In this document: one piece after another, positions 1-64,000 of the stretch
Position numbering within the stretch: position 1 is the first letter of the stretch
Layout: every line of letters starts with the position of its first letter
Virus record (IMG/VR): IMGVR_UViG_3300028805_000061
Reading direction: 5' to 3' (one strand)
Length of the DNA stretch: 64,000 nt
From: a virus
Taxonomy: Duplodnaviria > Caudoviricetes
Translations under genes and position numbers: made by a program
The notes under the pieces: generated by a model
The model's database searches: none
Seen by the model: only the letters and a program-made list of their open reading frames with translations
Told to the model about the DNA's origin: nothing

Positions 1-361
1 AGCTATAGGGGCTTCTAAAGTACTTGATTATTATGCAAGTTCTAGTCTAGCTAAACCCACATTTACTATGGTGGATTATTCAAAAGAAGACCAACCCTTA
101 TATAGTAAAGCTAAATATAAAGTAACAGAAGTATTAGATACAAAAGGTCCAGATAAAGAATTTTTAGTAGGAATGAATATGTATGATCTAAATATAGATA
201 CTGAAACTGCACAAAAAACTTCACAACAAATTTTAGAAAAAATTAAAGAATTAGGTATTATTATAGAAGAAAAATATGAAGAACCTACAGAAGAATCTTT
301 CGAATCAAAAGATAAACAGTTACACTTAGACTTTAATGAAGGTGAAATAGATGAGAACTAA
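1..361 (+). CDS. hypothetical protein, 5'-truncated by window edge
   Basis: Frame of ORF 68..361 stays open back to position 2 (GCT ATA GGG ... ACT ATG). Confidence 0.6.
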   Translation, partial: AIGASKVLDYYASSSLAKPTFTMVDYSKEDQPLYSKAKYKVTEVLDTKGPDKEFLVGMNMYDLNIDTETAQKTSQQILEKIKELGIIIEEKYEEPTEESFESKDKQLHLDFNEGEIDEN

Positions 362-650
362 ATGGGGTAAAAATTATAATAAACCAACAAAAAGCTTTAT
401 TAAAAATCAAGCTATGAATAAATTTAAAGAGCGTTTAAAGCAAATTCTTATTGCTACATTGGATGTACCTTGTGGGTATATAGATGTTTCTACACATTCA
501 AAAGCTGAAGAAGAATTATTATATAAAGAAAAAGTTGAACCAGTAAGAAAACAAGTTTTAAATGATTATGGTGAGATAACTAAAGATTTACCAAGAAAAG
601 AGAAAAAGAGACTAAGAAAGACCCATCAGGAGATTATAGAGATATGGTAA
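351..650 (+). CDS. hypothetical protein
   Basis: ORF overlapping neighbours in a tightly packed operon. Confidence 0.6.
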   Translation: MRTKWGKNYNKPTKSFIKNQAMNKFKERLKQILIATLDVPCGYIDVSTHSKAEEELLYKEKVEPVRKQVLNDYGEITKDLPRKEKKRLRKTHQEIIEIW

Positions 651-961
651 AAGACAATTGTCATGATTGTAAACATAGAGAATTAGGTATTAATTATACA
701 AATTGTAAAAGAAAATGCTCTTATAAATATAAAATGCAAAGATATAGATCTAATAAAGATATAGAAGAGGTAGTTTGTAATCTATATAAAGATGTAAATA
801 ATTATTTAAGAGATTGGGTTAAAGAGAATTTTCAGACTAGTGAACAAATAAAAGAGAATCAAGAATTATGTGAAACTTTATTTGATTTTGGGGAATTTGT
901 TCTTAGAAAAATAATTCCTTATTCACCTAAAATGGATTTTATGAATCATGAATTAATGTAA
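644..961 (+). CDS. hypothetical Cys-rich protein
   Basis: CHDCKH...CKRKC motifs; coupled to upstream gene. Confidence 0.6.
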   Translation: MVKDNCHDCKHRELGINYTNCKRKCSYKYKMQRYRSNKDIEEVVCNLYKDVNNYLRDWVKENFQTSEQIKENQELCETLFDFGEFVLRKIIPYSPKMDFMNHELM

Positions 962-976
962 GAAAGGAGATTAAAC

Positions 977-1345
977 ATGAGAAAAGTTGAAATTGGAACA
1001 AGTAATTATACTGAAGTATTTGCTATAGGTGCTAAAATGTATAATGCTAATCATTATTATGAAGTAAGACAAACACCCAGTGAAGGAGCAACTATTTCTG
1101 ATAAAGGGATTTATGCTAAAATCAAATTTCAAGAAGGCCCTATTAAAGAACGTGGTATAAATGGTTGTCACAATGAAGATTTAATTGCAATAGTAATAGA
1201 TAGACTTCAAAGTTTTCAAGAAAGTTCTTATGAATGTAAAGAAAATGCCATGGCAATAACAAAACTTGAAGAAGCTTTACTTTGGTTAAGAAAAAGAACT
1301 GATGATAGAATCAAAAGAAATGTAGAAGGAACAAGTCAGTTATGA
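977..1345 (+). CDS. tad1: Tad1-family Thoeris anti-defence (gcADPR sponge) protein
   Basis: IKFQEGP...DLIAIVIDRLQSFQ...CKENAMAITKLEEALLWLRKRTDDRIKRNVEGT matches the Tad1 pattern as I recall it (IKFQKG...DLLEIVRDRLKSFQ...[32 protein letters not shown]); 122 aa; RBS AAGGAG. Confidence 0.85.
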   Translation: MRKVEIGTSNYTEVFAIGAKMYNANHYYEVRQTPSEGATISDKGIYAKIKFQEGPIKERGINGCHNEDLIAIVIDRLQSFQESSYECKENAMAITKLEEALLWLRKRTDDRIKRNVEGTSQL

Positions 1346-1524
1346 TGCCACAAGGATGTGTAGATATAGGAAATATAATCTGTCCTAGAAAAGATAAATG
1401 TTTAAGAAGGGAATCAGCAATTTGTGCACCTTCTGGAGTAACACTTTTAGTTAATATGTATGACTATAAAAATGACTGTTGTGAGTACTATATTGAAAAT
1501 GAAAATATAGAGAAAGGTAATTAG
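1342..1524 (+). CDS. small Cys-rich hypothetical protein
   Basis: CPRKDKCLR...CCEYY; coupled start and stop. Confidence 0.55.
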   Translation: MMPQGCVDIGNIICPRKDKCLRRESAICAPSGVTLLVNMYDYKNDCCEYYIENENIEKGN

Positions 1525-1525
1525 A

Positions 1526-2251
1526 ATGTTTAATATAAAAAAGGAGGACCATTTAATGGAAGTAATACATAAGAAAACTCAAAATAGATACTATATTGAT
1601 GATGTTGTAATTGATTCAACCAATGAATTAGAACCAGAAAAACAAGTAAAAATTCTTTATAGTAATGATAAAGCCGAAAGATTTGTTAGAGAAGCTCATG
1701 AGTTTATCGAAAAATTCTATATACCACATGGATTTAATATTTTAAGTAAAGCTTGTGAATTAGCAATGCAAGATGTAGAAGAATTTCATAATAGAGTTGA
1801 ATCAGTAAATAATATACAACATAATAAAATAGAAGAAGGTAAACTTACTTGGGAAGATGTTAAAGAATGTGACTGGAGCAATTCTTCTTGTAATGAATGT
1901 CAATGCGAAAAAGAGTATATAGGTGAAATGATAGATGTAGATGTTTATAATACTTATAAACAAACAGTAGAAAATAGGTGGTATGCTCCACTATCAATAA
2001 TTAAACTTTGTGCTTATACTCAATTGAAAGAATTGTTTACTATAAGATGTTCTGATTTTGATTTAGTTAAGAAAGATTATGATAATGCAACTAGTGAATA
2101 TTTCTTATTAGGTTACAGGTATTTAAGTGATTTTCGCAAAAATCCTTGTCAAGTATGTAAAATACCTTTTAAAGTATTTAATAAGATTCTAGATGCAATA
2201 AATACTAGAGTAGAAAAAGGAGAAGATGATGACCAATTCTTTGATGACTAA
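1526..2251 (+). CDS. DUF1653-like N-terminal domain protein
   Basis: N-terminal HKKT..RYY....DST......ILY......FVR...EF..KF pattern. Confidence 0.5.
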   Translation: MFNIKKEDHLMEVIHKKTQNRYYIDDVVIDSTNELEPEKQVKILYSNDKAERFVREAHEFIEKFYIPHGFNILSKACELAMQDVEEFHNRVESVNNIQHNKIEEGKLTWEDVKECDWSNSSCNECQCEKEYIGEMIDVDVYNTYKQTVENRWYAPLSIIKLCAYTQLKELFTIRCSDFDLVKKDYDNATSEYFLLGYRYLSDFRKNPCQVCKIPFKVFNKILDAINTRVEKGEDDDQFFDD

Positions 2252-2540
2252 TAGCGAAGATGTTCAATCAGAAATTTTTAAACAATTAGAAGAAATTCTA
2301 ACTCCTTATTACAAAGAATTAATAAACGAGTCTAATTGGAGGGTATTATCATATAGTATAATAAATAAATTTGATTTTTGGCAATGGGAAAATTCTATAT
2401 TAAATTATAAAATAATATGTAATAATAATTGTTCAGATCTTATTTTAGAATATGACATACCCTTTTCTGAAGGATGGTTTCTTTATTGTCATTTAAGAAA
2501 AGGTCATTTAATGTTAAAATTTGTACCAAAAGAATTCTAA
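2226..2540 (+). CDS. hypothetical protein
   Basis: ORF with RBS AAGGAG. Confidence 0.55.
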   Translation: MMTNSLMTNSEDVQSEIFKQLEEILTPYYKELINESNWRVLSYSIINKFDFWQWENSILNYKIICNNNCSDLILEYDIPFSEGWFLYCHLRKGHLMLKFVPKEF

Positions 2541-2628
2541 TACTTTTGTTTAGCTCTAGAACAATTAAAAGTACTTGTTTTATTTAATTATTCAATTAAT
2601 AATATAAGTACTTTTTAATGAGGTAAAT

Positions 2629-2883
2629 ATGATTGTTCAAGATTATTATGTAGATGGTACAGATTTTGAAATAATTAATTGTCCAGCTTATGATAAAAAT
2701 ATTACAGAAGGGGCTTGTAGAGCACGATATTGTGAGATTACTTGTAGAAAAAATAAAGATTGTATAATCAAATCTCACATGGTAGCTTTATCAGCATTAG
2801 TAAATGTAGCTAAAAGAACACCAATAAGTGCTGAATATATTGGTGCAATGGCTTGTTTTAATAGTTTTATTATTCAGAGATAA
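2629..2883 (+). CDS. Cys-rich hypothetical protein
   Basis: RBS GAGG; NCPAY...C....C......C.IK motif. Confidence 0.6.
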   Translation: MIVQDYYVDGTDFEIINCPAYDKNITEGACRARYCEITCRKNKDCIIKSHMVALSALVNVAKRTPISAEYIGAMACFNSFIIQR

Positions 2884-2954
2884 TAATAATTTTACGAGAT
2901 TTCTTTTCTACAATATTAAATTATACTGTATAACTTAAAATAAGGAGAAATATT

Positions 2955-3101
2955 ATGGCAGTATTTGAATACGACACTCTAGATTTACCTGGAACAGCAG
3001 CTCTTGATCCAGAAAAAACGCTTAAAGATATTGGAGTTACTTTAACTAAAGATGATATAGTTGAAGCTGGTGGTGTAGTAGAAGATAATCAAGAAGGTTA
3101 A
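2955..3101 (+). CDS. 48-aa protein paralogous to the N-terminus of 3107..4252 (putative virion anchor/decoration protein)
   Basis: Not in the track; RBS TAAGGAG; MAVFEYDTLDLPGTAALDPEKTLKDIGVTLTKDDIVEAGGVVEDNQEG. Confidence 0.8.
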   Translation: MAVFEYDTLDLPGTAALDPEKTLKDIGVTLTKDDIVEAGGVVEDNQEG

Positions 3102-3199
3102 GAGATATGATACTAGGATATAATACATTGAATCTGCCTAATATCGATGCTCTTGATCCAGAAAAAACGCTTAAAGATATCGGAGTTACTTTAACTAAA
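3000..3199 (+). repeat. 51-bp direct repeat (3000-3050 and 3149-3199, 1 mismatch)
   Basis: GCTCTTGATCCAGAAAAAACGCTTAAAGATAT(T/C)GGAGTTACTTTAACTAAA occurs twice. Confidence 0.95.
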
Positions 3200-4252
3200 C
3201 AGGATCTGATAGATGCTGGAGGTAAAGTAAAACCCGATGAACCAGAACCACCCTATGTGGAAGTAGAATCTTTAGAAGATTTAAGTAATTTAATTTCTGG
3301 AGAAGAAGCAAAAATATATGCAGAAATAAAACAAGAATTAGCACTTGCTGCTAATGATAGAATAGTTATTCCAGCTGGTAAAGAAGTAAATCTAAAGATA
3401 GATAATAAAATCTCTTGTACTAAAACTGGTTTCTATGTTGAAGATGGCGGTACTTTGAACTTATCTGGAGAAGGTACTATACAAACTTCAAATAAAAGTA
3501 CTTCTGGAGCAATGATAGAAGTTAAAGGGGCAAATGCTATTGTAAATATAGAAGATGTTACACTTGATGCTATTACAGTAAATGGTAAATCTACAAATAA
3601 TCAAGCTTATGGGATTTATGCAATGGATGATGCTTCAATTAATTTTAAATCTGGTACTATTAAATGTGCTTATGGATCTTGTATAAGTACAAATAATACT
3701 ACTGAAGGAGCTACTGTAATTAATGTAGAAGGTGGGGAATTATTATGTGATGGTTCTTATGCAATTTACCTCCCTTCACAATCTACAGTAAATATTAAAG
3801 GCGATGCTAAAGTACAAGGTATTAATGCTAGAATGGGCAAATTTAATATTAGTGAAAATGCTCAAATACTACCTACAACCATTACAGAAGCTGATTATGA
3901 TAATATTGGAAGTAATTTCAATACATCAGGCTGTGTATGGTTAGGTGATACAATAGCAATAATGGCTGGTACATATACTGATGTAGATGGTACTGAATGT
4001 ATTTTCAATATTAAAGATAATGCAACGGTTACAAGCAACTTTAGATCAGCAATTGGTATTTATGAAGTAGATACTAAAGAAGCTCAAGTAGTTACATTCA
4101 ATGTAGCTAATGCAGCAAATGTTACTACTAGTGATCAAGGATTTGAAAATATTACAGTTTATAATCATGAATATATAGCTGAACAAGCTCAAGCTGCTGG
4201 TAAAACCTACAATCCTTCTGTTCAATCTGATGTTACTGTCAATGTAGCTTAG
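3107..4252 (+). CDS. putative virion surface protein: anchor peptide plus parallel beta-helix-like domain
   Basis: Shares LDPEKTLKDIGVTLTK with the upstream ORF; PDEPEPP linker; repeated G.LNLSG.G / INF.SG.I / INV.GGE beta-solenoid strands. Confidence 0.6.
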   Translation: MILGYNTLNLPNIDALDPEKTLKDIGVTLTKQDLIDAGGKVKPDEPEPPYVEVESLEDLSNLISGEEAKIYAEIKQELALAANDRIVIPAGKEVNLKIDNKISCTKTGFYVEDGGTLNLSGEGTIQTSNKSTSGAMIEVKGANAIVNIEDVTLDAITVNGKSTNNQAYGIYAMDDASINFKSGTIKCAYGSCISTNNTTEGATVINVEGGELLCDGSYAIYLPSQSTVNIKGDAKVQGINARMGKFNISENAQILPTTITEADYDNIGSNFNTSGCVWLGDTIAIMAGTYTDVDGTECIFNIKDNATVTSNFRSAIGIYEVDTKEAQVVTFNVANAANVTTSDQGFENITVYNHEYIAEQAQAAGKTYNPSVQSDVTVNVA

Positions 4253-4281
4253 TCTCATCCTCTACTTTTCTTTCTATTAAT

Positions 4282-4320
4282 ATAAGAGAAACAGTTTAAA
4301 TAATTGTTTCTCTTATTTGT
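4282..4320 (+). terminator. intrinsic terminator
   Basis: ATAAGAGAAACA / TGTTTCTCTTAT stem after the gene. Confidence 0.75.
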
Positions 4321-4364
4321 GCCTATAATTTTAATAGTTAAAAATAATAAATAGGAAACTATAT

Positions 4365-4562
4365 ATGACTAAAGATAATATATGTCCTTTTAGAAATTAT
4401 AATATTATGTTACCAGGACCTCCTATACCTAATAATTATTGTGATGTTACTCATAGTTATTGTATATGGCCTTGTGAATATGATAGATGTGATCACTATA
4501 AAAAAGCTATTAGGGCTAGAGAAATGTTAGAGAATATTAAGAAAGAAAACAGTAATGCTTAG
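4365..4562 (+). CDS. small Cys-rich hypothetical protein
   Basis: ORF with RBS AGGA. Confidence 0.55.
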   Translation: MTKDNICPFRNYNIMLPGPPIPNNYCDVTHSYCIWPCEYDRCDHYKKAIRAREMLENIKKENSNA

Positions 4563-5079
4563 AAAAAGATTACAAATACTAGAAAAATCTACAACATTAA
4601 AAAGTATAGAAGAGATTGATGATTTTATTAAAAAAGTGATTACTACTACAAATGGTTGGTTTGATCCAGAAACACTATGGGAAGTAGAAAACCCATATAA
4701 AGTAATGAATAGATTACATGAATTAGGACTAAAAGTTGATACTTATAAGAAAAAAGATAATAAATTTTCCTTAATAGATTTATCTGTACCTTACAAATTA
4801 GTAGAAGTATTAGAAGATGATACTTATATAAGTGTTTGTCAATATAATAAAGATAATAAAGATGACAATTTTATGCAAGATTTATTTTTATCACATTGGT
4901 TAGATAGACAATGTTATTTTTCTAAGATTGGACCTCACAATGTTTGCTTTATTTGTAACAAAGGAGGAACTTTAAAAGCTTTTCCAGCAAGTTATATAGT
5001 AAAAATAGGATTACAAAATCCTAAAATATTTGTAAGTACAAAAGAAGGGATAGAAGAAAAGTATAGAAAGGTTTGTTAA
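4555..5079 (+). CDS. hypothetical protein
   Basis: Coupled ORF. Confidence 0.6.
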   Translation: MLRKRLQILEKSTTLKSIEEIDDFIKKVITTTNGWFDPETLWEVENPYKVMNRLHELGLKVDTYKKKDNKFSLIDLSVPYKLVEVLEDDTYISVCQYNKDNKDDNFMQDLFLSHWLDRQCYFSKIGPHNVCFICNKGGTLKAFPASYIVKIGLQNPKIFVSTKEGIEEKYRKVC

Positions 5080-5394
5080 ATGAAATTAAGACGATTAACA
5101 GATAAAATAGGAATTTTTATTTGGGTTATAGGTATATTTGTTGTACTATTAACTATAGTGGACATAGTATTTAAACCATTTTCACAATTTTGTATAATCC
5201 CTATTCAAGTATTAGGAGTAGCTATACAGTTGTTATTAATTATAGTAGGGTGTAGAGCTTTTGATAAAAGATGGAAGTTTTCTTCAAAAGTAAGTGATGC
5301 TGTATTAACTTGTTATTTTGTTCAAAATGCTATGCCTACATTAAAAGCTATAGAAGACTATAAAGAGGAGTTAAGAAAGAAGAAAGATGAATAA
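5080..5394 (+). CDS. membrane protein with two TM helices
   Basis: Two hydrophobic stretches (IGIFIWVIGIFVVLLTIV; IIPIQVLGVAIQLLLIIVG). Confidence 0.65.
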   Translation: MKLRRLTDKIGIFIWVIGIFVVLLTIVDIVFKPFSQFCIIPIQVLGVAIQLLLIIVGCRAFDKRWKFSSKVSDAVLTCYFVQNAMPTLKAIEDYKEELRKKKDE

Positions 5395-5605
5395 GTATAA
5401 AAATTTAGAGATGTATAAAAAATGTTTTGTAGAATTTGTTAACAGTTCTGGTAAAAAGTTAGCATTATCTACTCATAATCAAAATAAATATCCTTATTTA
5501 TTAATTGAATCAGGAGAAGGTAAATATAATATTGTAGGAAGAGTAACTAAACCAGAAAAATTAGTAGAATGGTTGAAAGGAGCTAGTTTTAATGAACAAG
5601 GGTAA
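5387..5605 (+). CDS. hypothetical protein
   Basis: Coupled ORF. Confidence 0.55.
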   Translation: MNKYKNLEMYKKCFVEFVNSSGKKLALSTHNQNKYPYLLIESGEGKYNIVGRVTKPEKLVEWLKGASFNEQG

Positions 5606-5996
5606 TAGTCCAGAGAATTATATATTTGTACCAGGTACAAAAGCTTATGCTATTCATTTAGGGAGAAGAGATTTAAAAGAAAAATGTAAAGCTTGTAATG
5701 GTAAAGGTGAAATAATTTTAGATGGGAAAAGTTATACTTGTCCAGCTTGTTCTGGTTGGGGCTTCCATCATGTTAAGACACCTGATGAATGGTTACTTAC
5801 TTATGAAATGCCTAAGGAAATTACTCAGATAAATATTAGAGAAAAAGAAATACATTATTTTTTCGGTTGTAATGGTTATAATCAAACTGATGTTTTCCTC
5901 ACTAGAAAAGAAGCTATAAAAGAAATAAATAAAAGAAATAAAAAATTGCAACAAATTCAAGATGCAAAGGAGGCACTAAAAGTATATGAAAACTAA
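5592..5996 (+). CDS. DnaJ-type zinc-finger protein
   Basis: CKACNGKG and CPACSGWG (CxxCxGxG twice). Confidence 0.7.
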   Translation: MNKGNSPENYIFVPGTKAYAIHLGRRDLKEKCKACNGKGEIILDGKSYTCPACSGWGFHHVKTPDEWLLTYEMPKEITQINIREKEIHYFFGCNGYNQTDVFLTRKEAIKEINKRNKKLQQIQDAKEALKVYEN

Positions 5997-6234
5997 AATG
6001 GGTATTGATTATATTATGAGAGTAAAAAATATAGTTAGATATGCTATTAAAGAACTCTCAGATGGAAAAACTTTTTATAATGAATATTTTAAAGGTAATG
6101 AATATTCTATATTAAGTAGAGCTGATAGAGCTTTATTCATTCTTTCACAAATAGATGGTAATTCTGAATTAGGTCAACCAGAAAATATACCAGCAAGATT
6201 AGAACATTTGATAAAAGGATTGAATAATGAATAG
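5986..6234 (+). CDS. hypothetical protein
   Basis: Coupled ORF, RBS GGAGG. Confidence 0.55.
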   Translation: MKTKMGIDYIMRVKNIVRYAIKELSDGKTFYNEYFKGNEYSILSRADRALFILSQIDGNSELGQPENIPARLEHLIKGLNNE

Positions 6235-6424
6235 AAATAAGAGAATAATAGATTGCACTCCAAATGAAATATTTAATTTAGGTAAACAGCTTATTGATTA
6301 TTATTTTGAGAAGAAAAATTATGTAGTAAGTCAAGATCCTATGGATATATTAAGAAAAATAACACAACATAAACCACAATTTAGAGAAGGAGAAATAGTA
6401 TGCCAAGATCAAAAGGGACTTTAA
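6227..6424 (+). CDS. hypothetical protein
   Basis: Coupled ORF. Confidence 0.5.
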   Translation: MNRNKRIIDCTPNEIFNLGKQLIDYYFEKKNYVVSQDPMDILRKITQHKPQFREGEIVCQDQKGL

Positions 6425-6648
6425 ATTTATATTTTGGATTTCTTCATGAGTCCATATCAAAACAAGTAAAAGAAGAAGGTTATTATTTACCAGAAGAAAA
6501 ATCTAAATATTTTGATAAATGTTTTGATGCTATAAATCAATTAAAGTTTTTAATAACTGATTCACAATATTCAGCTATATGTAAAAGACTAAATAAAGAA
6601 GTCCATAAAACGGTGGAACAATATTTAATGGATGAGAAATTAAAATAA
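6400..6648 (+). CDS. hypothetical protein
   Basis: RBS AAGGAG. Confidence 0.6.
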   Translation: MPRSKGTLNLYFGFLHESISKQVKEEGYYLPEEKSKYFDKCFDAINQLKFLITDSQYSAICKRLNKEVHKTVEQYLMDEKLK

Positions 6649-7064
6649 TGTATAAAATATATACTAGTTATTTTAGACACAAACAAGTAAAGAAATGGCA
6701 ACAACCTTCTAGTGATAGACCTTTATTAATTCCTATTTGTAGAGGACTAACTAGACTAGATACAGATTTATATTATAGTTGGTATAGGGAATTAGCACCC
6801 TCAGAGGAATTACTTACCAGATACAATAATGTAAGAATCAAATGCCCTAAAATAAGAAAATGGTTTACTGAGAAATATTTAGAAGAGCTTGATGAGCTTA
6901 GATATAATGGACTCTTAGAAAAATTTGTAAAAGAATTTCAGCATTTAGTAAAATATAATGATGTGATTTTACTATGTTATGAAAAAAGTTCAGAATTCTG
7001 TCATAGACATATTTTAGCTTCTTATCTGAAGAAATATTACAATTTAGATATCCTAGAATATTAA
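6648..7064 (+). CDS. DUF488-family protein
   Basis: IYTSYF...ELAPSEELL...VILLCYEK...FCHRHILA signature. Confidence 0.8.
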   Translation: MYKIYTSYFRHKQVKKWQQPSSDRPLLIPICRGLTRLDTDLYYSWYRELAPSEELLTRYNNVRIKCPKIRKWFTEKYLEELDELRYNGLLEKFVKEFQHLVKYNDVILLCYEKSSEFCHRHILASYLKKYYNLDILEY

Positions 7065-7102
7065 ATTTATTTATAAAATATTTTAAAGGTTAAGGGAAAT
7101 AA

Positions 7103-7531
7103 ATGTCAGAACAAGATAGTGAGTGCAGAATAGATCATAATATGTTAGAGTATTCAATAAATAGACTAACAGAAAAAATAGACGGTATTACTTCTTCTCT
7201 AGCAGAAATGAATACTGGCTTACGAGTAATGGACTCTAAAGTAGATGATTTTTCTTATAGATTGAAAAAAGTTGAAGAAAGAGATGCTCAAGTACAAAGT
7301 TTAATACAAAAAGTAGACATTATTGTGAAAAAACTTGAGCCAGATGTAGATAGAATTGCTGAAAAACAAAGAAATTTTGAAGATTTGACTAAAGAAGAAG
7401 AACATAAATTTGATACCAGATTAACAAAGATTGAGAATAATTGGGGTTGGGTAGTAGCTATAGCTGGTATTAGTTCTGGTATAATAGTTGCTGTTGCTCA
7501 ACATATAATACTACAAATATTTTTTAAATAG
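7103..7531 (+). CDS. coiled-coil protein with C-terminal TM helix (holin/XhlA-like, putative)
   Basis: Heptad-rich N-terminus; single C-terminal TM WGWVVAIAGISSGIIVAVA. Confidence 0.45.
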   Translation: MSEQDSECRIDHNMLEYSINRLTEKIDGITSSLAEMNTGLRVMDSKVDDFSYRLKKVEERDAQVQSLIQKVDIIVKKLEPDVDRIAEKQRNFEDLTKEEEHKFDTRLTKIENNWGWVVAIAGISSGIIVAVAQHIILQIFFK

Positions 7532-7539
7532 GAGAAATA

Positions 7540-7923
7540 ATGGATAATAGAACTTTGATTGAATCTTTAGAATACCATGTTAATATTTTTGAAGAAGAGT
7601 CTAAATTGAAAAATGTTGCTGTAGTAGGGGGTGGAGCAGTTACTGGAGGTTTAGCCGGTAGAGCTATAGGGAGGGGTATAGGTAAACTCCAAGGTGCTAA
7701 TAAAATAGCTAATACTGTAGCAAAAAATAGAACTGCTGATATAGCCAAAAAAGCAGTTGGACTAAGTGCTAAAAGTTCTATTAAAGGCCAAATCTTAAAA
7801 CAGGCTCCTACTATAGGTAAAGGTATACAAAAACTAGGTAAAGCAGGAGCATTAGGAGGAGCTATAGCTGGAGGAGTTTTAGCAAAGAAAGCTTATGATC
7901 ACTTTAAGAATAAAAAGAAATAA
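7540..7923 (+). CDS. cationic glycine-zipper protein with acidic-ended leader (putative internal head protein)
   Basis: Leader MDNRTLIESLEYHVNIFEE; GGGAVTGGLAG and GALGGAIAGGVLAKKAYDHFKNKKK; paralogous to the 15.6-20 kb cluster. Confidence 0.7.
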   Translation: MDNRTLIESLEYHVNIFEEESKLKNVAVVGGGAVTGGLAGRAIGRGIGKLQGANKIANTVAKNRTADIAKKAVGLSAKSSIKGQILKQAPTIGKGIQKLGKAGALGGAIAGGVLAKKAYDHFKNKKK

Positions 7924-7929
7924 TAAACA

Positions 7930-8100
7930 ATGCTAGAACAAGACAAAATTAATTATTCTACACCTGATTTAGAAAAAATAAATTCTAAATCTCTTTTATT
8001 AGATAGTGAAAAACCTAAACAAAAGAAAAGATTCGGCTTTTCATTTTTCTATAATATATTTAATAAATCCTTCAAAATTAATTTTAAATGGAGAATTTAA
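7930..8100 (+). CDS. small hypothetical protein
   Basis: Not in the track; MLEQDKINYSTPDLEK...FKWRI fills the gap before 8102. Confidence 0.4.
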   Translation: MLEQDKINYSTPDLEKINSKSLLLDSEKPKQKKRFGFSFFYNIFNKSFKINFKWRI

Positions 8101-8101
8101 T

Positions 8102-8779
8102 ATGCCAACAGATAAATCTTTAGTTAAAGACTATTTATATCAACAATATGAAATGGCTCCAGAAGAAGCTGAAAGACATGAAATATTTGTTGAACGTGAA
8201 TTAGCTAGATTAGAAAAAGAGTTTTGGCGTAAACATAAAAAATTACCAAAAAGAGAAACAGTAGTGGGAGTTGCTTTTTCTCCAGTACCTATATCAAGAC
8301 ACAGAATTATAGAACCACAAGATTATAAAAATATTTTAAATTATAAAACTAGATACTCTTTAGCAGATGATAAAAAAGAATTTCCTTCAATATTTGACAA
8401 TGAGTTTGTATTTGGAATAAAAACTACTAAAAGAGTATTAATTGGTAGAGTTTATAAAAGGTATAGATGGAACAATGCTGATATTATAGGAATTATTCAA
8501 CTTATTGCAATGTGTTCTAAAGATGATAGAAGAATAATTCTTGCTTCAGGTTTACATGATTTCCTTTTAGAATATAAATATGAGATATATAATAAGTGGT
8601 TTGAACAAGACAGTTCATTAAGTGTTGATGAATTTAGGTGGATTACAAGTGATACATTTAGATGGCTTTGTGAAGAACAGGGTTTTAGACACAGTAAAGC
8701 TGTTGCTATGGCTAATATAATGGATTGTTTTCAAAAACATATAGAGAAAAAGAAATGGGACATAGAAATTGAATCCTAA
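8102..8779 (+). CDS. DUF1353-like protein (putative)
   Basis: Start moved to ATG 8102 (RBS GGAG); ASGLHDFLL...SDTFRWL resembles the DUF1353 HD motif. Confidence 0.45.
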   Translation: MPTDKSLVKDYLYQQYEMAPEEAERHEIFVERELARLEKEFWRKHKKLPKRETVVGVAFSPVPISRHRIIEPQDYKNILNYKTRYSLADDKKEFPSIFDNEFVFGIKTTKRVLIGRVYKRYRWNNADIIGIIQLIAMCSKDDRRIILASGLHDFLLEYKYEIYNKWFEQDSSLSVDEFRWITSDTFRWLCEEQGFRHSKAVAMANIMDCFQKHIEKKKWDIEIES

Positions 8780-9056
8780 AATTGAAAAAGAAATAAAGAA
8801 AGCAGTAGACAATAAAATAATAAGTTGGGCTTTTATCGAATATCTAAAACATTGTGAAAGAGAAATAAGAGCTAAAATTGTAGAAAAAATTATAATGTAT
8901 ACTTTAGGTTCATTTTTTACATTTAATATTCTTAATTTTATTTTCAGAAAAGAAATAGCTGAGATGATAGATGATGTTCAGAACTTAACTAAAGATAAGT
9001 TATCTGCTTTTATTGATAAATTAAAGAGATTTAGAGCTAAAAAACATAGTAAATAA
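8769..9056 (+). CDS. hypothetical membrane protein
   Basis: One hydrophobic segment. Confidence 0.5.
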   Translation: MNPKIEKEIKKAVDNKIISWAFIEYLKHCEREIRAKIVEKIIMYTLGSFFTFNILNFIFRKEIAEMIDDVQNLTKDKLSAFIDKLKRFRAKKHSK

Positions 9057-9075
9057 AAAGTATAGGGAGAATTTC

Positions 9076-9612
9076 ATGAATTATCATGATATTACTAAGT
9101 GTGATATGCTTAATGGGGATGGTTTAAGAGTAGTTTTATGGGTTTCTGGTTGTAGTCATCATTGTAAAGGTTGTCAAAATCCACAAACTTGGGATGGAAA
9201 TTCTGGAATTCTCTTTGATGAAAAAGCTAAACAAGAATTAATTGAAGCTTTAAAACCAGATTATATTAGTGGTATTACCTTTTCTGGGGGTGATCCACTA
9301 TATTTATACCACAGAAGAGAAATTTTAGAGCTAATTAAGGAGCTTAAAATTTTATTTCCTATTAAAACTATATGGCTTTATACTGGTTTTACTTTAGAAG
9401 AAATAATACAGTGGCCTATAGGAAAAGAATTACTTTCTTTAATTGATGTTTTAGTAGATGGAAGATTTATTTTAGAAGAAAGAGATCCTAATTTACAATG
9501 GGTGGGGTCACCTAATCAAAGAGTTATTGATGTACAAAAAACTCTCCAATCTTCACATATAATAAAACATTGTGAAGTATACTACGATAGTTATAAGGGT
9601 AAGAGATATTAA
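9076..9612 (+). CDS. nrdG: anaerobic ribonucleotide reductase activating radical-SAM protein
   Basis: NGDGLRVVLWVSGCSHHCKGCQNPQTW, GITFSGGDPL, WLYTGF, DVLVDGRF, GSPNQRVID. Confidence 0.95.
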   Translation: MNYHDITKCDMLNGDGLRVVLWVSGCSHHCKGCQNPQTWDGNSGILFDEKAKQELIEALKPDYISGITFSGGDPLYLYHRREILELIKELKILFPIKTIWLYTGFTLEEIIQWPIGKELLSLIDVLVDGRFILEERDPNLQWVGSPNQRVIDVQKTLQSSHIIKHCEVYYDSYKGKRY

Positions 9613-9645
9613 ATAAAAAGAGGAAGTAGATAATTATCTACTTCC
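9612..9645 (-). terminator. bidirectional intrinsic terminator closing cassette 1
   Basis: Perfect 24-bp palindrome GGAAGTAGATAATTATCTACTTCC (9622-9645) followed by a T-rich tract on the - strand; lies between convergent genes. Confidence 0.85.
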
Positions 9646-9674
9646 AAAGAAGTTTGGTAAAATATTTTGAAGTT
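9643..9674 (-). repeat. cassette 3' conserved element, copy 1
   Basis: TCCAAAGAAGTTTGGTAAAATATTTTGAAGTT, 31/32 identical to 37546-37577. Confidence 0.95.
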
Positions 9675-9679
9675 CCTCC

Positions 9680-10309
9680 TTAATTTCGCTTTGTGAAGGT
9701 TAAAATATCTGTTGTATCACCATTACCCTGCTGACTATAGCGATTATATCCACAACCATAAAGTTCACCATCGTTAGTTAAGTACCATGTTGTTGTATTT
9801 GAACAAGCAAAATCTTTTACATTACTTGCTCTTTGAGTAAACCTTGTAACATCTGTTGTATCGCCTGAACCTTGTTGACCGTAATTATTCCATCCACAAC
9901 CATAAAGTTCACCATCGTTAGTTAGATACCATGTAACGCTACTTGAACAAGCAACTTGTGCTACATTACTTGCTCTTTGAGTAAAATGTCTAACACTTGA
10001 TGTATTTCCTGAACCTTGTTGGCCATAGTTATTACCTCCACAACCATATAATTCACCGTTGTTAGTTAGATACCATGTTGTTATATCTTGGCCAATAATT
10101 TGTGCTACGTTACTTGCACGTTGGGTAAAGGTTAAAACATTCGCTGAACTTCCTGAACCTTGTTGATAATAGTAACTATATCCACAACCATAAAGTTTAC
10201 CATCGTTAGTTACATACCAAGTTGTATAATCTGAGCAAGCAAAATCTTTTACACCACCGGCAATTTTTCGAAATCCTCCAAGGGGTTCCAATTTTGTTTT
10301 TATACCCAT
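9680..10309 (-). CDS. RCC1/BLIP-II-like repeat protein (4 x 48 aa) with MGIKTKLEPLGG tag; putative receptor-binding tip protein
   Basis: Four 144-nt repeats V....CS...TWYLTNDGELYGCG.N.YGQQGSG....V..FTQRASN; RBS AGGAGGTG. Confidence 0.85.
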   Translation of the reverse strand: MGIKTKLEPLGGFRKIAGGVKDFACSDYTTWYVTNDGKLYGCGYSYYYQQGSGSSANVLTFTQRASNVAQIIGQDITTWYLTNNGELYGCGGNNYGQQGSGNTSSVRHFTQRASNVAQVACSSSVTWYLTNDGELYGCGWNNYGQQGSGDTTDVTRFTQRASNVKDFACSNTTTWYLTNDGELYGCGYNRYSQQGNGDTTDILTFTKRN

Positions 10310-10341
10310 AATAATTCACCTCCTAAAATATTTTATCAACA

Positions 10342-10385
10342 TAAAAATACCAGTTAAAAAAAATCCTATATAGGACACTCGAAAA
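10342..10385 (-). promoter_or_regulatory. cassette 5' conserved element, copy 1 (palindrome TCCTATATAGGA plus A8/T8 tract)
   Basis: TAAAAATACCAGTT-A8-TCCTATATAGGACACTCGAAAA, identical to 39029-39074 except tract length. Confidence 0.85.
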
Positions 10386-10465
10386 AGCTTTATCTTTTTA
10401 ACAAAAAGAAAACATTTTTTTCATTTCTATATATACTTATAAATAATTCAAATAGGAGAAAAGAA

Positions 10466-11266
10466 ATGAAGATAGATAAATTTCCATCTAGAATTCAAAG
10501 TATAATAGAAGAATTTGAATCAAAAGAAAATCAGAAAAGATGGAGATATCTTTTAAAGATAGGTAATAAGACATTAGTAGCATCAAGAATAGAATTCAAT
10601 GAAAATACAAATGAAGCATTTGTAAAATATTCAGCGTCATCTTCAAATGGTTATAAAATAAATCCTTTATTCATTGAAAAGCTTTCTGATATACAAATAG
10701 AAAAAACAAATATTATTAGAAAGAAATTAGGATTAAGAGCACCATTAAAAAGAAGACCGATAGAAAGAGATGAATTAGGAATTCCCATTAAAAAACCAAG
10801 AAGAGAGAAAAAGAATAAAGAATTATCAGAATTAGAATTTAAAGCAATGTTTGACCCAAGATTTATTTCTAGTGAAACAAGAGATGAATTATTTGAAGAG
10901 AAAAATCTTTCTGGAGGAGCAAGATTACCAAAGAAAGCATTTAAAAAGATAAAACCTGAATTTAGAGAAGCCGTAAAATCTTTCCTTTCTAAATATATAG
11001 ATTTACATACTATTACAGCTGATTATAAAAGAGATAATTATGGAACACTTTCATTAATAGTAGGAAAAACTTTTACTAATAATGGACAAATTGATCCCAG
11101 ATTTAAAACATATAAAAGCTTTACTTTAATACATAGACAAGGTAAACCTTATGTAAAAGTAATTCAGAATTCAGTGAAAACTGGAACAGATACTATATTT
11201 TATTTAATAAATGAAGATACTTTATTACAAGTTAGTAAAAGTCTTAGGTACAGAAATCGTGGTTAA
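10466..11266 (+). CDS. basic hypothetical protein
   Basis: RBS AGGAG; TATAAATA at 10438-10445 upstream. Confidence 0.7.
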   Translation: MKIDKFPSRIQSIIEEFESKENQKRWRYLLKIGNKTLVASRIEFNENTNEAFVKYSASSSNGYKINPLFIEKLSDIQIEKTNIIRKKLGLRAPLKRRPIERDELGIPIKKPRREKKNKELSELEFKAMFDPRFISSETRDELFEEKNLSGGARLPKKAFKKIKPEFREAVKSFLSKYIDLHTITADYKRDNYGTLSLIVGKTFTNNGQIDPRFKTYKSFTLIHRQGKPYVKVIQNSVKTGTDTIFYLINEDTLLQVSKSLRYRNRG

Positions 11267-11279
11267 AGGAGGGTAAACA

Positions 11280-11420
11280 ATGTCAAATGAACAAAATAAT
11301 TTAAACATTAGAGAAATTGTAAAAGAAGTTGTTAAAGAAGAAATTAAACCCGAATTAGAAAAAATGAAACAACAACAAACTCAACATTTACAAGAAGGTA
11401 ATATGTATTTGAATGAATAA
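11280..11420 (+). CDS. 46-aa hypothetical protein
   Basis: Not in the track; RBS GGGAGG; MSNEQNNLNIREIVKEVVKEEIK...QHLQEGNMYLNE. Confidence 0.65.
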   Translation: MSNEQNNLNIREIVKEVVKEEIKPELEKMKQQQTQHLQEGNMYLNE

Positions 11421-11429
11421 AGGAATTTT

Positions 11430-11786
11430 ATGGAAGAAAAACAATTAGTTCCAGTACAAGAAAGAACTCTTAGGATATATAAACCCTTTATAAGATGTGC
11501 TACTTGTGTTAGAAATATAGATGGACAAAAAATGCAACATGGTTTTTATTCTAAGACATATTGTAATCAATTTAAAGAAACGAGACAAGATCAATACAGT
11601 GCCGATTATAATATAGAAAAAGATAGAAAACTTGCACAACATTGTAAATATTATTTACCAGAAATAGGTACTATTGCTGATTTAACATATCTTGAACCTT
11701 ACGAAATAGTAGATGATATGTTTAAATTAGATAAAGAACATGCTAAAAATTTAAGTGATTTATTTGGTAATAAGTTAAATAATTAG
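11430..11786 (+). CDS. hypothetical Cys-containing protein
   Basis: CATC...YC...HCKYY; RBS AAGGA. Confidence 0.65.
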   Translation: MEEKQLVPVQERTLRIYKPFIRCATCVRNIDGQKMQHGFYSKTYCNQFKETRQDQYSADYNIEKDRKLAQHCKYYLPEIGTIADLTYLEPYEIVDDMFKLDKEHAKNLSDLFGNKLNN

Positions 11787-11850
11787 ATTTTAATATATTT
11801 AATAATATTTATATAAATAATAATGATTAAATATAAGGAGTTAATTTATA

Positions 11851-12630
11851 ATGACTATTTTTAATGGCTTACTAATAATAGCAACTATTTTATTTGTAGA
11901 TCTTATTATAAACTATTTTTTAATAAATTATAGTAATAAAAAATTTGAGAAATATCAAAATAAAATAGATGAATTAGAAAAAGATAATAGAAAATGTTTT
12001 GAACAAATTTCAGGTTTGTTAAATACTTCTGGTAAAACTATAAAATTAATTCAAAAATTTAAAAATCAATCAGGAAATAAATTTCAGAAAATAGATGAAG
12101 ATTTAAAATCTATTATGAGAATGCATAATGATTTAGTAGATATAGTTTATGAAAGTTTTGCTAATGTATATTGTGATCTTAATGAAGAAGATTGTTCTAT
12201 TTGTGAATATTATGATAGATGTTCTAAAAGAGATTCCAGTAAAGAAAATGGATTTATAACTTATACAAAAGAACATCCCTCTGAAGATTCTTGTATAGCT
12301 TGTAATAGACCTATTAGTTATTCTTCAATAATAATAGACCCAAATGATAAAGATTATTTGACTAAGTTAAAATCTACAATGTATAATTCAGGAGTACCAG
12401 AACAAGTAATTAGTCATTATTTAACATATATTAAGGCTCTATTAGAAAAATTGAATCTAGAAGGAAAATATATGGAAATTGCTTGGAATTTTAAAGAAAC
12501 TGATGTAGTCAAAGGGGCTGGAATTATTACTAATAAACCTATAGATAAAAATGAAATAGATAAAGAAAAACTAATAGATCCTAATTCAAAAATAGTTAAA
12601 TCTTTAAATAAACTATATAAACAAGATTGA
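11851..12630 (+). CDS. membrane-anchored coiled-coil protein with Cys cluster
   Basis: N-terminal TM, coiled coil, CDL...CSICEYYDRC. Confidence 0.65.
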   Translation: MTIFNGLLIIATILFVDLIINYFLINYSNKKFEKYQNKIDELEKDNRKCFEQISGLLNTSGKTIKLIQKFKNQSGNKFQKIDEDLKSIMRMHNDLVDIVYESFANVYCDLNEEDCSICEYYDRCSKRDSSKENGFITYTKEHPSEDSCIACNRPISYSSIIIDPNDKDYLTKLKSTMYNSGVPEQVISHYLTYIKALLEKLNLEGKYMEIAWNFKETDVVKGAGIITNKPIDKNEIDKEKLIDPNSKIVKSLNKLYKQD

Positions 12631-12668
12631 TTTATCATTACACTAAAATTCAGAATTCCAGCAATAAT

Positions 12669-12702
12669 AAAACCCTCTATAATATTAAAGGGTTTTTCTT
12701 TG
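12669..12702 (+). terminator. intrinsic terminator
   Basis: AAAACCCT...AGGGTTTT followed by a T tract. Confidence 0.6.
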
Positions 12703-12754
12703 TGTTAACTATAAAAAATTCATAAATACATATATAAATTATAAGGAGAAATAA

Positions 12755-13330
12755 ATGACTTTAGAAGAAAATTTTAGTCTTGAACCTGATGAAATTCTAA
12801 AAGCTATAGAATTTTCAGTAGAGTCAAGAATGAATTTAGAAAGTGATGAACAAGTTACAATAATAACACATCCTTTAACAATAAAAGCTATTAAAATAGG
12901 AATTGCTCAAGGTAAAATATTTAAAAATATTTATTCAAGAATAATATTTTCTCCAGATAGTAATAGTAAACTTAGTGATTTAGTAATTATTCCAGACCAT
13001 TTGATAGATGAAGTAGTTCAAGAAGAAATAAAAAATCATTTAAATGTTGATAATGAAGTAAAAGAGAAATTGAAAATATTAAATGAAAAAATGGATATCC
13101 CTGAAGAAATATTAAATAGAATATCTACTCTTGAAGACAAAGACCTTACTAATGAAGAATTACAATTAAAATGTGAAATTCAAAATCTAATGTTAGATGT
13201 AGGAATGAATATTGATTTACATTTTTCTAATACAGATAGTAAAGAACAAAAAGTAAATGAAATAGTAGATAAATTATTAAAAAATAATAAAATACAAAAA
13301 GTAGGATTAGAAGGAATTAATAATGACTAA
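12755..13330 (+). CDS. hypothetical protein
   Basis: RBS TAAGGAG. Confidence 0.65.
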   Translation: MTLEENFSLEPDEILKAIEFSVESRMNLESDEQVTIITHPLTIKAIKIGIAQGKIFKNIYSRIIFSPDSNSKLSDLVIIPDHLIDEVVQEEIKNHLNVDNEVKEKLKILNEKMDIPEEILNRISTLEDKDLTNEELQLKCEIQNLMLDVGMNIDLHFSNTDSKEQKVNEIVDKLLKNNKIQKVGLEGINND

Positions 13331-13916
13331 GAAAAGAAAGAGTGAACTTAAAATAGGTTATAATGAACTAAAAAATGGTTGCCCTACTGGAGAAAATGTT
13401 TTAGATTTAAAGAACACACCAATCCCTATAGAATCACTAAAAGTATTAATGACTGGAGACTCTAATCAAAAGTTTAGAGTATTATCAAAGAAGATAAATA
13501 GGGAAAATGTTAAACTAGTATTAAAACATAGAGAAACCAATGAAAAACTAAAAATAGTTGCACCAATAGAATTTTTAGAATTTCACAAAATCCCTTATAA
13601 AAATCCCAAAATACCTACTAATAAATTAATTGAAGGTGTTTTACAAGATAGAGTAAGAAATTGGGAATGTGAAGTAATAATTAAAGATCTATCACAAGAA
13701 TATGACTTAGTTATTCTAATTGATATAGATTCACAAAAAAGAATAGCTTGTAAAGTTCCTATAAAAGAGATTGAAAAAACTAAATTATATATAGAAAAAT
13801 GTAAAACTTATAAACAAGCTAATTATTATGATTATAATAAAATAAATATATGGAGGGAGAATGAATGGCAAAGAGAAGTAATGACTCGCCTAAACTTATT
13901 AAAATTAACCCGTTAA
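13323..13916 (+). CDS. hypothetical protein
   Basis: Coupled ORF. Confidence 0.6.
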   Translation: MTKKRKSELKIGYNELKNGCPTGENVLDLKNTPIPIESLKVLMTGDSNQKFRVLSKKINRENVKLVLKHRETNEKLKIVAPIEFLEFHKIPYKNPKIPTNKLIEGVLQDRVRNWECEVIIKDLSQEYDLVILIDIDSQKRIACKVPIKEIEKTKLYIEKCKTYKQANYYDYNKINIWRENEWQREVMTRLNLLKLTR

Positions 13917-14497
13917 ATAATTCAGATGAAAGTTTGATTGCTATTGCAATTCTTAATGCTTTAATTATACTAAGAGCTAAAGAAAACAATTTAATAAAAA
14001 TTCCAGAAAGAAAAGAATTAACTAAATTACTAAAAAATGCAAAGTTAGATAATATATTAAAAGCTTTAGATGAGGTTAATGGTATTAAAATAAAAAAAGT
14101 ATTAGGAGTAGAAGATACATCTCTCACTGGAATTGTTTATATAAACCATCCTTTAAAGGTATTACCTTGTTTAGTATATAGAAACCCCTCTATAAAAGAC
14201 GGTCAAATAAAATTAGTTAATTCTGGTTTAGGAGATGATGAAGTTTTAATAAGTGAACAACTCTTTAATGAAAAATTGTTTGTAGATAATATATTTGCTT
14301 ATCAGATATTTCTAAATACAGGCACTAAAGAATTTTTTAAAGATAAAGAATTAAGTTGTAATGATTGTAATCATTATAGTTTTAATTCAGAAGGAGAAGA
14401 TATTTGTTTATATGATGATATGAACATAAAAGATTGTAATCAATGTTGTAATAAATTTATTGATTGTTTTAAATGGAGAATACCGAAAGGAGAATAA
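13865..14497 (+). CDS. hypothetical protein with C-terminal Cys cluster
   Basis: RBS GGAGGGAG; CNDCNHY...ICLY...CNQCC. Confidence 0.6.
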   Translation: MAKRSNDSPKLIKINPLNNSDESLIAIAILNALIILRAKENNLIKIPERKELTKLLKNAKLDNILKALDEVNGIKIKKVLGVEDTSLTGIVYINHPLKVLPCLVYRNPSIKDGQIKLVNSGLGDDEVLISEQLFNEKLFVDNIFAYQIFLNTGTKEFFKDKELSCNDCNHYSFNSEGEDICLYDDMNIKDCNQCCNKFIDCFKWRIPKGE

Positions 14498-14498
14498 A

Positions 14499-15185
14499 AT
14501 GTCAACAATTCCTGCATTTATAAATGCAATTTTTACTCTTAACAAAAAAGGAGAATACCCTTTATATGAAGGTAATATTGATGGTGGTTATACAAAAGTT
14601 CTTATAGTTTCTAAAATAGCTTCTGGCTATAATACTAGATATTTTAAAGTTAAACAAATTATTGCTTTAGAAGGACAACAAGCTATAATTCAAACTTTTG
14701 ATCTCCCTTCTCAAGAATTTGCTTATAGATTGATTGAAAAATCTATTACTGAAAATGCATATATACAAGGAGGAAATGATGAAGAAAATATACCCATCGT
14801 TATTACAGGACAACAACAGCAACAATCAAAACAACCAGCAAGAATATCAAAGCCTAATATTATTGATCCAGAAAGAATTGGAGAAGATACAGTTTACGCA
14901 GAATACAACAATAATAACGTTAATACCTATCAGCCAGTTGTCACAGCACAGTCTAGAAAACTTGTTGAAGGACATTCAAAAAGACAAAATATGGACCTCC
15001 CAGATTACAATGACGCCGGATTTGATCAACTTGCAGCCTTCACCGGTACCCAGTCAGATGAATTCTCCAGTGGAGAAATTAAGATTGCCAACATGTCCAG
15101 TTTTGGAAATGGATCAAGCTCAAATAGAAATAGAACTAAAGGCAACTACTCTTCCCTTGAAGATGCACTTGACTCTGGATTCTAG
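14499..15185 (+). CDS. hypothetical protein with disordered acidic C-terminal half
   Basis: Start moved to ATG 14499 (RBS AAGGAG); ends SLEDALDSGF. Confidence 0.65.
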   Translation: MSTIPAFINAIFTLNKKGEYPLYEGNIDGGYTKVLIVSKIASGYNTRYFKVKQIIALEGQQAIIQTFDLPSQEFAYRLIEKSITENAYIQGGNDEENIPIVITGQQQQQSKQPARISKPNIIDPERIGEDTVYAEYNNNNVNTYQPVVTAQSRKLVEGHSKRQNMDLPDYNDAGFDQLAAFTGTQSDEFSSGEIKIANMSSFGNGSSSNRNRTKGNYSSLEDALDSGF

Positions 15186-15351
15186 ATTACCTAATACAAT
15201 TTTAATAGATACTAATATAAAGATAGTAAAAGAAAATAATATTGAAGTAATAGTTAAAAGATTAGTAATATCTAGTCTTTTTTCTAATCTTTTAATAATA
15301 CCAGAAAGTTTTGCTGATTTTATAAGAAAGAGAGAAGGTATAAATGTCTGA
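14734..15351 (+). CDS. overlapping +1-frame ORF, true start uncertain
   Basis: Its 3' part is the only ORF covering 15186-15343; the frame stays open about 150 codons into the upstream gene. Confidence 0.45.
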   Translation: MKNLLLKMHIYKEEMMKKIYPSLLQDNNSNNQNNQQEYQSLILLIQKELEKIQFTQNTTIITLIPISQLSQHSLENLLKDIQKDKIWTSQITMTPDLINLQPSPVPSQMNSPVEKLRLPTCPVLEMDQAQIEIELKATTLPLKMHLTLDSRLPNTILIDTNIKIVKENNIEVIVKRLVISSLFSNLLIIPESFADFIRKREGINV

Positions 15352-15568
15352 TTTTGATAAAGATTGGGGATTTGAATGTGATCAATGTGGTCAAACAGTT
15401 GGTGGTGGGATTTATGATTTTGATGAATCTCTTGAACTAAGAAAACAAGAAGGTTGGATTAATAGAAAGATAGATGGTGAATGGTATTCCTTTTGTTGTG
15501 AAGAATGTTATCAAGACTGGGTAGCAGATCATCAATATAGACCGACTCCGAGAAAAATTCATAAATAA
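15344..15568 (+). CDS. zinc-finger (TRASH-like) protein
   Basis: CDQCG...FCCEECY. Confidence 0.65.
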   Translation: MSDFDKDWGFECDQCGQTVGGGIYDFDESLELRKQEGWINRKIDGEWYSFCCEECYQDWVADHQYRPTPRKIHK

Positions 15569-15611
15569 GTTAAATTTACAATAAATACTTATATTTTCTG
15601 GAGTAATATTT

Positions 15612-15926
15612 ATGAATAATAGACAACTAATTGAATCTCTTGAAAAATATACTAAGAAAATTCAGGAAGTTTCTGTGAATAAATGGCAAAGAGGTGCTAA
15701 AAATTCTTTACCAGGTAGAGAATTTGTTAATCTAAAAAATACAGAACTAACATTAGACCCTGACTATTATTCTGATGAACAGAAGCAAAAGATTTTAAAT
15801 AAAAGATTTAAAGATGCTCAAAGATATACTTATGCCAATAAAATAGCTGGATTAGATTTAAAAGATTTTGACACTAATAAAATACCAGCTAGAACAATGC
15901 AAAAAGCTTTAAGGAGTTATAAATAA
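15612..15926 (+). CDS. putative internal head protein with shared leader
   Basis: MNNRQLIESLEKYTKKIQE resembles MDNRTLIESLEY of 7540. Confidence 0.65.
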   Translation: MNNRQLIESLEKYTKKIQEVSVNKWQRGAKNSLPGREFVNLKNTELTLDPDYYSDEQKQKILNKRFKDAQRYTYANKIAGLDLKDFDTNKIPARTMQKALRSYK

Positions 15927-17323
15927 TGAGATTTAATGAAGTTGATATAGAAGTTAAACATTCTGGTTTACTTGAAGTACCTGCTGGTAAAGAAGTAGAC
16001 CAATTACCACAATCACATTTTCAAAAATTGATTGATAAAAAAGGTTATGAAGCTATTATTAGAGGACTTACTAATTTAGAAGTTTGGAATAAGAATAAAA
16101 ATCCTAAACTTAGTCAGTGGGCTTCTAATATGGCAGATAAATTAAAAGTAGTTAATAAGAAAGATGAAGCTTATTCTGGTAAGCTTTTTGAAATGAATGC
16201 TAAATTAGCTAAAAAACTAGGTATTAAAACAGTAACTGGTCTAAAGAAAGCTGGACAATATGCTAAAGATACAGTTGCTAAATCAGCTGATACTGCAAGA
16301 AATGCAATTGTAGCTGGTGCTGTAGCTCCAGTAGGAGCAGCTATAGCTCAAAAATATAGTCATAAGGATAAAAAGAAAGAACCAAGATATACTGCTGCAG
16401 AGGTAGCTGCTCTAGCTGCTGCAATGAAAAACAAAAATGAATCCCTTTCTAATAAATTATTTTCTTATTTGACTATATTAGAAAAAGAACAAAAAGAAGA
16501 ATCTGGAGTTAAAAAAGTTGCAAAAGGAGCTGCTAAAGGAGCTGGTATAGGTTTAGCTGGAGGAACAGCTTTAGGAGCTGGGGTAGGACATACAGTAGGA
16601 AAGGCTTTGACTGGTGGACTCAAAGGTAATTATGCCACTGGATTAGCTGGTGCTGCTACTAAAGGGGTTAGAGCTTTATCAACTGGAGCTGGTGCTGCTG
16701 GTGGAGCAGCATTAGGTTTAACAAGAGGTTTAGTTGGGGGAGCTTTAATAGCTGGAGGAAAACATTTATATGATAAACACAAAGCTAAAAAAGAAATTTC
16801 TAAAAAGAATGAATCCTTAATTGAAGCTTTAAATAGATTAAAAAGTATTTATGAAGAAGAAGGAATCCCTAAAAAGAAAAGAGTTTTAACTCCTGAACAA
16901 AAAGCAAGAAGACAAGAAAGAAGGAGATTGAGAAGACAATTAGAAAAACAAGGTATTTCTACTTCTAAACCTCGTTCTGGTCCAGTTAAAACCATACAAG
17001 GAGAACCTAATTTAGCTAAATCTATTGAAAATGCTAAAAAAGCAAAACAAACTACTAATACAGCAAAAACTGCTGGAGCTGCTTCATCAACAGTAAATAA
17101 GACTGCCGAAACTACTAAGAAATTTGTTTCAGATGGGGTTAAAAAAGCTACAGGAGCTACTAAAAATACAGTTAATAAAACTCTTAGACATTCACAAGCT
17201 TTAAAGAAAGTTTTAAACCGAGCTTCTTTAAGAGGGGGATTAGCTGGTGCTGCTATTACAGCTGGAGTAGGAGCTGCTGGATTAGCTGCTAAGAAAATGT
17301 ATGATAAAAACAAAAAGAAATAA
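15926..17323 (+). CDS. modular cationic glycine-zipper polyprotein (putative head-packaged)
   Basis: Three Lys-rich, Gly/Ala hydrophobic modules separated by KNESL...LE / KNESL...YEE linkers. Confidence 0.75.
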   Translation: MRFNEVDIEVKHSGLLEVPAGKEVDQLPQSHFQKLIDKKGYEAIIRGLTNLEVWNKNKNPKLSQWASNMADKLKVVNKKDEAYSGKLFEMNAKLAKKLGIKTVTGLKKAGQYAKDTVAKSADTARNAIVAGAVAPVGAAIAQKYSHKDKKKEPRYTAAEVAALAAAMKNKNESLSNKLFSYLTILEKEQKEESGVKKVAKGAAKGAGIGLAGGTALGAGVGHTVGKALTGGLKGNYATGLAGAATKGVRALSTGAGAAGGAALGLTRGLVGGALIAGGKHLYDKHKAKKEISKKNESLIEALNRLKSIYEEEGIPKKKRVLTPEQKARRQERRRLRRQLEKQGISTSKPRSGPVKTIQGEPNLAKSIENAKKAKQTTNTAKTAGAASSTVNKTAETTKKFVSDGVKKATGATKNTVNKTLRHSQALKKVLNRASLRGGLAGAAITAGVGAAGLAAKKMYDKNKKK

Positions 17324-17334
17324 GGAGATCAAAA

Positions 17335-17988
17335 ATGCAATTTAATGAAATATTTTCTAATACCCCAATAGATGAATCTATCAAGGGTGAAGCTATTAAA
17401 CAAGGTGCTAAAAAAGCTGCAAGATATGCTAGAGTAATGAGTAAGAAAGCAATAAATAAAACTAAAAAATATTTAAAACAACCTGCTACTAAAGGACAAG
17501 TAATAGGGGCTGCTTTAGTAGGGTCAGCTGTAAGAGGTAAAGCTGAAAAGATTCATCAAGCTAAATTAGCTAAAAAACAAAAGAATGAATCGTTAACTCC
17601 CTTTAAAGAAAAGAAAACAGTAATAGCTAAAAAATACAAAGGAAAAGATTTTAAGAAAATATTTGGTAAAAATAATATAGCTAAAAAAGCTACTAAAAAT
17701 GAATCATTAGTAGAAAAACTTGAAAGAGTTACAAATAATGTTAGAACAACTAATGAAGCTAATTTAGCTGGAATAGGTAAATCAGCAGTAAATGGTTTAA
17801 AAACATTTGGTAAAAATATTGGTGATACAGCTAAAACAGTAGGAGGAGCAATTAAAAAACACCCAGTAAGAACAGCAGCAATTGCAGGTACTGGTTTAGC
17901 TGGTTATGGAGCTTATAAAGGAGTTAAGAAAGCAGTAAATGGAGCTAAGAAAGCTGGTAAAGCTGCTTATCAAGATTGGAAAGTATAA
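17335..17988 (+). CDS. modular cationic glycine-zipper polyprotein
   Basis: MQFNE start; two KNESL linkers; AAIAGTGLAGYGAYKGVKK. Confidence 0.75.
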   Translation: MQFNEIFSNTPIDESIKGEAIKQGAKKAARYARVMSKKAINKTKKYLKQPATKGQVIGAALVGSAVRGKAEKIHQAKLAKKQKNESLTPFKEKKTVIAKKYKGKDFKKIFGKNNIAKKATKNESLVEKLERVTNNVRTTNEANLAGIGKSAVNGLKTFGKNIGDTAKTVGGAIKKHPVRTAAIAGTGLAGYGAYKGVKKAVNGAKKAGKAAYQDWKV

Positions 17989-19385
17989 TGATATTAGATG
18001 ACATTCTAAATAAAATAAGATATAAACAATCAGTAGATATTCCTAGACAAGATTTAGTAATGTTGTCTTTAGCATTGTGGAAAGAAGCTAATTTAATTGA
18101 AGAAGATAGTACCGAAGCACCTGGTAAAGCTGCTATAGAATATTTACTAAATCAAAAATATATGATTATAGAAAATCCAAAATTAGTAGATTCTGTAATA
18201 GATGTTCTTCTTAAAGAAATAGATGGAGTAATTAAAAAAGTGGTAGCAAAATATCATGTTAAAAGAAAAGGTAAAAATTTCTATTTTGATGAAGCCCTTG
18301 AGTTTGCTATTATTTCTCCAGATAAAATGAGTGATTGTGAAGATGCTAATCAATTAATAGCTAATCTATATGCTGCACAAGTTGAATTAGAAACTTTAAG
18401 AGTACAATTAACTAGGACAAATCTTCAAAATACTTCTCAAACTATATTGGCTAAACAAGCAGTATTAGATAAAGAACAAGAAATAAAAGAGATGAAAAAG
18501 AGACTAAGACTGTTTAGTTATTTTGATTCCGTTAGTGATCAAAATAATTTATATAGAAGATCTCTTGGAGAAGCTAAAAAAGAAGTTACTACTGGAGCTA
18601 TAGCTGGTGGGGTTGTTGGTAGTAAAATTGGTTCAGACAAATTTAAGAAAAAAGCTAATTTTGTTACTAAACAACAAAAGTTTCAACAAAATGTAAAGAA
18701 CTTAAATAATTCTAAAAAAGAAATGCAAGGTTTAGCTTCAGAAATAAAACATATTTACAATACTGGTCTAAGTCCAAATAAACAAAAGAAAGTAAATAAA
18801 TTAGTAGGCAAAATGAAACAAACTCTTAAAGACCAAAGACTTCTTAGAAATTCTGTTAAAAAAGGTGGAAAACAAGTAGTTGGTTTATCTAGAGAAGCTG
18901 CTAAAAGAGGTTTAAAAACTGGACTTAAAGGAGCTGCTATTGGAGCTGGTATTGGTTTAGGAACTGCTGCAATTCATAAAGCTCTTAATAAAAATGAATC
19001 ATTAACAGAAAGACTAAATCAACATTTGAGTAGATTAGAGGAAAAAACCTCTACTTTAAATACTTTTAAGGATAATAAGGGGATATATCAACTAGACACT
19101 TTTAGAAATAGAGCAAAGAATTTTTTACTCTCTCCTAAAGTAAATAATAGAACTACAATTTCTGCTGCTTTACTTGTAGGAGGAGTTGGTATTAGTTTAT
19201 TATTGAAAAAGGCTAAAGAAAAAGGAGCAGGAACTACTATAGGTTCTATTAAAAGAGCTGTAAGTAGAGTTCAAAAATCTAGTAAATATACTAATACACA
19301 AAAAGCTAAAATAAAAAATTCTGGAGATTTAGCAATAAGAAGAATAAATCAAGTATTTAAGAATAAAAAGGAGATTAACAAATGA
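17988..19385 (+). CDS. modular protein with cationic glycine-zipper modules
   Basis: Start moved to the ATG overlapping the upstream TAA; GLKGAAIGAGIGLGTAAIHKALNKNESLTERLNQHLSRLEE. Confidence 0.7.
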   Translation: MILDDILNKIRYKQSVDIPRQDLVMLSLALWKEANLIEEDSTEAPGKAAIEYLLNQKYMIIENPKLVDSVIDVLLKEIDGVIKKVVAKYHVKRKGKNFYFDEALEFAIISPDKMSDCEDANQLIANLYAAQVELETLRVQLTRTNLQNTSQTILAKQAVLDKEQEIKEMKKRLRLFSYFDSVSDQNNLYRRSLGEAKKEVTTGAIAGGVVGSKIGSDKFKKKANFVTKQQKFQQNVKNLNNSKKEMQGLASEIKHIYNTGLSPNKQKKVNKLVGKMKQTLKDQRLLRNSVKKGGKQVVGLSREAAKRGLKTGLKGAAIGAGIGLGTAAIHKALNKNESLTERLNQHLSRLEEKTSTLNTFKDNKGIYQLDTFRNRAKNFLLSPKVNNRTTISAALLVGGVGISLLLKKAKEKGAGTTIGSIKRAVSRVQKSSKYTNTQKAKIKNSGDLAIRRINQVFKNKKEINK

Positions 19386-19999
19386 AAAATGAATCAGTAG
19401 GTCTTAGACTTTTGAATAAGTTAGATATGCTTTCTCAAGGTCAACATATTTTTGAAGAAGTAGATGCACCAGAAAATGATGGGACAGCTGAAGATGCTGC
19501 AGAAGCTACAGAAGAAACTTCTGAAACCCTTAAAAGATTAAGAGGTCATTTATATAGATTCCAAGAAGCTGAAGGTGATAAAAAAGCTGTTGGAGCTGGT
19601 GCTTTAACTGGAGCTGTTGCTGGGACTGCTTTAGCTAGAAGATCAGCAGAAAAAGCTTATGGATTAAAAAATGCTGCTAAAGGTTTTGCTAAAAAAGGAG
19701 CAGAAGCTTCAAAAAATGCTGAATATTTTGCTAATAAAGCAATAGCAAAAGATGCAATGGCAAAAGCTAATAAAGTTGTTGGAAATAAAGCTACTGCTAA
19801 AGGTTTTGCCAAATCAGCAGCAGCTTCAGCAGGAGCAGCAGAAAAAGCAGCTAAGGGGGCTAAAGGGTTTGGTAAAGCAGCAAAAGAAGTAATGAAACCT
19901 ATTACCTCCAAAGGTTTCAAAGGTGGACTTAAGGGGGCAGCAATTGGGGCTGGAGCTGCTTATTTAGGTAAAAAAGCTTATGACTACTTTAAAAATTAA
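19382..19999 (+). CDS. cationic glycine-zipper protein with acidic pro-region
   Basis: MKNES...HIFEE, acidic spacer, RFQE, then GAGALTGAVAG...GLKGAAIGAGAAYLGKKAYDYFKN. Confidence 0.75.
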   Translation: MKNESVGLRLLNKLDMLSQGQHIFEEVDAPENDGTAEDAAEATEETSETLKRLRGHLYRFQEAEGDKKAVGAGALTGAVAGTALARRSAEKAYGLKNAAKGFAKKGAEASKNAEYFANKAIAKDAMAKANKVVGNKATAKGFAKSAAASAGAAEKAAKGAKGFGKAAKEVMKPITSKGFKGGLKGAAIGAGAAYLGKKAYDYFKN

Positions 20000-20035
20000 T
20001 AACTAAAAAAATTCTAACTGGTGATGGCAATACAG

Positions 20036-20076
20036 AAGAGAGAATAGATTATTTTCTATTCTCTCTTTATTTTTTT
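20036..20076 (+). terminator. intrinsic terminator closing the glycine-zipper operon
   Basis: AAGAGAGAATAGA / TCTATTCTCTCTT followed by a T tract. Confidence 0.85.
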
Positions 20077-20142
20077 GAATTTGAAAGTATTAAAAATCTT
20101 CTAATAATTTATGTTTTTATTAAATTAAGGAGATTATATAAA

Positions 20143-20376
20143 ATGGAAATTGCAAATGATCCATCAAACAGAATTATTTTGGAAGAGGGAAAAGATAGAA
20201 GAAGAAAATTATTAAATCTTTTTTATAAATATGTTAGAGAAGATGTAGTAATAGTACCCAAATTTGAATATGATAGACTTCTTAAAGAAAATCATACTTT
20301 AGAAGTTCAAAATAAATTATTGAATGAAATGAGACAAGCTGAGATAGATAGAAGAGATATACATAGGCCAGTGTAA
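20143..20376 (+). CDS. hypothetical protein
   Basis: RBS AAGGAG. Confidence 0.6.
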   Translation: MEIANDPSNRIILEEGKDRRRKLLNLFYKYVREDVVIVPKFEYDRLLKENHTLEVQNKLLNEMRQAEIDRRDIHRPV

Positions 20377-20882
20377 TGACTAATTTATTTTTATTAGAAA
20401 AGATCCCTTTAATAGAAAATATTAACTTAAATCTTTTATTTGACAAAGAAATGAATTTAAGAGAATTAGTTGATGCATATATTCAAATAGAAGCACAATT
20501 GAATGAAAAAGAAACTTATAAAATAACAAAAAAGTTAAGATATGTCTATGAAGATAAAATAATTAGTTTTGATAGATTATTAAATTTTGTTATTAAATTT
20601 TTAAATGAAATAATCTATCAAATAGAAGCTATTGACTCTGGTTTAAACTTATCTCCAGAATTTTATTTGAATTTTCCAGGTTTAAGTAATGTTAATATAA
20701 AAATTAGGAAAAATTTAAAAAAGTCCATTGGAAATATTACAGAGTATAAATTACAGCCTTATATAATTAAACTATATACAATATTAACAAGTTATAAAGG
20801 AACTGATATTTTGCAAAAGAAAAAATACCAAAAAATGATAGAAGCTCAAGAAGATTCAATGAAATACCAAGGAGGTTATTAA
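20376..20882 (+). CDS. hypothetical protein
   Basis: TAATG coupling. Confidence 0.6.
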   Translation: MTNLFLLEKIPLIENINLNLLFDKEMNLRELVDAYIQIEAQLNEKETYKITKKLRYVYEDKIISFDRLLNFVIKFLNEIIYQIEAIDSGLNLSPEFYLNFPGLSNVNIKIRKNLKKSIGNITEYKLQPYIIKLYTILTSYKGTDILQKKKYQKMIEAQEDSMKYQGGY

Positions 20883-21086
20883 ATGGAAACATTTTTATTG
20901 TTATTATTAGGAGCTGTTATTTATGCTATTTATTTAATAATAGAATTTGCAATTCCTATAGCATTAATATATTTAATACTATCACATCCTCATAATACTA
21001 CTATTTGGGTTTGGGCAATATTACTTTTAGTATGGTTTATTACTAGAATGACAGTTTATATAATTAAAGAGGTTAAGAAGAAATGA
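20883..21086 (+). CDS. small membrane protein with two TM helices
   Basis: Highly hydrophobic; RBS GGAGG. Confidence 0.65.
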   Translation: METFLLLLLGAVIYAIYLIIEFAIPIALIYLILSHPHNTTIWVWAILLLVWFITRMTVYIIKEVKKK

Positions 21087-23029
21087 ATGATCTAAGTTTA
21101 GGTGAACAAGGAGAAGCTTTGTTCAATGGTAAATCTTTAGATGATATTACATTAGATGATGTAGAAGAATTTAAAGAAGCTTACTATGAAGGAGACCCAA
21201 AGATATCAGATGAAGAATATGATGAGATAATTCAAAAGAAATTCGAAGGAAAAGATCCAACATTAGGCTACCAAGTAAATAAATCTTCTGGGTTAAGATT
21301 TGAAGTTAAACAACATGAAATAAGAATGAAGGGTCAAGACAAAATTCTTTCTTGGGAAGAATATTTGAATTGGATTGATGAGACCGATACTTATTTTGGT
21401 AAAAAATTAGAATATTTAGTTCAATATAAGTTAGATGGTTTATCTCTTTCATTAACTTATGAAAAAGGGCAATTAAAAGAAGCTTTACTTAGAGGAGATG
21501 GTTCACAAGGTGAAAACATATTAAATTCTGCAGTACTATTTAAAGGGGTTAAAAAACTAATTCCTTATAAGGATTCAAAAATATATGTAAGAGGTGAAAT
21601 AGTATTAACACAAGAAGATTTTGAGAAAATCCCTTTAGAGAAAAAATCAAATAGAAGAAATGTTGCAGCTGGAGTAGCAAGAAGAATTGATCCAGAATTT
21701 GCACCTTATTTAAGTTTTGTTGCTTGGGGTATTGAGGGAGATATAGAATTTGATACAGAAGCAGATAAAATAAAATTTCTTCAAAGAACTTTAGGTTTTA
21801 ATACAGTAAAAACAATAAGAAGTTCACAATTTACAGAAGAGGTATATAAGGATTATGGTGATAAAAGAGACAAATTAGATCTATTAATAGATGGTATGGT
21901 TATTAAGATAAATGATTTATCACTAAGAAATCAATTAGATGAAAATCCAGATACACAACATGGTCAAGTAGCTTTAAAATTTCCTGCAATGAGAAAAGCT
22001 TCAACACTTAAAAAAGTAGAATGGATTACTGGTAAAACTGGTAAAGTAGCTCCTACAGCAGTAATTGAGCCTATAGAATTACTGGGTAGTGTTATTGGTA
22101 GAGTTACATTATGTAGTTTACAAGAAATAGAAAGACTTGATCTACAATTAAATGAGAAGATTTGGGTAGAAAAAAGAGGAGACGTAATTCCAAAAATATA
22201 TGCTTATGATGATGAAATATCTACAGCAAATAATCAAATCCCTTTAGAAATACCAGATAGGTGCCCAAGTTGTGGTAGTAGATTAAAACGTATAGGAGCT
22301 GACTTATATTGTACAAATGATAATTGTAAAGCTCAATTAGGTGGTAGAGTTGAATCAGTATTTAAAGCTTTAGATATAAAAGGTTTTGGAGAAGTTGTTT
22401 GTGATCAACTTGTAGAAGCTGATTGTATAAAAAAGATTTCAGATATATTTACTTTAGATACTTATCATTTAGAAACAGCTTGTGGCTATAGATTAGATAA
22501 CTCTAAAAATTTAATTAATAGAATTAAAGAAAGAATAGATAAGGGTATTACTTTATCAGAATTAATACAGATATTACAAATACCCAATGTAGGAAGATCT
22601 GCTGGAGATAAAATACAAGATGTATATGATGATATAGATGAATTAATATTCTTTGCTGAACAAGGAGAAGTTAATAAATTTACTAAAGTACTAGGAGAAG
22701 CTGCTGGTTTAGCTTTATATAAGGGTTTACTTAATATGTCAGATCAAATAGACGATATTCTTCAAGTAGTAAAAATAGTAAAACCCACTAAAGATGATTC
22801 AGAATATCATGGAGCTTTTTGTTTTACAGGTTTTAGAGATAAAGATTTAGCTAAACAATTAGATGACTTAGGTTATAAAGAATTATCTTCTGTAACTAAA
22901 GCTTGTACATTATTAGTTAGTAAGGAAATGTCATTAACAGGTAAACTAAAGAAAGCACAAGAAAGAGGAGTTAAAGTAATTTCCTTATCTCAATTGAAAC
23001 AAATGCTAGCAGATGGAACTTTAGTTTAA
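21083..23029 (+). CDS. ligA: NAD+-dependent DNA ligase
   Basis: YY.G.P.ISDEEYD, KLDGLS adenylation motif, RGDG..GENI, VRGEI, DGMVIK, OB fold, CPSC zinc finger, HhH and C-terminal BRCT. Confidence 0.95.
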   Translation: MNDLSLGEQGEALFNGKSLDDITLDDVEEFKEAYYEGDPKISDEEYDEIIQKKFEGKDPTLGYQVNKSSGLRFEVKQHEIRMKGQDKILSWEEYLNWIDETDTYFGKKLEYLVQYKLDGLSLSLTYEKGQLKEALLRGDGSQGENILNSAVLFKGVKKLIPYKDSKIYVRGEIVLTQEDFEKIPLEKKSNRRNVAAGVARRIDPEFAPYLSFVAWGIEGDIEFDTEADKIKFLQRTLGFNTVKTIRSSQFTEEVYKDYGDKRDKLDLLIDGMVIKINDLSLRNQLDENPDTQHGQVALKFPAMRKASTLKKVEWITGKTGKVAPTAVIEPIELLGSVIGRVTLCSLQEIERLDLQLNEKIWVEKRGDVIPKIYAYDDEISTANNQIPLEIPDRCPSCGSRLKRIGADLYCTNDNCKAQLGGRVESVFKALDIKGFGEVVCDQLVEADCIKKISDIFTLDTYHLETACGYRLDNSKNLINRIKERIDKGITLSELIQILQIPNVGRSAGDKIQDVYDDIDELIFFAEQGEVNKFTKVLGEAAGLALYKGLLNMSDQIDDILQVVKIVKPTKDDSEYHGAFCFTGFRDKDLAKQLDDLGYKELSSVTKACTLLVSKEMSLTGKLKKAQERGVKVISLSQLKQMLADGTLV

Positions 23030-23058
23030 ATTATTTATAATAACATTTGGAGAAAAAA

Positions 23059-23952
23059 TTGTATAATCGATTTAATAATTTTCAGCTAGATTTACAAGAA
23101 AGAGTTTCTGTGGCAAGATCATTTAGTATTGCTACTGGGGTTAATTCAGCTGAAAAACTAAAAGAGTATCTATGGAAAGTAATTCATAATGAAAATGCTA
23201 ATAGGAAATTATATTATAGATTATTAGATGCTGGTTTAAATAAGCCAGTGTTGATAAGAGATCAAGCTTTAGAAATTCTACCTGGTAAGTTTATTGATAT
23301 TTATTTTGTTCTTAGAGACGCTAATAAATCAGCACCAAGAGGACAACAAGGAGTAGATAATTCTATTTTTAAAAAATCCAGAATAAATATTTCATTATAT
23401 GCTAATTTAGAAGACGATTATATTGAATGGAGAGATACTTATCCAGCTACAATAGATCATGAATTAACTCACACCTTTCAATCTATGGATATAGCTGTAA
23501 GATATCTTTTACAGAAAAATAGAAAATTTCCAAATTATCAACCAAATTATGATGATATTATCAAATTAATGACTAGAATAAATGATAAAAATAGGAAATT
23601 CAATACTAAATTTAAAGGACTTAATACAGATTTTAATATAGCTTTAGATTATATTTCTTCAGATAGAGAAATGGGAGCAAGAGCTCATGCATTTCTTAGA
23701 CAGTTGTATAGTAAAGATAAAAATCTTTTTAATGATGTAATTAGTTATTGTGAACATGGTTGGCCTACTTTTGATTATTTGAATAGAAAATTAAGTAAGG
23801 GTAATTGGCATGGTTGGTCAGATTTAGATAATTTAAGTAGAAATGAAATAAAGGCTTTAGGTTATAAAGAAGAAGAAACAAATGGTTTTGCTTTAAAATA
23901 TGATTTTTTAGATAAAGCGTATGATTGGTATACAACACAATACAAACAGTAG
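23059..23952 (+). CDS. putative zincin metallopeptidase (HEXXH)
   Basis: TIDHELTHTFQ...Y....EMGARAH; likely TTG start at 23059 after GGAG. Confidence 0.6.
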   Translation: MYNRFNNFQLDLQERVSVARSFSIATGVNSAEKLKEYLWKVIHNENANRKLYYRLLDAGLNKPVLIRDQALEILPGKFIDIYFVLRDANKSAPRGQQGVDNSIFKKSRINISLYANLEDDYIEWRDTYPATIDHELTHTFQSMDIAVRYLLQKNRKFPNYQPNYDDIIKLMTRINDKNRKFNTKFKGLNTDFNIALDYISSDREMGARAHAFLRQLYSKDKNLFNDVISYCEHGWPTFDYLNRKLSKGNWHGWSDLDNLSRNEIKALGYKEEETNGFALKYDFLDKAYDWYTTQYKQ

Positions 23953-23961
23953 GAGAAGAAA

Positions 23962-25542
23962 ATGAATACAAATTTTGATAACCTAGTATCTATAAATGAT
24001 TTTCGTGATCCTGGTGATTTCATATATAATTCTGATTTAGTTGTTTTTACAGAGTATGGAGCCCAGTTAAAAAATTTAATTCCTAAAAATGTTGCTTTAG
24101 GAGCTACTTATTGGAAATCAGTTGATGCTAATTATGGAAATGGTGATATAACTTTATCAGCTATAATAGCTGGGAATGTCAATGTACAAAGTCATAAACT
24201 TTGTTTAGTGGGAGGACAATATCCAAAATTATTAGAATACTATTTAACTAACTTAAATACTTTTGCAGATTGTATTCCTTCTGGTTCTATAGTTTTTCAA
24301 TTTCATCCAAATTATTCAGGAACTCCAAAACAAACACAATATATTTTTCATTGGGGTATAGGTGATTCAGATAATGAAGATGTAGAAAATGAAGAAACAC
24401 ATCAATTAGAAGAACCTTATTCTAGAAAGAATTATTTAGAAATTCTTCATACTGTTACTGGAGATATTATTTATAATATTTATGATAAATCTGGTAATGT
24501 TTATCAATCTAAAGTAGAATCGGTATTAATAGAAGAAGCATTAAGACCATACGAATTTAAGTTTTTATGGGATTATACTACTGATATAAATAATGAAACA
24601 AGAATCAAAATATATTTATACTTTGAAGGTGAACTATTAGATGTTTTTGATTTTGATGGTGAAAATTTCAATTTAGGAAAAATAGTTAATTTAGGTTTTG
24701 GTCAATCTGATCCAAAATTACCTTTTCCAAATTATTACATATCTAGTTTATTAGTAGATAAACTTCCTTCTGATTTTGATAAAGAGTATTATTGTCCTCA
24801 AGTATATAGCACAAGAGGTTATATTCCTATGTTTGAGACAAGATATACTATTTCTCCACAAAAAATAGAGCCTATAAGTCACATTACTTTAGAAGCTCTT
24901 CAAGATATTAAAGTAATAGTAAATGAATCTACTATTGCAGAAGGTTATAAAGAATATATTGGTTATACTTTTAAACTAGGTTGTAAAGAATACTTTTTTG
25001 ATAGATCTACTCTAACATGGAAAGAACATATTTATCCAGAAGATATTTCAGATTTACCTCACATGTTATTATATAAAGATCAACTTATTACTGAAGGGGT
25101 TACTTTTAAGTGCATTCCCTATCTAAGATCAGTTGATGGTAAAGGTACTCCTCAAATATTATCTATGACTACAACTTATAATGAGTATGTACCATGTAAA
25201 GAAAATCCCCCTGTAGCATTAATATATGGCTATATCAAAGATGTTTTAGGTAATCCTGTATGTAATGCTAAAATCATGATTTCTCCTTCTAAAGCAAGTG
25301 TAGCTGGTACAGGAAATTATATTTTACCACAAATGACTAAAATTATTAGAAGTGGGCAAAATGGTTATTGGGATGCTGAATTAGCTTTATCAGATATATT
25401 TGATCCAGAAATATTATATAATATTCAAATAATTATTAGAGAAAAAGTTGTATATCAAAGAGCTAATATAAGAATAATGAGAGAGGGTACTATTAGATTT
25501 GAAGAGTTGATTGAGGAGAATAATCGTGACTGTTATTGTTAA
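23962..25542 (+). CDS. putative virion structural protein (LamG-like plus C-terminal prealbumin-like beta domain)
   Basis: GSIVFQFHPNYSGTP...IFHWG; IYGYIKDVLGNPVCNAKIMI. Confidence 0.45.
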   Translation: MNTNFDNLVSINDFRDPGDFIYNSDLVVFTEYGAQLKNLIPKNVALGATYWKSVDANYGNGDITLSAIIAGNVNVQSHKLCLVGGQYPKLLEYYLTNLNTFADCIPSGSIVFQFHPNYSGTPKQTQYIFHWGIGDSDNEDVENEETHQLEEPYSRKNYLEILHTVTGDIIYNIYDKSGNVYQSKVESVLIEEALRPYEFKFLWDYTTDINNETRIKIYLYFEGELLDVFDFDGENFNLGKIVNLGFGQSDPKLPFPNYYISSLLVDKLPSDFDKEYYCPQVYSTRGYIPMFETRYTISPQKIEPISHITLEALQDIKVIVNESTIAEGYKEYIGYTFKLGCKEYFFDRSTLTWKEHIYPEDISDLPHMLLYKDQLITEGVTFKCIPYLRSVDGKGTPQILSMTTTYNEYVPCKENPPVALIYGYIKDVLGNPVCNAKIMISPSKASVAGTGNYILPQMTKIIRSGQNGYWDAELALSDIFDPEILYNIQIIIREKVVYQRANIRIMREGTIRFEELIEENNRDCYC

Positions 25543-26299
25543 TGAAGATATAATAGCTTTAGAAAGAACTACTGAAGGAAAATTTCAAAATCTAATAAAT
25601 GACCTAAATAAATATGCTGGACTAATAAATGATTTAGAAGCACAATTTGGTCAATTAGGTATGGTTTCTAGAATAGAGAAATTACTAGAAAGAAGTATGG
25701 CTAAAAGATTAGGTTGGAATGTAAGAATAATTTCTGAAATAGACAAAGACTATATTAGAAATATTTCTATTTCAACAATTATTCCTACTTTAATATTATC
25801 TAGAAAATTTACTACAGATTTTATTAAAGCTATTAAACAAGGTGATTGTAAAAATATTTTATTGAAATTGAAAAATGATTTAAAAGCTAAAGCAAAAGAA
25901 GTAGTTAGAGAAGGGAATGACCCTTTCGAAGAAAGTATGATTAAACAAAATTATATAGTAATAGAGGCTTCTACTGTTGGGGGCTGTTTTCATGCTGCTT
26001 TACCGGTGAACGCTTTATCATTAGTTGATACAGATGATGCCAATAATGCTTATATAGCTAAAGAGACTAAGAAAAACCATTTTATTTTAAAATCAACTAA
26101 AGAACAAATGAAAGCTGCTGTAATAAAAGCTTTATACAATAAAGGCTTGTCAGAAGATCAATTAAATAAATATTTAAAAATAGCTATGTTAGGAAATTAT
26201 AAAATAATTAAAGAACACATACAAGAAAACATTAATAAAAACTATAAAATATTAGGAAGCAAGATAATTGTTTCATCTATTTATAATAAAGGGGAATAA
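25511..26299 (+). CDS. hypothetical protein (likely GTG start near 25526)
   Basis: RBS GAGGAG before GTG; lies just upstream of the portal gene. Confidence 0.6.
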   Translation: MRRIIVTVIVNEDIIALERTTEGKFQNLINDLNKYAGLINDLEAQFGQLGMVSRIEKLLERSMAKRLGWNVRIISEIDKDYIRNISISTIIPTLILSRKFTTDFIKAIKQGDCKNILLKLKNDLKAKAKEVVREGNDPFEESMIKQNYIVIEASTVGGCFHAALPVNALSLVDTDDANNAYIAKETKKNHFILKSTKEQMKAAVIKALYNKGLSEDQLNKYLKIAMLGNYKIIKEHIQENINKNYKILGSKIIVSSIYNKGE

Positions 26300-26301
26300 G
26301 A

Positions 26302-28350
26302 ATGTTCTATACAAATAATCCTATAACAAATTTTTTAAACTCATTTTATGATAGAGCTGATATAGGTGTTCAACAATTAGACCCACAATCTCAATTTGCA
26401 TCAGTTAAATCAGGAGTTAGAGAATTTGATCAGTATTATAAACAATCTGTATTTGCGCAAATATTAGAAAGAATTGCTGGAACAATTGACTCAAGGGGAA
26501 ACTTATTTAGCCGTTTAAGAAATTTTAAAGATGACCCATTAGCAATTACTATGATTGATATTTTTATAGAAGATGGTTTTTCACAAACACAAAATAAAGA
26601 TTTTTATGAAGTAACTTACTCCCCCATAAATAATTCTGCTGAAGAAGATGATCTTGAGCCAGAAGATGAAGAAACAGAAATTATTGAAGATGAAAAAATA
26701 AAAGAAATACAAGATGTAATAAATGCTTGTGAAAAGAAATTTCTTTTAAAATCAAAATTTAAAAATATTTTATTTGATCTATTTCTTTTAGGTGAATGGA
26801 TGTGGGAAACAAAGTATGAAAAAAATGGAGATCCAAAAACAGGTGGTTTACAGTCTATAAAAGATAATAAGCTAGTTGATAATATTATAGGTATATATGA
26901 AGATGAAGTAGTATCTTCCTATATTGAAATTTGTCAATCTAGTATGGGTGAACCTAATGGAGGAATTAGAGAAATTGATAAAGATAATATACTTCATCTG
27001 GTGCTAAATCCTGGTACAATTCGTTTTTATATAAATGAGAACTATGGTCTTTCTGGTTATAATTACAATACTGGTTTTAATAGGAGTTCAAGTTATGTAG
27101 CTGGTTGGAATAGTAATACTTCTGGTTTTAATAGTTCAAATACAATAGATGACCCAGCTAATAATTATAGAACTCCCTTAGATCAACCTACTAAAGGTTC
27201 TAAAATGCTTTCTAAATATATTAGAACTGGTAGATCAGTATTATATAGTTCACTTAAAACACTTGAGAAGTTGGCTTTATTAGATATGACTAATTTAGCT
27301 TTACTCTTAAAAAGAGCTTTAAGTCCAACTATAATGAATGTTCAAGTACCAGAAAGTTATTCATACAAGAAAGCATTAGAAGCTGCTACAGCTTATGAAC
27401 AATGGTTTTATGATTCTACAGAAGAAACAAGAAATACTTTTTCACAAACTGGAGTTGATAATATCAACTTTAATAGAATATTAGAATTATCTCAAAAATT
27501 CAAATGTATGCCAGTATGGGGAGATTCCAAAGGTGCATTACAAACTCTTGACTTAGCTGATACAAGAGATAATAGAGATGCTATTAATGATATTAAAGAT
27601 GAACTTTCACTTACTTCAGGAATCCCTTATTATTATTTTAACCCTCAAGCAGGAGGGATGGAAAAGAAAGAGATGTTAAAAACTTATGCAAAATATGCAA
27701 GGAAATTACATATTTTGCAACAGTCTATAGCTAATTCAGTAATAGAACTTCATTATAAAAATTTGAAATATAAAGGTTATAAAGTTAACAGAGAAGATAT
27801 AGCAGTTAAATTTAAAGCTATTGTTAATGCTGATTCACTTGAATCTATTGAAGAAATAATTAATTTGTTTACAGCATTGACAGAAATAGTTGGTTCATTA
27901 GATGCATTTGCTTCTTCACAAGCATTACATGTAAGAGTAGTAACAAAAGCATTTATGAAATACTTTAGATTTATTACTCAATCATATCCATTTATACAAG
28001 ATATGCTAGAAGAAGCTCCAGAACAAACTCTAACTGATAACCCTGATTTATTAGTTGGTAATATGGGACCAGGTATGATGGGTTATGCTGATCCTAATAT
28101 GAATCCAGAAGATGTAGTTGCAATGCAACAACCACAAATAGATCCACAAACTGGACAACCTTTACAGCTTTCAGCAACACCACAACAAGCTGAGTATGCT
28201 GAAGCTTATGAATTATTTGGTACAACAGATTTGAATGAAGGTATGTCAAGGTTTAAATATAAATTAGCAAAGAAAATGTCCAAAAAAGTAGAAAGTTTAG
28301 ATGAAGCCATAACTAATAAACCATATAGATATAGTCAGACTTCTTTCTAG
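26302..28350 (+). CDS. portal protein (T4 gp20-like)
   Basis: Size and position; DLFLLGEW, GRSVLY...L..L.LL...L.RAL.P, L....GIP..Y, YARKL..LQ..I motifs. Confidence 0.75.
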   Translation: MFYTNNPITNFLNSFYDRADIGVQQLDPQSQFASVKSGVREFDQYYKQSVFAQILERIAGTIDSRGNLFSRLRNFKDDPLAITMIDIFIEDGFSQTQNKDFYEVTYSPINNSAEEDDLEPEDEETEIIEDEKIKEIQDVINACEKKFLLKSKFKNILFDLFLLGEWMWETKYEKNGDPKTGGLQSIKDNKLVDNIIGIYEDEVVSSYIEICQSSMGEPNGGIREIDKDNILHLVLNPGTIRFYINENYGLSGYNYNTGFNRSSSYVAGWNSNTSGFNSSNTIDDPANNYRTPLDQPTKGSKMLSKYIRTGRSVLYSSLKTLEKLALLDMTNLALLLKRALSPTIMNVQVPESYSYKKALEAATAYEQWFYDSTEETRNTFSQTGVDNINFNRILELSQKFKCMPVWGDSKGALQTLDLADTRDNRDAINDIKDELSLTSGIPYYYFNPQAGGMEKKEMLKTYAKYARKLHILQQSIANSVIELHYKNLKYKGYKVNREDIAVKFKAIVNADSLESIEEIINLFTALTEIVGSLDAFASSQALHVRVVTKAFMKYFRFITQSYPFIQDMLEEAPEQTLTDNPDLLVGNMGPGMMGYADPNMNPEDVVAMQQPQIDPQTGQPLQLSATPQQAEYAEAYELFGTTDLNEGMSRFKYKLAKKMSKKVESLDEAITNKPYRYSQTSF

Positions 28351-28387
28351 AAAAATTAGATTAAAATAAAGTTGAAAGAGAAAAGTT

Positions 28388-29521
28388 GTGAACCCTTTAA
28401 GAATATTCAATCAAGTTATATCTGATTTCAAAACTAGAATTAGAAAAAAGTTTGCTAAAACTTTAGGGATTAAAGATATAGGAGCTTATAAAAAAGAAAT
28501 TCAAGAAATGTTAGATGATCTTGAATCAGTAGCTCAACCAGAAGTAATAGAAGAGTTAGTAGAACAATATGGTATACAAGGGGCTGCACAACATTATATA
28601 GAACTAAATAAATATTATAGAGAGTATTATTTCTTTATAATTAAAGAAGTGAAAAAAGCTGAAAATACAACTAATGAATTTAAGAATTTTGCTAGAAGAG
28701 CTGAGGCTGAGTGGGAAAGTACTTATAAAGAGATTATTCAATATTTGTATGATAAAAAACAAAGAATGCTTTATGGTGATACTAATGAAGATGTAAAAAC
28801 ATATAAAGCAAATTCTTTTGCTGATCAACCATTACCCTGGCTTAGAAAAGAAGAATTAAATGAAGAAGATATATTTAATTCAGACTATATTCCAGAAGGA
28901 TTATTTGGTGCTTCAGTTGGTGTTGCTGGAGGAGCAGCAGTTGCGGTAGCTATATCCTCTTTATCGGCAGCATTTCATATTCATCCTAAAGTATTTACTG
29001 GTATTTCTACTGCAGTAGGAGCTTTGATAGGGCATTTTATTCAAAAACACTATTTTATAGATTTTACTAATTATGTAAAATTAAAAAGATATATAACACA
29101 TTACCCAGAATCATTTGAAGTTATTTGTGATTTAATGGCAAAGAATGCAGTTAAGTTTCAACAAAAAGACCCAGTAAAATATAAAAAGATTTTAATGAAT
29201 TTAAAGAGACTTCAACAAAATCCTCCAGAAATATATAAGAATTATTTGGATGATGAAATAGAAGCTGAAGAATCTAATTTAGATAGTGGTCTATTTGATG
29301 TAAAGGATAGAGAAGGTAATTTAATTAAGTCAGGTACAAGTCAAATAGTAAATAATAATTATTATAATAGAGATTCTAGAATATCTAGAAGAGACAGATT
29401 CTCCTCTAGAAGAGCTCTTTCCAGAAGAAGAGATTACGATATGGATGACTTAACTAATAATAAGAGTATATCACATGATCAATTAGCTATACAAACAAAA
29501 GATTTGTTAGGAGATTTATAA
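28388..29521 (+). CDS. hypothetical protein with central glycine-zipper hairpin
   Basis: ELNEE...IPEGLFGASVGVAGGAAVAVAI...ISTAVGALIGH. Confidence 0.6.
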   Translation: MNPLRIFNQVISDFKTRIRKKFAKTLGIKDIGAYKKEIQEMLDDLESVAQPEVIEELVEQYGIQGAAQHYIELNKYYREYYFFIIKEVKKAENTTNEFKNFARRAEAEWESTYKEIIQYLYDKKQRMLYGDTNEDVKTYKANSFADQPLPWLRKEELNEEDIFNSDYIPEGLFGASVGVAGGAAVAVAISSLSAAFHIHPKVFTGISTAVGALIGHFIQKHYFIDFTNYVKLKRYITHYPESFEVICDLMAKNAVKFQQKDPVKYKKILMNLKRLQQNPPEIYKNYLDDEIEAEESNLDSGLFDVKDREGNLIKSGTSQIVNNNYYNRDSRISRRDRFSSRRALSRRRDYDMDDLTNNKSISHDQLAIQTKDLLGDL

Positions 29522-29522
29522 T

Positions 29523-29840
29523 ATGCAACAAGTAGGTCAAAGAAGATTAAAACCAAAAAGAACTCCTGAACAAATTAAACAGGATAAAATAAATAAGCTT
29601 AAAAATGATATTACAAAATTGAGACAAAAGAAAGCTGTATTAAGATTAGAATTAGCACAACAAAGACAAAATGCTAAATCAGCTGAATATAAGGCAAGGC
29701 TAGATGCAATAGATCAAAAAGTTACAGAAAAGATGCAACAAATGAGAGATATTGCTACTGGAGTAGTACATAAAGTAGGACAAGTAGCTGCAAGTCCAGT
29801 TACTTTAGCTAAAAGAGTTTGGGATGATTGGCAGGTATAG
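29523..29840 (+). CDS. basic coiled-coil protein
   Basis: Ends RVWDDWQV, like AAYQDWKV of 17335..17988. Confidence 0.6.
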   Translation: MQQVGQRRLKPKRTPEQIKQDKINKLKNDITKLRQKKAVLRLELAQQRQNAKSAEYKARLDAIDQKVTEKMQQMRDIATGVVHKVGQVAASPVTLAKRVWDDWQV

Positions 29841-30701
29841 ATGAATTTATCAGAAAAACTAAATAAAGTAATAGAAAAACTAAATAATAAAATAGAAGCA
29901 ATTCAAGTAAGTTATTATGATAAACTGAATGAAGATGCTACATTGTATTATTTCTATTACAATCAAAACAATGATCCTACTATAGTAAGTTGTCCTATAG
30001 GAGGAAAACCAACTAGTGAGTCTTTAGCAATATCTTTACCTAGTTCAGTACATCAAGATTTAGACTTTAGACCAAATTCAACTATTTCAGAAAGTCAACT
30101 TGAATCAGTAATTAAGACATTTAAGATTTTGACTGAAAACGTGTTAAGAAAAAATGTAGAAAATGGTAGAGTAATTCGTAAAAGAGTTACTACTATAGAA
30201 AAACCAAATACTATAAAACCCTTAGTAAATAAGATTAAAAGTAAAAAAGCTGGCTTATATGCACAAACTGCAGCAGCAAGAATTAAAAGGGAACGTTCTA
30301 ATAACGTTAGAGATATATTAAATTTAGATAAACAGGCTAAGAAAGATAAGTCCGTTTTAGAGAATAAGGAGAATATAATGAATAGAAATGACTTTAATCG
30401 TCGTACTTATAAGTTACATGAAACTTATATGACGTATCCTCAAGCTCGTTCAATTGCTGATGATATTGTAAATACATTATATACAAAGAAACTTGCTTCT
30501 TACAATATTAAATACCCACAAACAGGTACTTGTGTTGTAGATCAAAAAGGTTTCTCCATTGATTTTGGAATGATGAATCGTAAATATATGGCAAAAGAAC
30601 AACTCCTAGACTATATTGCTAAAGATATTCTAGGAAGATGTTCTAGAGGCGAAGAATTACCTGAAGAAGTTGCAAAGAAAATTACGCTTCATCAGGTTTA
30701 A
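29841..30701 (+). CDS. putative prohead core protein
   Basis: Between portal and protease; LNE/LTE sites; basic segment RKNVENGRVIRKR...AARIKRERS like T4-type core proteins. Confidence 0.5.
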   Translation: MNLSEKLNKVIEKLNNKIEAIQVSYYDKLNEDATLYYFYYNQNNDPTIVSCPIGGKPTSESLAISLPSSVHQDLDFRPNSTISESQLESVIKTFKILTENVLRKNVENGRVIRKRVTTIEKPNTIKPLVNKIKSKKAGLYAQTAAARIKRERSNNVRDILNLDKQAKKDKSVLENKENIMNRNDFNRRTYKLHETYMTYPQARSIADDIVNTLYTKKLASYNIKYPQTGTCVVDQKGFSIDFGMMNRKYMAKEQLLDYIAKDILGRCSRGEELPEEVAKKITLHQV

Positions 30702-30715
30702 GGAGATAATGTTAA

Positions 30716-32218
30716 ATGGGACTAATTTCATTAAATGAAGTATGGGACTTCAATAGTTCTGATATAGCAGCTATTGGATCAGATACTCCTTATAAATTAA
30801 CTGAAGATTATCTAGTAGAAGGAGCTACTGCTCCAGAAGTAGATGGTAAAATAATACTAGGAAAAGTAATGGGCCCTAGCTTTTTTGGAGATGGAGTTTC
30901 ACGTAATCAGAGATTTTACCCTAGATCTCTTTGGGAAAGACAATTATCTTTACCAAGAATTAAAGAAAGATTAGCTAATCGTACAATGTTAGGTACAATT
31001 GGGCATGATGATGGTCCAGTAACCGAACAAGATATCTCTTCTGGTAGAGTATCTCATATTATTACTAATCTTTATTTAAAAGAGAATAATCAAGGTATTT
31101 CTGAATTACTTATATTGAATACTCCAGCCGGTAGAAATCTTTATACTTTGATGAAAGCTGGTAGTCGGTTAAAGATTTCCACTAGAGCGCAAGGGCAATT
31201 TCTAGAAGGAGAAACTCATAATGGGCTTCCTATAGTAGATCCAAAAACTTTTGTGTTAGAAGGTCTAGATATTGTTATTGAACCAGGATTTATAGAAACT
31301 GACCCAAGACTTCAAGAGTCCTTGAACAGAGTTACTCAGAGAGTTACTTCTATTTTAGAATCTAGAAGAAATATTACCAGCAACGTTAATAATACAAAAT
31401 CAATAAAAGAAAACAAAGGAGAAAACATTATGGAAATTACAGAACAACTATTACAAGAAGTTAGATCAGCTTCTAATGTTTACAAAACAATGTATGAAGA
31501 ACAAAAGAAATTAAGAGAAGAAGCTGAAGATGACAAAAAAGAAGCTGAAAAAGAATGTGAAGAATGCAAAAAAGAATTAGAAGAATGCAAAAAACAATTA
31601 TCAGCTTATAGAATGCTTGGAGAAGCTGCTGACTTATCACAAACTATTCAAGAATATGCAGAATTAGGTTTCTCTTCTCCCACAGAAGCAGCATTTATTC
31701 TTAATTCTTTAAAAGAAGAAGCAGAAGATGCTATAGATAAAGAAGAAGTAGAAGACATTAAAAAAGATGTAAAAGAAGCTGCTGAACTTTTGGCTCAATA
31801 TGAATCTTTAGGTACAGTAGATGAACTTAAAGCTATTAAAGAAAAAGCAGAAGAATTAGTTGATGAACTTGATAAAAAAGAAGAAGATGAAGTTACTGAA
31901 AGACTTTGCAGAAAATATCAACTTCCCGAATCTATTGTTCGTAAATTCGTTGAAACTTCAGAAGATGAAGAAGAAGCTGAAAAAGAAATTGAAGAAGCTT
32001 TAGAAGGTATGCCTGATCCAGAAGTAGATGATAAATCTGGTACTGATTTAGATGACTTCGAAAACGATCACGAACTTCCTAACAAAGTAAATAATAATGA
32101 TGTAGAAGCAGTTCCTGATGTAGTTGAAGAGTCTTTGAAAAAATTAGCTAGTAAACCTAAATCAGCAATCTTAGAAGGCTATAAACCTGGTTCATTAGTT
32201 AAATCTATGTTTGATTAA
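30716..32218 (+). CDS. prohead protease (T4 gp21-like) fused to acidic coiled-coil scaffold
   Basis: SRNQRFYP, LGTIGH, VSHII, ILNTPAGR, ISTRAQG, DIVIEPGF; Glu/Lys-rich helical C-terminal half. Confidence 0.88.
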   Translation: MGLISLNEVWDFNSSDIAAIGSDTPYKLTEDYLVEGATAPEVDGKIILGKVMGPSFFGDGVSRNQRFYPRSLWERQLSLPRIKERLANRTMLGTIGHDDGPVTEQDISSGRVSHIITNLYLKENNQGISELLILNTPAGRNLYTLMKAGSRLKISTRAQGQFLEGETHNGLPIVDPKTFVLEGLDIVIEPGFIETDPRLQESLNRVTQRVTSILESRRNITSNVNNTKSIKENKGENIMEITEQLLQEVRSASNVYKTMYEEQKKLREEAEDDKKEAEKECEECKKELEECKKQLSAYRMLGEAADLSQTIQEYAELGFSSPTEAAFILNSLKEEAEDAIDKEEVEDIKKDVKEAAELLAQYESLGTVDELKAIKEKAEELVDELDKKEEDEVTERLCRKYQLPESIVRKFVETSEDEEEAEKEIEEALEGMPDPEVDDKSGTDLDDFENDHELPNKVNNNDVEAVPDVVEESLKKLASKPKSAILEGYKPGSLVKSMFD

Positions 32219-32243
32219 TCATTTTTCTTCTTATATAAACTAA

Positions 32244-32281
32244 TAAATAACCCTTTGATTAAAAAATCAAAGGGTTATTTA
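32244..32281 (+). terminator. intrinsic terminator
   Basis: 17-bp stem TAAATAACCCTTTGATT / AATCAAAGGGTTATTTA. Confidence 0.8.
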
Positions 32282-32327
32282 ATGTAAATTCTTATTATAT
32301 CATATATAAAATCAAAAGGAGGAAGTA

Positions 32328-32966
32328 ATGTCAATATTTTTCAAAAATACTAGTAAAACTAAATCAATTAGTTTAAGATATGGTGATGGTAATAATAATA
32401 TGATTCAATTAAAACCTGGCCAACAACAACCCATACCTTCAATATTTAATAAACAAAAACTACAATCTTATTTACGTTTATTTAAAGATTTGAAAATAGT
32501 AGAAGAACTTGAAGAAATAAAAGAAGAAAATAATGATATAACAGGAGAAGTAAATGGAGATTCTATTAAAGATAATTCAGAAAGTCAATTATCTACACCA
32601 GACGATACCTCAGGAGAACAGCAAGATAATCTTAATTCACAAGATGATAATCAACAGACAGAAAATCAAGAGGGAAACAATGATCCAGTAGTAAATGGAC
32701 CTGTTGAAGGGGAACAGCCAGAAAATCAAGAAGGGGACAATGATCCAGTAATAAATGGGTCTGTTGAAGGAGAACAGACAGAAAATAGAAATACTGAAGA
32801 TCAAGAAAAAGATAAACTTCCTATATATACTGAAAAAGAATTAAATAAATTATCTGCTGGAGAAATAAAAGAGATTGCTAAAAAATTAGGTATTGAAGTT
32901 ACAGAAGATTCTACTAAAAAAGCATTAATACCTGTTATATTAAATAAACAAGGAAAATTAGAATAA
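32328..32966 (+). CDS. acidic protein with C-terminal Rho-N/HeH-like domain
   Basis: LNKLSAGEIKEIAKKLGI......KKALIPVIL; internal 20-aa tandem repeat. Confidence 0.7.
   Translation: MSIFFKNTSKTKSISLRYGDGNNNMIQLKPGQQQPIPSIFNKQKLQSYLRLFKDLKIVEELEEIKEENNDITGEVNGDSIKDNSESQLSTPDDTSGEQQDNLNSQDDNQQTENQEGNNDPVVNGPVEGEQPENQEGDNDPVINGSVEGEQTENRNTEDQEKDKLPIYTEKELNKLSAGEIKEIAKKLGIEVTEDSTKKALIPVILNKQGKLE
32653..32786 (+). repeat. 60-bp in-frame tandem repeat (about 2.2 copies)
   Basis: ENQEGNNDPVVNGPVEGEQP / ENQEGDNDPVINGSVEGEQT / EN. Confidence 0.85.
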
Positions 32967-33877
32967 TGAATAATATGACAAAATATTCTAAAGAGATTAT
33001 AGAAGAATTGTATATTAATCAAAATAAAACTAGAAAAGAGATTTGTGAAATTTTAAAAATTTCTTGTAAAAAGTTTTGTAAGATGATAAAAGATTATGAT
33101 ATATATAAATCTAAAGATAAAATAATTTCTAGAATAAAACAGTCTAACATAAATACTTATGCTACTGGGAAACCTCAAGAAAAAATAAAACAAACTTTTA
33201 TAAAAAATTGGGGAGTTGAAAACCCCAATAAATTACTTACAATTCAGAATAAGAAAATTAATACTTCTTTAGAAAGATATGGAGAATCCCATCCCAATAA
33301 ATCTAAAGAAGTAAAAATTAAAATTTCTCAAAGTAATAAAAAAGTATATGCTACTGGAAAACCTCAAATAAAACAACAAGAAACTTTTCAAAAAAAATAT
33401 GGATATAATACCCCTCTATTAATTCCTAAAATTAGAGATAAGATTAGAGAAGGTTTTGATTCAGGTATTACACAACTGAAAGACTATAAAACCAAAAAGA
33501 AAAATAAATCTTTTAATAAATCAAAACCAGAAGAAGAAGCTTATCAATTACTCTTAACAAAATTTCCAGTAGAAGATATTGAGAGACAATATAGATCTGA
33601 ATTATACCCATTTAATTGTGATTTTTATATCAAATCCTTAGATCTATTTATAGAATGTAATTTTCATTGGACACATGGGAAATACCCCTATACGAATATT
33701 AAAGACCCTTTATTAGAAAAATGGGAAACAAGAAAAGATAAAAAATTCTATCAAAAAGCAATTGAAGTATATACTAGATTCGATCCTTTAAAAAGAAAAA
33801 TGGCTCAACAAAATAATCTTAATTGGATTGAATTCTTTACTTTAGCTGATATTTACAATTATATAAAGGAGTTATAA
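32966..33877 (+). CDS. free-standing homing-type endonuclease (PD-(D/E)XK, Vsr-like)
   Basis: HTH N-terminus, repeated K..T...KYG..NP motifs, SKPE...ERQY...FNCDFYI...DLFIECN.HW.H. Confidence 0.75.
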   Translation: MNNMTKYSKEIIEELYINQNKTRKEICEILKISCKKFCKMIKDYDIYKSKDKIISRIKQSNINTYATGKPQEKIKQTFIKNWGVENPNKLLTIQNKKINTSLERYGESHPNKSKEVKIKISQSNKKVYATGKPQIKQQETFQKKYGYNTPLLIPKIRDKIREGFDSGITQLKDYKTKKKNKSFNKSKPEEEAYQLLLTKFPVEDIERQYRSELYPFNCDFYIKSLDLFIECNFHWTHGKYPYTNIKDPLLEKWETRKDKKFYQKAIEVYTRFDPLKRKMAQQNNLNWIEFFTLADIYNYIKEL

Positions 33878-34773
33878 TGTTATTATTAGAAGAAGCAATA
33901 AGAACAGTTGTTACTTCTCTGGGTAATCAGATCATTCCACTAGAAGCTTTTTCTCTAGATAAAGATACAATACAGCAGGATATGTTTTTACCTACATTAA
34001 GAGAATATCAAGAGTATTTTCCAAACATAAAGACTAAAACTATTACTGCAAATTCATTAGGAGGATCTGATATAGTAATTAATTTACCTGATTGTATTGG
34101 ATCTCCTTTGAGTATGAGATTTGGGGGCTATCCTAATGTACCTCCTTTGAATAGTCTTTATTCTAAACCAGATTGGAGTTGGGATTTTCAAACTAAAACT
34201 CTTCATACTGTAATGGGAGGAGGCCCCTGGATACTTACTTATGCAGCTAATTATACTTTAGAAAATGCTCAAGTAATAGAGTCTTTCCAGACTCTTAAAG
34301 ATGAAGATGAAATCTCCTTTAAAATAAGAGGTGAGTTCAAGGGTAAATCTTTAAAGATTACTAGGAAGAAAGATAAACTTTCAATGAAAGTAGTTGATGT
34401 TTATAAAAAAGATGGACTCACGTATGGGGAATTAGAAGGTCAATTAGGAGCTGGTAGAATTTGTTTAAATGATTTAAGATGTAAACTTGAATTAGATTCT
34501 ACTAGAGACGATGAGCTTATTATAGAATACATTTCTAAATATAAAGCTATACAAGAGTTAACTTTTCAAAATATGGAATTTCTTATTTGGTTTGCAAGTA
34601 AATTACTTACTTCAATAGGTTCTCTTAAACTAATGACTCAATTAGATGGTATGCCATTTAATATTGCAATTGATGATCTAAGAACAAGAGGTCTTGAATT
34701 AGTTAATCAAGTAGAAACTGATTTAAAAGTACAAAAACAAGAATTTTATTCTTGGACAGGAAGTAAATATTAG
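33877..34773 (+). CDS. putative neck/head-tail adaptor protein (gp13-like)
   Basis: Position; C-terminal GMPFNIAIDDLRTRGLEL typical of adaptors. Confidence 0.55.
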   Translation: MLLLEEAIRTVVTSLGNQIIPLEAFSLDKDTIQQDMFLPTLREYQEYFPNIKTKTITANSLGGSDIVINLPDCIGSPLSMRFGGYPNVPPLNSLYSKPDWSWDFQTKTLHTVMGGGPWILTYAANYTLENAQVIESFQTLKDEDEISFKIRGEFKGKSLKITRKKDKLSMKVVDVYKKDGLTYGELEGQLGAGRICLNDLRCKLELDSTRDDELIIEYISKYKAIQELTFQNMEFLIWFASKLLTSIGSLKLMTQLDGMPFNIAIDDLRTRGLELVNQVETDLKVQKQEFYSWTGSKY

Positions 34774-34782
34774 GAGTAGATA

Positions 34783-35436
34783 ATGCCAGATAATTTTAAA
34801 GAATCACCTGATTATAAAGCTGATCAACATATTTCAAAAGAGAATCTAAAAGATTTAGCATTATCTACAACCGATGTAGTTGATGCTTATAATTCTGATA
34901 GGGCTGATAGACTAGAGAATAATTGGACAGCTAAGTCTCTTTATGCTTCTACTATTAGTTTTAAAGCTTGGAGAAAGAAATATTCTAAGCCAGGAAATAT
35001 AGTTTTAAAGAAACCTACTCCCTTTGCTGGTACTTCTTCTATAATGTTTAATGCTACAATGAAGGGTGTTACACAGTATCCAGATTTACATAGAGTAGTA
35101 ATTATGTTTTCAGGTTTGAAATTTGCTAAAGAACCTTTTAAAAATTGTATTGATGTTGAATATAAGGGCAAAGTTTATTATGTAGAAAAACCCAGTCTTA
35201 ATAAAACTACTATAAGAGTTAGATGTTCTTGTAAAGATTTTTATTTCTGTTTTAGTTTATGGGATTATTTGAATAGAGCAATAGTAGGTCCTAAACCTAA
35301 AAAATATACAAGAAAAACACCTCCTCCAAGTCAAGGAGGTAGACCTTATGTAAATCCTGGAAAGATACCTGGTTTATGTAAACATATATTTTGGTTAATG
35401 AGATATTTAAAACAAAAGGGTTGGGTAAGAACATAA
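34783..35436 (+). CDS. SWIM zinc-finger protein
   Basis: RVRCSCKDF...NP...PGLCKHI. Confidence 0.7.
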   Translation: MPDNFKESPDYKADQHISKENLKDLALSTTDVVDAYNSDRADRLENNWTAKSLYASTISFKAWRKKYSKPGNIVLKKPTPFAGTSSIMFNATMKGVTQYPDLHRVVIMFSGLKFAKEPFKNCIDVEYKGKVYYVEKPSLNKTTIRVRCSCKDFYFCFSLWDYLNRAIVGPKPKKYTRKTPPPSQGGRPYVNPGKIPGLCKHIFWLMRYLKQKGWVRT

Positions 35437-35456
35437 AATTTTAAGGAGCAAATAAG

Positions 35457-35831
35457 ATGAATAATACAGACTTAACAGAGAAACTTTGTCTACATATAAT
35501 TAGAAATTCCAACCCTTCAGAAATATCAGAAGGAATAGCTGGTAAAGAAGCTATAAGATTTTTAAAAGACTCTGGTATACTTATTCTTCAAATTAAGAAA
35601 TTAAAAGAAAATCAGGAACTGTTTTTAGACTTGATTGAACCTGTAGGGTTTGTTTCCATATTAAAAGAAGATAATAAATATGTAATAACAATAGTTATTA
35701 AAGGTCAAAAAAGTAAAGTTATAATAGTAGAAAAACCATTAGAAGTTTATAAAAAGATTTTTGATATATTTAAAGATCAAATGACTACTGGTATTAAGAA
35801 TTTGAAATTAAAATATGAAGTCCATAATTAA
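35457..35831 (+). CDS. hypothetical protein
   Basis: RBS AAGGAG. Confidence 0.6.
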   Translation: MNNTDLTEKLCLHIIRNSNPSEISEGIAGKEAIRFLKDSGILILQIKKLKENQELFLDLIEPVGFVSILKEDNKYVITIVIKGQKSKVIIVEKPLEVYKKIFDIFKDQMTTGIKNLKLKYEVHN

Positions 35832-35843
35832 TAAAGGCACAAT

Positions 35844-36149
35844 ATGCTAAATAATACACTTAATGAAATATTTAATGAAGTAGATAAAATAGACACACAT
35901 ACAAATAACCAATGTATGAATTGTGGAGCTAATTTACCCAATGAATATGCTACTAAATGTGAAGTATGTGGTTATGATTGTATAAGTGAATTTAGTTGCC
36001 CATACAAAGTAATAAAACAAATCCCTATACAAAATTCTCCAGTTACTTTAGCATTTTGTGAATTATCTAAAAAACAATGTAATGTACAAGGGTTAGACTT
36101 TGAAATCTGTTCAGTATTTAGAAGTTTAGATTCATTAAAGGATGATTAA
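35844..36149 (+). CDS. zinc-ribbon protein
   Basis: CMNCG...CEVCG. Confidence 0.65.
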   Translation: MLNNTLNEIFNEVDKIDTHTNNQCMNCGANLPNEYATKCEVCGYDCISEFSCPYKVIKQIPIQNSPVTLAFCELSKKQCNVQGLDFEICSVFRSLDSLKDD

Positions 36150-36843
36150 TATGTTTAATAATTATGATAGTTTTTTTCATTTAGATTTATGGGAAAGCTG
36201 TGAAAATGAAACTACTGGCTTTCCCATAAAAAGAAATAATTCTCTTAATAGAATAAATCAAATAATAGAAAAATTTGATAGCTTAAATGAAGCAATTGAA
36301 GTAGATGGTAAATGGTATAATAATTTAGAAGATGTATATCATGTAGGGTCAGCTAAGAAATTTGATGATGCCAGATTTTTATTAAATACCACTAATCCCA
36401 TGAATTTGAAAAAGAAATATTCTAAAGATAATCAATATCCTATAGATTTCTTTATTCAGTTCATTGATCCAAAAACTCTTAAAGTAGTTTCCTTTATGAT
36501 AGTATATGAACAAAATCCTTTTGGGGAAGGTTCTTTTGGTGGACAAAAAAATTGTTGTAGATTGATTCTTTATAAAACAAAAGCTTTTGCAATGGAAAAA
36601 ACTGATACAAAACATAGATTTGCTTTCATAGTAAAAAATGCAAAAGATATTAAAAATATTAAAGAAGATCCTTCTTTAAGAATATTATGGCAAGATGAAC
36701 CAAGAAAAACTATCTCCAATCTTAAACCTTCTGAGATTCATAATGAACTATTAGCTGCTGTAAAAACACTCAATTCAGCTGGTTATATAGTAATAGATGA
36801 TTTTGATGATACTATAGAAAGAATTTTAAATGCCACAAGATAA
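36142..36843 (+). CDS. hypothetical protein with possible head-targeting leader ending LNE
   Basis: LNRINQIIEKFDSLNEAI. Confidence 0.55.
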   Translation: MINMFNNYDSFFHLDLWESCENETTGFPIKRNNSLNRINQIIEKFDSLNEAIEVDGKWYNNLEDVYHVGSAKKFDDARFLLNTTNPMNLKKKYSKDNQYPIDFFIQFIDPKTLKVVSFMIVYEQNPFGEGSFGGQKNCCRLILYKTKAFAMEKTDTKHRFAFIVKNAKDIKNIKEDPSLRILWQDEPRKTISNLKPSEIHNELLAAVKTLNSAGYIVIDDFDDTIERILNATR

Positions 36844-37261
36844 AAGAACAGCTACATATAAAATCTTAAAAGCTAATATCCCTATAATTGAATCCTTATT
36901 AGCTGTAAAAGAAAAATCAGAAGGCTATAGATGTTTAGTATATTTTCCAATAGGTACTGATTCTGTTTATGGAGTATTAGATCAATATACTTACTATAAG
37001 AAACCTGATTTAGATAAACTATTTGTTTGTTTGTCTGCTGTTCAAGAATCCTGGCAAGGTACAATAGATGGTACACAATATGATCCATTTTTAAGTGATC
37101 CTCCAGTAATATTAACTACATTTGAAAAGAAATTACCTATAATGAGTAAAGTAGTTCTTTATTATAATGAAGGAATTAGAATTTTTAGAGTAGCTTTTCA
37201 TAGATCTTATGATGGTGCTAAACCTTATTTAATAAGAAATATGTTACAACCATTAAGTTAA
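36830..37261 (+). CDS. putative head closure/neck protein (gp14-like)
   Basis: G..C.VYFP...DSVYG....Y.Y...PD pattern; structural context. Confidence 0.45.
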   Translation: MPQDKRTATYKILKANIPIIESLLAVKEKSEGYRCLVYFPIGTDSVYGVLDQYTYYKKPDLDKLFVCLSAVQESWQGTIDGTQYDPFLSDPPVILTTFEKKLPIMSKVVLYYNEGIRIFRVAFHRSYDGAKPYLIRNMLQPLS

Positions 37262-37322
37262 TTTTAAAGTTATAAGCTTACATCCCTTATTAAAATATGA
37301 AATTAATAGGAGAAAATTTAAT

Positions 37323-37526
37323 ATGGATGAAGAATTAGAGAATAATTATAATACTTCTTATATAGTTATTCAGGAAATTGATACAATGGTAACAAAATCT
37401 ATTACTGTTTTAGGAGAATTTGAAAATGAAGAAGAGGCTAAAGAATTTATAAAGTATTATAAAACTATTCAAAAGCCTGTTTCTGGCTATATAAAATATA
37501 GAATATCTCTTTTTTATAGAAAATAA
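37323..37526 (+). CDS. hypothetical protein
   Basis: RBS AGGAG. Confidence 0.6.
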   Translation: MDEELENNYNTSYIVIQEIDTMVTKSITVLGEFENEEEAKEFIKYYKTIQKPVSGYIKYRISLFYRK

Positions 37527-37548
37527 AAGGAGAACATAAATGTTCTCC
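37521..37548 (-). terminator. terminator closing cassette 2
   Basis: GGAGAACAT-AA-ATGTTCTCC stem (37529-37548) followed by TTTTATTT on the - strand; same position as the cassette 1 hairpin. Confidence 0.8.
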
Positions 37549-37577
37549 AAAGAAGTTTGATAAAATATTTTGAAGTT
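37546..37577 (-). repeat. cassette 3' conserved element, copy 2
   Basis: TCCAAAGAAGTTTGATAAAATATTTTGAAGTT, compared with 9643-9674. Confidence 0.95.
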
Positions 37578-37581
37578 TAAA

Positions 37582-37671
37582 CTAATATTTCTTAGTAAAA
37601 GTCCAGACATTAGCAGTACTACTATCACCTTGCTGACTATAAAAATATTTCTTATATAATTTCTTTTTCAT
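37582..37671 (-). pseudogene. chimeric 29-aa remnant: foreign N-terminus plus last 19 aa of an RCC1-repeat gene
   Basis: MKKKLYKKYF-YSQQGDSSTANVWTFTKKY* compared with YSQQGNGDTTDILTFTKRN* of 9680..10309; RBS GAAAGGA. Confidence 0.75.
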
Positions 37672-37687
37672 AATTTATATCCTTTCG

Positions 37688-38998
37688 TTAATAAGGTTTG
37701 CAAGAGAGGGAAGCACCAAAGTTACTATAGGTAGAAGGACTATCGCTTAAAGGGCTGTTGTAAGCCAGATACACAGAGAAAAGACCACCATTGGATATGG
37801 CATTGTAGTAGCCACCAAAATAAGCACAACCAACGAGCGAGCTGGAAGAGCTCAGGGCGCAGCCGACTTGGTCGCAGTAGTAAGTATAATTTGAACCAGG
37901 GGTTGGATAGCCTGAAGAAGGAAAGTACCACATAATACCATCTGAAGTATTAGGCACTCCTAAATTGCATAAATTTATACCTCCAACTCCATTATATCCA
38001 GTATACGATTTATAACCTGGGCTACTACTTGTTGGGTCATAACTAATAGCAGTGGTTCCATCTGCTGTATAATTACACAACTTATAAAATATTTTTGATT
38101 GATAACAAGTTAAACCATTTATCCATTTATTACAATTACCCCATAAGTTTTCCATACCAAAGAATTTAACAGGTGTAGTGCTTGATGAAGTATTATTTGT
38201 AGAATAGAACATAGGCTTATCTTTTAATGAACCAGTAGAAGTCGTTTTTGTACCGCCTACAACTCCACCTCCACATTTACTTTGGCTATCTCTTGATTTA
38301 AACATTAAAATAAATAACATCTGTATCATTTGTAATGTTCCTAAGTCAAGAAAATCCCAACCGTTACCATTTGCTTGAGCATAAGTTCTCATTGTAGTAC
38401 CAGCAACTGTATTTACTAGAACAGTCCGTCCTGCTAAACTTCTTAATGTACTACCTGTCAATGATGGTTCAAAAGCTGCTGTATAAATTTCATCAAGTAA
38501 AATACCATTATTGTTATAATGTGAATAACAATGGTATTTGCCATCTACATTTTCAGGAGCTATAAAAACATATTGATATCTGCCTGTTGCGTCGGTGCTT
38601 AAATTAGTACCATCTGCTGAATTTGAAGTTCTAAATTTAAGCCAAACTTGTGGAAAACCTATCATGCAGTTTCCTTTGTATTGTCTATTACTTATATCAC
38701 TTTCAGTTCCATCAAGTTTCTTTGTAAAATCATTATGATCTAATTCGTAATCAACTGTTCCATCATACTTTAACATTACAGGTCTTGGCTGAAAGAAAGC
38801 ATTTTCCCAACTACCATAATCTAATTGACCTGTTGTAAAATCCATGCTCGCAGGGGTATAATCAGCGTTATTGCCAAAATATGTTACTGCTGTTGTGGGA
38901 TCAGAATTTGTGGTGTCTATTATAAAGCAATATTCTTCTGCGTTTCCACCTCTTTTTATTAAACCCCCTAAAGGTTCCAATTTTGTTTTTATACCCAT
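37688..38998 (-). CDS. C-type-lectin-fold (Mtd/FGE-like) receptor-binding protein with MGIKTKLEPLGG tag; DGR-target-like C-terminus
   Basis: Reads on the - strand (CCCAT at 38994-38998; track label + is wrong). FFGMENLWGNCNKWING...YYCD...FGGYY....NGGLFSV.L......S.FGASLSCKP. Confidence 0.85.
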   Translation of the reverse strand: MGIKTKLEPLGGLIKRGGNAEEYCFIIDTTNSDPTTAVTYFGNNADYTPASMDFTTGQLDYGSWENAFFQPRPVMLKYDGTVDYELDHNDFTKKLDGTESDISNRQYKGNCMIGFPQVWLKFRTSNSADGTNLSTDATGRYQYVFIAPENVDGKYHCYSHYNNNGILLDEIYTAAFEPSLTGSTLRSLAGRTVLVNTVAGTTMRTYAQANGNGWDFLDLGTLQMIQMLFILMFKSRDSQSKCGGGVVGGTKTTSTGSLKDKPMFYSTNNTSSSTTPVKFFGMENLWGNCNKWINGLTCYQSKIFYKLCNYTADGTTAISYDPTSSSPGYKSYTGYNGVGGINLCNLGVPNTSDGIMWYFPSSGYPTPGSNYTYYCDQVGCALSSSSSLVGCAYFGGYYNAISNGGLFSVYLAYNSPLSDSPSTYSNFGASLSCKPY

Positions 38999-39028
38999 TT
39001 TACTAATCTCCTTTTTAAAAGTATTTTT

Positions 39029-39074
39029 TAAAAATACCAGTTAAAAAAAAAATCCTATATAGGACACTCGAAAA
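39029..39074 (-). promoter_or_regulatory. cassette 5' conserved element, copy 2 (palindrome plus A10/T10 tract)
   Basis: TAAAAATACCAGTT-A10-TCCTATATAGGACACTCGAAAA. Confidence 0.85.
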
Positions 39075-39171
39075 GGATAAAAACAACAGAACTTCAAGAA
39101 AACTAGTAGTCACCTTTTTAAATTTTAAATTATAATAAACTTAGAACAATGATTAAAGGAGACATATATTT

Positions 39172-39720
39172 ATGAGACCTACGATTAACCAGCTTAGAGC
39201 TCTAACTGATTTCGCTCCCTCATATAGGTGGGATATGAATGCTGCATTACCAGCACAAGTTGCTCAAGCTATCAATTCTTATGAATTGAATTTAAGAACT
39301 ACTTCATTCACTATTCCAAAAAGAACCGTTGATCCAATAGAAGTTGCAAATAGAGGCCACAAAATTTATAGAGAAGGGATTACTTCATTCTCTCAACAAA
39401 TATCTCTTTCTACTATTGGTACAATAGATGCAATGGCTCATAAAGCAATTAGGAATTGGCACATGATGCAATGGTCAGATGATGGTCAAACTGTTTATGG
39501 TAGAATGTCTTCTAATAATCCATTAGATAGACAAGCTATTATTACATTAACTGCTTTAAATAATACTGACCAACCTTATTGGAGCTATACTATTATGGGC
39601 TGCTGGTTACAAGATAGTGATTTTGGAGAATATGGTTCAGATTCTTCAGATATTATTAGACCCTCTATGACTATCAATTATGATTACTTTATTGATGGAC
39701 CAGCTTCAACTGCAGCTTAA
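39172..39720 (+). CDS. tail tube protein (T4 gp19-like)
   Basis: YRW...TSFTIPKR...IEV..RG.KI...G...WH...YTIMGCW...SMTINYDYF. Confidence 0.8.
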   Translation: MRPTINQLRALTDFAPSYRWDMNAALPAQVAQAINSYELNLRTTSFTIPKRTVDPIEVANRGHKIYREGITSFSQQISLSTIGTIDAMAHKAIRNWHMMQWSDDGQTVYGRMSSNNPLDRQAIITLTALNNTDQPYWSYTIMGCWLQDSDFGEYGSDSSDIIRPSMTINYDYFIDGPASTAA

Positions 39721-39740
39721 TAATTTTTACTTGTTACTTT

Positions 39741-39772
39741 AGGAATTCCTATAAAAATATAGGGATTCTTTT
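39741..39772 (+). terminator. intrinsic terminator
   Basis: GAATTCCTATA / TATAGGGATTC followed by a T tract. Confidence 0.65.
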
Positions 39773-39842
39773 AGTGGAATTTAGTAAACTCATTGATAGT
39801 TTATATTATTAATAAAACTTATATAATTTAAGGAGAATAAAA

Positions 39843-40388
39843 ATGGCACAAAAAAGATTTGCAAAACTTATTGATGAACATCATATAGAATTTGCACCGA
39901 AAAATAAAGGTAATATTTTTAATTATGACCTAGATGAAGATTTAATGAGAGCTGATGGTTATAAAGAATTTGTTCCAGCTACTCAAGAAGAAGGAAAAAC
40001 TTATACAAATTATAGATATCAAGAAACAAGTACTAAAATTAAAGAACTTTGTGATGAAGTACCCCCTCCTACTCCAGAAGAATTATATCAACAAAGATAT
40101 GAACAATTCCATAGAGAATTTTTCAATACTTCATTAGGATATATTAGAAGAATCGTTACTAAAGCTGATGGTTCTACAGCTGATTTTCTTTTAGATTATG
40201 TATCACTAATTAATAAAGCAGTTGAATCTGGTTTACAGTATCCTATAATTACTTATGATGAACCAGACTTTAATGAAGATGTTACTGACTGGACACAATA
40301 TCAACATCATGTTTATGCTACAAACCAATTCATTTTGGAATGCTTAACTCAAGCTGGTAATGACTTTATTCCAGTAAATCCCGCTTAA
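39843..40388 (+). CDS. putative tail-fibre-associated/assembly protein
   Basis: N-terminal FAKLI...IEFAP...ADGYKEF..., PPPTPEEL linker, FFNTSLGYIRR; next to the RBP cassette. Confidence 0.45.
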   Translation: MAQKRFAKLIDEHHIEFAPKNKGNIFNYDLDEDLMRADGYKEFVPATQEEGKTYTNYRYQETSTKIKELCDEVPPPTPEELYQQRYEQFHREFFNTSLGYIRRIVTKADGSTADFLLDYVSLINKAVESGLQYPIITYDEPDFNEDVTDWTQYQHHVYATNQFILECLTQAGNDFIPVNPA

Positions 40389-40402
40389 TAGGAGTGTATT
40401 AA

Positions 40403-40882
40403 ATGCCTACTAATATTAATACAAAAAGAGATATTTTCAAATTCCTTAAATGGTTTAAGAAAGATGAAAAGAATTATAAAGGTCAACCTGCATGGGGTGA
40501 TTTGCAACAGGTAAATGGCCTTCTCCTTAGAATTTTAGATGAGTGGAGAGATGCTGTAGGTAAATCTTGTATTATACATGCTGCTTATGAAACTTCTGGA
40601 CATGGAACATATTCTGAACATTGTAGGGGAGACGCTATAGATTGTCATTTTGACAGATCAGTTTCCCTTTGGAAATGTTATGAATGTCTTCAAAAAGTGT
40701 TAGCTAAATATAATTTGCAAAATAGAGTTGGTATTGGAGTTTATACATGTTGGAATAATCCAGGTTTCCATCTTGATTTAAGAGGTTTTGAACTTACTTG
40801 GCTTTGTGAAAAATCTGGTACTTATATATATGATAAAGCAAAAACAATTGCAAAAATGAAAGCCTTAGCTGGTATAAAATAA
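40403..40882 (+). CDS. peptidase M15A-family Zn peptidase (putative endolysin)
   Basis: LL..LDE.R...G...I....SEHCRGDAID...GIGVY....GFHLDLRG. Confidence 0.8.
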   Translation: MPTNINTKRDIFKFLKWFKKDEKNYKGQPAWGDLQQVNGLLLRILDEWRDAVGKSCIIHAAYETSGHGTYSEHCRGDAIDCHFDRSVSLWKCYECLQKVLAKYNLQNRVGIGVYTCWNNPGFHLDLRGFELTWLCEKSGTYIYDKAKTIAKMKALAGIK

Positions 40883-40916
40883 TTTGTAGGTCCTTTTAAC
40901 TCCATTAATATAATAC

Positions 40917-40952
40917 AAAATGATAACTAAATTAATTTAGTTATCATTTTTT
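40917..40952 (+). terminator. intrinsic terminator
   Basis: Perfect 34-bp palindrome AAAATGATAACTAAATTAATTTAGTTATCATTTT. Confidence 0.75.
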
Positions 40953-41067
40953 ACATATTATCAAGTTATTTTCCTTCTTCATATAATCTATATTTGATTT
41001 TAAATTGTATTAAATACAGTCGTATTTTTATGTTTATACAATTAAATCAGAAAAGGAGATTAACAAG

Positions 41068-43047
41068 ATGCAATCAGCAAAAGTTATTGAATCTATCGTC
41101 GATCTTTCTGGTAGAGTAGGGACAGCCGAAGGTATATATGCTTATATTGCACTTCCTGGAGCTAAAAAAGGCCCAATGGGTAAACCTTATTTTATCACTA
41201 ATGTAGATGAACTCTTAGACATTTTTACAACAGAACAAACCATTAAACCTTCTGACAATTTAGCATTTTTCGATGCTCTTACTTATTTATCAAGAGCAAA
41301 CAAACTTTATTGTGTAAGACCAAATAATGGAGCTGGCTTTGGAGGTTTAGCAGTTCCTAAAGAACAACCTTCTGTAGTATGGACTAAACAAACTGAAGTA
41401 ACTTTAAATACTCAAGTAAGACCTACTAATTTCCCAGCAACAAGAATGGCTGGTACTTATTATGCAGTAGGTGAAACAATGAGACCTTCAGCAACAGCTA
41501 AATTCAAATTTGTTTGTACAACCGCTGGTACTACTTCTTCAACAGCAGTAGACTTCTCAGGAATTACAGCAGCTGGTCAAACAATTGAAGATGGTTCTTG
41601 TGTATGGACTTCTGCAGATATGAACCATCCTCTAGGATTTGTATATAAATGTACAACTGCTGGAACTACTGGAACAACTGAACCAACATGGCCCACTATA
41701 GCTACTGGAGAAGGTTCTACCGTTCAAGATGGTACTGCAGTATGGCAAGCTGTTGCAGTAGATACAGCTACACCCGCTACTACTTATGAGTTAGATCCAG
41801 ATGTAGACCATGTATTTGGTGAAAATGAAACAATGTATATATATGGTAAATACCCTGGTAAAGATAATGACAATATAGGAATTAGACTTTATACTTATCA
41901 AAATTATCCAGATGTAGTTAATGAACCTGATGCATTTTTAATTGAAGTATATTATAGAGGAACCGGACAACCTCTAGAAACATTTATATGTTCTAGATCA
42001 TTGACTAAAAAAGACGGTTATGGTCAAAATATCTATGTAGAAAATGCAGTAGCTTCTTCTAATTATATCAACGTAATAGATAACCCTGCAATAGATGAAA
42101 TAATAGACCCTGTAGATATTATTGAAACTACTTATATGGGTGGAGGTTATGATGGTATTGAAACTATTACAGACGGCATGATGATGGCAGCAGCTGATTT
42201 AATTAATAATAGAACTACTTTTCCAGTAAAATTATTAATAGATGGTAACTGGACTACTCCAAATTATCATAGAAAATTAAATGCTATTGCTGCTTCTAGA
42301 CAAGACTGTATAGCTTTACTTTCTACTCCTTATTCAGTAGAAAATTCTAAAGCATTTACTCAGGAAATAGTAAACTATAGAAAAGAAACATTAAATCTTA
42401 ATTCATACTGGTCAGCAATGTATACTCCTCATATTCAGATCTATGATCAATACAACGATAGAAATATCTGGATAGGAGCTTCTTCTTCAGCAGCAGCTAC
42501 AATATCTGAAATAGCTGTAAGCTTTGCGCCATGGTATCCTCCAGCTGGTCTTAATAGGGGTATACTACCTTCTGTATCAGATGTAAAACATAGATTCAAT
42601 GAACCTCAAATGGATATGTTAGCTGAAAACCAAATCAATCCAGTAGCATTCTTCTCTGGAGAAGGTATTGTTCTTTGGGGTAACATGACTTTATATAGTA
42701 GACCTTCTGCTTTACAGTCTTTGAATGTTATGTTATTAATTATTACGGTAATGCCTCAAATAGCTAAAGCATTAAAATACTATTTATTTGAATTTAATGA
42801 TAGTGATACTAGAGGTTTAATTAAGACTATAGTAGATGATTATATGACAACTGTTAAAACTAATAAGGGTGTATATGATTTCCAAACTTCAGTACACTCT
42901 ACAGATGATGATATTGATAATGGAAGATTATACGTAGATCTTATAATCAAACCTACATTAGCAATCAATGAAATCAAATTTAGAATTGTTCCGATTAGAA
43001 CTGGTGGATCATTCACTACTGCTCTTCAAATTCTTGGAGCTGAGTAA
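41068..43047 (+). CDS. contractile tail sheath protein (gp18-like)
   Basis: KGP..KP.FITN, A.SRQDCIALL, WYPPAGLNRG, QINPV, G.VLWGN.T, YLFEFND..TR, DIDNGRL.VDLIIKPT. Confidence 0.93.
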   Translation: MQSAKVIESIVDLSGRVGTAEGIYAYIALPGAKKGPMGKPYFITNVDELLDIFTTEQTIKPSDNLAFFDALTYLSRANKLYCVRPNNGAGFGGLAVPKEQPSVVWTKQTEVTLNTQVRPTNFPATRMAGTYYAVGETMRPSATAKFKFVCTTAGTTSSTAVDFSGITAAGQTIEDGSCVWTSADMNHPLGFVYKCTTAGTTGTTEPTWPTIATGEGSTVQDGTAVWQAVAVDTATPATTYELDPDVDHVFGENETMYIYGKYPGKDNDNIGIRLYTYQNYPDVVNEPDAFLIEVYYRGTGQPLETFICSRSLTKKDGYGQNIYVENAVASSNYINVIDNPAIDEIIDPVDIIETTYMGGGYDGIETITDGMMMAAADLINNRTTFPVKLLIDGNWTTPNYHRKLNAIAASRQDCIALLSTPYSVENSKAFTQEIVNYRKETLNLNSYWSAMYTPHIQIYDQYNDRNIWIGASSSAAATISEIAVSFAPWYPPAGLNRGILPSVSDVKHRFNEPQMDMLAENQINPVAFFSGEGIVLWGNMTLYSRPSALQSLNVMLLIITVMPQIAKALKYYLFEFNDSDTRGLIKTIVDDYMTTVKTNKGVYDFQTSVHSTDDDIDNGRLYVDLIIKPTLAINEIKFRIVPIRTGGSFTTALQILGAE

Positions 43048-43085
43048 TAACTCCTTTCTATACTTTTTAAATAATAGTACTAATT

Positions 43086-43122
43086 AATCCCTTCTGATTT
43101 TTATTAGAAGGGATTTTATTTT
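43086..43122 (+). terminator. intrinsic terminator
   Basis: AATCCCTTCT / AGAAGGGATT followed by a T tract. Confidence 0.8.
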
Positions 43123-43307
43123 AATAAAGATGAGAAAACTATGTTGCACAGATATTATTTTGTGTAAAAACAGTCCAGAACTGTTTATATTTAATTGTAG
43201 TATTAATATATGCTTACAGTCTAGGTAAAACAATCACAAAGATGATTTCAATACTCCTAGTTTTCATATATTAAAGGTATTAGTAAAAACAAAAGGAGAA
43301 AAGATCT

Positions 43308-44774
43308 ATGTTATTTAACTTAGAAGAAATGGATCATCCTAGTATTAAGAACTATGCTACAAAATTGTACGAAAGATATCGTCCTTTCTGTGAAGCATAC
43401 AAAAGTTCACCTTATGCTAGAATGAAAAACTTGAAAATGTATGATTTTATTGCACTAGGAGAACAATTATTTCAATTTGAACGTTATTGTAAACGTCACA
43501 ATATGAAAATGTTCGAAAATATGAATGAAGGTTCAACTCTTGCTTCAGTTGGTGTTCCCCCAGTAGTAGTTCTTGATTTAATCACAGCTTCTCATGGTTC
43601 TAACATCATGCCAATGGTTGCTTCTGTTCAACCTATTAGAGAAAGAATTGGAGCTATTTACTTCAAGAAATTAATTGCAGCTACTACTCGTGGTAATGTA
43701 ACAGCTGGTCAACAGTTAGCTTACATTAAAGATATGCCAGAAGTATTCCCCGTTGGTTATGCTGGAGAAAAAGTTACTGAAACTTTAGCAACTACTGCTG
43801 ATGGTACTCTTACTTACAATGGAACATTTGCTAAATCTCCTGTTCGTCAACGTTCTATCAGAATTTCTGTAGAAGGTGATGAAGCTGTAAAAGGTGAAGA
43901 TAATGGAGAAGGCGATATTCTAGGTATTGGATGCTATGGTACAGTAAAATATGGTAATGCTTCTGAACCTGGTACTATTGAATTAACTTTCCTTAAACAA
44001 CCTGAAGCAGGTAAAAAGATTGTTGTTTCTTATGGTACTGACTTTGAACAAAATGGTCAACTTCCTGAAATTACTACTGAAATTGTTTCTGAACCAATTG
44101 AAGCAGAAATCTTTGGTATTAAAACTAAAGTTGGTCGTTTCCAAGAATTTGAATTGAAAAACAGATTTGGTATGATTGCCGCTGAAGAAATGATTCAAGA
44201 TCTTACTAATGAAGTTAACAATGAACTTGCTAACACATTAATTGATAGAGTTTCTAAAGCAGCAGTTGGTACTACAGTTTGGAATTATTACCCCCCATCT
44301 TCTACTATTCCAGAAGCTACTCACAGAATTTCATTCCTATACAAGATATCTAAAGCAGAAGCTACAATCTTAATGGGAACTGGACGTGGCGTAGTTAATG
44401 TAATGTTAGTAGACCCCCAAACAGCATATATACTTGATGATATGCCTGAATTCAATAAATCAGGTTTAGGTGGAGCTGGAGCTACTTTCTATGGTACATT
44501 GAAAAATACTATTACAGTAATTCGTTGTCCTCAACTTCCGGCTTGGACTTCATACTGTATTTATAAAGGAGATGGACCTTTCAATACTCCTATAGTATAT
44601 GCTCCTTATATGCCATTTATGTTGGTTGATCACTTACCTGTATTAGATAATGTTCTTAAACATCAAGCATTCGCTGCTTTATGGTCTGGTTTAAAAACAG
44701 TAGTTCAAAAATATATTACTAAATTAGTAATTGATACAACTACTAACAAACCCGATGGTGTTCCTGAACTATAA
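43308..44774 (+). CDS. major capsid protein (T4 gp23-like) with inserted beta domain
   Basis: VASVQPI....G.IYF, L..RFG..A.EE.IQDL..EV, GTL...I.V, PIVYAPYMP; predicted cleavage at MNE|GS; biased codon usage (CGT). Confidence 0.9.
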   Translation: MLFNLEEMDHPSIKNYATKLYERYRPFCEAYKSSPYARMKNLKMYDFIALGEQLFQFERYCKRHNMKMFENMNEGSTLASVGVPPVVVLDLITASHGSNIMPMVASVQPIRERIGAIYFKKLIAATTRGNVTAGQQLAYIKDMPEVFPVGYAGEKVTETLATTADGTLTYNGTFAKSPVRQRSIRISVEGDEAVKGEDNGEGDILGIGCYGTVKYGNASEPGTIELTFLKQPEAGKKIVVSYGTDFEQNGQLPEITTEIVSEPIEAEIFGIKTKVGRFQEFELKNRFGMIAAEEMIQDLTNEVNNELANTLIDRVSKAAVGTTVWNYYPPSSTIPEATHRISFLYKISKAEATILMGTGRGVVNVMLVDPQTAYILDDMPEFNKSGLGGAGATFYGTLKNTITVIRCPQLPAWTSYCIYKGDGPFNTPIVYAPYMPFMLVDHLPVLDNVLKHQAFAALWSGLKTVVQKYITKLVIDTTTNKPDGVPEL

Positions 44775-44803
44775 TTTAGTATAGTTATAAGATACTAATA
44801 TTG

Positions 44804-44843
44804 AATAATTCCCTACTAAGCTTATTTAGTAGGGAATTATTTT
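44804..44843 (+). terminator. intrinsic terminator
   Basis: AATAATTCCCTACTAA / TTAGTAGGGAATTATT. Confidence 0.85.
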
Positions 44844-44861
44844 GTGTTCATATTTATAAAT

Positions 44862-46229
44862 ATGAATGAAATAGAAATACTAATAGAAAACATTAAAAAG
44901 CTATACTTAGAAGAAGATTTAGCTTATAGAAAGGTTTGTAAAATATTAGGTATATCCAAAGGTCGATTTGAAAGATTAGCTAAAAAATACAATATTAAAA
45001 AAGTTAAAGAATATAGAAGTAAATTAAAATCTACTATTAGCAAAGAAGAGTTAGAAGATTTATATGTAAATAAAAAATTAGATAGTATACAAATTTCTAA
45101 ATTACCTATAGCTAAAGGATATAGTAAAGGTAAAATATTAGAACTAATACACTTATATAATATAAAAAGACCAAAAGATTGGTACACCCCTTCTCAATTA
45201 GCTATTCCTAAAGAAACTAGAAATCTTTTAGAATGTAAAGAAAGATTAGAAAATTTTATAAAAGTTCAAGATAAACCTGTTGCTGTAGGTGCTTTAAGTA
45301 AAAAACTTCACATAAGTGCTTCTTATTTAAGAACATATCTTAATAAATATAGTTTATGGAATTATATAACTCCTAGTGCTTCTAAATATGAAGTTGAAAT
45401 AAAAGAAACATTTTCTAATTTAGGTATAGAATTAGCAAAAAATAAAAAGATACTTGGAAGTGGTAAAGAAATAGATTTATACAATGAACAACACAAATTA
45501 GGTGTAGAATTCAATGGGAATCATTGGCATAGAATAGATAATAAAGGTAGGAATTACCATCAAAATAAAAGTTTATTAGCTATTGAAAAAGGAGTATTTC
45601 TTTATCATATATTTGAATATGATTGGAAATCTCCCTATAAGAAAACTAAAATAATAAATCAACTAAAAAATCTTTTTGGATTAAATGAGTATAAAGTATT
45701 TGCTAGAAAATGCAAAATCAAAGAAGTTGTTTCTAAAGAAGCTAAAGACTTTTTAGACCAAAATCATTTACAGGGAGCAGATAAAGCCTTAGTTAGATTG
45801 GGTTTATACTTTAATAATGAATTAGTAGCAATAATGACTTTCTGTAAGCCTAGGTTTAATAAAAAGTTTGAATGGGAACTATCGAGATTTTGTTGTAAAG
45901 CCAATACTAGTGTAGTAGGTGGAGCTTCTAAATTATTTCAATATTTTATTAAAAACTATAATCCTGAAAATATAATTTCTTATTCAGATATAGCTCATAC
46001 AAAAGGGAGTTTATACGAAAAATTAGGGTTTGAATATAGATCTATATCTCATCCTAATTATGTTTGGGTAAAAGATGAAGAAGTTTTAACTAGGTATCAA
46101 TGTCAAAAAAGTAAACTTATAAAACAATTTCCAGAATATAAAGATTTGACTGAAAATGAAATTATGACAAAATTAGGATATATAAAAATAGAAGATGCTG
46201 GAAATATTTTATGGGTATTTAGGAGATGA
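44862..46229 (+). CDS. Hef-like homing endonuclease (PD-(D/E)XK plus GNAT-like C-terminal domain)
   Basis: SKYE..., EIDLY....KLGVEFNGNHWH, IFEYDW; FL..NHLQG, WELSRFC, GGASKLF, ISYSD, LYEKLGF; start taken as ATG 44862. Confidence 0.8.
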   Translation: MNEIEILIENIKKLYLEEDLAYRKVCKILGISKGRFERLAKKYNIKKVKEYRSKLKSTISKEELEDLYVNKKLDSIQISKLPIAKGYSKGKILELIHLYNIKRPKDWYTPSQLAIPKETRNLLECKERLENFIKVQDKPVAVGALSKKLHISASYLRTYLNKYSLWNYITPSASKYEVEIKETFSNLGIELAKNKKILGSGKEIDLYNEQHKLGVEFNGNHWHRIDNKGRNYHQNKSLLAIEKGVFLYHIFEYDWKSPYKKTKIINQLKNLFGLNEYKVFARKCKIKEVVSKEAKDFLDQNHLQGADKALVRLGLYFNNELVAIMTFCKPRFNKKFEWELSRFCCKANTSVVGGASKLFQYFIKNYNPENIISYSDIAHTKGSLYEKLGFEYRSISHPNYVWVKDEEVLTRYQCQKSKLIKQFPEYKDLTENEIMTKLGYIKIEDAGNILWVFRR

Positions 46230-46230
46230 G

Positions 46231-46494
46231 ATGAAACCAATAGATTATTATACAACTTGTTCTAACACACAAATACAACAAAGTGAAATAAAGAAATTAT
46301 TGAATAGAAAAAGAGCAATAGATTATATAGAAGATGATTTAAATGATTTAGCAATAACAATTGCATATTGTTGTAAAAATTATAAATCTGAAATAAATTG
46401 TCAATGTAAAAATTTACCAGAATGCAAATTATTCAATGCATTAATATTAAAATATGCTAATTTATTAAAGAAATATAAGGAAGTTGAAGAATGA
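46231..46494 (+). CDS. hypothetical protein
   Basis: Likely ATG 46231 after AGGAG. Confidence 0.5.
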   Translation: MKPIDYYTTCSNTQIQQSEIKKLLNRKRAIDYIEDDLNDLAITIAYCCKNYKSEINCQCKNLPECKLFNALILKYANLLKKYKEVEE

Positions 46495-46903
46495 ATAAAG
46501 AAGAAGCTAAACATTGGGAAGATCTATATTATAAAGAGAATGCTTTAGTAGGATTATTAAAACAACACATAAAAGCTTTAAAAGAACAAGTAGATTATCT
46601 AAATAGTAAAATAACATATATAAAGAAATATGAGGTAAATAATGAAAATAACTAAAATAGAACATTTACAAAACCCATCTGAAAGAGAAATAGAGGTAGC
46701 TGTTATGGAAAAAGAAAAATTAGGTTTTGAAGTAGTTCAAGTAAGTACTGCTGCTTGTAAAGGGGTAGGACTTACTTTTTTTGTTACAATAGTTTTTCAA
46801 AAGGAGAAAGAATGAATAATATTGGGTTCTATATACTTTTATATAGTTTAGGTTATCTTTTAGGTTTAATTTTTTGGGATTGGTTATTTAAAAGGAGGAA
46901 ATA

Positions 46904-48109
46904 ATGTCTAAACAAGTACAACTTATAATGGTTACAGACAAGAATAATAACAAATTCTATAACATGATTGAAGAAGGAGATCATATTAGAATAGAATATG
47001 GTAGGGTTGGTGCTGCTGTTAGAACTTGTACAAAACCCTTAAGTAAATGGGACTCTATTTATAGAGAAAAAACTGGTAAAGGATATCAAGATATTACAGC
47101 TTTAAAACAAGAAGTAAGAATGGTAGGCTATAAAGAAGTTCAAAATCCCGGTATAAAATATATTATAGATAAACTTATTAGTAGAGCAAGACAAACAATT
47201 GCAAATAACTATAGAGTTTCTTATAATCAAGTAACATTAGCTCAGATAAATGAAGCACAAGAAATAATAAATTCCTTAGCAACTACTATTCAAAGTACAG
47301 CAATTTCTACTTGGACTGATTATTTTAACCAACAATTATTAAAACTATATACAGTAATACCAAGAAGAATGGCTCATGTTCAAGATTATTTAATGAAAGA
47401 TAAATATTTAGTTTATGATGATTATAAAAGAAAAATAGCTCAAGAACAAGAATTACTTGATACAATGTCTACACAAGTGAAACAAAATCAAATTCTTAAT
47501 GAAGGAGATGAAGATAAAACTATTCTTGAAGCTACTGGATTAAATATGTATGAAGCTTCAGGTACTGATATAGAAATAATATTAGATAAGTTGGGAGATA
47601 ATAAAAATCAATTTAAGAATGCTTGGAGAATTGATAATTTAAAAACACTTAAAGATTATGAAGATTCTTATGAAAGTGTAGATGTCTTATCAAGAAAGAA
47701 TGATTTCTTCTGGCATGGGTCAAGAACAGAGAATTGGTGGTCTATTATTTCCAATGGTTTAATGATAAGACCTTCAAATGCAGTTTACACAGGTAGTATG
47801 TTTGGAGATGGTTTATACTTTGCTAGTAAAGCTCAAAAGTCTATAGGTTACACTTCATTAAGTAATTCTTATTGGTCACATGGAAAAGATGATGTAGCTT
47901 ATTTAGCATTATATAGAGTTAGAGTTGGTAAACAACTAATAGTAGATAAACATACAAGTGAATGTTATAAATATTCTTATCAATATTTAAAAGATAAAGG
48001 TTTTGATTCTACTTATGCTAAAGCTGGACAATCTTTAAGGAATGATGAATTTATTATTTATAATCCAGCACAATGTACTATTAGATATTTAGTTGAAATC
48101 ACTAAATAA
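46904..48109 (+). CDS. poly(ADP-ribose) polymerase-like ADP-ribosyltransferase (WGR + helical + catalytic domains)
   Basis: NNNKFY...YGRVG (WGR); LYTVIP (helical domain); FWHGSR...II.NGL...GSMFGDGLYFA..AQKSIGY...NDEFIIYN..Q..IRYLVE (H-Y-E triad). Confidence 0.92.
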   Translation: MSKQVQLIMVTDKNNNKFYNMIEEGDHIRIEYGRVGAAVRTCTKPLSKWDSIYREKTGKGYQDITALKQEVRMVGYKEVQNPGIKYIIDKLISRARQTIANNYRVSYNQVTLAQINEAQEIINSLATTIQSTAISTWTDYFNQQLLKLYTVIPRRMAHVQDYLMKDKYLVYDDYKRKIAQEQELLDTMSTQVKQNQILNEGDEDKTILEATGLNMYEASGTDIEIILDKLGDNKNQFKNAWRIDNLKTLKDYEDSYESVDVLSRKNDFFWHGSRTENWWSIISNGLMIRPSNAVYTGSMFGDGLYFASKAQKSIGYTSLSNSYWSHGKDDVAYLALYRVRVGKQLIVDKHTSECYKYSYQYLKDKGFDSTYAKAGQSLRNDEFIIYNPAQCTIRYLVEITK

Positions 48110-48163
48110 AAGAGATAATAGCCTTTAAGATTATATTTTATAAAAATATTATAGGAATATTTT

Positions 48164-48895
48164 ATGCAAGAATCAGTAGCTACTGGAATAGTTAATTTTA
48201 TTGGTGATCAAATGCCAGAATTCAAAAAAGTTATGGACTCTTTTTATGATCCTGATACAGGTTTTACTGAAACATTACAAAGAAGATTAGCTGAAGTTCC
48301 TTATGATATTAAAGAGACTAAATGGTATGCTACTGTGTGGAATATGGGTAAACCTGAAATGTTATCTCATAGACCGAAGATATTTAAAGTAAGAGAGGTT
48401 CAATGGGTTAATAATCTGGGAGATCTTGTTAAAGCTGAAGAGGCTCAAGACCCTATAACATTACAAGCTAAGCCAGGGTATGCTGCTGTATCACCAGATT
48501 ATAGATTCTCTATTGTACAGTCTACTCTTAATTTAGACTTTATATTTAATTCTATAGATAATGCTAGTACTTTTCAAGAATTGTTTACACTTAGAGTTTA
48601 TATGAGTAGAAGTACTTATATGGTTTTACCTATTATTGGTAAATGTTGTGTATATATTGATGAAGTTGCTATGGGAGAAATTGACAAATTTGATAGACTG
48701 GCTCAAGGTACTCTATTGAGTATACCTATTGATATGATTATTACTTACCCATTAATAGCTCCTATAATTCCACCTAAAGATCAACCAGCATTTACAACAG
48801 AACGCAAACCTTTGATATCTGAAATTAAATTTGATTATAAAACAGAAAATAAAATAAAACGTAAAAGAAATAAAGGAGACATTAAAAATGGCTAA
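48164..48895 (+). CDS. putative tail terminator/sheath stabiliser
   Basis: Position among tail genes; beta-rich LNLDFIF...IDMIITYP. Confidence 0.45.
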   Translation: MQESVATGIVNFIGDQMPEFKKVMDSFYDPDTGFTETLQRRLAEVPYDIKETKWYATVWNMGKPEMLSHRPKIFKVREVQWVNNLGDLVKAEEAQDPITLQAKPGYAAVSPDYRFSIVQSTLNLDFIFNSIDNASTFQELFTLRVYMSRSTYMVLPIIGKCCVYIDEVAMGEIDKFDRLAQGTLLSIPIDMIITYPLIAPIIPPKDQPAFTTERKPLISEIKFDYKTENKIKRKRNKGDIKNG

Positions 48896-49115
48896 AAAAC
48901 AACAAGAAGAAATACTTGTAACAGCGACAAATGCTGAAAACAATCAAGTTAAAAGTGGAAAAGGTATGTTATTTTCTAGACTTGATTATGCTGAAAAATA
49001 TACTTATAATGGTGAAACTTGTATGATAACACCCAAGGGAAAAATTAAAGTAGATGATATATCTAAAGTAGGAACTCCCTTAGCTAAAGGTTTACTTTTA
49101 AGAAAAATAGATTAA
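48888..49115 (+). CDS. small hypothetical virion protein
   Basis: RBS AAGGAG; followed by a terminator. Confidence 0.65.
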   Translation: MAKKQQEEILVTATNAENNQVKSGKGMLFSRLDYAEKYTYNGETCMITPKGKIKVDDISKVGTPLAKGLLLRKID

Positions 49116-49160
49116 GTCTTCTAATATCCTCGAGTAATAATTTAATAATGGGAATTTAAA

Positions 49161-49194
49161 AGGAGTACTTTAATCTAGTACTCCTGTTTTATTG
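49161..49194 (+). terminator. intrinsic terminator
   Basis: AGGAGTACT / AGTACTCCT followed by a T tract. Confidence 0.7.
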
Positions 49195-49230
49195 TGTTAT
49201 ATTTATATAATAAAATAGTAAGGATTTATA

Positions 49231-49782
49231 ATGATAACACCACAAAGTTTTGAAACTATTGATCAGCTTAGACAATTAGAACCGGCTAGAACATATTTAT
49301 GGGATTTATCATTTTCTTTTTTACCATTTAATAATGGTCAAAATTCTAGTTATGCTGGTATTGGACTAAGTTCGTATATTCCTACTAAGGTTGTTGCATG
49401 GATTCCTGCTGATACATTAAATAGAACAGTTAGTATAATTCAATCTTCCGATGTTACCACTGGACAAAATAATTATAGATTTCCATCTGGAACTACTTCT
49501 AAAGATATCACTATTAATTTCATTGATGATTATAAAAATTCTATTAGAGATTGGATTGAAGCTTGGATGGAGTATGTTATTCTTTGTAATGGTAATGGTG
49601 TTAATTTTCTTTCTAATATAGTTGATACACTTACAATTGTTGATCTTTTACCTACCCATGAAGTAAATAAAACTACAAAATTAAATGTTTATCCAGATGG
49701 ACCACTTCAAGATACCTATACAAGTGATTCTGGAATTAAAGTTTATTCACAGAATTTTGTAGTATGTGGTAAAGCTAACTAG
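49231..49782 (+). CDS. tail tube paralogue / tube initiator (gp54/gp19-like)
   Basis: TIDQLRQLEPARTYLWDL parallels TINQLRALTDFAPSYRWDM of 39172; ITINFIDD...IRDW...W. Confidence 0.7.
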   Translation: MITPQSFETIDQLRQLEPARTYLWDLSFSFLPFNNGQNSSYAGIGLSSYIPTKVVAWIPADTLNRTVSIIQSSDVTTGQNNYRFPSGTTSKDITINFIDDYKNSIRDWIEAWMEYVILCNGNGVNFLSNIVDTLTIVDLLPTHEVNKTTKLNVYPDGPLQDTYTSDSGIKVYSQNFVVCGKAN

Positions 49783-49821
49783 ATACCTTATTTATAATAT
49801 GTTATAAGTAAGGAGATTATT

Positions 49822-50976
49822 ATGCCTAAAGAAGAAACTATGTCAGAGAGAGAAATAAGATTAGCTGCTGAAATGGGTAAACCAGTTTCAGCAGAAACAC
49901 AAAAAACTATACTTGAACAAGCTAAAGAAAGAACAAGAAAAAGAGTTCAAGAATTAAATGAAATGAAAGCTGCTGAAGAAGCAAGAAAAGCTGAGGAAGA
50001 AAGATTAGCTAATATGCCTCCAATGAGTAAAAGACAAAAGAGATTATATGAACAACAGCAACAAGAAAATGTTACTGGTAAAGAAATTTATGAAGAAATA
50101 ATAGCTAGACAACAAGAAGTAGAAGATACTGTGTATAATAGAGACATTACCCCCCAACAACAATTTATAAATAATAAAATGTTTGGTGATATTGAACAAA
50201 ATAAAACTTCTATAGTAAAATTTAAACCTGCTGAAATAGGTAATAGATTTAAAAAAATAAAAGTAGATAAACTACCTTCTCACTTTTTATCATATCCACA
50301 AAATGCTGAAATTTATATAACTCCATATTCAGGAGATGATGTAGATGAATTATCAAATAATAATTTGTCACTTAAGTATATTTTAACTAAAGCTTTAGAA
50401 GGTATTTATACTAATTTTGATAAAAAACAACTTACTTTTTATGATCTAGTTTATTTATCATTTTATAGAAGAATACTTTCAGTTAATGAGAATAAGATTA
50501 GAGTAATGTCACAATGCCCTTATTGTGGTAAGTTTTCTACCCATGAAATAGAAATTGATAAGCAATTAGATTTTGACGATGTTAAAATACCTACATTACC
50601 AGTTAATATAGATTTTTCATTTGGTAGACTCTCATTTACTTTTTTAACTTATGAAAATTATATGAAATTAGAAACTGAATTAAGATCAGAAGAATTAGCT
50701 TATCAATGTATTACTGATTGTGATATTGATACAGAAGCTGGTCAAACAAGAGAAAGTGAATTACAAAAATTATTTGGTAGTTTAGTTGGAGAAGATCAAG
50801 CTTTATTAACTAAATTGAGAGAACTTCTATATCATGGAGTTAAACCTATAAATACTTTGTGTCAAAATACAGAATGTGGTAAAACTTATGAAACTATTCT
50901 TGATGAAATGAATGCTATATTAATACCATTTTTTCCATCCACAAAGGATTATAGAGCTAAAGTGTCTTTTGGCTAA
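49822..50976 (+). CDS. baseplate hub/tail assembly chaperone (T4 gp26-like)
   Basis: LPS....YP...I.I.PY...D, LTFYD..YL...RR, CPYCG, C....CG...; directly before the tape measure gene. Confidence 0.75.
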   Translation: MPKEETMSEREIRLAAEMGKPVSAETQKTILEQAKERTRKRVQELNEMKAAEEARKAEEERLANMPPMSKRQKRLYEQQQQENVTGKEIYEEIIARQQEVEDTVYNRDITPQQQFINNKMFGDIEQNKTSIVKFKPAEIGNRFKKIKVDKLPSHFLSYPQNAEIYITPYSGDDVDELSNNNLSLKYILTKALEGIYTNFDKKQLTFYDLVYLSFYRRILSVNENKIRVMSQCPYCGKFSTHEIEIDKQLDFDDVKIPTLPVNIDFSFGRLSFTFLTYENYMKLETELRSEELAYQCITDCDIDTEAGQTRESELQKLFGSLVGEDQALLTKLRELLYHGVKPINTLCQNTECGKTYETILDEMNAILIPFFPSTKDYRAKVSFG

Positions 50977-51136
50977 ACACAATATTTGTAATGTTATTGA
51001 TTTTGGTAAATTACCATTTCCTGAAATACTTGACTTTGAAGCTTATATAAAACAAACTGATCCTTCAATGGCTAAACAAGTTCAAGAAGAGGCTGAGATC
51101 AATAAAATGATTGAAGTGTTTAAAAACATTAAGTAG
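50924..51136 (+). CDS. +1-frame ORF (gp51/GT-like chaperone extension) without a good start
   Basis: Frame opens right at CCA TTT TTT C; ...RIIELKCLLAKHNICNVIDFGKLPFPEILDFEAYIKQ...; fills the gap to the tape measure gene. Confidence 0.6.
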   Translation, partial: YHFFHPQRIIELKCLLAKHNICNVIDFGKLPFPEILDFEAYIKQTDPSMAKQVQEEAEINKMIEVFKNIK

Positions 51137-51178
51137 GTTTATATTTATTATAAATGATAAAATTTCAAGGATTTTAAT

Positions 51179-54100
51179 ATGGCAGATTTTGATCCCTTTG
51201 ATAGTGATATAACTAATGAAGATTCCCCTAGAGGACCGGGTAGACCAAGAACTAGACAAATAAGAGAAAAAGGTAGTGTTGGTAGACCTCGTGTTAGACC
51301 AATAAATGATCCAAGTTCTAGAAGAAGAGGTAGACCTAATGTTACACCTGGTAGTGTAGCTGATTCAATTGCTACTGAAACTATTGTATCTGGTCAAATG
51401 ACTGCTAAAGCTATTAATGCAAGTGTACAAGGTTTGCAAGGTGCTATAGGGGCTTTTCAAAAGGGGGTGGTCAATCCCTTAGCTACTCAAATAAGTGCTT
51501 TTTCACAAGCTATTGGAAGATTTAATAGTTCACATCAAGAGTTTTTAAGAGAACAAATTGCTGTTGCAAAAGATTTTCATGAAACTTATAAGATGATAAG
51601 AAAAATTGGACTTGATCCAATAATAAGAAATGCTGAACGTTCTAGAATGGCTATAGCTTCTGTTACAGATGTAATGAAGCAAATTAATAAGGAGAAATAT
51701 CAGGGAAAAGATTATGAACAAATGATTTCTTCCTTAACTTCTATGGATAGAAAATTAAATAGGATGGTTACAGCTGGTGTAGTAGGTACTGAAGCTACCG
51801 ATACTTTTCTTAGAGAATATTATAAATCTTCAAAAGGTACTTCTAAATTTTTAAATGCTGTAACATTTGCTGCAGAAGATATTGCAGAAGATATTCAATT
51901 ATTGAAAAATGATTTGAATAAATATTTTAAAGGTAAAAATAGTTCAAAAACAGTTTTACAAGATCAATCTGAATCCCTTAGAAGAATAGAAAAGAACACT
52001 AAAGGCATGGGAATTATGGTGGCTTCTTCACTGATGTCAGGAATAGCCGCTATAGTTAAAACTGCTTTTACTTTTAACAAATATGGTACAACCGATGCTC
52101 TTACTAGTTTGTTAGGAATAGGGCAAAAAGGTGCTTCAAGAGCAGCTTTAGAAAATGGCCCTTTATCAGGAATATTTTCTAAAATGGGAAGAAAAGCTAC
52201 TAGTTCTACTACTTTTCAAGAAGCTTCATTAGGAGGGTATGGTGATTTTGCTAGAAAAGGGGCTGAGGGTTTTGAGAGAGCTAGTAGAAGAGCTAGAGAA
52301 GGTTTTAGTAATATAAGAGATTTAACTAAAGCAATTTCTGATGCTTGGAATTCTTCTAAAGTAAAATGGTTTTGGGATGTTGGCTTAAAAATGATTGCTG
52401 ATAGGTGGGAACGTTCTGGAGCTATAGGAGTTTCCATAGTAAGTAGAGTTAAAAAAGCTTACAGTAGAAAAAATTATCAGGGTCCACATCCAGGGGGTAG
52501 ATCTTACTGGGGAAGTCAAGAAGAAGCTTTAGCTGGTATTCAAAGGACTATAGAAAAATACAATAAATCCCAATCAATGTGGAATGACATGGAGGGCTGG
52601 CAATCAGATAATGAAGCTCAGTTAGCATTTAGTCCAGAATTTTTAAGAGCTAACCCCTTACCAAAAAACAGAAGATATAGTTCTTTAAATAATGTAGTTG
52701 ATGCTAGATCAAGATTTGGTAAAACTAAGAGAACTCAATCAGGTGTTAAAATAGATGCTCAAGTAGATGCTGCTATGGGAAAAGGTGCTAAAGTAATCTC
52801 AATTAACCCTAAATCAACAAATCAAATTGGTTCAGCTGATGTATCTACTCCCAGAAAAGCTTGGGGTAGTTTAACAAAAATACAAGGTAGAATTCTTGGA
52901 GTTCTTCAAAGATTAGAAAAACATATTAGAGGAATTGATGAAAATACCGAAAATCTTGATGAATTAGAAAACCAAAAAGGGGAAGGACTTCTAGGAGGGG
53001 TACTTAAAGGTGCTGCTGCACTAGGCTTAGGCAGAATGCTTTTAAAAAATAGAAAATTTTTAAAAGGTAAAGGGGGTAAAGGGCTTTCTTTATTAGGTAA
53101 AATGGTTTTCGGTGCTGCTGCTGCAAGAAAAGGTTTCCAAGGACTTAAAGCTGTAGGTAAAATGGGTAAACTAGGTAAAGTTGGTGCTGGAGCTAGAGTT
53201 TTATGGGATACCTTAGGTTGGGGGAATTCCAGCATTGGCAATGGGGCAATGCAAGCTGTTGGTCAGTTTAAAAATACTAAATTAGGTAGAAGTTTTCTCG
53301 GTAGAGGACTTAGACAAATGAGAGTAGCAGCTGCTGGCTATGGTCAAGGAGCTGGATCAAGATTACTTAGAGCTTTTGCCCATAGTAGAAAATGGGGTGG
53401 AGGATTATTAGGTAATACTATAGGAGCTTATCATGGTTTTGTTGCTCCAGCTAGAAGTATAGAAGGTTTTGCTAGAATGGCAAATCCCAACAGAGGACTA
53501 AGTCTACTTCAAAAAGGTGGTTTATTAATGGATAAAGCCGGAGCTGGTATAGTTTCTGGTGCTAAAGCAGCTGGGGGAGCAATATCTAATGTAGCTACAT
53601 CTGCTGGTAATTGGTTAGGAGGAATAGGTAAACTTCCTAAACAGAATATATTTGCTAAAGCTGGTGGAGCTATTGCTAAAATGGGATCTGGTGCTGGAGT
53701 AGGAGCTAGCTTAATGAAGGGTCTTGGAGCTTTTGTTAAAAAACTCCCAGTAATAGGTGGTATACTTCAAATATGTTTAGCTATTAATGATTTTAAACAT
53801 GGTAAAATATGGGATGGCCTTTGGGGAATAACAATGGGTCTATTAAGTTGTTTCCCTGCTACTGCTTTAATAGGTTTAGTAGGTTCTGTCGCTTGGGATG
53901 CTGGTAAACTTATAAATAAAAAATTAAAAGACAAAGAAGGTCTTAATGATGCTAAAACAAAGAAAGGTATTTTAAGTTTCTTTGGAGTAAAGAGTAAAAC
54001 TTCTGGATCAACTACTCCTATAGGAGGTTCTGCAAGTTCAACTGATTCTTCTACTTCAGCAAATCCCGCTACTAAAAAAGGTGGAGTATTAGCTGGAATG

Positions 54101-54838
54101 AAAGCTGCTGCAAAAGCTGGTGTAGCTTCATTAAATAAAGCTGCAGCTACAATAGCTGGTTCTTCTGTAGCTAAAGAAGCTGGTAATATGGCTAATAATA
54201 TTGCTTCTTCTAGAGGTATTAATTGGGGTTCAACTAATCATAGTCGAATGATGCCAGAGTTTATGCAAAAATTTAATGCTGCAGCAGATGAATATTATAA
54301 AGCTACTGGTAAAAAAGTTAAAGTAAATTCAGCAATAAGAACAAATAAAAGACAAGCTGAATTATACTTGGAAAAAGCTTTAGGATTAAACCCCAGGGAT
54401 GTAGCTCCTCCTACTTATGATGAATTAGTAGAATATAGAGGTAAAAATTATCTAGTAAAAGGTAATGGTAAGAAAATGAGAACAGGTCACTTAGTAGGAG
54501 GAGCTGTAGATATACAAGATCCTTACCCCTTTATTCCTTATGCTCAAAAATATGGTTTAAGATGGCAAGGAAAAACAGATGCTGTACATTTTCAAATAGA
54601 TAAAAAAGGCCCAGTAACATCACAAGCCACTAATATAACTAGCACTCCCCCTGGTACTAAAGTAATAGGAGATGGTCCTCCTGAATCAAATTCTTCTACT
54701 GGAATAATATCAATGGGTTCTAATAATTCAGGAGGAAGTATTCCAGCTGGTCAACCAAATGTTAATTCCTCTACAGAAATATCTCCTATGATTCAAGATT
54801 ATGGTTTAGCTATAATTAATAATCTATTATTTACATAA
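51179..54838 (+). CDS. tape measure protein with C-terminal M15-type peptidoglycan peptidase
   Basis: 1219 aa, helical and Gly/Lys-rich, TM hairpin (KKLPVIGGILQI...); SAIRT..RQ...H..GGAVDI...GLRW....DAVHFQ. Confidence 0.85.
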   Translation: MADFDPFDSDITNEDSPRGPGRPRTRQIREKGSVGRPRVRPINDPSSRRRGRPNVTPGSVADSIATETIVSGQMTAKAINASVQGLQGAIGAFQKGVVNPLATQISAFSQAIGRFNSSHQEFLREQIAVAKDFHETYKMIRKIGLDPIIRNAERSRMAIASVTDVMKQINKEKYQGKDYEQMISSLTSMDRKLNRMVTAGVVGTEATDTFLREYYKSSKGTSKFLNAVTFAAEDIAEDIQLLKNDLNKYFKGKNSSKTVLQDQSESLRRIEKNTKGMGIMVASSLMSGIAAIVKTAFTFNKYGTTDALTSLLGIGQKGASRAALENGPLSGIFSKMGRKATSSTTFQEASLGGYGDFARKGAEGFERASRRAREGFSNIRDLTKAISDAWNSSKVKWFWDVGLKMIADRWERSGAIGVSIVSRVKKAYSRKNYQGPHPGGRSYWGSQEEALAGIQRTIEKYNKSQSMWNDMEGWQSDNEAQLAFSPEFLRANPLPKNRRYSSLNNVVDARSRFGKTKRTQSGVKIDAQVDAAMGKGAKVISINPKSTNQIGSADVSTPRKAWGSLTKIQGRILGVLQRLEKHIRGIDENTENLDELENQKGEGLLGGVLKGAAALGLGRMLLKNRKFLKGKGGKGLSLLGKMVFGAAAARKGFQGLKAVGKMGKLGKVGAGARVLWDTLGWGNSSIGNGAMQAVGQFKNTKLGRSFLGRGLRQMRVAAAGYGQGAGSRLLRAFAHSRKWGGGLLGNTIGAYHGFVAPARSIEGFARMANPNRGLSLLQKGGLLMDKAGAGIVSGAKAAGGAISNVATSAGNWLGGIGKLPKQNIFAKAGGAIAKMGSGAGVGASLMKGLGAFVKKLPVIGGILQICLAINDFKHGKIWDGLWGITMGLLSCFPATALIGLVGSVAWDAGKLINKKLKDKEGLNDAKTKKGILSFFGVKSKTSGSTTPIGGSASSTDSSTSANPATKKGGVLAGMKAAAKAGVASLNKAAATIAGSSVAKEAGNMANNIASSRGINWGSTNHSRMMPEFMQKFNAAADEYYKATGKKVKVNSAIRTNKRQAELYLEKALGLNPRDVAPPTYDELVEYRGKNYLVKGNGKKMRTGHLVGGAVDIQDPYPFIPYAQKYGLRWQGKTDAVHFQIDKKGPVTSQATNITSTPPGTKVIGDGPPESNSSTGIISMGSNNSGGSIPAGQPNVNSSTEISPMIQDYGLAIINNLLFT

Positions 54839-54872
54839 AGATTAATTTATAATAAATAAGGGAAGTAAATAA

Positions 54873-55622
54873 ATGACTAATATAGATTTAAACTCTTTAC
54901 TACAAGATAATAGTCACATATATGCTTTAAGAATAATCCCCCCAGAAAATTCTGGGGCTGATGACTTATTAGAAGGGGGTATAATTAAGGGGTTTTTAAC
55001 TAATCAATTAAGTTGGTCTGCTAGTAATACCTGGGAGGGGTTACATTCTGGATTTTCTAGTATAAAAGGTCAAGCCGAAAATATAAATAAATTAGAAATA
55101 ATGGCTTCGCAATTTAAAGTAGGAGATGCAGCTGCTGAAAATGCCGGTATAGGAGCTGGTCAACATGCTGTTCAAGGTATTACTGAATCTATTGCTAGAT
55201 ATACTGGTTCACAAAAACCTACATTCTCTTTTAATATGATGTTAGTAAGTTTAACACCCGATACAGATATAATAACCCCAATTAAAATATTGTTAAAAGG
55301 TTGTTATCCAAGAACAGCTACTGCTGGAACTATGGAAGCTCCTTATGGATATGAAACTGGTATTACTGGAGGTTTATCAGAACAAGATGGAGCTTCTGGT
55401 AAAACTAGTATGTCAGCAAAAAATGTATGGTCAGTAAGAGCTGGGAAATGGTTTTATTGCCCTATGTTAGTATTAACCAGTTGTAATGTTAATTTTTCTC
55501 AACAGTGTACCCCTAAAGGTAACCCTCTATTTGCAGAAGTACAATTAGTGTTTGAAACTTGGAGATTGATTACAGCTAATGAAGTAGAAGAATTTTTTGC
55601 ATTAGGAAAAATAATGGAGTAA
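54873..55622 (+). CDS. baseplate tube cap/initiator (gp48-like)
   Basis: YTGS.KPTFSFNM.L, V..G.WF....VLTSCNV.FS....P.G.P.FAEV.L.F. Confidence 0.6.
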   Translation: MTNIDLNSLLQDNSHIYALRIIPPENSGADDLLEGGIIKGFLTNQLSWSASNTWEGLHSGFSSIKGQAENINKLEIMASQFKVGDAAAENAGIGAGQHAVQGITESIARYTGSQKPTFSFNMMLVSLTPDTDIITPIKILLKGCYPRTATAGTMEAPYGYETGITGGLSEQDGASGKTSMSAKNVWSVRAGKWFYCPMLVLTSCNVNFSQQCTPKGNPLFAEVQLVFETWRLITANEVEEFFALGKIME

Positions 55623-55627
55623 ATTAA

Positions 55628-56575
55628 ATGGCAGAAACAGATCAACCTAAAAAAGGTAGTACAAGTAAATTTCAAGATGTATTAGGTAAAACTGATGCAT
55701 TAATATATAATGCTTTAGGAGTTAATGTAGAAAGCCTATTAAATGCTTTAGGTATAAAATCTTTAAAGGATATAAAAAATATTGATTTTACAAAAATTAA
55801 TTGGGGAGCATTATTAGCAATACTATATGCACTAAATCCACAACAATTGAAAGCTCTATTATCTAAATTTAGTTTTAGTAATTTTAGTTTAAGATCTTTG
55901 TTAAGTTTATTAGGTTTCCCTCAAGATATAATACAATTATTAGAACAAATAAAATCAGCTTTTTCAGAAGGGGGAGGGATTTTTACTGGAGGAACACAAA
56001 CATTAGGTATAGCAAATACTTTTGTTCCAGCTTCAGGTTGGTTACCAGGCAATGATGAATCTCAGTTAGATATTAATAATCCTCCAATAACAGGTTTAAC
56101 TTTAGTTGTTCCAGACAATCCTAACAATAGTTCTTATGTTACTCCAGGTAGCGAAAATATATTAAATGTTTTAGCAGGGGTTAATTCTCTTGAAGAAACA
56201 CTTACTGCTACAATTCCACAGGGTGGAATAAGTAATTTCTATTATGATTATGTAGACACTCCAGTAAGATATGAATCATCAAAATTCTTCCCTTTTAGTG
56301 AAGTAGGAGGATTTGATATTATAAGAAGTTATTTTGCACAACAATTAGGTTATATTCCAGAATTTGGAGATATGGAGATTGTTACCAATGAAGGGAGAGT
56401 TGATTTATGTGCAGTAGACACTTTAGGAGAAACTCAATATTTCTGGATTTTAATGATGTATAATGGTATTATAGATGTAAATGAATTGAAAACTGGTACT
56501 ATATTAAAAATACCAGACAAAAATAAATTAGAAGAACTTTATTTCAGAGTTAAATCCATAGGAGGAGATATCTAA
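55628..56575 (+). CDS. baseplate wedge protein with LysM-like domain (gp53-like)
   Basis: EGRVDL.A...LG.TQYFWILMMYNGI....L..G.ILKIP. Confidence 0.75.
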   Translation: MAETDQPKKGSTSKFQDVLGKTDALIYNALGVNVESLLNALGIKSLKDIKNIDFTKINWGALLAILYALNPQQLKALLSKFSFSNFSLRSLLSLLGFPQDIIQLLEQIKSAFSEGGGIFTGGTQTLGIANTFVPASGWLPGNDESQLDINNPPITGLTLVVPDNPNNSSYVTPGSENILNVLAGVNSLEETLTATIPQGGISNFYYDYVDTPVRYESSKFFPFSEVGGFDIIRSYFAQQLGYIPEFGDMEIVTNEGRVDLCAVDTLGETQYFWILMMYNGIIDVNELKTGTILKIPDKNKLEELYFRVKSIGGDI

Positions 56576-57699
56576 TGATAGATTATAAAGGTCAAATGAA
56601 GATGAGTTTTTCTATTGGACCTTTTGAGGATTTCATTGCAGAAGAACAAATGTCTCAACTAAAAATGGTAGAGGGTACTGGTAATATAATGCCAGCTATT
56701 GAAATAAAGTTTAAAACAAAAGAATCAGGTTTATTAGCTTACTTAAATGAAACTAATACTTTAAAAGTTCAATTAGGTGTAAAAGAAATTAAATATGATT
56801 TAGAATTTAAAATAAAAAATAAACATATTGATATGAAATCTAAAGGTGATTATGATATTACTCTTAGAGCTTTAATGAATAATCACAGTTATTCTCTAGT
56901 TCCACAAAGAAGAACTTTTGGTAATGCTACTTCAGATGGAAGAGATATTTCTGGTCTAGAAGTAATACTTTGTGTAGCTAATGAGAATTTCTCAAGAATA
57001 GAAACTAATATTACTAAGTCAGATGATTATATGTTAAGAATTCAACCTGGAATTTCTAATAAACAATTTGTTGATGAAGTTTGGGAAACCCTATATACTC
57101 CTGATACTTTTGTTGCTATGGGTATTACATCTTCTGGAAAATTTAAGTTAGCTGATATAAAAGCTTTATCTGCTACTAATCCTAAATGGAAGTTTACTTA
57201 TAAACCAAGTGAAGCAAAAGATATTACTCCTGAACAAAATATGATTGATGATAATTCTGGAGTAAACAATTATTTATTTGGCTATATTAGACAAAGGGAA
57301 TTTTATGATGAAGATAATGGAGAAAGCTTTGTTTCTACTACTGGTAATACTACTTATTTAAGTATGTCAGATCATTTCGGTAGAGATGATGTATGGATGC
57401 TTAATACTCAAATGGCAAGAAATGATAATATGTATAATGAGTATTGGGAAGCAAGAGATACTAATTTAAGTAATTTAGCTTTATTTAGTAGTATTAATAA
57501 TCAATTTTGCTTTAGTCCAGATTGGCATGATATAGAAATTCTCGATTTAGTATATATAGAAAGTATTGATCTTAATGAAAATCCAGAAGAAGCTTATTCT
57601 GGTTTAGCTATAGTTTCTGGAGTTTCAAGAATATATGCTAATAAGAAAATAACTACATACGTAAGTCTTAATAGAGAAGGGTTTAATCAGACAAAATGA
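56575..57699 (+). CDS. baseplate hub protein (gp27/gpD-like)
   Basis: Position before the spike; YSGLAIVSGVSRIY C-terminal motif. Confidence 0.65.
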   Translation: MIDYKGQMKMSFSIGPFEDFIAEEQMSQLKMVEGTGNIMPAIEIKFKTKESGLLAYLNETNTLKVQLGVKEIKYDLEFKIKNKHIDMKSKGDYDITLRALMNNHSYSLVPQRRTFGNATSDGRDISGLEVILCVANENFSRIETNITKSDDYMLRIQPGISNKQFVDEVWETLYTPDTFVAMGITSSGKFKLADIKALSATNPKWKFTYKPSEAKDITPEQNMIDDNSGVNNYLFGYIRQREFYDEDNGESFVSTTGNTTYLSMSDHFGRDDVWMLNTQMARNDNMYNEYWEARDTNLSNLALFSSINNQFCFSPDWHDIEILDLVYIESIDLNENPEEAYSGLAIVSGVSRIYANKKITTYVSLNREGFNQTK

Positions 57700-58562
57700 G
57701 TACTTCACTTTATAATCCTATGACAGTACTAGGTAAAACAGCGAAACCTTTTGAGCACCCTTATAAAGGTAAAGTTGTCCAAGTAGATAATGACCCCAAT
57801 TATATTGGAAGAATTAAAGTAGACATTCCAGAATTATATGGTGATTTTAAAGAGGGACAAGAAGGTATATTACCTTGGATTTATCCTAGATATTATAGTA
57901 ATTTTTCTGGGAGAGTAAAATTAGATATCCCAGAAAAAGGAGATACAGTAGAAGTAATATTTCCTTATAAAAATGTTTATCTAGGTTATTATACAAATGA
58001 GCCTTTGATAAAATCTTGTTGGGATGATATTGCTGCTATTGATGCTGAAGCAGCAGCTGAAATAAAATCAGCATTTTTAAATGATTATCCAAATGTGTAT
58101 GGTTCATTTGATAGAAATTTAACTGGTTGGTATATTGATAAAGCTACTAATGAGATAGTATTATTTCAAGGTAAAACAAAAGCTAAATTCAGACTAGATA
58201 ATGAAGGTAGTTTACATGGGTATATTCCAAAGAGCATGTATTTAGATATAGTAGAGAATGTAGAAATAAATGTAGGTCAAAATGTTAATCTTAATGTAGG
58301 TACAAAAATTACTACACATGTACCAGATGCACAAACTACTATTGATAATACTCTAACATTTAAAGCTACTACAGTTAATAGTACAATTACAACTACTAAT
58401 AATACTGGTACTGTTAATAATAATGGCAATGTAAATATTACAGGTACACTTAGAGCAACTATAGATGCTATTGCTAATGGAATTTCACTAGTTGGACATG
58501 TACACCCTTATACTTGGACAGATCCAGCTGGTTCTTCAAATACTTCACCTCCTAAGAAATAA
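57696..58562 (+). CDS. baseplate central spike (gp5/gpV-like)
   Basis: GKVV...NDP...GRIKV.IP OB fold, IPEKGD.V.V.F, beta-helix, GISLVGHVH apex. Confidence 0.88.
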   Translation: MSTSLYNPMTVLGKTAKPFEHPYKGKVVQVDNDPNYIGRIKVDIPELYGDFKEGQEGILPWIYPRYYSNFSGRVKLDIPEKGDTVEVIFPYKNVYLGYYTNEPLIKSCWDDIAAIDAEAAAEIKSAFLNDYPNVYGSFDRNLTGWYIDKATNEIVLFQGKTKAKFRLDNEGSLHGYIPKSMYLDIVENVEINVGQNVNLNVGTKITTHVPDAQTTIDNTLTFKATTVNSTITTTNNTGTVNNNGNVNITGTLRATIDAIANGISLVGHVHPYTWTDPAGSSNTSPPKK

Positions 58563-58584
58563 ATTATAATAAAGGAATTAAATA

Positions 58585-58950
58585 ATGTCTTTATATTCAG
58601 ATATAAATACAACTAAATCAACTAAAGTACCAAAGGTATTTGACATTGATGCAGTATGGCAAAGTTTTACTAATTTTATGAAAACTAGAAAAAGACAAAG
58701 ATTCTTTAGGCCTGAATTAGGGAACTCTTTAGCAAAAGATCTACTTTTTGAATTAGAATATGAAGATGCAGTATTTCTAGTAATATCGAGGTTAACACAA
58801 GAGTTGAACTATTGGGACCCTCGAATAGAAGTAGTAATAAATCAGTCTGATATAGATATAGATTATGATAATATGATAGTAAAAATAAATTTAGCTTTTA
58901 GAGTAAAAGGTTTTGAAAATAAAATAATTAGAAAGAGCTTAACACTTTAA
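58585..58950 (+). CDS. baseplate wedge gp25-like protein
   Basis: R.FRPELG....LLFE...WDPRIEV. Confidence 0.88.
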   Translation: MSLYSDINTTKSTKVPKVFDIDAVWQSFTNFMKTRKRQRFFRPELGNSLAKDLLFELEYEDAVFLVISRLTQELNYWDPRIEVVINQSDIDIDYDNMIVKINLAFRVKGFENKIIRKSLTL

Positions 58951-58981
58951 ACAGGTTATATTAATAATAAAGAGATATATT

Positions 58982-60994
58982 ATGGAACTTATAATTAAAA
59001 ATAAATCACAATCTTTTGAACAAATAGTAATTGACTTAAATACTTATTTAAGGAGTTTGCCAGACTGGGAAGCTTGGCAAGACTATTATAAAACTGGTTC
59101 TGGACAAACTATTATAGAATTAATAGCTGGTTTAGGTTCCCAGTTATTTTATTTTATAAATATTCTCAGACAAGAAACCTATTTACAAACGGCAGTAAAT
59201 AGAAGTTCAATAGTAGGTATCTCACAAATGCTGGGTTATTCAGTAGGTAGAGGAAATGCTGTAAAAGCTACTATTACTGTTACTCCAGATTCAACTGGAG
59301 TATATGAGAAATTCGATATTATTGGTCAATGTAAAGATAAAGATATTATTTTAGCTGAATCAGTATTAATTAATGAAGGGGTCCAAAAACAACTTTCTAT
59401 AATTATTGGAACACTTAAAAGAGATTATTGTAAAATCCCTTCTTCTGCATTACAACCTTTTAGAATGACAGCTGAAAATATTTCAGAAGACTACATTTTA
59501 TATAAAACAGCAAATACTTATACTAATGCAGAATTAGAAAATATTAAAGAAGATTTAGAATATGATAAAACTGGTTGGATTGAACTTCCTACAAGTTCTA
59601 AGATGATAGATATGATTAATGATAAATATGTAGTTCAAACTAATGTTTTATCTGCTGTAGATATATTTTACTTGAATGAAGGTTCTGGAACACATGCTTA
59701 TCCTTATAGGCAGGAGGAAACCTTATTTATTGATTATATAGAATTATCAGACACTGATTTTTCTTTATCTGATCTAAATTTCTTTTATGGGAATGTAAAT
59801 AGTGTTGATAGTGTGGCAAGTTATAATGCAGTAGAACCTATTAAATCTATAAAAGTAAATGCCCCTTTAGCAAATGAGACACAAGCTTTAATTAGAGCAA
59901 GGAATGATGCTGAAAAATTAGTTCAACAATATGGAAAAAATTATTTATCTACAGTTAATACAAGAGATATTAGTCCAGAAAAAATAGATGTAACATATAT
60001 TAAAAGTGATTATACTTTATTAAGTGAAATAGAATATAATGAACTTTATGATTATCTATTTAATGTAGTTAGACCTTTTGGGATTAATATGCCTTTTATT
60101 AGTCCTCCAGTAAGAGCTATATTAGAACTTGAAATAGAAGTAGAATTATTAAATACATTAGTATTAAGTCAGATTCAAGAAAATATAGCTTCTATGGTAG
60201 GGTCACTTGAAAGTAAGTTTATAGTTAATAATAAAGGGCAATTAACACAATTAGACCTTTCATTAGTAGAACAACAAATTGAAGACTTGTATGGTGTAAA
60301 AATTGCTAGAATTTATATAGCTAACTCAGTATATGAAGCTAATACTTATTATAGAATTGGACAATTTGTTAGATCTTCTATTGATAGTGATTTATTATTT
60401 AAACTTCAAGATATAGTATTTACTTCTGGATATACTGAACCTATTTGGCCTACTAAAGAAGGTGATATTATTATAGATGGAGATATTGAATGGATTTGTA
60501 AAAAACTTATAGAAGGTAGTGGTAATAAGTGGCAAGCTAATACTTCTTATGGTACTTCTAATATAGTATTACCTAGTATAGAAAATGGTTATATGTATGA
60601 ATTCCATTATTATGTAAGTAATTCTGGTAATGAAGAACCTCCAGTTCCACAAGAAGGTAAAATAGTTACTTATGATAATGAACTAATCTGGTTTCAAATT
60701 GACAAGAATGCTTCAGCTAAAGAATGGCAAGCTAATACTTCTTATAGAGTAGGTTCTATTATTGATATATCTTCTGATGAAGATCATAGTTATGAGATGA
60801 TAGGATTAAGAGCTAAAAGTTCTTTAACTGAAATAGATTGGCCTACTACAGTAGGAGAAACTATTCAAATAGGTAATATGATATGGAAAGCTTATAATGG
60901 TATAGATGCTAGAGGAAATTATCTAAATCCTTTATTAGATTATAAGTGGAATCAATATTTACATGTAGATTATTCTTTACAAATAAATGGGTAA
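58982..60994 (+). CDS. baseplate wedge protein (gp6/J-like) with three C-terminal CBM-like repeats
   Basis: SFEQI...L, G..IIELIA, ETYLQTA..RSSI...SQMLGY, E.I.SIK.NAP; three WxANTxY...EPxWP...DG...W repeats. Confidence 0.85.
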   Translation: MELIIKNKSQSFEQIVIDLNTYLRSLPDWEAWQDYYKTGSGQTIIELIAGLGSQLFYFINILRQETYLQTAVNRSSIVGISQMLGYSVGRGNAVKATITVTPDSTGVYEKFDIIGQCKDKDIILAESVLINEGVQKQLSIIIGTLKRDYCKIPSSALQPFRMTAENISEDYILYKTANTYTNAELENIKEDLEYDKTGWIELPTSSKMIDMINDKYVVQTNVLSAVDIFYLNEGSGTHAYPYRQEETLFIDYIELSDTDFSLSDLNFFYGNVNSVDSVASYNAVEPIKSIKVNAPLANETQALIRARNDAEKLVQQYGKNYLSTVNTRDISPEKIDVTYIKSDYTLLSEIEYNELYDYLFNVVRPFGINMPFISPPVRAILELEIEVELLNTLVLSQIQENIASMVGSLESKFIVNNKGQLTQLDLSLVEQQIEDLYGVKIARIYIANSVYEANTYYRIGQFVRSSIDSDLLFKLQDIVFTSGYTEPIWPTKEGDIIIDGDIEWICKKLIEGSGNKWQANTSYGTSNIVLPSIENGYMYEFHYYVSNSGNEEPPVPQEGKIVTYDNELIWFQIDKNASAKEWQANTSYRVGSIIDISSDEDHSYEMIGLRAKSSLTEIDWPTTVGETIQIGNMIWKAYNGIDARGNYLNPLLDYKWNQYLHVDYSLQING

Positions 60995-61000
60995 AAATAA

Positions 61001-61642
61001 ATGGATTTAAGTAAAACAAATTATATAAACTCAGCAAAATATTTACCACCAGAATTACAAAAGAATGAATATTATATTAAAGTATGTTCTTTAATAGATG
61101 CTTTACTTAGTGATAACAGTGCTTATTTTAAGTATGAAAGAATACAATTTCAAAATGCAATAAATAAATATAAAGATTATAGAAATCTTGATAACTCTTC
61201 AATTCACCAATTAGTAAAAGAATTTGGTTTTCAATATATTATTGATATTTTAGAATTACCAGAAAGTAGAATAAAAAATTTAATAGCATACTTATCATTG
61301 ATAAATATGCTAAAAGGAAGTAAGACTGGTTTAGAACTAGTTTTAAATCTTTTAGGATTTGATTATAAAATATTAGAATGGTGGGAAGATCCTATAGAGT
61401 TACCTTATAGAAATACTTATTCTTTAGAATTAATTTTTGTTGACATGGGTTTTGATTCACAATTTTTAGCAAATTTTCAAACTTTCTCAAGACAATATGT
61501 TTATCCTCTATTGACTAATATAGTTACTTATTTTAAGTTTAATTGGGCAGCTATTTATACTGGTTGTGCATTTGATATAAGACCTACTATAAAACTTTAT
61601 CCAGGAGAAAGTCCTATAATCCCAGAACCCTCCAGTGATTAA
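61001..61642 (+). CDS. baseplate wedge protein (gp7/P2 gpI-like)
   Basis: LKGSKTGLELVLNLLG...KILEWWE. Confidence 0.8.
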   Translation: MDLSKTNYINSAKYLPPELQKNEYYIKVCSLIDALLSDNSAYFKYERIQFQNAINKYKDYRNLDNSSIHQLVKEFGFQYIIDILELPESRIKNLIAYLSLINMLKGSKTGLELVLNLLGFDYKILEWWEDPIELPYRNTYSLELIFVDMGFDSQFLANFQTFSRQYVYPLLTNIVTYFKFNWAAIYTGCAFDIRPTIKLYPGESPIIPEPSSD

Positions 61643-61725
61643 TTTATAATTCTGTTAATATTATTCAAGGGAAGGTCTTTAAGATTAGATTAATTAAAAA
61701 TTGAATATAGTTAAAGGAAATTAAA

Positions 61726-64000
61726 ATGGCAGATCTAGCAACTGATCAAACTATAACATATAATGCAATACCTACTAATATAGGTTTAACTAAAATTCAG
61801 TTAGCAATGACTACTGGAGTAGACCTTATTCTAGATCAAATGGCTTTTGGAGATGGAGGGGGAGTTACCCCTGAACCTTCACCAGATCAAACTTCGTTAG
61901 TTAATCAGCTAGGATCAGTATCTATTTTAGGACATGAAGAAGATTTAGAAAATAATGTAACTTGGTATTCAGCTGTAATAGAAGCTGGTATAGCTAATGG
62001 TACTATAAGGGAGTTAGGGTTATTTGACAAAGATGGTAATTTATGTTTTGTAGGTAATATACCAGACATAGTTTTACCTTCCCCTTTAGACGGTGTAACA
62101 ATTAACATTCCCATTCAGTTAGGTATTAAAAACTATTATTCTAAATATATATCTATAAAAACTCATATAAAAATAACTGAACAAATAGAGGGTTCTGGGG
62201 GATATAGTCTATTTGATTTAGTTCAAAAAGATCATTTATTATCTTATGAAGAATCTGAAGGTTTTGCTTTACAGGGTACTTGGGTATATAAAGAAGGTTT
62301 AAGTGGTAGTTATTATGGTTACCCAGATTTTATTGAGAAATGTATTGAAGAAAAGAATTCTTCTGATACAGTTATAAAAAGAGTCTCTTTGGGAGATGAA
62401 ACTATTACTGGATATGTTCATCCAAATGGTCACATATTTTATGATATTGCTGATAAAGATAAAGTAGATACCTTTTTTAATCAATATGGTATTGCTTGGT
62501 TTTATGGGTTGGATGAAGAAAATAAAAAAGTTTTTCTCCCTAGAAATAACTATTTTTTCAAAAATGCTTTAATTAATCCAGGAGAATATAATACTGCTAC
62601 TTTGCCATCTTTAGCTCATACCCATCAAATAACAATGTCTTTAGGAGGTGCTCACGTTCACTCTGCAAGTGTTAGTATAGCTGGAGAACATTCTCATACT
62701 ATTACAATGGGTAATGCTGGTAATCATCAACACACTATAACCATAACTTCCGCGGGATCCCATAATCATACTTTAACTATTTATAAAGCTGGTTCACATT
62801 CTCATGATAGAGGCACTATGAACATTACAGCTAGTGGCTTTATGGGGGAACGTTCTGGTGGTAATTATACAAAATTTCATAATCAAGCTACTGGAGCTTT
62901 ATATTATTCTGGTAGTAAGTTATGGGGGTCTAGTGGGGGTATTGATAAGGATGATCTCACCGGTTATTTTGATGCTTCTCGCCCAGGTGCTTGGACAGGT
63001 AGAACTAGTGAAGAAGGTGATCACACTCACTCTTATGCTATGGGTACTGGAGGGGCTCATATTCACTCAGTAAGTGAAACTACATCAGGAGATCACATTC
63101 ATACAGCTACTAATAGTACTAATAGAGGACATATTCATGATATAACACTAAGAGAAGCTGGTTTACATGCTCATACCGGTACGGCAGATATAAAAGAAAT
63201 TGTCAATGAGGGTTTATTGGGAACTACAGTAACACCTCCTTCTACTAATATGCTATTATATATAGTAGTAGGAAATGTTAGAAGAAAATCTGCTATGGTC
63301 ATAAATCAACAAGTAGAAGAAGGTCTAGAACGCATAGAGGAAGCTACTCAAAATAGTATATCTAGAATAGATAATGTTGTTGAAGAAGCTATAGATGATA
63401 CTCTGGGAGGAGCTGTTGAAGAAGCTATTAATGACATAAATGATATAGCTCAAGGAGTAGAGCAACATATTACAGAAAAGGTGAATATAGCTAAAAGTTA
63501 TGCTGAAATTTCAGAAGAACAAGCTAGAATCTCAGAATATTGGGCTGGTATTGCTACAGATGGCCAAGTTCAGGCAGACTGGGATGAAACTAATCCATCA
63601 GCAAAAAGCTATATTAAAAATAAACCTGATTTAGACTTAAGCAATATTGTATATTTAAACAGAGATCAGATACTAACTAATAAAATAATAGATGGTAATA
63701 ATAATAGTATTACTAATTTAGCATTTAATACTTTTATACCAGGATTAATTGTAAACAGTATTACTAGTTCAGCTACTAATAATACTTTAGCTACTTCTAA
63801 AGCAATATGGGATGCTCTTAACAGTATTAATATTTTATTTACTAATCTAGATACTAATTTAGTATTAAATGCTATTTCAGCTAATAATGTATCACAAGAT
63901 ACATTAGCTACTTCTAAAGCAATATGGGATGCTATTACTAATGTTAGTATTCAATATAGTAATTTAGACCATGACTTAGTATTAACTGCTTTAACAGAAG
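61726..64000 (+). CDS. tail fibre protein, 3'-truncated by window edge (not in the ORF track)
   Basis: ATG 61726; DUF3751-type N-terminus TNIGLTKI..A...MAFGDGGG..P.P.PDQT.L...IRELGLFD.DG.L; 11 HxH motifs; VQADW......YIKNKP; no in-frame stop seen. Confidence 0.9.
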   Translation, partial: MADLATDQTITYNAIPTNIGLTKIQLAMTTGVDLILDQMAFGDGGGVTPEPSPDQTSLVNQLGSVSILGHEEDLENNVTWYSAVIEAGIANGTIRELGLFDKDGNLCFVGNIPDIVLPSPLDGVTINIPIQLGIKNYYSKYISIKTHIKITEQIEGSGGYSLFDLVQKDHLLSYEESEGFALQGTWVYKEGLSGSYYGYPDFIEKCIEEKNSSDTVIKRVSLGDETITGYVHPNGHIFYDIADKDKVDTFFNQYGIAWFYGLDEENKKVFLPRNNYFFKNALINPGEYNTATLPSLAHTHQITMSLGGAHVHSASVSIAGEHSHTITMGNAGNHQHTITITSAGSHNHTLTIYKAGSHSHDRGTMNITASGFMGERSGGNYTKFHNQATGALYYSGSKLWGSSGGIDKDDLTGYFDASRPGAWTGRTSEEGDHTHSYAMGTGGAHIHSVSETTSGDHIHTATNSTNRGHIHDITLREAGLHAHTGTADIKEIVNEGLLGTTVTPPSTNMLLYIVVGNVRRKSAMVINQQVEEGLERIEEATQNSISRIDNVVEEAIDDTLGGAVEEAINDINDIAQGVEQHITEKVNIAKSYAEISEEQARISEYWAGIATDGQVQADWDETNPSAKSYIKNKPDLDLSNIVYLNRDQILTNKIIDGNNNSITNLAFNTFIPGLIVNSITSSATNNTLATSKAIWDALNSINILFTNLDTNLVLNAISANNVSQDTLATSKAIWDAITNVSIQYSNLDHDLVLTALTE
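63787..63933 (+). repeat. 117-bp (39-aa) period repeat in the tail fibre
   Basis: TTAGCTACTTCTAAAGCAATATGGGATGCT at 63787 and 63904 (LATSKAIWDA). Confidence 0.85.

Follow-up and report, generated by a model that had tools for sequence, protein, structure and literature searches.

In phages of the T2, T6 and S16 type, the receptor is determined by gp38, a separate small adhesin whose gene lies beside the fibre gene and which sits on the distal tip of gp37. Morons, following Hendrix's concept, are autonomous inserts in phage genomes, each consisting of a promoter, a gene and a terminator. In KP32, K11 and KP34, podophages that infect Klebsiella, a branching domain of RBP1 is matched by an N-terminal conserved docking peptide of RBP2 (PMC6872550; PMC13352976). 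For a secondary receptor-binding protein with a short docking peptide there is a validated precedent (PMC13352976). An N-terminal beta-prism is believed to be the attachment part of Mtd from Bordetella phage BPP-1 (PMC10743442).

Here we analyse a stretch of 64,000 nucleotides (the window) from an uncultured-phage genome of 144,741 bp, whose own coordinates are denoted G000. An earlier note on this DNA proposed that two minus-strand genes are self-contained cassettes that place different adhesins on one virion site, such as the tail fibre tip, through a common short tag. Comparative sequence analysis suggests, with a probability that we put at about 0.6, that a plug-and-socket system mounts interchangeable adhesins on the tips of the tail fibres. 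Klebsiella phages already provide the principle, with their docking peptide and branching domain; the tag/socket pair itself is new and widespread, and in this genome it is scattered in the form of antisense cassettes. Since the docking-peptide principle is established for Klebsiella podophages, the novelty is lower than the earlier note held.

Results

Four genes of the whole genome, D, A, B and E, bear the tag. A gene check of the window bears out that A and B are its sole credible minus-strand genes, and their bodies are indeed unrelated. Gene A is an RCC1 protein (Pfam RCC1_2, E 6.7e-23, 80.3 bits with a cut-off of 22; RCC1, 57.7 bits with a cut-off of 21.7) that also matches PHROG RCC1 and tail-protein families, and it is surrounded by a nucleotide-metabolism region with NrdG adjacent. 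Gene D lies outside the window, directly after fibre F1 on the same strand, and has about eight RCC1 repeats; A is its shortened paralogue. Gene B has, by structure match, a lectin fold like that of DGR variable proteins. Cassette E is antisense with a diverged frame, and its Ig-like body, in which the tag is internal, ends in a Hint domain. The search for further cassettes with varied adhesin bodies, in this genome and in relatives, was therefore positive: more than two copies exist, D and E also being tag-bearing, and the 5' core is found at an HNH gene as well.

Table 1. Positions of cassette, fibre and associated features (window coordinates unless marked G000).
Feature	Coordinates	Strand	Description
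Gene A	9680..10309	-	209 aa: tag MGIKTKLEPLGG, short linker, four RCC1 repeats
Tag codons of gene A	10274-10309	-	
5' frame, cassette A	10342..10385	-	TTTTCGAGTG + 12-bp palindrome TCCTATATAGGA + T8 + AACTGGTATTTTTA
3' frame, cassette A	9643..9674	-	AACTTCAAAATATTTTACCAAACTTCTTTGGA
Intrinsic terminator, cassette A	9622..9645	-	predicted; 10-bp stem, then T-run
Gene B	37688..38998	-	436 aa: tag MGIKTKLEPLGG, disordered linker to about residue 18, lectin body ending GASLSCKPY
Tag codons of gene B	38963-38998	-	
5' frame, cassette B	39029..39074	-	matches the A copy, but T10
3' frame, cassette B	37546..37577	-	31/32 identity to the A copy
Intrinsic terminator, cassette B	37529..37548	-	predicted; 8-bp stem of other sequence, then T-run
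RCC1 fossil	37582..37671	-	29 codons, last RCC1 repeat, MKKKLYKKYFYSQQGDSSTANVWTFTKKY*
Third trio protein	39843..40388	+	181 aa; in related loci its homologues come after the tag gene or genes
Tail fibre F1	G000:29591..31330		579 aa; socket at C-terminus, gene D directly after
Tail fibre F2	61726..64000, beyond the window to G000:126190	+	1281 aa
5'-core-only copy	antisense HNH gene	-	outside the tag-gene set

The frame shared by A and B was found as first described. Their upstream elements of 44 and 46 nt differ solely in the length of the T-tract; on the minus strand both copies read TTTTCGAGTGTCCTATATAGGA, T8 or T10, and AACTGGTATTTTTA. A 28-mer of this element occurs three times in the 144.7-kb genome, each time on the minus strand, and genome-wide the 5' core is confined to positions upstream of minus-strand genes. 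The 5' frame is presumed to be a promoter/operator region. It gives no RNA-structure signal in A (z 0.5), and a clear sigma-70 consensus was not found across all of its copies; because there is no consistent sigma-70 match, the promoter role is an assumption. The near-identity of the two 3' elements has a chance expectation of 0, and hairpin and T-run terminators stand at equal relative positions in A and B with differing stems, both features being as the earlier note had them. A, B and E each have a predicted intrinsic terminator directly 3' of a single gene. At B the 3' homology continues into an RCC1 fossil that over 97 nt is 74% identical to A's 3' end; this indicates that the frame there formerly held an RCC1 gene whose body has since been replaced.

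Neither an invertase nor a reverse transcriptase accompanies these genes. The whole genome gives zero matches to PF00078 (reverse transcriptase) and zero to resolvase/invertase families, no second copy of the B 3' end (template repeat) is present in it, and all copies of the shared frame are in direct, not inverted, orientation. With no invertase and no reverse transcriptase, the system is neither a shufflon nor a DGR, in agreement with the original proposal.

A and B begin with the identical peptide, and the first 26 nt are identical with a chance expectation of zero; thereafter, within the tag, synonymous changes are seen between the two (CCC/CCT, CTT/TTA, GGA/GGG and GGA/GGT). D follows the same pattern, so that among A, B and D the peptide is identical at 12/12 positions while the P, L, G and G codons differ. 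Such identity despite synonymous drift points to continued selection on the peptide after dispersal. The plug peptides of this genome fit (M)GI[KR]TK[LF][EN]P[LM]GG, and in other phages and prophages the consensus is M-G-I-[KR]-T-K-[LF]-N-P-[LM]-G-G, borne by at least seven unrelated body types. A set of 19 tags from different loci shows conserved residues and varying codons, G11 and P9 each being written with four codons; the codon differences comprise 680 synonymous and 591 residue-changing ones. Judged from these comparisons, the tag is under selection at the protein level.

Frame and tag could instead be scars of recent duplication or gene conversion, the constraint lying on DNA or mRNA and the peptide having no function. 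The first 26 nt are after all identical in A, B and D though A and D share 77% nucleotide identity overall, and the upstream regions of the tag genes are mosaic, showing repeated recombination. This reading is very improbable, since many unrelated phages keep the peptide while choosing its codons freely, and it is also found internally, distant from start codons, in E and in locus L022. The internal tags, together with the disordered tag and linker in the B model (pLDDT 88.5, with residues 1-18 below 50), fit a linear docking motif.

For the body of B, Foldseek retrieves TaqVP (PDB 5vf4) with E 1e-9 and Mtd with E of about 3e-3, followed by FGE and PvdO. B has 340 homologues and matches the tail-protein family phrog_5302 (E 6.6e-51, profile positions 155-544 of 548), and two close homologues, P0013 and P0020, have a reverse transcriptase adjacent. 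Some B-body homologues have long N-terminal fibre parts, an alternative form to the peptide tag. In P0009 the body is covalently fused to a fibre shaft, the N-terminus of which, MALSDTITELGNSIINLV, matches that of socket adaptors of 127 aa; this fusion speaks for the plug-and-socket reading.

A short N-terminal leader common to unrelated bodies also recalls the capsid-targeting leaders of the internal proteins of T4, by which cargo enters the prohead and the leader is then cleaved by the prohead protease, and T-even internal-protein loci are likewise polymorphic cassettes. Yet the (L/I)-x-E cleavage context is absent from the tag (..TKLEPLGG), where Lys occupies P3, and at position 8, 15 of the 19 tags carry Asn instead of Glu. 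Moreover, tag genes show linkage to fibre genes rather than head genes, and the bodies that they encode are adhesin folds, the B family being a tail-protein PHROG and a DGR target. There is hardly any chance that the tag is such a leader.

The candidate socket is an all-beta C-terminal domain of about 100 residues, represented by 2,290 clusters. Proteins of 81-1931 aa carry it at their extreme C-terminus, and it matches PHROG tail-fibre families; Pfam and NCBIfam gave no match. The last ~100 residues of F2, outside the window, are a socket (...GTYLLAFRTMDAGSTFIGNVQGKW; E 5e-38 to the socket profile). Its model (pLDDT 96) is similar to modules that lie at the C-terminus of phage spikes and fibres or serve in their attachment (VIA Z 5.8, 5.6 and 4.2), and ESM-atlas clusters with PF18668 (Tail_spike_N) and PF26209 (Phage_phiTE_241_C) superpose on it (91-95 residues, TM about 0.8, rmsd 1.7-2.0). 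PF26209 is a putative tail-fibre C-terminal domain and PF18668 the N-terminal domain of TSP1/gp66. In sequence the socket is not similar to these families; hhalign of its profile with the phiTE gp241 C-terminus gives a probability of 0.4%. The likeness in structure to known branching domains (CBA120 XD, T4 gp10) is weak and weighs against the model: Z is 4.2 and 3.8 with the N-terminus of CBA120 TSP4, and the Foldseek E is 8.6 with T4 gp10.

No tag gene lies directly after F2, which counts against the plug-and-socket reading. The F2 socket without an adjacent plug calls for partners in trans. This need argues against A, B and E being soluble or cell-associated lectin-like proteins outside the virion, expressed from antisense morons and serving, for example, in superinfection exclusion, as decoys or in binding the host surface, with the tag a leftover of the fibre operon. 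That these three are antisense with a frame of their own, that A is beside NrdG and that the HNH gene uses the same 5' core would all suit such proteins; the 12/12 identity of the A and B tags to that of D despite synonymous drift would not, and we regard a role away from the virion as distinctly improbable.

Synteny connects tag and socket: in unrelated phages the tag is nearly always encoded directly behind a fibre or adaptor gene whose product ends in the socket. Among 18 distinct socket genes found through the socket domain alone, 12 have a canonical tag gene that starts on the same strand 0-60 nt downstream; a further two or three are followed by a diverged tag (MSLKTSFFTIGGG, MSTLVTSFTPLGS), and one has an internal tag two genes downstream; for two of the 18 there is no tag after the socket gene. 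Loci L004-L008 were found via the tag or the B body and therefore form no independent test. In addition, B homologues with 64-75% identity carry a second tag type, M..SKK/Q-M/L-LL, and their genes follow fibres with a variant C-terminal domain that has no FRT.DGG.TW.GNLQG.W. Tag type and socket type are thus seen, in these sequences, to change together. Comparative genomics, through this synteny and co-variation, supports the earlier suggestion that the tag docks varied adhesins on the fibre tip. Adjacent genes are co-inherited, and so both patterns may arise without contact between the proteins. The dispersed, self-contained layout that had been proposed holds for A, B and E and is known from this genome only; in the relatives the tag gene stays in the fibre operon.

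A third gene completes a conserved order of fibre, tag protein and 181-aa protein homologue. The 181-aa protein has 54% identity to its homologue in L025, while the homologue in L026 carries PF14301 (DUF4376), and it is possibly a fibre assembly factor. The tag could be a real docking or recognition motif whose partner is this protein or a different site on the baseplate or fibre. The third gene matches the socket in synteny, and fibre assembly proteins of the Tfa type of P2 and Mu commonly bind fibre tips. Nevertheless, a single type of N-terminal half is found in the third protein at both type-1 and type-2 tag loci, while the socket varies together with the tag, and in L007 a reverse transcriptase gene parts the tag gene from the third gene. 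A partner other than the socket is accordingly unlikely.

Discussion

From the comparisons above we infer physical docking, presence in the virion and promoter function. In the plug-and-socket model, the sockets would be the C-terminal domain shared by both fibres, F1 and F2, and the plugs D, A, B and E, each made of the tag, a flexible linker and an unrelated binding body. By binding the socket, the tag would let the fibre tips show several different receptor-binding heads. D would occupy the ancestral position, and A, B and E would have been relocated as antisense moron-like units in a portable frame, which joins a putative promoter/operator region (palindrome and T-tract) to an RBS and, on the 3' side, an element and a terminator. 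B may have originated by recombination of a lectin gene, already equipped with a tag, into an RCC1 cassette at a point inside the tag-coding sequence, the RCC1 fossil at its 3' end being a remnant of this event.

More tentatively, a widespread, transferable tag/socket pair may here have moved off the fibre operon, with several adhesins from separately regulated antisense cassettes, possibly phase-variable by way of their T-tracts, competing for the tips and individual virions carrying differing mixtures of heads. If true, this would be a stochastic host-range repertoire that requires neither DNA inversion nor a DGR.

As in phages of the KP32 type, an anchorless secondary receptor-binding protein starts with a short conserved peptide, here the 12-residue tag with its disordered linker, the partner domain, here putative, belongs to a neighbouring primary fibre or spike gene, and unrelated bodies can be mounted via the peptide. 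The adjacency of the two genes holds for D and most related loci and not for the dispersed A, B and E. The tag, of 11-12 residues, differs in sequence from the KP32 peptide, where 29 residues were deleted (PMC6872550; PMC13352976). The socket is at the extreme C-terminus, the distal tip, of fibres and small adaptors, whereas in the KP32 type it is an internal gp10-like domain behind the N-terminal anchor. The tag-bearing elements come from metagenomes and comprise large phages of the myovirus type and prophages instead of Klebsiella podophages; unlike in the KP32 type, one genome can contain as many as four plug genes, of which three are antisense and lie dispersed.

Similarly to gp38, a separate adhesin is encoded next to the fibre gene and would be mounted on the fibre tip; however, gp38 has a folded N-terminal attachment domain in place of a 12-residue peptide, each fibre takes a single adhesin, and cassettes in dispersed form are not known there. 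The B body has the same C-type-lectin variable-protein fold as Mtd of BPP-1 (1yu0-1yu4) and TaqVP, but B has the peptide tag only, in contrast to Mtd with its presumed attachment by an N-terminal beta-prism, and unlike DGR variable proteins it resides in a genome without reverse transcriptase and template repeat. Like morons, A, B and E consist of one gene each, equipped with an upstream element and an intrinsic terminator of its own and inserted antisense between its neighbours; unlike typical morons, several share one portable frame and encode apparent parts of the virion's adsorption apparatus.

Results

The full virus genome to which the window belongs (G000) comprises 144,741 bp at 27.7% G+C, the window being G000 60620-124619. 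Its ends (1-139 and 144603-144741) form a direct overlap of 139 bp with 99.3% identity, and a complete circular assembly is therefore indicated; G000, though classed linear, is probably complete, its genome being either circular or terminally redundant. The plus strand holds nearly all of its genes, and genes A and B are the sole credible minus-strand genes in the window. The features on which an earlier note had based its view of A and B as dispersed adhesin cassettes are all present. The upstream element is common to both (44/46 nt), the sole difference being T8 versus T10, and both proteins begin with MGIKTKLEPLGG, in which 26 identical nucleotides are followed by synonymous differences. 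The 3′ elements agree at 31 of 32 positions, and terminator hairpins with differing stems occupy matching positions. For each shared element the chance expectation from shuffles was zero.

The upstream regions are mosaic, with the distal element common to A and B and the RBS-proximal part common to B and gene D, a further tag gene. The 5′ part of this shared frame is specific to minus-strand genes and is located in divergent intergenic regions. No RNA structure exceeding shuffles was found in it, no single sigma-70 pattern fits all copies, and a search of IMG/VR for the exact 5′ element gave no match. We infer that the 5′ frame acts as a promoter or operator. Slippage in the T-tract between its palindrome and the AACTGGTATTTTT box could alter the spacing.

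Coordinates of tag-bearing genes, frame elements and related features (unprefixed positions refer to the window)
Feature	Position	Strand	Description
Gene A	9680..10309	-	209 aa
Gene B	37688..38998	-	436 aa
Gene D	G000:31391..32611	+	406 aa, about eight RCC1 repeats, tag identical to A/B
Cassette E	G000:128039..129223 (L027 1940..3124)	-	394 aa; about 3.4 kb past window end
HNH-type gene	G000:126294..126872 (L003 908..1486)	-	192 aa; slot directly after F2
Glycosyltransferase gene	G000:126968..127969	+	family 2 (E 3e-17)
T-tract, cassette A	10356-10363		T8
T-tract, cassette B	39043-39052		T10
T-tract, cassette E	G000 about 129270		T11
Carriers of second N-terminal motif	L006 1230..1691 and 1697..2080; L007 1767..2150; P0009
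phiTE gp241 (L034, JQ015307)	13689..16070		fibre, founder of PF26209
phiTE gp242 (L034, JQ015307)	16109..17350		413-aa hypothetical protein

More tag-bearing genes, sought in the whole of G000 as the earlier note had proposed, were found in the form of gene D and the antisense cassette E. Gene D starts 60 nt downstream of F1, a fibre of 579 aa, and is 77% identical in DNA to A, the body of which also consists of RCC1 repeats. The C-terminus of F1 is a domain of about 100 residues, here called the socket, that also ends the large fibre F2 (start at window position 61726). The 5′ and 3′ frames of cassette E are diverged yet recognizable, and its terminator is strong. Its tag, GIRTKFNPMGG, is internal, after an N-terminal domain of 118 residues and a Ser/Lys linker; the body, which terminates in a Hint/mini-intein domain, shows 38% identity to a protein from another phage that likewise bears the tag. 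This Hint domain has no C-extein, the protein ending in ...VILHNAITG. A relative in locus L004 has the same build, but its tag is N-terminal. Fibre accessories of this build may undergo processing at the Cys of ...YGCITGDT, through self-cleavage or ligation. Directly after F2, an antisense HNH-type gene is preceded by the 5′ core alone (25/28 nt matching) and has no obvious RBS, tag or 3′ frame; it may have displaced a plug gene, that is, a tag-bearing gene, formerly behind F2. At the close of the fibre module, a glycosyltransferase gene separates cassette E from the HNH-type gene.

Gene B matched nothing in Pfam or NCBIfam, and its region gave no megablast match among GenBank phages; in PHROG, a tail-protein family aligns with it over the last 390 positions of the family profile. 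Its structure model, which is of high confidence (pLDDT 88.5, pTM 0.91, residues 1-18 disordered), adopts the same fold as TaqVP and Mtd, two DGR variable proteins. A profile of the B family against PDB retrieved TaqVP only, marginally (E 0.033) and over an alignment range unlike that of the fold match. The 3′ homology of B extends (37582..37671) into 29 codons left over from a final RCC1 repeat, and thus an RCC1 gene formerly occupied the frame of B. The 26-nt identity followed by synonymous changes is best explained by a crossover within the tag-coding sequence, in which a lectin gene bringing a tag of its own recombined with an RCC1 cassette.

A DGR in G000 is ruled out, the genome having neither a reverse transcriptase nor a template copy of the 3′ end of B; a shufflon or invertase is likewise ruled out, a resolvase-type invertase being absent. 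On one contig carrying a B homologue, a reverse transcriptase follows the gene, and that copy therefore belongs to a DGR. At L007 3876..5018 and on the contig of the B homologue P0020, a DGR reverse transcriptase separates the lectin gene that bears the tag from the third gene, a homologue of the 181-aa protein gene at 39843..40388. From this insertion it follows that the lectin plug is a DGR target in these relatives and an orphan in the present phage.

Close homologues of B (55-71% identity) start with MGIRTKLNPLGG, MGIKTRLNPMGG or MGIRTKFNPMGG, and linkers rich in Gly/Ser come next. When IMG/VR was scanned at the DNA level with a degenerate form of the tag, two contigs were retrieved, and in both the tag genes lie directly behind a tail-fibre gene ending ...FRT.DGGTTWLGNLQG.W; their bodies are an RCC1 protein, an unknown 388-aa protein and a Hint-domain protein. 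The contigs of the B homologues keep the same gene order, with the socket domain there as a stand-alone adaptor of 127 aa. A profile search with the socket retrieved 2,290 cluster representatives (clusters at 50% identity, E <= 1e-3); the proteins range from 81 to 1931 residues in length, and the domain nearly always forms their very C-terminal end. The socket had no match in Pfam or NCBIfam and matches PHROG tail-fibre families. By tblastn a socket adaptor gave a single weak match among GenBank phages, and close socket homologues are absent from the cultured phages there; a word-index search using just the tag region was uninformative, and in the literature library searched the motif strings occur in no paper.

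The least biased test of synteny uses loci fetched via the socket alone, with 18 distinct socket genes. A canonical tag gene lies 0-60 nt downstream on the same strand in 12 of the 18, a diverged tag lies downstream in two or three, and an internal tag is found two genes downstream in one. Two have no tag gene (F2 of G000, and L023). The tag is carried by at least seven unrelated bodies, and among 19 tags compared the residues are kept while codons are free to vary. B homologues with another N-terminal peptide (M..SKK/Q-M/L-LL) follow fibres ending in a clear variant of the socket, and the third gene remains one type across both tag types; the 181-aa protein itself matched nothing in Pfam or NCBIfam. 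The long homologue P0009 is a B body fused to a fibre shaft with the N-terminal motif of socket adaptors. No natural socket-tag fusion was found among socket proteins with C-terminal extensions. A second N-terminal motif, M-A/S-x-x-D-T-I-T/S-x-x-G-N-x-I-I-x-L-V, was observed on socket adaptors, on long fused RBPs and on a Collar-domain protein, and may serve as the docking peptide one level up, between the adaptor and the baseplate or fibre.

The socket model (pLDDT 96) shows moderate likeness in PDB to C-terminal or attachment modules of phage spikes and fibres (Z 5.8 to 3.8) and good likeness to viral clusters of the ESM atlas (TM about 0.8), some of which bear PF26209 or Tail_spike_N. No sequence link was found between the socket and the C-terminus of phiTE gp241. 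When the socket (alignment A6) and tag residues 1-30 (alignment A5) were co-folded, at 1:1 only, the score was 0.00, which is uninformative on binding.

Discussion

The best reading of these genomes is a plug-and-socket system, in which genomic linkage points to contact between tag and socket. The interpretation of the earlier note, that the tag docks varied adhesins, withstood the genomic test proposed for it, docking itself being predicted from gene arrangement. The tag would be a linear motif binding the socket at the fibre tip, and one fibre type could carry different adhesins through this docking. The ancestral gene order would run from fibre through one or more plug genes to the 181-aa-type protein, a layout that G000 retains once, in F1-D; three plug genes have also been relocated as antisense units with a common portable frame. 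The fossil in cassette B would record that one binding body replaced another while the frame stayed fixed, the crossover falling in the tag-coding sequence.

If the tag docks on the socket, ORFs starting MGI[KR]TK[FL]NP[LM]GG can be annotated as fibre-tip adhesins, and the unannotated socket domain marks, across its 2,290 clusters, the place of adhesin attachment. The pair would also be a compact natural connector by which foreign binding domains can be mounted on phage fibres, and it would show that neither inversion systems nor DGRs are needed for a phage to have several adhesins.

A layout of this kind may also exist in a cultured phage. In Pectobacterium phage phiTE, gp242 lies behind the fibre gp241, contains propeller-like repeats (..NGDLYVTGS..) and has a short N-terminus ending GG; the two may form an analogous pair of fibre and propeller, the likeness being one of layout and not of sequence similarity to socket or tag.

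In Klebsiella podophages it is established that secondary receptor-binding proteins bear short docking peptides at the N-terminus (PMC13352976; model PMC6872550). RBP2 of these phages is no longer incorporated when its 29 N-terminal residues are deleted, and an enzyme domain of foreign origin can be mounted through the peptide (PMC13352976). The present tag differs in sequence and is much shorter, its partner domain is at the distal C-terminus, and the type of phage is also different. The use as a connector would be parallel, yet the present pair is far more widespread. The proposed system is a variant of the known docking-peptide principle and not a new category; what is unusual is the dispersal of antisense cassettes with a common frame, the fossil of a cargo swap and the very short tag.

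Follow-up and report, generated by a model that had tools for sequence, protein, structure and literature searches.

A repeated T-tract element upstream of four reverse-oriented accessory genes in a T4-like phage: a candidate non-canonical promoter module

Introduction

Among the systems described so far, the closest architecture is that of the promoter-early stem-loop (PeSL) regulatory cassettes of the T4-type phages RB49 and phi1, which are portable front ends, made up of a promoter and a stem-loop, that stand before accessory genes at hot spots of shuffling (PMC2839356). The element analysed here, found in the genome of an uncultured, virulent, low-GC, T4-like phage, is loosely similar to them. 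Like a PeSL, it is a short repeated intergenic cassette that brings together an AT-rich stretch, a sequence capable of forming a stem-loop, a putative promoter and a Shine-Dalgarno sequence, and it lies directly upstream of non-core genes of a T4-type myovirus, where modules have been swapped. Two features of PeSLs, the consensus sigma-70 promoter and the stable stem, are absent: PeSLs possess consensus sigma-70 -35 and -10 hexamers and stable G/C-rich terminator stems, whereas here there is no -35 and the stem is a weak one of 5 bp. Moreover, a genome has about 50 PeSLs, oriented like the genes next to them, while the present element occurs four times, antisense to the surrounding late genes, and unlike PeSLs has a long homopolymer as an integral part.

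Other parallels concern the arrangement of promoter parts. T4 middle promoters combine a MotA box at -30 with a sigma-70 -10 hexamer, at a spacing of about 12 ± 1. The present element similarly has a phage-specific conserved box instead of a -35 together with a putative host-type -10, but the sequence of its box is unrelated, its spacing is 13–17 nt, and a search of the genome returned no MotA homolog. SSR promoter switches are known from the poly(A) tract of Mycoplasma hyorhinis vlp (17–20 nt), the poly(C) tract of Bordetella fim, and porA and opc of Neisseria. In these switches, the mononucleotide run separates an upstream recognition element from the -10, as it probably does in the present element; on the other hand, they are cellular, and their switching has been demonstrated.

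With the T/A-tract rheostats of Helicobacter pylori sabA and hp_0350, the element shares an uninterrupted T run at or within the core promoter (here putative), the association with adhesin-type genes, tract lengths that differ among copies or strains, an AT-rich genome and a location in divergent intergenic regions (PMC4081817). The H. pylori tracts, however, are mostly 13–16 nt long, and both their length variability and their effect on RNA polymerase binding have been measured (PMC4081817), whereas those described here are 8–11 nt long, belong to a phage and are known from sequence alone. In phages themselves, contingency loci have been described in the A runs of T2 agt and T4 rIIA; in the A9 run of T2 agt, +/-1 variants were present at ~7e-4 in unselected stocks, and reversion was ~1000-fold faster than point mutation (bioRxiv 10.1101/2025.10.21.683753). 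PolyG tracts in the receptor-binding genes of Campylobacter Fletchervirus phages are mentioned in the same source (Sorensen et al. 2021, cited in bioRxiv 10.1101/2025.10.21.683753). The present element resembles these loci in carrying a homopolymer in a T-even-like or other myovirus, and slippage and diversification of progeny have been described for them; they act, however, by frameshifting within coding sequence, while the tract described here lies between genes, where transcription is all that it could affect.

The Element and Its Two Copies in the Window

The source record is an IMG/VR virus of 144,741 bp, with 27.7% GC and a CheckV value of 100%, in which nearly all genes lie on the + strand. 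The stretch analysed in detail, hereafter the window, comprises 64,000 nucleotides and corresponds to genome bases 60620–124619; positions given without further qualification are those of the window.

At site 1 (10342–10385, minus strand), the element reads TTTTCGAGTG-TCCTATATAGGA-T8-AACTGGTATTTTTA. Its first two parts, TTTTCGAGTG (10385–10376) and TCCTATATAGGA (10375–10364), constitute a conserved upstream box (10364–10385) that scores 37.8 bits with a position-weight matrix, against 13 for the best non-member. The T8 tract follows (10356–10363; A8 on the + strand) and is one of four A/T runs of at least 8 nt in the genome. The third part, AACTGGTATTTTTA (10342–10355), is a putative extended -10 that includes AACTGG (10355–10350), within which TG occupies 10352–10351, and TATTTT (10349–10344), a hexamer invariant in all four copies of the element. 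Downstream of the block, 17 nt lead to AGGAGG (10324–10319), and a further 9 nt lead to the ATG at 10309.

Site 2 is a block on the same strand at 39029–39074, with its ATG at 38998. By sequence comparison its upstream box (39053–39074) is identical to that of site 1 over all 22 nt, its tract is T10 (39043–39052; A10 on the + strand, again one of the four long runs), and its AACTGGTATTTTTA (39029–39042; TATTTT at 39036–39031) is read as a putative extended -10 from an alignment with a + strand paralog that is discussed below. The 22 and 14 nt on either side of the tract are identical between the two sites at 36 of 36 positions, and tract length is indeed, as the original prediction had it, the sole difference within the shared block. 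The 15–17 nt between block and ribosome-binding site have diverged. The sequences also bear out the proposed minus-strand order of TTTTCGAGTG, the palindrome TCCTATATAGGA, T8 or T10, AACTGGTATTTTTA, ribosome-binding site and ATG. The perfect 12-bp palindrome is present at both sites, but is unremarkable by itself, with 36 such palindromes in the window and 77 genome-wide.

Four Copies in the Genome

When the whole genome was searched by pattern and scanned with position weights, exactly four copies emerged, all on the minus strand; they score 30–39 bits, and the runner-up site reaches 13. Both copies reported earlier are real, and the count rises to four with two more outside the window. Copy 3 (genome 126893–126914) has the box TCCTGTATAGGA and, in place of a pure T run, the interrupted run TTAATTTTT; in full it reads TTTTCGAGTGTCCTGTATAGGA, followed by TTAATTTTTATTA, TATTTT, a single A and ATG. 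Copy 4 (genome ~129262–129307) reads TATTCGAGTAGATTTTAAAGGA-T11-AGTAGGTATTTTT, that is, T11 followed by AGTAGG, TATTTT and T. An unbroken T run is consequently present in three of the four copies (T8, T10 and T11). Every copy occupies an intergenic gap between divergent genes and immediately precedes the reverse-oriented one; the genome-wide scan detected no box upstream of + strand genes, and the three other minus-strand genes of the genome are devoid of the element. An invertible segment is ruled out, as all four boxes share one orientation.

Across the four copies, TTCGAGT, T.TA.AGGA, part of the T-rich stretch and TATTTT are invariant, with distances from box to TATTTT of 14, 16, 13 and 17 nt in copies 1–4, respectively. 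Copies 3 and 4 have diverged, yet they retain TTCGAGT, AGGA and TATTTT at the same places, and flanks and UTR differ among copies while box and TATTTT are kept. Such patchy conservation argues for constraint on the retained positions, beyond what recent duplication alone would leave, conservation being measured here on four paralogs within one genome, with no orthologous elements found elsewhere.

Searches of other collections delimit how far the locus extends. Neither locus had a BLASTN match among 50,697 isolate phage genomes, and scanning IMG/VR, JGI metagenomes and GTDB genomes for the exact box pattern returned nothing, while a degenerate pattern retrieved from IMG/VR only unrelated contigs of 31–51% GC whose flanks are unlike those of the element. 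At the protein level, queries with the tail tube and tail proteins reached a best identity of 35% in IMG/VR and GTDB genomes, and the query with the RCC1 protein of site 1 found relatives at 31–37% identity only; in Logan/ENA, tail-tube homologs with 63–90% identity exist. The single close DNA relative, a metagenomic sequence (L006) whose tail tube is 84% identical, has a different gene at the site of cassette 2. Within L006:290–1500, the place of that cassette is taken by a 282-aa + strand ORF, which is flanked by inverted repeats of ~19 nt, tcacttgtgttgtcgata and tatcgacaacacaagtga, and may be a small mobile insertion.

Genes and Cassettes Behind the Element

The gene of site 1 (9680–10309, minus strand) encodes a 209-aa four-blade RCC1-repeat protein (P0001) with the N-terminus MGIKTKLEPLGG, and that of site 2 (37688–38998, minus strand) a 436-aa tail protein (P0002; phrog_5302, E = 6.6e-51); the two proteins have only their first 12 residues in common. 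Outside the window, in the genome section L008, copy 3 precedes a gene for a 192-aa protein with weak HNH similarity and motifs (L008:2295–2873, minus strand), and copy 4 a gene for a 394-aa protein (L008:4040–5224, minus strand) whose N-terminal part has no assigned domain and whose C-terminal Hint/intein-like domain ends in HN. A GT2 glycosyltransferase gene lies between these two genes on the + strand. Because the element also fronts the HNH-like and Hint-domain genes, it is not specific to tail tips, and the label “tip cassette” used originally proved too narrow.

Terminators were found after cassettes 1, 2 and 4. In the terminator scan, cassette 1 ends in an intrinsic hairpin with a T run (9622–9645, minus strand), which is preceded by a 32-nt block (9643–9674; repeat D14) that is shared with cassette 2 (37546–37577), where it precedes an intrinsic terminator hairpin at 37529–37548 on the same strand. 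The 5′UTR of copy 4 (L008:5225–5280, equal to genome 129224–129279, minus strand) contains AAAAAGGAGATTATTAATTG, which matches at 17 of 18 positions AAAAAGGAGATTAGTAAAATG, the Shine-Dalgarno and start region of cassette 2, and which precedes copy 4's own Shine-Dalgarno sequence and ATG. This apparent fossil of the cassette 2 start indicates that the front end was reused with a new payload. In the manner of PeSLs, a repeated cassette thus stands directly upstream of accessory genes, with payloads swapped behind a shared front end.

On the other side of the divergent gaps, site 1 is adjoined by a + strand gene at 10466–11266, which has a T4-late-like TATAAATA ~28 nt upstream of its ATG, and site 2 by the tail tube gene (39172–39720, + strand). 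The TATAAATA motif occurs on the + strand just outside the box at 10436–10443 and likewise at genome 126918–126925. Its position upstream of divergent + strand genes suggests that late transcription may restart after each antisense cassette.

Long A/T Runs in the Genome

The 144,741-bp genome contains 355 A/T runs of at least 6 nt, 26 of at least 7 nt and 4 of at least 8 nt. Markov simulations of order 1, 3 and 5 lead one to expect 88, 66 and 17 runs of at least 8 nt, respectively, so that long A/T runs are depleted 4- to 20-fold genome-wide. Three of the four that exist are the T8, T10 and T11 of the element, which lie at genome 70975–70982, 99662–99671 and 129275–129285, respectively. The T run is hence real and unusual for this genome, and the purging of long A/T runs elsewhere, together with the survival of three of four within the element, marks the T run, or T-richness, at this place as selected. 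Copy 3 keeps box and -10 with the interrupted run TTAATTTTT, from which it follows that the element does not require an unbroken, slippery tract.

The fourth run is an A8 at 33390–33397, within a 303-aa ORF (32966–33877); no other long homopolymer of the genome falls in coding sequence. This A8 is a candidate for a contingency site of the frameshift type, or for a site of transcriptional or translational slippage.

A Putative Promoter Module

The extended -10 proposed in the original prediction, TGGTATTTT in sites 1 and 2, is a reasonable assignment, with AGGTATTTT at the same position in copy 4 and TTATATTTT in copy 3. Apart from the invariance of TATTTT in all four copies, it draws on a + strand paralog, the third MGIKTKLEP gene of the genome (genome 31391–32611; upstream region in L020, genome 31250–31450), which encodes a protein of 406 aa with eight RCC1 blades. 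This gene has in common with site 2 the 5′UTR (AAAAATACTTTTAAAAGGAG) and the first 26 coding nt, and has neither box nor tract. Exactly 2 nt before the shared UTR, the paralog has a perfect TATAAT, and site 2 has TATTTT at the same place. Being invariant and aligned with the TATAAT of the paralog, TATTTT is likely the -10, which puts the T run at about -19 to -29, between box and -10. The tract ends 6 nt upstream of TATTTT, and the alignment supports the predicted anatomy, in which a change in tract length would alter the spacing from box to -10. The TG of sites 1 and 2 would likely stand at -15/-14, with transcription starting ~7 nt downstream of TATTTT. In copy 3, a Shine-Dalgarno sequence is absent and two ATG codons follow TATTTT at 1 to 8 nt, an arrangement that fits a leaderless transcript from a TATTTT -10.

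No -35 hexamer at constant distance is present in the four copies, and a scan with the sigma-70 consensus calls no promoter shared by them. Two other assignments were rejected: a -10 inside the palindrome (TATATA) is not conserved in position in copies 3 and 4 and is missing its final T, and a -35 at the 3′ end of the tract (TTAACT) has a good -10 at the right distance in site 1 only. A k-mer enrichment analysis of 77 upstream regions yielded no sharp phage promoter motif.

Canonical TTGACA-N17-TATAAT promoters are present elsewhere in the genome. Near-perfect sigma-70 promoters, TTGACA-N17-TATAAT and TTGACT-N18-TATAAT, precede small + strand genes at genome ~131770–131830 and 132160–132230; they are probably early promoters, in contrast with the box module.

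Among sigma factor domains, Sigma70_r4 was not found in the genome, and Sigma70_r2 gave a sub-threshold match only (genome 15668–15817). That match lies in a 267-aa ORF (L007:1333–2136, genome 15500–16303) with Sigma70 region 2 alone, at 18–21 bits, which is below threshold; the product may be a gp55-like late sigma factor.

We regard it, with moderate confidence, as probable that a small promoter module of a non-canonical type serves the four reverse-oriented, self-contained accessory cassettes, and that the tract is its T-rich spacer. The module would consist of three parts, namely a conserved upstream box (TTCGAGT-N6-TnTAnAGGA), a T-rich spacer of 13–17 nt, with an uninterrupted run (T8, T10 or T11) in three copies, and the -10 hexamer TATTTT, which both window copies combine with an extended-10 TG. 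Behind it would follow a 5′UTR, which has a Shine-Dalgarno sequence in all copies but copy 3, then the gene, and then a terminator, at least for copies 1, 2 and 4. Host RNA polymerase would use the TATTTT -10, and the box, at about -27 to -50, would either bind a dedicated factor of phage or host origin or act as an upstream activating sequence that replaces the -35, while the rigid T run would fix the geometry between box and -10. The tract lengths would then be paralog-specific states produced by ordinary replication slippage, and may set differing promoter strengths for the individual cassettes. Several observations weigh against such a module: the four copies have no recognisable -35 at a fixed distance, the conservation is that of four paralogs in a single genome, the range of 13–17 nt from box to TATTTT is wide for a rigid activator or a -35 geometry, and the MotA and sigma factor searches of the genome produced no candidate for a factor that binds the box.

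Alternative Explanations

The tract could instead make the element a contingency promoter, in which slippage alters the length of the T run, promoter output changes in an on/off or rheostat-like manner, and sibling phages come to differ at each cassette; as an account of the element as a whole, we consider this rather unlikely. The tract does lie between a conserved box and a likely -10, and three lengths occur in three copies, with the flanks of sites 1 and 2 identical at 36 of 36 positions. The removal of long A/T runs elsewhere and their retention here is the classic bioinformatic signature of a contingency locus. Slippage at the frequency described above for the A9 run of T2 (bioRxiv 10.1101/2025.10.21.683753) and the rheostat function of promoter-proximal T tracts in H. 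pylori sabA and hp_0350 (PMC4081817) offer precedents, and two of the four genes encode adhesin-like virion proteins.

Tract length, however, speaks in part against it. The H. pylori survey applied a cut-off of at least 9 nt, and typical tracts there have 13–16 nt (PMC4081817); T10 and T11 pass this cut-off, T8 falls below it and far short of the typical range, and the run of copy 3 is interrupted. That run is non-slippery, and box and -10 are still kept; the element also precedes the HNH-like gene, for which bet-hedging has no obvious use. In addition, rare slippage over evolutionary time also yields length differences among paralogs, with no regulatory role needed. The position of the tract, its three lengths and the genome-wide depletion fit a switch and an occasionally slipped T-rich spacer alike, and the data can be accounted for without a programmed on/off switch. 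By analogy, phase variation or sabA-like rheostat tuning is mechanistically plausible. The more specific proposal that the poly-T tracts are independent rheostats or switches for the antisense cassettes, including those of the two adhesin-like virion proteins, so that bursts would contain mixed decoration states, is in our judgement quite doubtful.

Under another explanation, the block is kept mainly as DNA, as a recombination junction with homology arms for modular exchange of cassettes, sites 1 and 2 are identical through a recent duplication or gene conversion and not through function, and the difference in tract length is a neutral indel. Common to sites 1 and 2, around unrelated payloads, are the upstream block, the first 26 coding nt and the 32-nt downstream block; the UTR of copy 4 carries the apparent fossil of the Shine-Dalgarno and start region of site 2, another gene occupies the site of cassette 2 in L006 (tail tube 84% identical), and shuffling through homology arms has been proposed for PeSLs (PMC2839356). 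The diverged copies 3 and 4 nevertheless keep TTCGAGT, AGGA and TATTTT in place, which selection on function explains better. Furthermore, the four copies are direct repeats, and recombination between them would delete essential late genes. A recombination junction is also compatible with the promoter module and not an exclusive alternative to it; as the main reason for the block's conservation, it is improbable.

It is very improbable that the palindrome and the U run form a minus-strand intrinsic terminator, attenuator or insulator, akin to the stem-loop of PeSLs, whose termination is tuned by tract length. A hairpin-capable 12-mer does stand directly before T8 or T10, and PeSL cassettes do pair a terminator stem-loop with a promoter (PMC2839356). 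The stem, however, has 5 bp with 2 G-C pairs, and its -3.9 kcal/mol corresponds to z = -0.4 relative to shuffled sequences; the terminator scan misses the palindrome yet calls the true terminators of the cassettes, and an Rfam search of the element gave no match at E ≤ 1. Nor do hairpin and run go together, since copy 4 has T11 without the palindrome and copy 3 has the palindrome with a broken run. Upstream on the same strand there is no transcription unit but only the start of the divergent gene, and as all four copies lie in divergent gaps, with the upstream neighbour on the other strand, there is nothing to terminate. The attenuator offered originally as an alternative to the switch is not supported by these observations.

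In E. coli, upp and codBA exhibit UTP-sensitive reiterative transcription, with an initially transcribed GA that is followed by T8 or T6. A comparable role for the element, with the box as a promoter for another polymerase specificity and UTP-sensitive reiterative transcription starting at or in the T run, would agree with the promoter-like size of the 22-nt conserved box, with TnTAnAGGA directly before the run, and with the resemblance of its TATAGGA or TAAAGGA end to a T7-type initiation region and in part to the T4-late TATAAATA, but is extremely improbable, as it leaves the invariant TATTTT and the TATAAT of the paralog unexplained, the break in homology with the paralog lies downstream of TATTTT and not at the box, and the genome yielded no T7-like RNA polymerase (a weak argument, as the control search was also without a match).

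Implications

If the tracts are only part of a dedicated promoter, the element is an ordinary example of a portable front end for inserted, backward-facing accessory genes, and as such would be useful for the annotation of similar uncultured phages. The genome also illustrates a cheap screen for candidate promoter contingency loci in other phage genomes, namely long homopolymers that have been purged except at one repeated regulatory element. If tract length does modulate expression, the newly proposed concept of phage contingency loci would extend from frameshifts in genes to promoters, and the dosage of virion adhesins could vary among sibling phages.

Follow-up and report, generated by a model that had tools for sequence, protein, structure and literature searches.

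Basic glycine-zipper proteins joined by a repeated leader: candidate internal head proteins of an uncultured ruminant-gut phage

In phage T4, the prohead protease gp21 follows the cutting rule L/I-X-E, and the function of its capsid targeting sequence (CTS) has been described (PMC9026906). Fragments of the T4 core are acidic whether they leave the head or stay in it, and basic proteins are kept with the DNA (PMC9026906). The T4 internal proteins IPI, IPII, IPIII and Alt with their CTS (PMC9026906, PMC3012670) are the described system with which we compare five consecutive genes (gA-gE) and one outlier (gO) of an uncultured ruminant-gut phage (145 kb, 28% GC), seen in a window of 64,000 nt. Both phages encode a gp21-type prohead protease. 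In both, a short leader ending in L/I-x-E stands on otherwise unrelated small basic proteins, the polymorphic cargo genes lie away from the head cluster, and an acidic scaffold (gp22 in T4) is found opposite basic cargo. Unlike in T4, the leader is 17-20 residues long rather than the 10 of the CTS, it is reused within chains as a joint, and the cargo, as read from the genes alone, consists of Lys/Gly/Ala sequence of low complexity that bears Gly zippers and a KKxYD tail. The tags have no sequence similarity to the CTS, and no homology of the six proteins to IPI-III was found by PHROG or Pfam. Searches of cultured phages with the operon and gB (blastn/tblastn) gave no match, the gB tblastn covering 50,697 phage records.

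In the giant phages phiKZ, 201phi2-1 and SPN3US, the head protease cleaves at an S/A/G-x-E motif. Their diverged gp21 homologue cleaves after Glu in many head proteins, as we predict here, within a short motif and sometimes at several sites per protein, and abundant cleaved proteins remain with the DNA (PMC9026906, PMC10052503, PMC7411985). However, these multiply cleaved head, inner-body and ejection proteins do not consist of similar modules in tandem, and the reviews consulted describe no leader element that is reused internally. Polyvalent proteins (Iyer et al. 2017, PMC5512222) resemble the operon in being multi-module chains for which capsid packaging and delivery are predicted, in some cases with proteolytic release. 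Their domains are recognisable as enzymatic or anti-defence, and a peptidase of their own is often included, whereas PHROG and Pfam detected no known effector or enzyme domain in gA-gE, for which the predicted cutter is the head-maturation protease. What is new at this locus is the use of a whole-leader copy as a joint together with low-complexity basic cargo. Based on sequence, we propose, giving it about an even chance, that gA-gE and gO of what would be a T4-like myophage may be T4-like internal head proteins of the core or ejection type, addressed to the prohead and cut at their tags.

Operon layout and the leader tag

The five genes are translationally coupled on the + strand (15612-19999) and end at a single hairpin. 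gA (15612..15926; 104 aa) carries the tag over residues 1-19 (nt 15612-15668) ahead of a basic soluble part, and is a paralogue of the tagged 107-aa protein g3003 (genome 3003-3326; BLASTP E=2e-6). It has one base in common (TAATG) with gB (15926..17323; 465 aa, net charge +54), and an 11-nt gap leads on to gC (17335..17988; 217 aa, net charge +36). The one-base overlap of gC with gD (17988..19385; 465 aa) supposes a gD start at ATG 17988, which is the start in every database homologue; TTG 17976 is an alternative. gD and gE (19382..19999; 205 aa) overlap in ATGA, where gE opens with the tag MKNESV..HIFEE (nt 19382-19459). The terminator-like hairpin (20035..20078, + strand; hairpin at 20035-20068) has a 14-bp stem followed by a T-run, lies 35 nt past the gE stop codon and is the sole strong hairpin of this kind on that strand. 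The outlier gO (7540..7923, + strand; 127 aa) represents the single-unit archetype, in which a variable Gly/Ala/Lys middle separates the tag (nt 7540-7599) from a Gly zipper plus KKAYDHFKNKKK; in its four-member family the two ends are invariant and the middle is 29% identical. The original prediction of a five-gene operon with a terminator and an outlier is thus borne out, its quoted reading frames and translations included.

The tag is an amphipathic leader with the consensus [M/K]-N-(E-S)-L-[TIV]-E-x-L-x-x-x-[LIV]-x-x-[LI]-x-E that heads at least nine other proteins of the phage. Related leaders open g2231, g2664, g3003, g3345, g3998, p29841, gA, gO and gE, the sequences downstream being unrelated. 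Within chains, gB has a degenerate tag (nt 16160-16219) and two further ones (tag 2, nt 16433-16483; tag 3, nt 16805-16861), and gC and gD have internal tags at nt 17695-17757 and 18990-19043. Across all ORFs of at least 40 aa in the genome, KNES[LVI] occurs six times and only in gB (2), gC (2), gD (1) and gE (at residue 2), and residue shuffles of the six proteins yielded a mean of 0.011 KNES[LV] copies, with a maximum of 1 in 20,000 shuffles. LIESLE is confined to the N-termini of gA and gO; in the corrected alignment, LIESL pairs with LTERL, LIEAL and LVEKL of the internal tags rather than with NESL.

All 12 tags exceed their own shuffle mean in helical hydrophobic moment, and they are modelled as helices by AF2. 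An HMM built from five leaders outside the operon gave as its best non-training matches gD 339-356 (E=0.002) and the N-terminus of gA (E=0.001); it is significant on these two alone, the remaining tags being connected transitively. BLASTP likewise aligned the g3003 leader with gD 341-361 (E=0.002), and an HMM of the operon's own tags found no more significant copies across the genome. An [LI]xE motif stands 10-11 residues past the tag core in almost every leader and internal tag, both here and in homologues, and tag edges carry both [LI]xE and Glu-Ser motifs. The repeat seen earlier as an amphipathic linker is real, and the same element heads unrelated proteins: judged by its sequence, the linker is an internal copy of the leader and not a spacer. 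DNA-level repeats within the operon are merely 60-80% alike, with the exception of a 16-nt word at three tags, and therefore the tags are not recent DNA duplications.

Module gain and loss in relatives falls exactly at the tags, which are conserved equally to or better than the modules. gA behaves as a presence/absence cassette: it is missing from one related locus (L002), and in contigs of two other runs that lack it, position 15588/15593 is joined to 15923/15926. A 38-aa insert in gC (nt 17581-17694), with KNESL at either boundary, is present in 3 of 13 homologues, and K121, E123 and S124 of the gC KNESL are invariant in all 13. Some gB homologues, representing one gB form, begin at a tag. 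Searches of viral contigs with gB, an alignment and the capsid protein returned no relative, nor did a search of genome contigs, and no public RNA run is listed as containing the operon stretch.

Prohead protease, scaffold and head genes

The prohead protease originally predicted at 30716 was recovered by profile search. The protein at 30716..32218 (+ strand) comprises a T4 gp21-type prohead protease (aa ~1-200) that matches phrog_207 (E=3e-21) and, by tblastn (1e-30 to 1e-40), annotated prohead core proteases and protease-scaffold proteins; its PF03420 (S77) score of 23 bits is under the cut-off of 27, and phmmer against PDB sequences matched no gp21 structure. The protease is fused to an acidic coiled-coil scaffold-like part (77 D/E vs 37 K/R over aa 241-500), with LQE-SLN at the junction (nt 31304-31366). 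This junction reads [LV]xE-S-[LE]-N in our phage and in three distant cultured relatives (Rhizobium TM21B, Ralstonia RP13, E. coli IME392), in which the fusion is conserved too; its likeness to the tag rests on this cross-phage alignment, the operon-tag HMM giving E=12.

ES[LIVAM] occurs 26 times in the scaffolds of these four phages (4.85 expected), and P3 is hydrophobic in 20 of 24 scaffold ES sites, unlike the Lys at P3 of the tag KNE-S. ES followed by a hydrophobic residue reaches 6.3 per 1000 aa in the operon and 13.2 in the scaffold (~5-fold and ~11-fold enrichment) against 1.15 in the rest of the proteome. For the scaffolds, this excess of ES sites is correlative.

The leader recurs at the N-terminus (nt 29841-29897) of p29841 (29841..30701, + strand; 286 aa), which sits between the portal and protease genes, directly upstream of the latter, in the position of the T4 core proteins gp67/gp68; in Ralstonia RP13, ORF75 of the portal-protease slot opens with MVAINESL. 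The portal protein (26302..28350, + strand) was recognised by tblastn to annotated portal vertex proteins, and the major capsid protein (43308..44774, + strand) is of the T4 gp23 type (PF07068, E=1e-16), with a predicted propeptide end at a conserved Glu (..MNE-G, ~aa 73). LGE at capsid residues 50-52 was discarded as a maturation site because its Glu is not conserved in relatives. A complex prediction of scaffold aa 201-500 with gO scored 0.00 and was counted neither for nor against docking.

The tag and ES-site evidence fits equally well with accessory proteins of the prohead core or scaffold, which would build or size the head, be chopped at the tags in the manner of T4 gp22, gp67 and gp68 and have their fragments expelled before DNA packaging, so that nothing is delivered. 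T4 core proteins are indeed those that are cut into several fragments (PMC9026906), and the tagged p29841 occupies a core-protein slot. However, the modules carry a strong positive charge (+9 to +54) whereas T4 core fragments are acidic, and the presence or absence of gA and the variable modules of gC suit accessory cargo better than essential scaffold. We consider this alternative unlikely. For the reading as internal head proteins, the predicted capsid loading and cutting by the prohead protease gain indirect support from leader identity, the [LI]xE and ES motifs, scaffold enrichment and module turnover at tags; the antimicrobial-peptide part of the original prediction is unsupported.

Composition of the basic modules

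gA-gE and gO contain 14-20% Lys and up to 35% Gly plus Ala, with net charges of +9 to +54; at 70-310 aa, the modules are small proteins rather than peptides. The first 78 residues of gB form a conserved N-domain; an Arg-rich helix spans aa 313-345, Gly/Ala zippers occupy three stretches, and two of the gB modules terminate in K[KH]xYDK. gC opens with a second type of leader, in which IDE-S is invariant at aa 12-15, and ends in ..YQDWKV. The N-domain of gD is helical, and an invariant LYRRSLGE (nt 18549-18572) precedes its first Gly zipper; residues 391-415, in its last module, form the only transmembrane-like segment by hydropathy in the six proteins, most zippers lying under the transmembrane level. 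An acidic spacer and an Ala/Lys-rich repeat region separate the gE tag from a Gly zipper, which closes with KKAYDYFKN. The combination of a Gly/Ala zipper with a subsequent K[KH]x[YL]D is found five times genome-wide, solely in gO, gB (2), gE and gD (degenerate), which confirms the earlier description of Lys-rich zipper modules with a common end motif. Resemblances of p29523 to gB (KR..TPEQ) and to the gC C-terminus (..DWxV) were unsupported by BLASTP and come down to a coincidence of the C-terminal pentapeptide.

PHROG and Pfam gave no match above threshold for any of the six proteins. The glycine-zipper family PF05433 (Glycine zipper 2TM) scored 15.1 bits on gD only (cut-off 24.2), and ESM Atlas searches provided no usable lead. 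No signal peptide was found in the six. AF2 predicts gB to be mostly disordered (pLDDT 38), and the gD model reaches pLDDT 59; both are low-confidence, disordered or helical models, too uncertain for fold comparison.

The proposed cocktail of bacteriocin- or AMP-like peptides is not supported, given that no family match exceeds threshold, the modules measure 70-310 aa, a single segment is transmembrane-like and gB is mostly disordered. Secretion of such peptides against the host's competitors, each with a class II type leader before a Gly-rich cationic peptide, appears very improbable. The likeness is superficial, consisting of an amphipathic leader at the N-terminus, a cationic GxxxG-rich peptide behind it and a weak Bacteriocin_IIc match on one gO homologue (PF10439, class II bacteriocins; E=0.23, not above threshold). 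However, the double-glycine site is absent and leaders end in Glu, they also occur internally and on soluble proteins of 100-290 aa, and PHROG and Pfam found no peptidase-ABC exporter among ~35 proteins of the window.

Proteins that act in the infected cell and never enter the virion are a more serious, if still rather unlikely, alternative. They could be membrane-associated, in superinfection exclusion, lysis timing or envelope remodelling, or could coat the nucleoid as histone-H1-like polycations, with the helix used to oligomerise or to bind a partner. The Gly/Ala zippers and their basic aromatic C-terminal motif, the one transmembrane-like segment, and the predicted disorder and Arg-rich helix of gB are consistent with such functions, as is the setting of the operon among non-structural genes, adjoining a TRASH zinc protein and a DNA ligase, with the head genes 10 kb away. 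(The T4-like late promoter motif, TATAAATA, is not assessable at the 28% GC of this genome.) Against this, no signal peptide is present and most zippers fall below transmembrane hydropathy; moreover, the alternative leaves unexplained why the same helix stands on unrelated soluble proteins and on the protease-adjacent gene, and why tag edges copy the Glu-Ser and [LI]xE motifs enriched in the scaffold.

Proposed packaging route and its meaning

If gA-gE and gO are internal head proteins, the amphipathic helix of the tag would act as an address to the assembling prohead core, its likely docking partner being the acidic coiled-coil part of the protease-scaffold fusion, and repetition of the tag within gB, gC and gD would give each basic module an address of its own. 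The gp21-type protease would cleave after Glu at the tag edges (xNE-S, [LI]xE), producing about ten basic proteins of 70-310 residues. These would stay with the DNA once the acidic scaffold is degraded and would exit the head alongside it. Packaging, cleavage and delivery of the modules are what we infer; as to their later role, the more cautious guess is charge neutralisation or DNA binding, and the bolder one is membrane insertion of the Gly-zipper ends. In a further variant, which we regard as quite unlikely, the head protease would act as a convertase on polyprotein precursors within the capsid: acidic leader helices would hold the precursors harmless, and the cationic zipper proteins, once injected with the DNA, would insert into the host membrane through zipper and KKxYD tail, opening or priming an entry path or depolarising the cell. 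Such a system would resemble AMP precursors but be delivered by the virion.

Should tag-addressed internal head proteins be confirmed, the T4 principle of an address tag combined with protease cutting would be far more general than the T-even phages. The tag would also be usable in series, a leader copy per module merging cargo genes into one chain and then separating their products. This would provide a simple sequence rule for predicting packaged or injected proteins of uncultured phages, and the natural tag might be of use for filling the capsids of Gram-positive gut phages with foreign proteins. The Glu-Ser enrichment in the scaffolds of four distant phages predicts the cutting specificity of this protease clade. 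The cargo itself, extremely basic, disordered and glycine-zipper-ended proteins, is a type without a described counterpart, and bears on the charge balance of DNA in phage heads and on what accompanies the genome into the cell.

The operon and its phage

The window covers positions 60620-124619 of a complete-rated virus record of 144,741 bp, with a GC content of ~28%; near-identical DNA is present in gut metagenomes of sheep, goats and cattle. A Romboutsia MAG is the listed source of one gB homologue, which hints only weakly at the host. The phage has a T4-type head and tail gene set (capsid protein, tail sheath, portal and prohead protease), including a gp23-family capsid protein (43308-44774; PF07068, E=1e-16) and a gp21-type prohead protease that forms the first ~200 residues of a 500-aa protein (30716-32218; phrog_207, E=3e-21). 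The latter protein matches annotated "prohead core scaffolding and protease" proteins at 1e-30 to 1e-40 (tblastn), with a Pfam S77 score of 23 bits, under the cut-off of 27.

Capsid protein and protease genes are 11 kb apart, an arrangement that the cultured relatives do not share. A homing-endonuclease gene (44844-46229; phrog_3339, E=7e-89) follows the capsid protein gene and an endonuclease-like gene (32966-33877) comes after the protease block; the head cluster may owe its present layout to mobile endonucleases. Between portal and protease, 28388-29521 encodes a 377-aa protein whose tail is rich in Arg and Ser and whose residues ~163-220 form a strong, hydrophobic double Gly/Ala zipper; with this membrane-like hairpin, the protein is a candidate for a role in the prohead core or in ejection.

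Outside the head cluster, gA (15612-15926), gB (15926-17323), gC (17335-17988), gD (17988-19385) and gE (19382-19999) are joined by overlaps (TAATG, TAATG and ATGA) and a single 11-nt gap, and a 14-bp hairpin with a T-run (20035-20068) lies downstream of gE, confirming the five consecutive genes and one terminator originally predicted. The predicted Lys-rich Gly/Ala modules with a repeated linker were likewise borne out, both by composition and by motif counts. In gA-gE and the outlier gene gO (7540-7923), Lys content is 14-20%, Gly and Ala are abundant and net charge is +9 to +54. The genome's ORFs contain six KNES[LVI] copies, all within gB, gC, gD and gE, against an average of 0.011 copies in shuffles of the six proteins; LIESLE is restricted to the N-termini of gA and gO, and the combination of a Gly/Ala zipper with a K[KH]x[YL]D behind it to gO, gB, gE and gD. 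None of the six proteins matched a Pfam or PHROG family.

A gene for a zinc-finger protein of the TRASH/YHS type (15344-15568, 74 aa; PF24273, E=8e-7) sits immediately before the operon. Since this gene immediately precedes gB in relatives without gA, the transcription unit may begin upstream of gA. Just upstream of gO, a 142-aa coiled-coil protein (7103-7531) with a C-terminal hydrophobic transmembrane segment looks tail-anchored or holin-like.

Internal copies of a leader helix

The original prediction treated the linker as a separator between modules, a view replaced here by HMM and BLASTP comparisons in which it is the same element as leaders on genes outside the operon. Five neighbouring genes near the left genome end (g2231, g2664, g3003, g3345 and g3998) start with an N-terminal helix of the type MKNLTERLDKHLQSIRE, and a 286-aa protein encoded at 29841, between portal and protease, has the same leader at its N-terminus. 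gD carries an internal tag, KNESLTERLNQHLSRLEE, that is almost identical in sequence to such an outside leader. An HMM trained solely on the five leaders from outside the operon gave gA (N-terminus, E=0.001) and gD (residues 339-356, E=0.002) as its top non-training matches. By BLASTP, the g3003 leader matched the gD tag (E=0.002), gA matched g3003 (E=2e-6) in an alignment running 17 residues beyond the leader, and gA matched gO (E=0.007). Most tags connect to the outside leaders transitively only, the remaining internal tags being tied to the family via the gD tag and homologues (for example KNEQLIESL in the homologue P0011); because the tags join in this way, LIESL of gA and gO pairs with LTERL/LIEAL and not with NESL. 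Amphipathicity exceeded that of their own shuffles in 12 of 12 tags, which AF2 models predict to be helical. On these comparisons, the linker is an internal copy of the N-terminal leader and not a spacer.

Homologues, all metagenomic, were recovered for gB (19), gD (11) and gC (18, of which 13 were aligned). Tags are conserved at least as well as modules: identity is 0.75 in gB tag 3 vs 0.57 overall, and 0.65 in the gO tag vs 0.29 in the gO middle, and all 13 aligned gC homologues keep the K, E and S of KNESL. A 38-residue gC segment that starts at KNESL and stops just short of the next KNESL is present in 3 of these 13, and one gC homologue repeats the gC N-terminal leader internally, directly after KNES. 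Four shorter gB homologues are without the N-domain and start at the first, degenerate tag; gE itself starts with a tag at its ATGA overlap with gD. In a JGI contig and in contigs from two further runs, gA is absent with a precise junction. Glu is invariant at the module edges of gD (LYRRSLGE, ahead of the first zipper) and gC (IDE-S, residues 12-15).

Across the genome, [YW]xDWxV endings are found only in gC and in a gene of the portal-protease slot (29523-29840). The two proteins show no similarity beyond this ending by BLASTP; in gC homologues it is kept as (D/N)W(K/R)x in 13/13.

Tags and the head protease

In T4, gp21 cleaves after the Glu of L/I-X-E (PMC9026906), and the capsid targeting sequence of internal proteins, 10 residues with such a site at its end, directs unrelated proteins into the prohead core (PMC9026906; PMC3012670). 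Here, nearly all leaders and internal tags, in homologues as well as in the phage itself, have [LI]xE 10-11 residues past the tag core; the most distant gD homologues have ITE at +16 instead.

The protease-scaffold fusion (~480-510 aa) is kept in Rhizobium phage TM21B (Kleczkowskaviridae), Ralstonia phage RP13 and E. coli phage IME392 (loci L003, 4448-5959; L004, 4421-5950; L005, 4488-5924), with capsid proteins that share only 30-36% identity with the one here. In all four phages the end of the protease domain reads [LV]-x-E-S-[LE]-N, and their scaffold parts contain 26 E-S-[LIVAM] vs 4.85 expected (maximum of 13 over 5000 shuffles), with a hydrophobic P3 at 20/24 sites, as would be expected of a scaffold cut by its own protease. 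The predicted cutting rule for this clade is [LIV]-x-E-S; an x-N-E-S/G variant occurs at the conserved Glu ahead of the mature capsid-protein core, and P3 of KNE-S is Lys, not hydrophobic. Per 1000 residues, E-S-[LIVAM] reaches 6.3 in the operon and gO and 13.2 in the scaffold part, vs 1.15 in the other 147 long ORFs. RP13 ORF75 (61 aa), also between portal and protease, begins MVAINESL.

Tag identity with leaders, the [LI]xE sites and the E-S enrichment lend indirect support to the head addressing and protease cutting proposed in the original prediction, which are retained as the favoured reading; its membrane-peptide part is unsupported.

Nature of the proposed cargo

Cutting at the tags would yield ~10 products, 70-310 residues long and carrying net charges between +3 and +31, similar in size to T4 internal proteins and unlike antimicrobial peptides. 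With products of this size and a single transmembrane-like segment (gD 391-415), bacteriocin-like peptides find no support, a membrane-peptide role would be speculation, and a role as DNA counterions is no less likely. The scaffold part is strongly acidic (77 D/E vs 37 K/R), and its pairing with strongly basic cargo matches that of T4 gp22 and internal proteins. AF2 predicts gB to be mostly disordered (pLDDT 38), the exceptions being a conserved Arg-rich helix and the tags, and gives gD an all-helical model of low confidence. In the gO family, both ends (the tag and KKAYDHFKNKKK) are invariant while the middle drifts, and the C-terminal zipper-plus-tail is therefore probably a functional unit.

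When gO was searched exhaustively with phmmer, the sole match outside phages was a hypothetical protein of the fungus Coemansia helicoidea (NCBI KAJ2796236.1; E=7e-5, 5 stretches). Its ~6 repeats, each a hydrophobic Gly/Ala stretch followed by KKTYDHFQDK, share the motif of the gO, gB and gE module ends, with acidic residues after it in place of basic ones; the likeness may reflect convergence or a more widespread membrane-anchor motif.

Addressing by a capsid targeting sequence and cutting by gp21 are textbook T4 biology. Packaged multi-module proteins have also been proposed previously (PMC5512222). New here are a joint that reproduces the leader helix in full, a cargo made up of a low-complexity, basic, glycine-zipper module family without known relatives, and a Glu-Ser signature common to the operon proteins and the scaffolds of four distant phages. 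Overall, the operon would represent a variant of the T4-type address-and-cut principle.

Follow-up and report, generated by a model that had tools for sequence, protein, structure and literature searches.

Phages change their hosts mainly by exchanging receptor-binding modules; such an exchange is usually inferred from mosaic similarity, and the junctions themselves are not visible. Morons are autonomous promoter–gene–terminator insertions located between conserved genes, and the classical ones are prophage genes that benefit the lysogen. The promoter-early stem-loops (PeSLs) of T4-type phages unite a promoter and a stem-loop in one composite unit and are shuffled by recombination between such units (PMC2839356, PMC4122927). 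The gp38 adhesins of T2/T6-type phages are small separate adhesins encoded beside the fibre gene, which attach by their N-terminal part and owe their specificity to an exchangeable C-terminal part (PMC3157838). A literature search on RCC1-type phage adhesins gave nothing specific.

The locus considered here, designated cassette 2, carries a lectin-type adhesin gene with a 29-codon open reading frame (ORF) directly behind it; another cassette of the same phage, cassette 1, carries an RCC1-repeat gene. The 29-codon ORF is very probably the recombination scar of an adhesin swap, that is, of ordinary phage gene shuffling with unusually clear junctions. Cassette 2 can be classed as a moron, an autonomous unit between genes that are adjacent in relatives: it has its own putative promoter and a predicted terminator, is oriented opposite to the surrounding operon, and occupies a site that is empty in three relatives. 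Unlike the classical morons, it has as its cargo a virion-type receptor-binding protein with a putative docking tag, and its frame is reused for different cargoes.

The resemblance to PeSLs consists in promoter/terminator motifs that are repeated in the genome, flank variable non-core genes, and border indels between close relatives. Here, both cassettes lie in insertions relative to L011 and L023, and the frame recurs in L025 with another cargo length. In contrast to PeSLs, the putative promoter box and the 3' box with the terminator are located at the opposite ends of a gene-sized frame that includes a coding tag, and a composite of a sigma-70 early promoter and a stem-loop is not found in it. 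The visible 3' crossover lies in coding DNA rather than in a motif, there is no sequence similarity to PeSLs, and the host group differs; the frame works like a PeSL but is not a member of this class. The likeness to gp38 is one of logic only: tagged genes of the type described here adjoin genes encoding a fibre-tip domain, but no sequence or fold relation exists, the putative attachment part comprises 12 residues and a flexible linker, and the cargoes are whole unrelated folds instead of hypervariable loops.

Insertion sites and cassette frame

The analysed stretch of 64,000 nt (the window) corresponds to bases 60620–124619 of a 144,741-bp IMG/VR virus record (27.7% G+C), which is complete according to CheckV. 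Nearly all genes are located on the plus strand, and two minus-strand units, cassettes 1 and 2, stand out among them (Table 1).

Table 1. Features of the two cassettes and their surroundings (window positions; G000 positions are marked)
Feature	Position	Strand	Remarks
1.35-kb insertion with cassette 1	9057-10407		radical-SAM activase-like gene (9076-9612, +) and convergent cassette 1; box 10357-10383, 3' box 9643-9673
Cassette 1 cargo, tagged 209-aa protein	9680-10309	-	4 RCC1 repeats; Pfam RCC1_2 E=6.7e-23, RCC1 E=1.8e-15
1.85-kb insertion with cassette 2	37263-39113		67-aa ORF and cassette 2; about 31 nt here in relatives
67-aa ORF	37323-37526	+	convergent with cassette 2, same insertion
3' box and predicted terminator	37519-37576	-	3' box 37546-37576, then hairpin 37529-37548 and T-run
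Chimeric 29-codon ORF and stop	37582-37671	-	directly behind the 436-aa tagged lectin-fold gene
RCC1-derived part of the ORF (putative)	37582-37641	-	end of a former RCC1-repeat gene (19 codons and stop); HMM, blastn
Donor-derived part of the ORF (putative)	37642-37687	-	16-nt spacer with RBS, ATG, at most 10 codons of a DUF4376-type gene; comparison with L007, L024
Cassette 2 cargo, 436-aa tagged adhesin	37688-38998	-	predicted C-type-lectin-type fold, as in DGR variable proteins
VR-like 3' end of the lectin gene	37691-37900	-	A-depleted, G+C-rich; variable region of an orphan DGR target
12-codon N-terminal tag MGIKTKLEPLGG	38963-38998	-	three genes of this phage agree in all of the first 26 nt
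5'UTR and RBS of cassette 2	38999-39028	-	matches the fibre-locus RCC1 gene (G000 31391), not cassette 1
Shared upstream element	39029-39075	-	box with 12-bp palindrome, T10 tract, extended -10-like TGGTATTTT
Full-length homologue (181 aa) of the DUF4376-type gene	39843-40388	+	tblastn 54% to the L007 172-aa protein, E=1.2e-56
Tail sheath gene	41068-43047
Fibre-locus tagged gene, 8-repeat RCC1 protein	G000 31391		behind the 579-aa fibre gene

L011, L012, and L013 are the three closest relatives (flank protein 89–90% identical), and in them the genes encoding proteins of 143 and 182 aa lie about 80–90 nt apart. The homology with these relatives stops at position 37262 and restarts at 39114–39121, and the flanking DNA is about 80% identical in the relative without the cassettes. 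A blastn comparison of the cassette 1 site gave a similar picture: the homology with L023 stops at 8982 and restarts at 10408. Position 8982 lies inside a 95-aa gene (8769–9056), whose full product aligns with a 93-aa protein of L023, and in L023 the gene of that protein is separated by 84 nt from a 264-aa gene, the insertion with cassette 1 being absent. Both insertions are built alike: a plus-strand ORF is convergent with a tagged minus-strand gene, the two share one bidirectional terminator, and the whole is absent from a 76-kb relative. A megablast search of positions 36000–41000 against GenBank phages returned no match.

Cassettes 1 and 2 share four elements, namely a 27-nt upstream box, a tag-coding start, a 31-nt 3' box, and a terminator hairpin. 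The upstream box of cassette 2 is identical to that of cassette 1 in all 27 positions (10357–10383), and it was missed by a scan for the sigma-70 consensus; its position and conservation suggest that it functions as a promoter. Between the box and the extended -10-like element, a T-tract can be noted, which is T8 in cassette 1 (10356–10363), T10 in cassette 2 (39043–39052), and T4 followed by A3 in L025. The promoter box was searched for in IMG/VR and the JGI metagenomes, and no match was obtained. The 3' box of cassette 2 differs from that of cassette 1 (9643–9673) at one of 31 positions. The terminator hairpin was found by a terminator scan (RNA fold z=-2.6); it is bidirectional and also serves the convergent 67-aa ORF. 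The stem sequences of the hairpin differ among cassette 1, cassette 2, and L025, while the pairing is kept, and the 3' box core TTTTAYCAAACTTCTTT, which is conserved across phages (9643–9673, 37546–37576, L025:505-525), is located just upstream of these unrelated stems. The 3' box might be a 3'UTR element or a recombination site. A search for it in IMG/VR gave three matches, all of them due to chance, within coding DNA of contigs with 42% G+C and without RCC1. The genome contains three copies of the upstream box and two copies of the 3' box.

The contigs L025–L027, which come from three samples, have the same box and a cassette-1-like 5'UTR; a tagged gene with two RCC1 repeats follows, and behind it lie the 3' box and a hairpin that differs in sequence. 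Since an RCC1 cargo is found in the same frame in both cassette 1 and the unrelated contig L025, the frame natively carries RCC1 cargo.

The third upstream box of the genome, with three mismatches, is located directly before a gene encoding a 192-aa HNH-like protein, without tag or cargo (L003:909-1527; G000 126293-126912, outside the window). The HNH_5 match of this protein is sub-threshold (E=3e-4). In L025, a 61%-identical HNH-like homologue (585-1103) lies directly behind the terminator of the RCC1 cassette, and a T-rich stretch before the ATG is common to both genes. The HNH-like gene could encode a homing-type nuclease tied to the mobility of the cassettes, or it could represent an "emptied" frame.

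Two halves of the 29-codon reading frame

The preliminary description of this DNA had noted, behind the stop codon of the lectin gene, an ORF with a GAAAGGA ribosome-binding site (RBS) and the start MKKKLYKK, and this ORF is present exactly as claimed. It begins 16 nt past the stop codon (37688–37690) of the 436-aa gene; the Shine–Dalgarno sequence is located at 37680–37686 and the ATG at 37669–37671.

The phage has 12 RCC1 repeats, which were used to construct a phage-specific RCC1 HMM; all 5012 six-frame stop-to-stop segments of the 144.7-kb genome were then searched with it. The HMM matched the 29-codon ORF with E=6.8e-5 (21.2 bits, HMM positions 17–34, 5012 segments). Besides the two RCC1 genes, this was the only match, and the next-best segment had E=0.23. 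A blastn search of the ORF region against the whole genome returned a single extra match, the 3' end of cassette 1. Positions 37561–37641 align with positions 9658–9739 over 81–82 nt with 70.7% identity (E=1.4e-7, whole genome searched), and the alignment of the ORF tail continues directly into the 31-nt 3' box. The last 19 codons are closest to the terminal repeat of the cassette 1 protein (40/59 nt, 10/19 aa), and they end in a terminal-type motif with the stop codon in register, as is the case in dozens of phage RCC1 proteins. The homology of this tail to the C-terminus of the cassette 1 RCC1 gene, as proposed earlier, is thereby confirmed by both HMM and blastn. The sharing at the nucleotide level that had been proposed with it holds for the wider 81–82-nt similarity but not for the common 11-mer, which is not significant alone (three matches with at most one mismatch; 21 of 100 shuffles were equal).

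The ORF matches the RCC1-repeat profile (PF00415/PF13540); the fragment corresponds to about 40% of one blade and is not a domain. Tandem blades or a propeller are not present, only part of one terminal repeat, and upstream of residue 11 the HMM alignment does not continue. Judging by its sequence, the 19-codon tail is a remnant of an RCC1 gene that no longer belongs to the RCC1 propellers. When the tail is compared with cassette 1, synonymous differences are found at conserved scaffold residues and non-synonymous ones at loop positions. The idea of a decayed copy of the present cassette 1 was rejected on this pattern of synonymous changes. The synonymous changes at conserved residues indicate that the tail derives from a distinct, once-functional RCC1 gene, which diverged while it was functional.

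The other half of the ORF leads to different phages. A stretch of 31 nt (37669–37699), comprising the last lectin codons, the stop codon, the spacer, the RBS, and the ATG, is identical to L007, a prophage-like Clostridia MAG contig with an integrase gene, which carries the closest full-length relative of the cargo (P0004, 75% identity). Past the ATG, 14 of 24 nt match the next gene of L007, whose product is 172 aa long, and the similarity of codons 2–9 is weak if taken alone. The next gene starts with M-Y-V-K-L-I-N-E-H in L007 and with M-K-Y-A-K-L-I-N-E-N in L024, and these first codons resemble the first nine codons of the 29-codon ORF (M-K-K-K-L-Y-K-K-Y). The gene following the adhesin belongs to one family, which is found behind adhesin genes of three cargo types (L007, L008, L018, L024, and L033). 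DUF4376 was detected in two members, with E=2.4e-12, above Pfam's cut-off, in L024 and slightly below the cut-off in L018. To judge from these alignments, the RBS, the ATG, and probably the first nine or so codons of the ORF belong to the beginning of the gene located behind such adhesin genes in other phages. The identity of 31 nt to L007 and the similar first codons place the 3' crossover within positions 37642–37668.

The preliminary description had proposed to look for the donor phage and to see whether its next gene begins with MKKKLYKK. The exact donor of the lectin gene was not found: the best full-length relative has 75% identity, and several lineages make up the mosaic of the gene. 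The next genes of L007 and L024 do have starts close to this one. The conserved tail block contains the phage's own full-length homologue of the DUF4376-type gene, which is two genes away from cassette 2 and oriented opposite to it, and the position of this homologue is the same in relatives without the cassette (L012:1284-1829). Its role may be in fibre assembly or attachment. As the full-length homologue is present, the truncated copy is dispensable.

The lectin-type cargo, the tag, and the fibre tip

The 436-aa cargo of cassette 2 has 340 homologues (best identity 75%) and matches the tail protein family phrog_5302 (E=6.6e-51), while a Pfam search gave no match. In the AF2 model of the protein (pLDDT 88.3, pTM 0.91), residues 1–18, which include the tag region, are disordered. 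With this model, Foldseek gave two DGR variable proteins among its top matches, TaqVP (5vf4, E=4e-10) and Mtd (1yu0, E=2.5e-4), and the predicted fold is that of the DGR variable proteins of the C-type-lectin type. Behind the tag, the cargo is nearly identical to its untagged relative P0012.

The VR-like 3' end of the lectin gene has an A fraction of 0.16 per 150 nt, which corresponds to the 0.1% quantile of the genome, and its G+C content is 45.5% versus 27.7%. High G+C was considered as a mark of foreign origin of the entire lectin gene and discarded, as the RCC1 genes are equally G+C-rich and the VR-like part alone stands out. A blastn search for a template repeat revealed no second copy of the lectin 3' end in the 144.7-kb genome. 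A PF00078 search of the whole record for a reverse transcriptase (RT) gave no match at E≤1, and the controls were detected. As for related loci, the lectin homologue in L009 has a TR/VR pair of 116 nt, in which all 19 mismatches are located at TR adenines, and an RVT_1 gene lies 414 nt downstream of the lectin homologue in both L009 and L010. The lectin of cassette 2 is an orphan DGR target, whose variable region is frozen without an RT or a template. It resembles the DGR variable proteins (BPP-1 Mtd, Thermus TaqVP) in its fold, in its A-depleted C-terminal variable region, and in having an L009 homologue diversified by a complete DGR. Unlike DGR systems, the present genome encodes neither an RT nor a template repeat, and the frozen target gene has moved to another expression context. 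The lectin product is probably an extra receptor-binding protein. A related-locus search in IMG/VR with the lectin protein and the 182-aa flank protein found nothing.

A comparison of the 5'UTR and the tag of cassette 2 with those of the fibre-locus RCC1 gene revealed 54 matches in 57 columns. Tag-like N-termini are found on seven lectin and three RCC1 homologues. The tag is also present on an unknown 390-aa family, on a protein with an intein/Hint-like domain, and on a leucine-rich repeat (LRR) protein, which gives at least five unrelated cargo types. In L017 (2418-4421, minus strand), two tagged genes are in tandem, encoding a 388-aa Ser/Thr-rich protein and a 273-aa protein with the intein/Hint-like domain. 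L033 (2001-3176) has another cargo type behind the tag, and in L034 (425-2875) the tagged protein exceeds 800 aa and contains leucine-rich repeats of the BspA type. Other short N-termini can be noted as well: M-x-I-F/H-S-K is common to lectin (P0014, P0016, P0021, P0022) and RCC1 (P0141, P0160) proteins, and many RCC1 proteins of small size begin with M-L-N-N-A-A-L-L. It may be that adhesins of this kind generally have short N-terminal tags that can be exchanged.

In eight loci (G000 31391, L008, L009, L017, L018, L024, L031, and L033), a tagged gene lies directly behind a gene that ends in a conserved domain about 100 residues long. An alignment of five such fibre-tip domains had a mean column identity of 65%. 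Two of the members tested, the 579-aa fibre protein and a 127-aa protein of L008, match phrog_9017, annotated as "tail fiber protein". The domain alignment found nothing in species genomes and gave just two contigs, already known, in IMG/VR. The lectin gene is located directly behind the fibre-tip-domain gene in L008, L009, L024, and L031, without the upstream box. What follows the lectin gene differs among loci: a DUF4376-type gene in L007, L008, and L024, and a DGR template and RT in L009; L031 ends inside the lectin gene. Two other roles of the tag were considered, that of a bacteriocin leader of the double-glycine type and that of a capsid-targeting sequence as in T4; both were rejected, since tagged genes belong to tail-fibre modules and the family matched by the cargo is one of "tail protein". 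The adjacency of the genes suggests a docking function for the tag, with the conserved C-terminal domain of the fibre as the place where the cargo is attached.

Proposed history of cassette 2 and its meaning

In cassette 2, the lectin gene and the head of its neighbour are enclosed between a cassette-type box on one side and the RCC1 tail, the 3' box, and the terminator on the other. The simplest reading of this arrangement is the replacement of an RCC1 cargo, and we consider it highly likely that a lectin adhesin, together with the head of its downstream neighbour, took the place of such a cargo. The frame would be a moron-like adhesin cassette consisting of the palindromic box with the extended -10-like element, the RBS, the 12-aa tag, the 3' box, and the terminator hairpin. 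Another phage, likewise with Clostridia-like hosts, would have supplied the incoming segment from a lectin-type adhesin locus, and this segment would comprise the adhesin gene, the 16-nt spacer with its RBS, and the first few codons (up to about 10) of the DUF4376-type gene. It would have replaced the RCC1 body between the conserved promoter element and the terminator. The 5' crossover would lie somewhere between the promoter element and about codon 17 of the lectin gene. The 3' crossover would have occurred in the last RCC1 repeat, in frame by chance, so that the neighbour head reads into 19 RCC1 codons, the old stop codon, and the old terminator. The 29-codon ORF would then be a non-selected joint left over from the cargo replacement. 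The incoming DGR-type lectin would have lost its RT and template, which would have frozen its variable region, and its product would likely use the tag to dock onto the tail fibre, at the conserved domain of the fibre C-terminus.

The main parts of this history were anticipated in the preliminary description. Its claim that cassette 2 was once of the RCC1 type agrees with the 3' part of the ORF, which is the end of an RCC1 gene continuous with a cassette-type 3' box and terminator. Its claim that a foreign receptor-binding protein gene and the start of its downstream neighbour replaced the RCC1 DNA finds support in the 31 nt identical to L007, in the similar starts of the next genes, and in the RCC1-bearing frame of cassette 1 and L025. 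The third proposal, that promoter, tag, and terminator were all kept, can be retained for the upstream box and for the 3' box with the terminator, but not for the tag, since it is the fibre-locus RCC1 gene that the 5'UTR and tag match. The fibre-locus type of the tag and the tagged lectins of other phages raise the possibility that the tag arrived together with the lectin. Relatives with an RCC1 gene at this locus, for which a search had also been proposed, were not found; the site is empty in L011, L012, and L013. Since it is empty there, the entire cassette with the 67-aa ORF is an insertion, and the swap need not have occurred at this locus. The cargo swap may have preceded the insertion of cassette 2; the presumed earlier state is a cassette with an intact RCC1 gene at this site.

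The joint could also have arisen by the reverse history, in which a tagged lectin and a full DUF4376-type gene were resident and underwent one recombination with the 3' end of an RCC1 cassette, no RCC1 body being replaced here. In line with this, the 3' joint alone is directly visible, the 5'UTR and tag of cassette 2 are nearer to the fibre-locus type than to cassette 1, and a tagged lectin followed by a DUF4376-type gene is a common native arrangement. However, cassette 2 has an upstream box, a T-tract, and an extended -10-like element of the cassette type, identical to cassette 1; thus, both flanks belong to a frame that has RCC1 cargo in cassette 1 and L025, whereas native lectin loci lie behind a fibre gene and do not have the upstream box. 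We therefore regard the reverse history as unlikely.

Two further readings concern the 29-codon ORF itself. It might be a functional gene kept by selection, for example one encoding a small basic peptide, or a spacer whose translation stabilises the mRNA or sets the position of the terminator. Its intact RBS 7 nt before the ATG, its frame open across both halves to the old stop codon, and its end 33 nt before the terminator hairpin fit such a function. Nevertheless, this appears very unlikely: no homologous small ORF lies behind the lectin relatives in L007, L008, L009, and L024, the truncation of a larger gene fully accounts for each half, and an in-frame join is expected by chance in one case of three. 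The alternative that an AT-rich spurious ORF merely resembles the end of an RCC1 repeat might appeal to the 11-mer, which by itself is not significant, and to the shortness of the peptide, just 19 residues. It is rejected by the genome-wide blastn and HMM results (E=6.8e-5 for the ORF versus 0.23 for the next segment), by the continuity of the DNA alignment with the 30/31-identical box and a terminator at an equal distance, and by the stop codon in register, and its probability can be considered negligible.

With cargo replacement as the preferred reading, both halves of one junction are traceable to their sources, which makes the direction of one event readable: RCC1 out, lectin in. Tagged genes can be located in autonomous cassettes remote from the fibre operon, and a DGR-diversified adhesin can be captured without its diversifying machinery. 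A very short N-terminal tag is found on five or more binding folds that are unrelated to one another, which suggests that it is a compact natural "adaptor" for adhesin loading. The modules seen behind the tag are the RCC1 propeller, the DGR lectin, the LRR protein, the Hint-containing protein, and an unknown fold. We tentatively suggest, as a possibility still somewhat doubtful, that the tag and the fibre C-terminal domain of about 100 residues constitute a general plug-and-socket of low-G+C (probably Clostridia) phages, in which any tagged module could be mounted on the same fibre. The present phage would then have three alternative adhesins, two of them from autonomous, relocatable frames, whose spread is perhaps helped by the HNH-like gene. 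If this is true, the scar in cassette 2 would be direct evidence that such frames are re-loaded in nature, and the docking of the tag onto the fibre would offer a simple handle on the host-range determinants of gut Clostridia phages.
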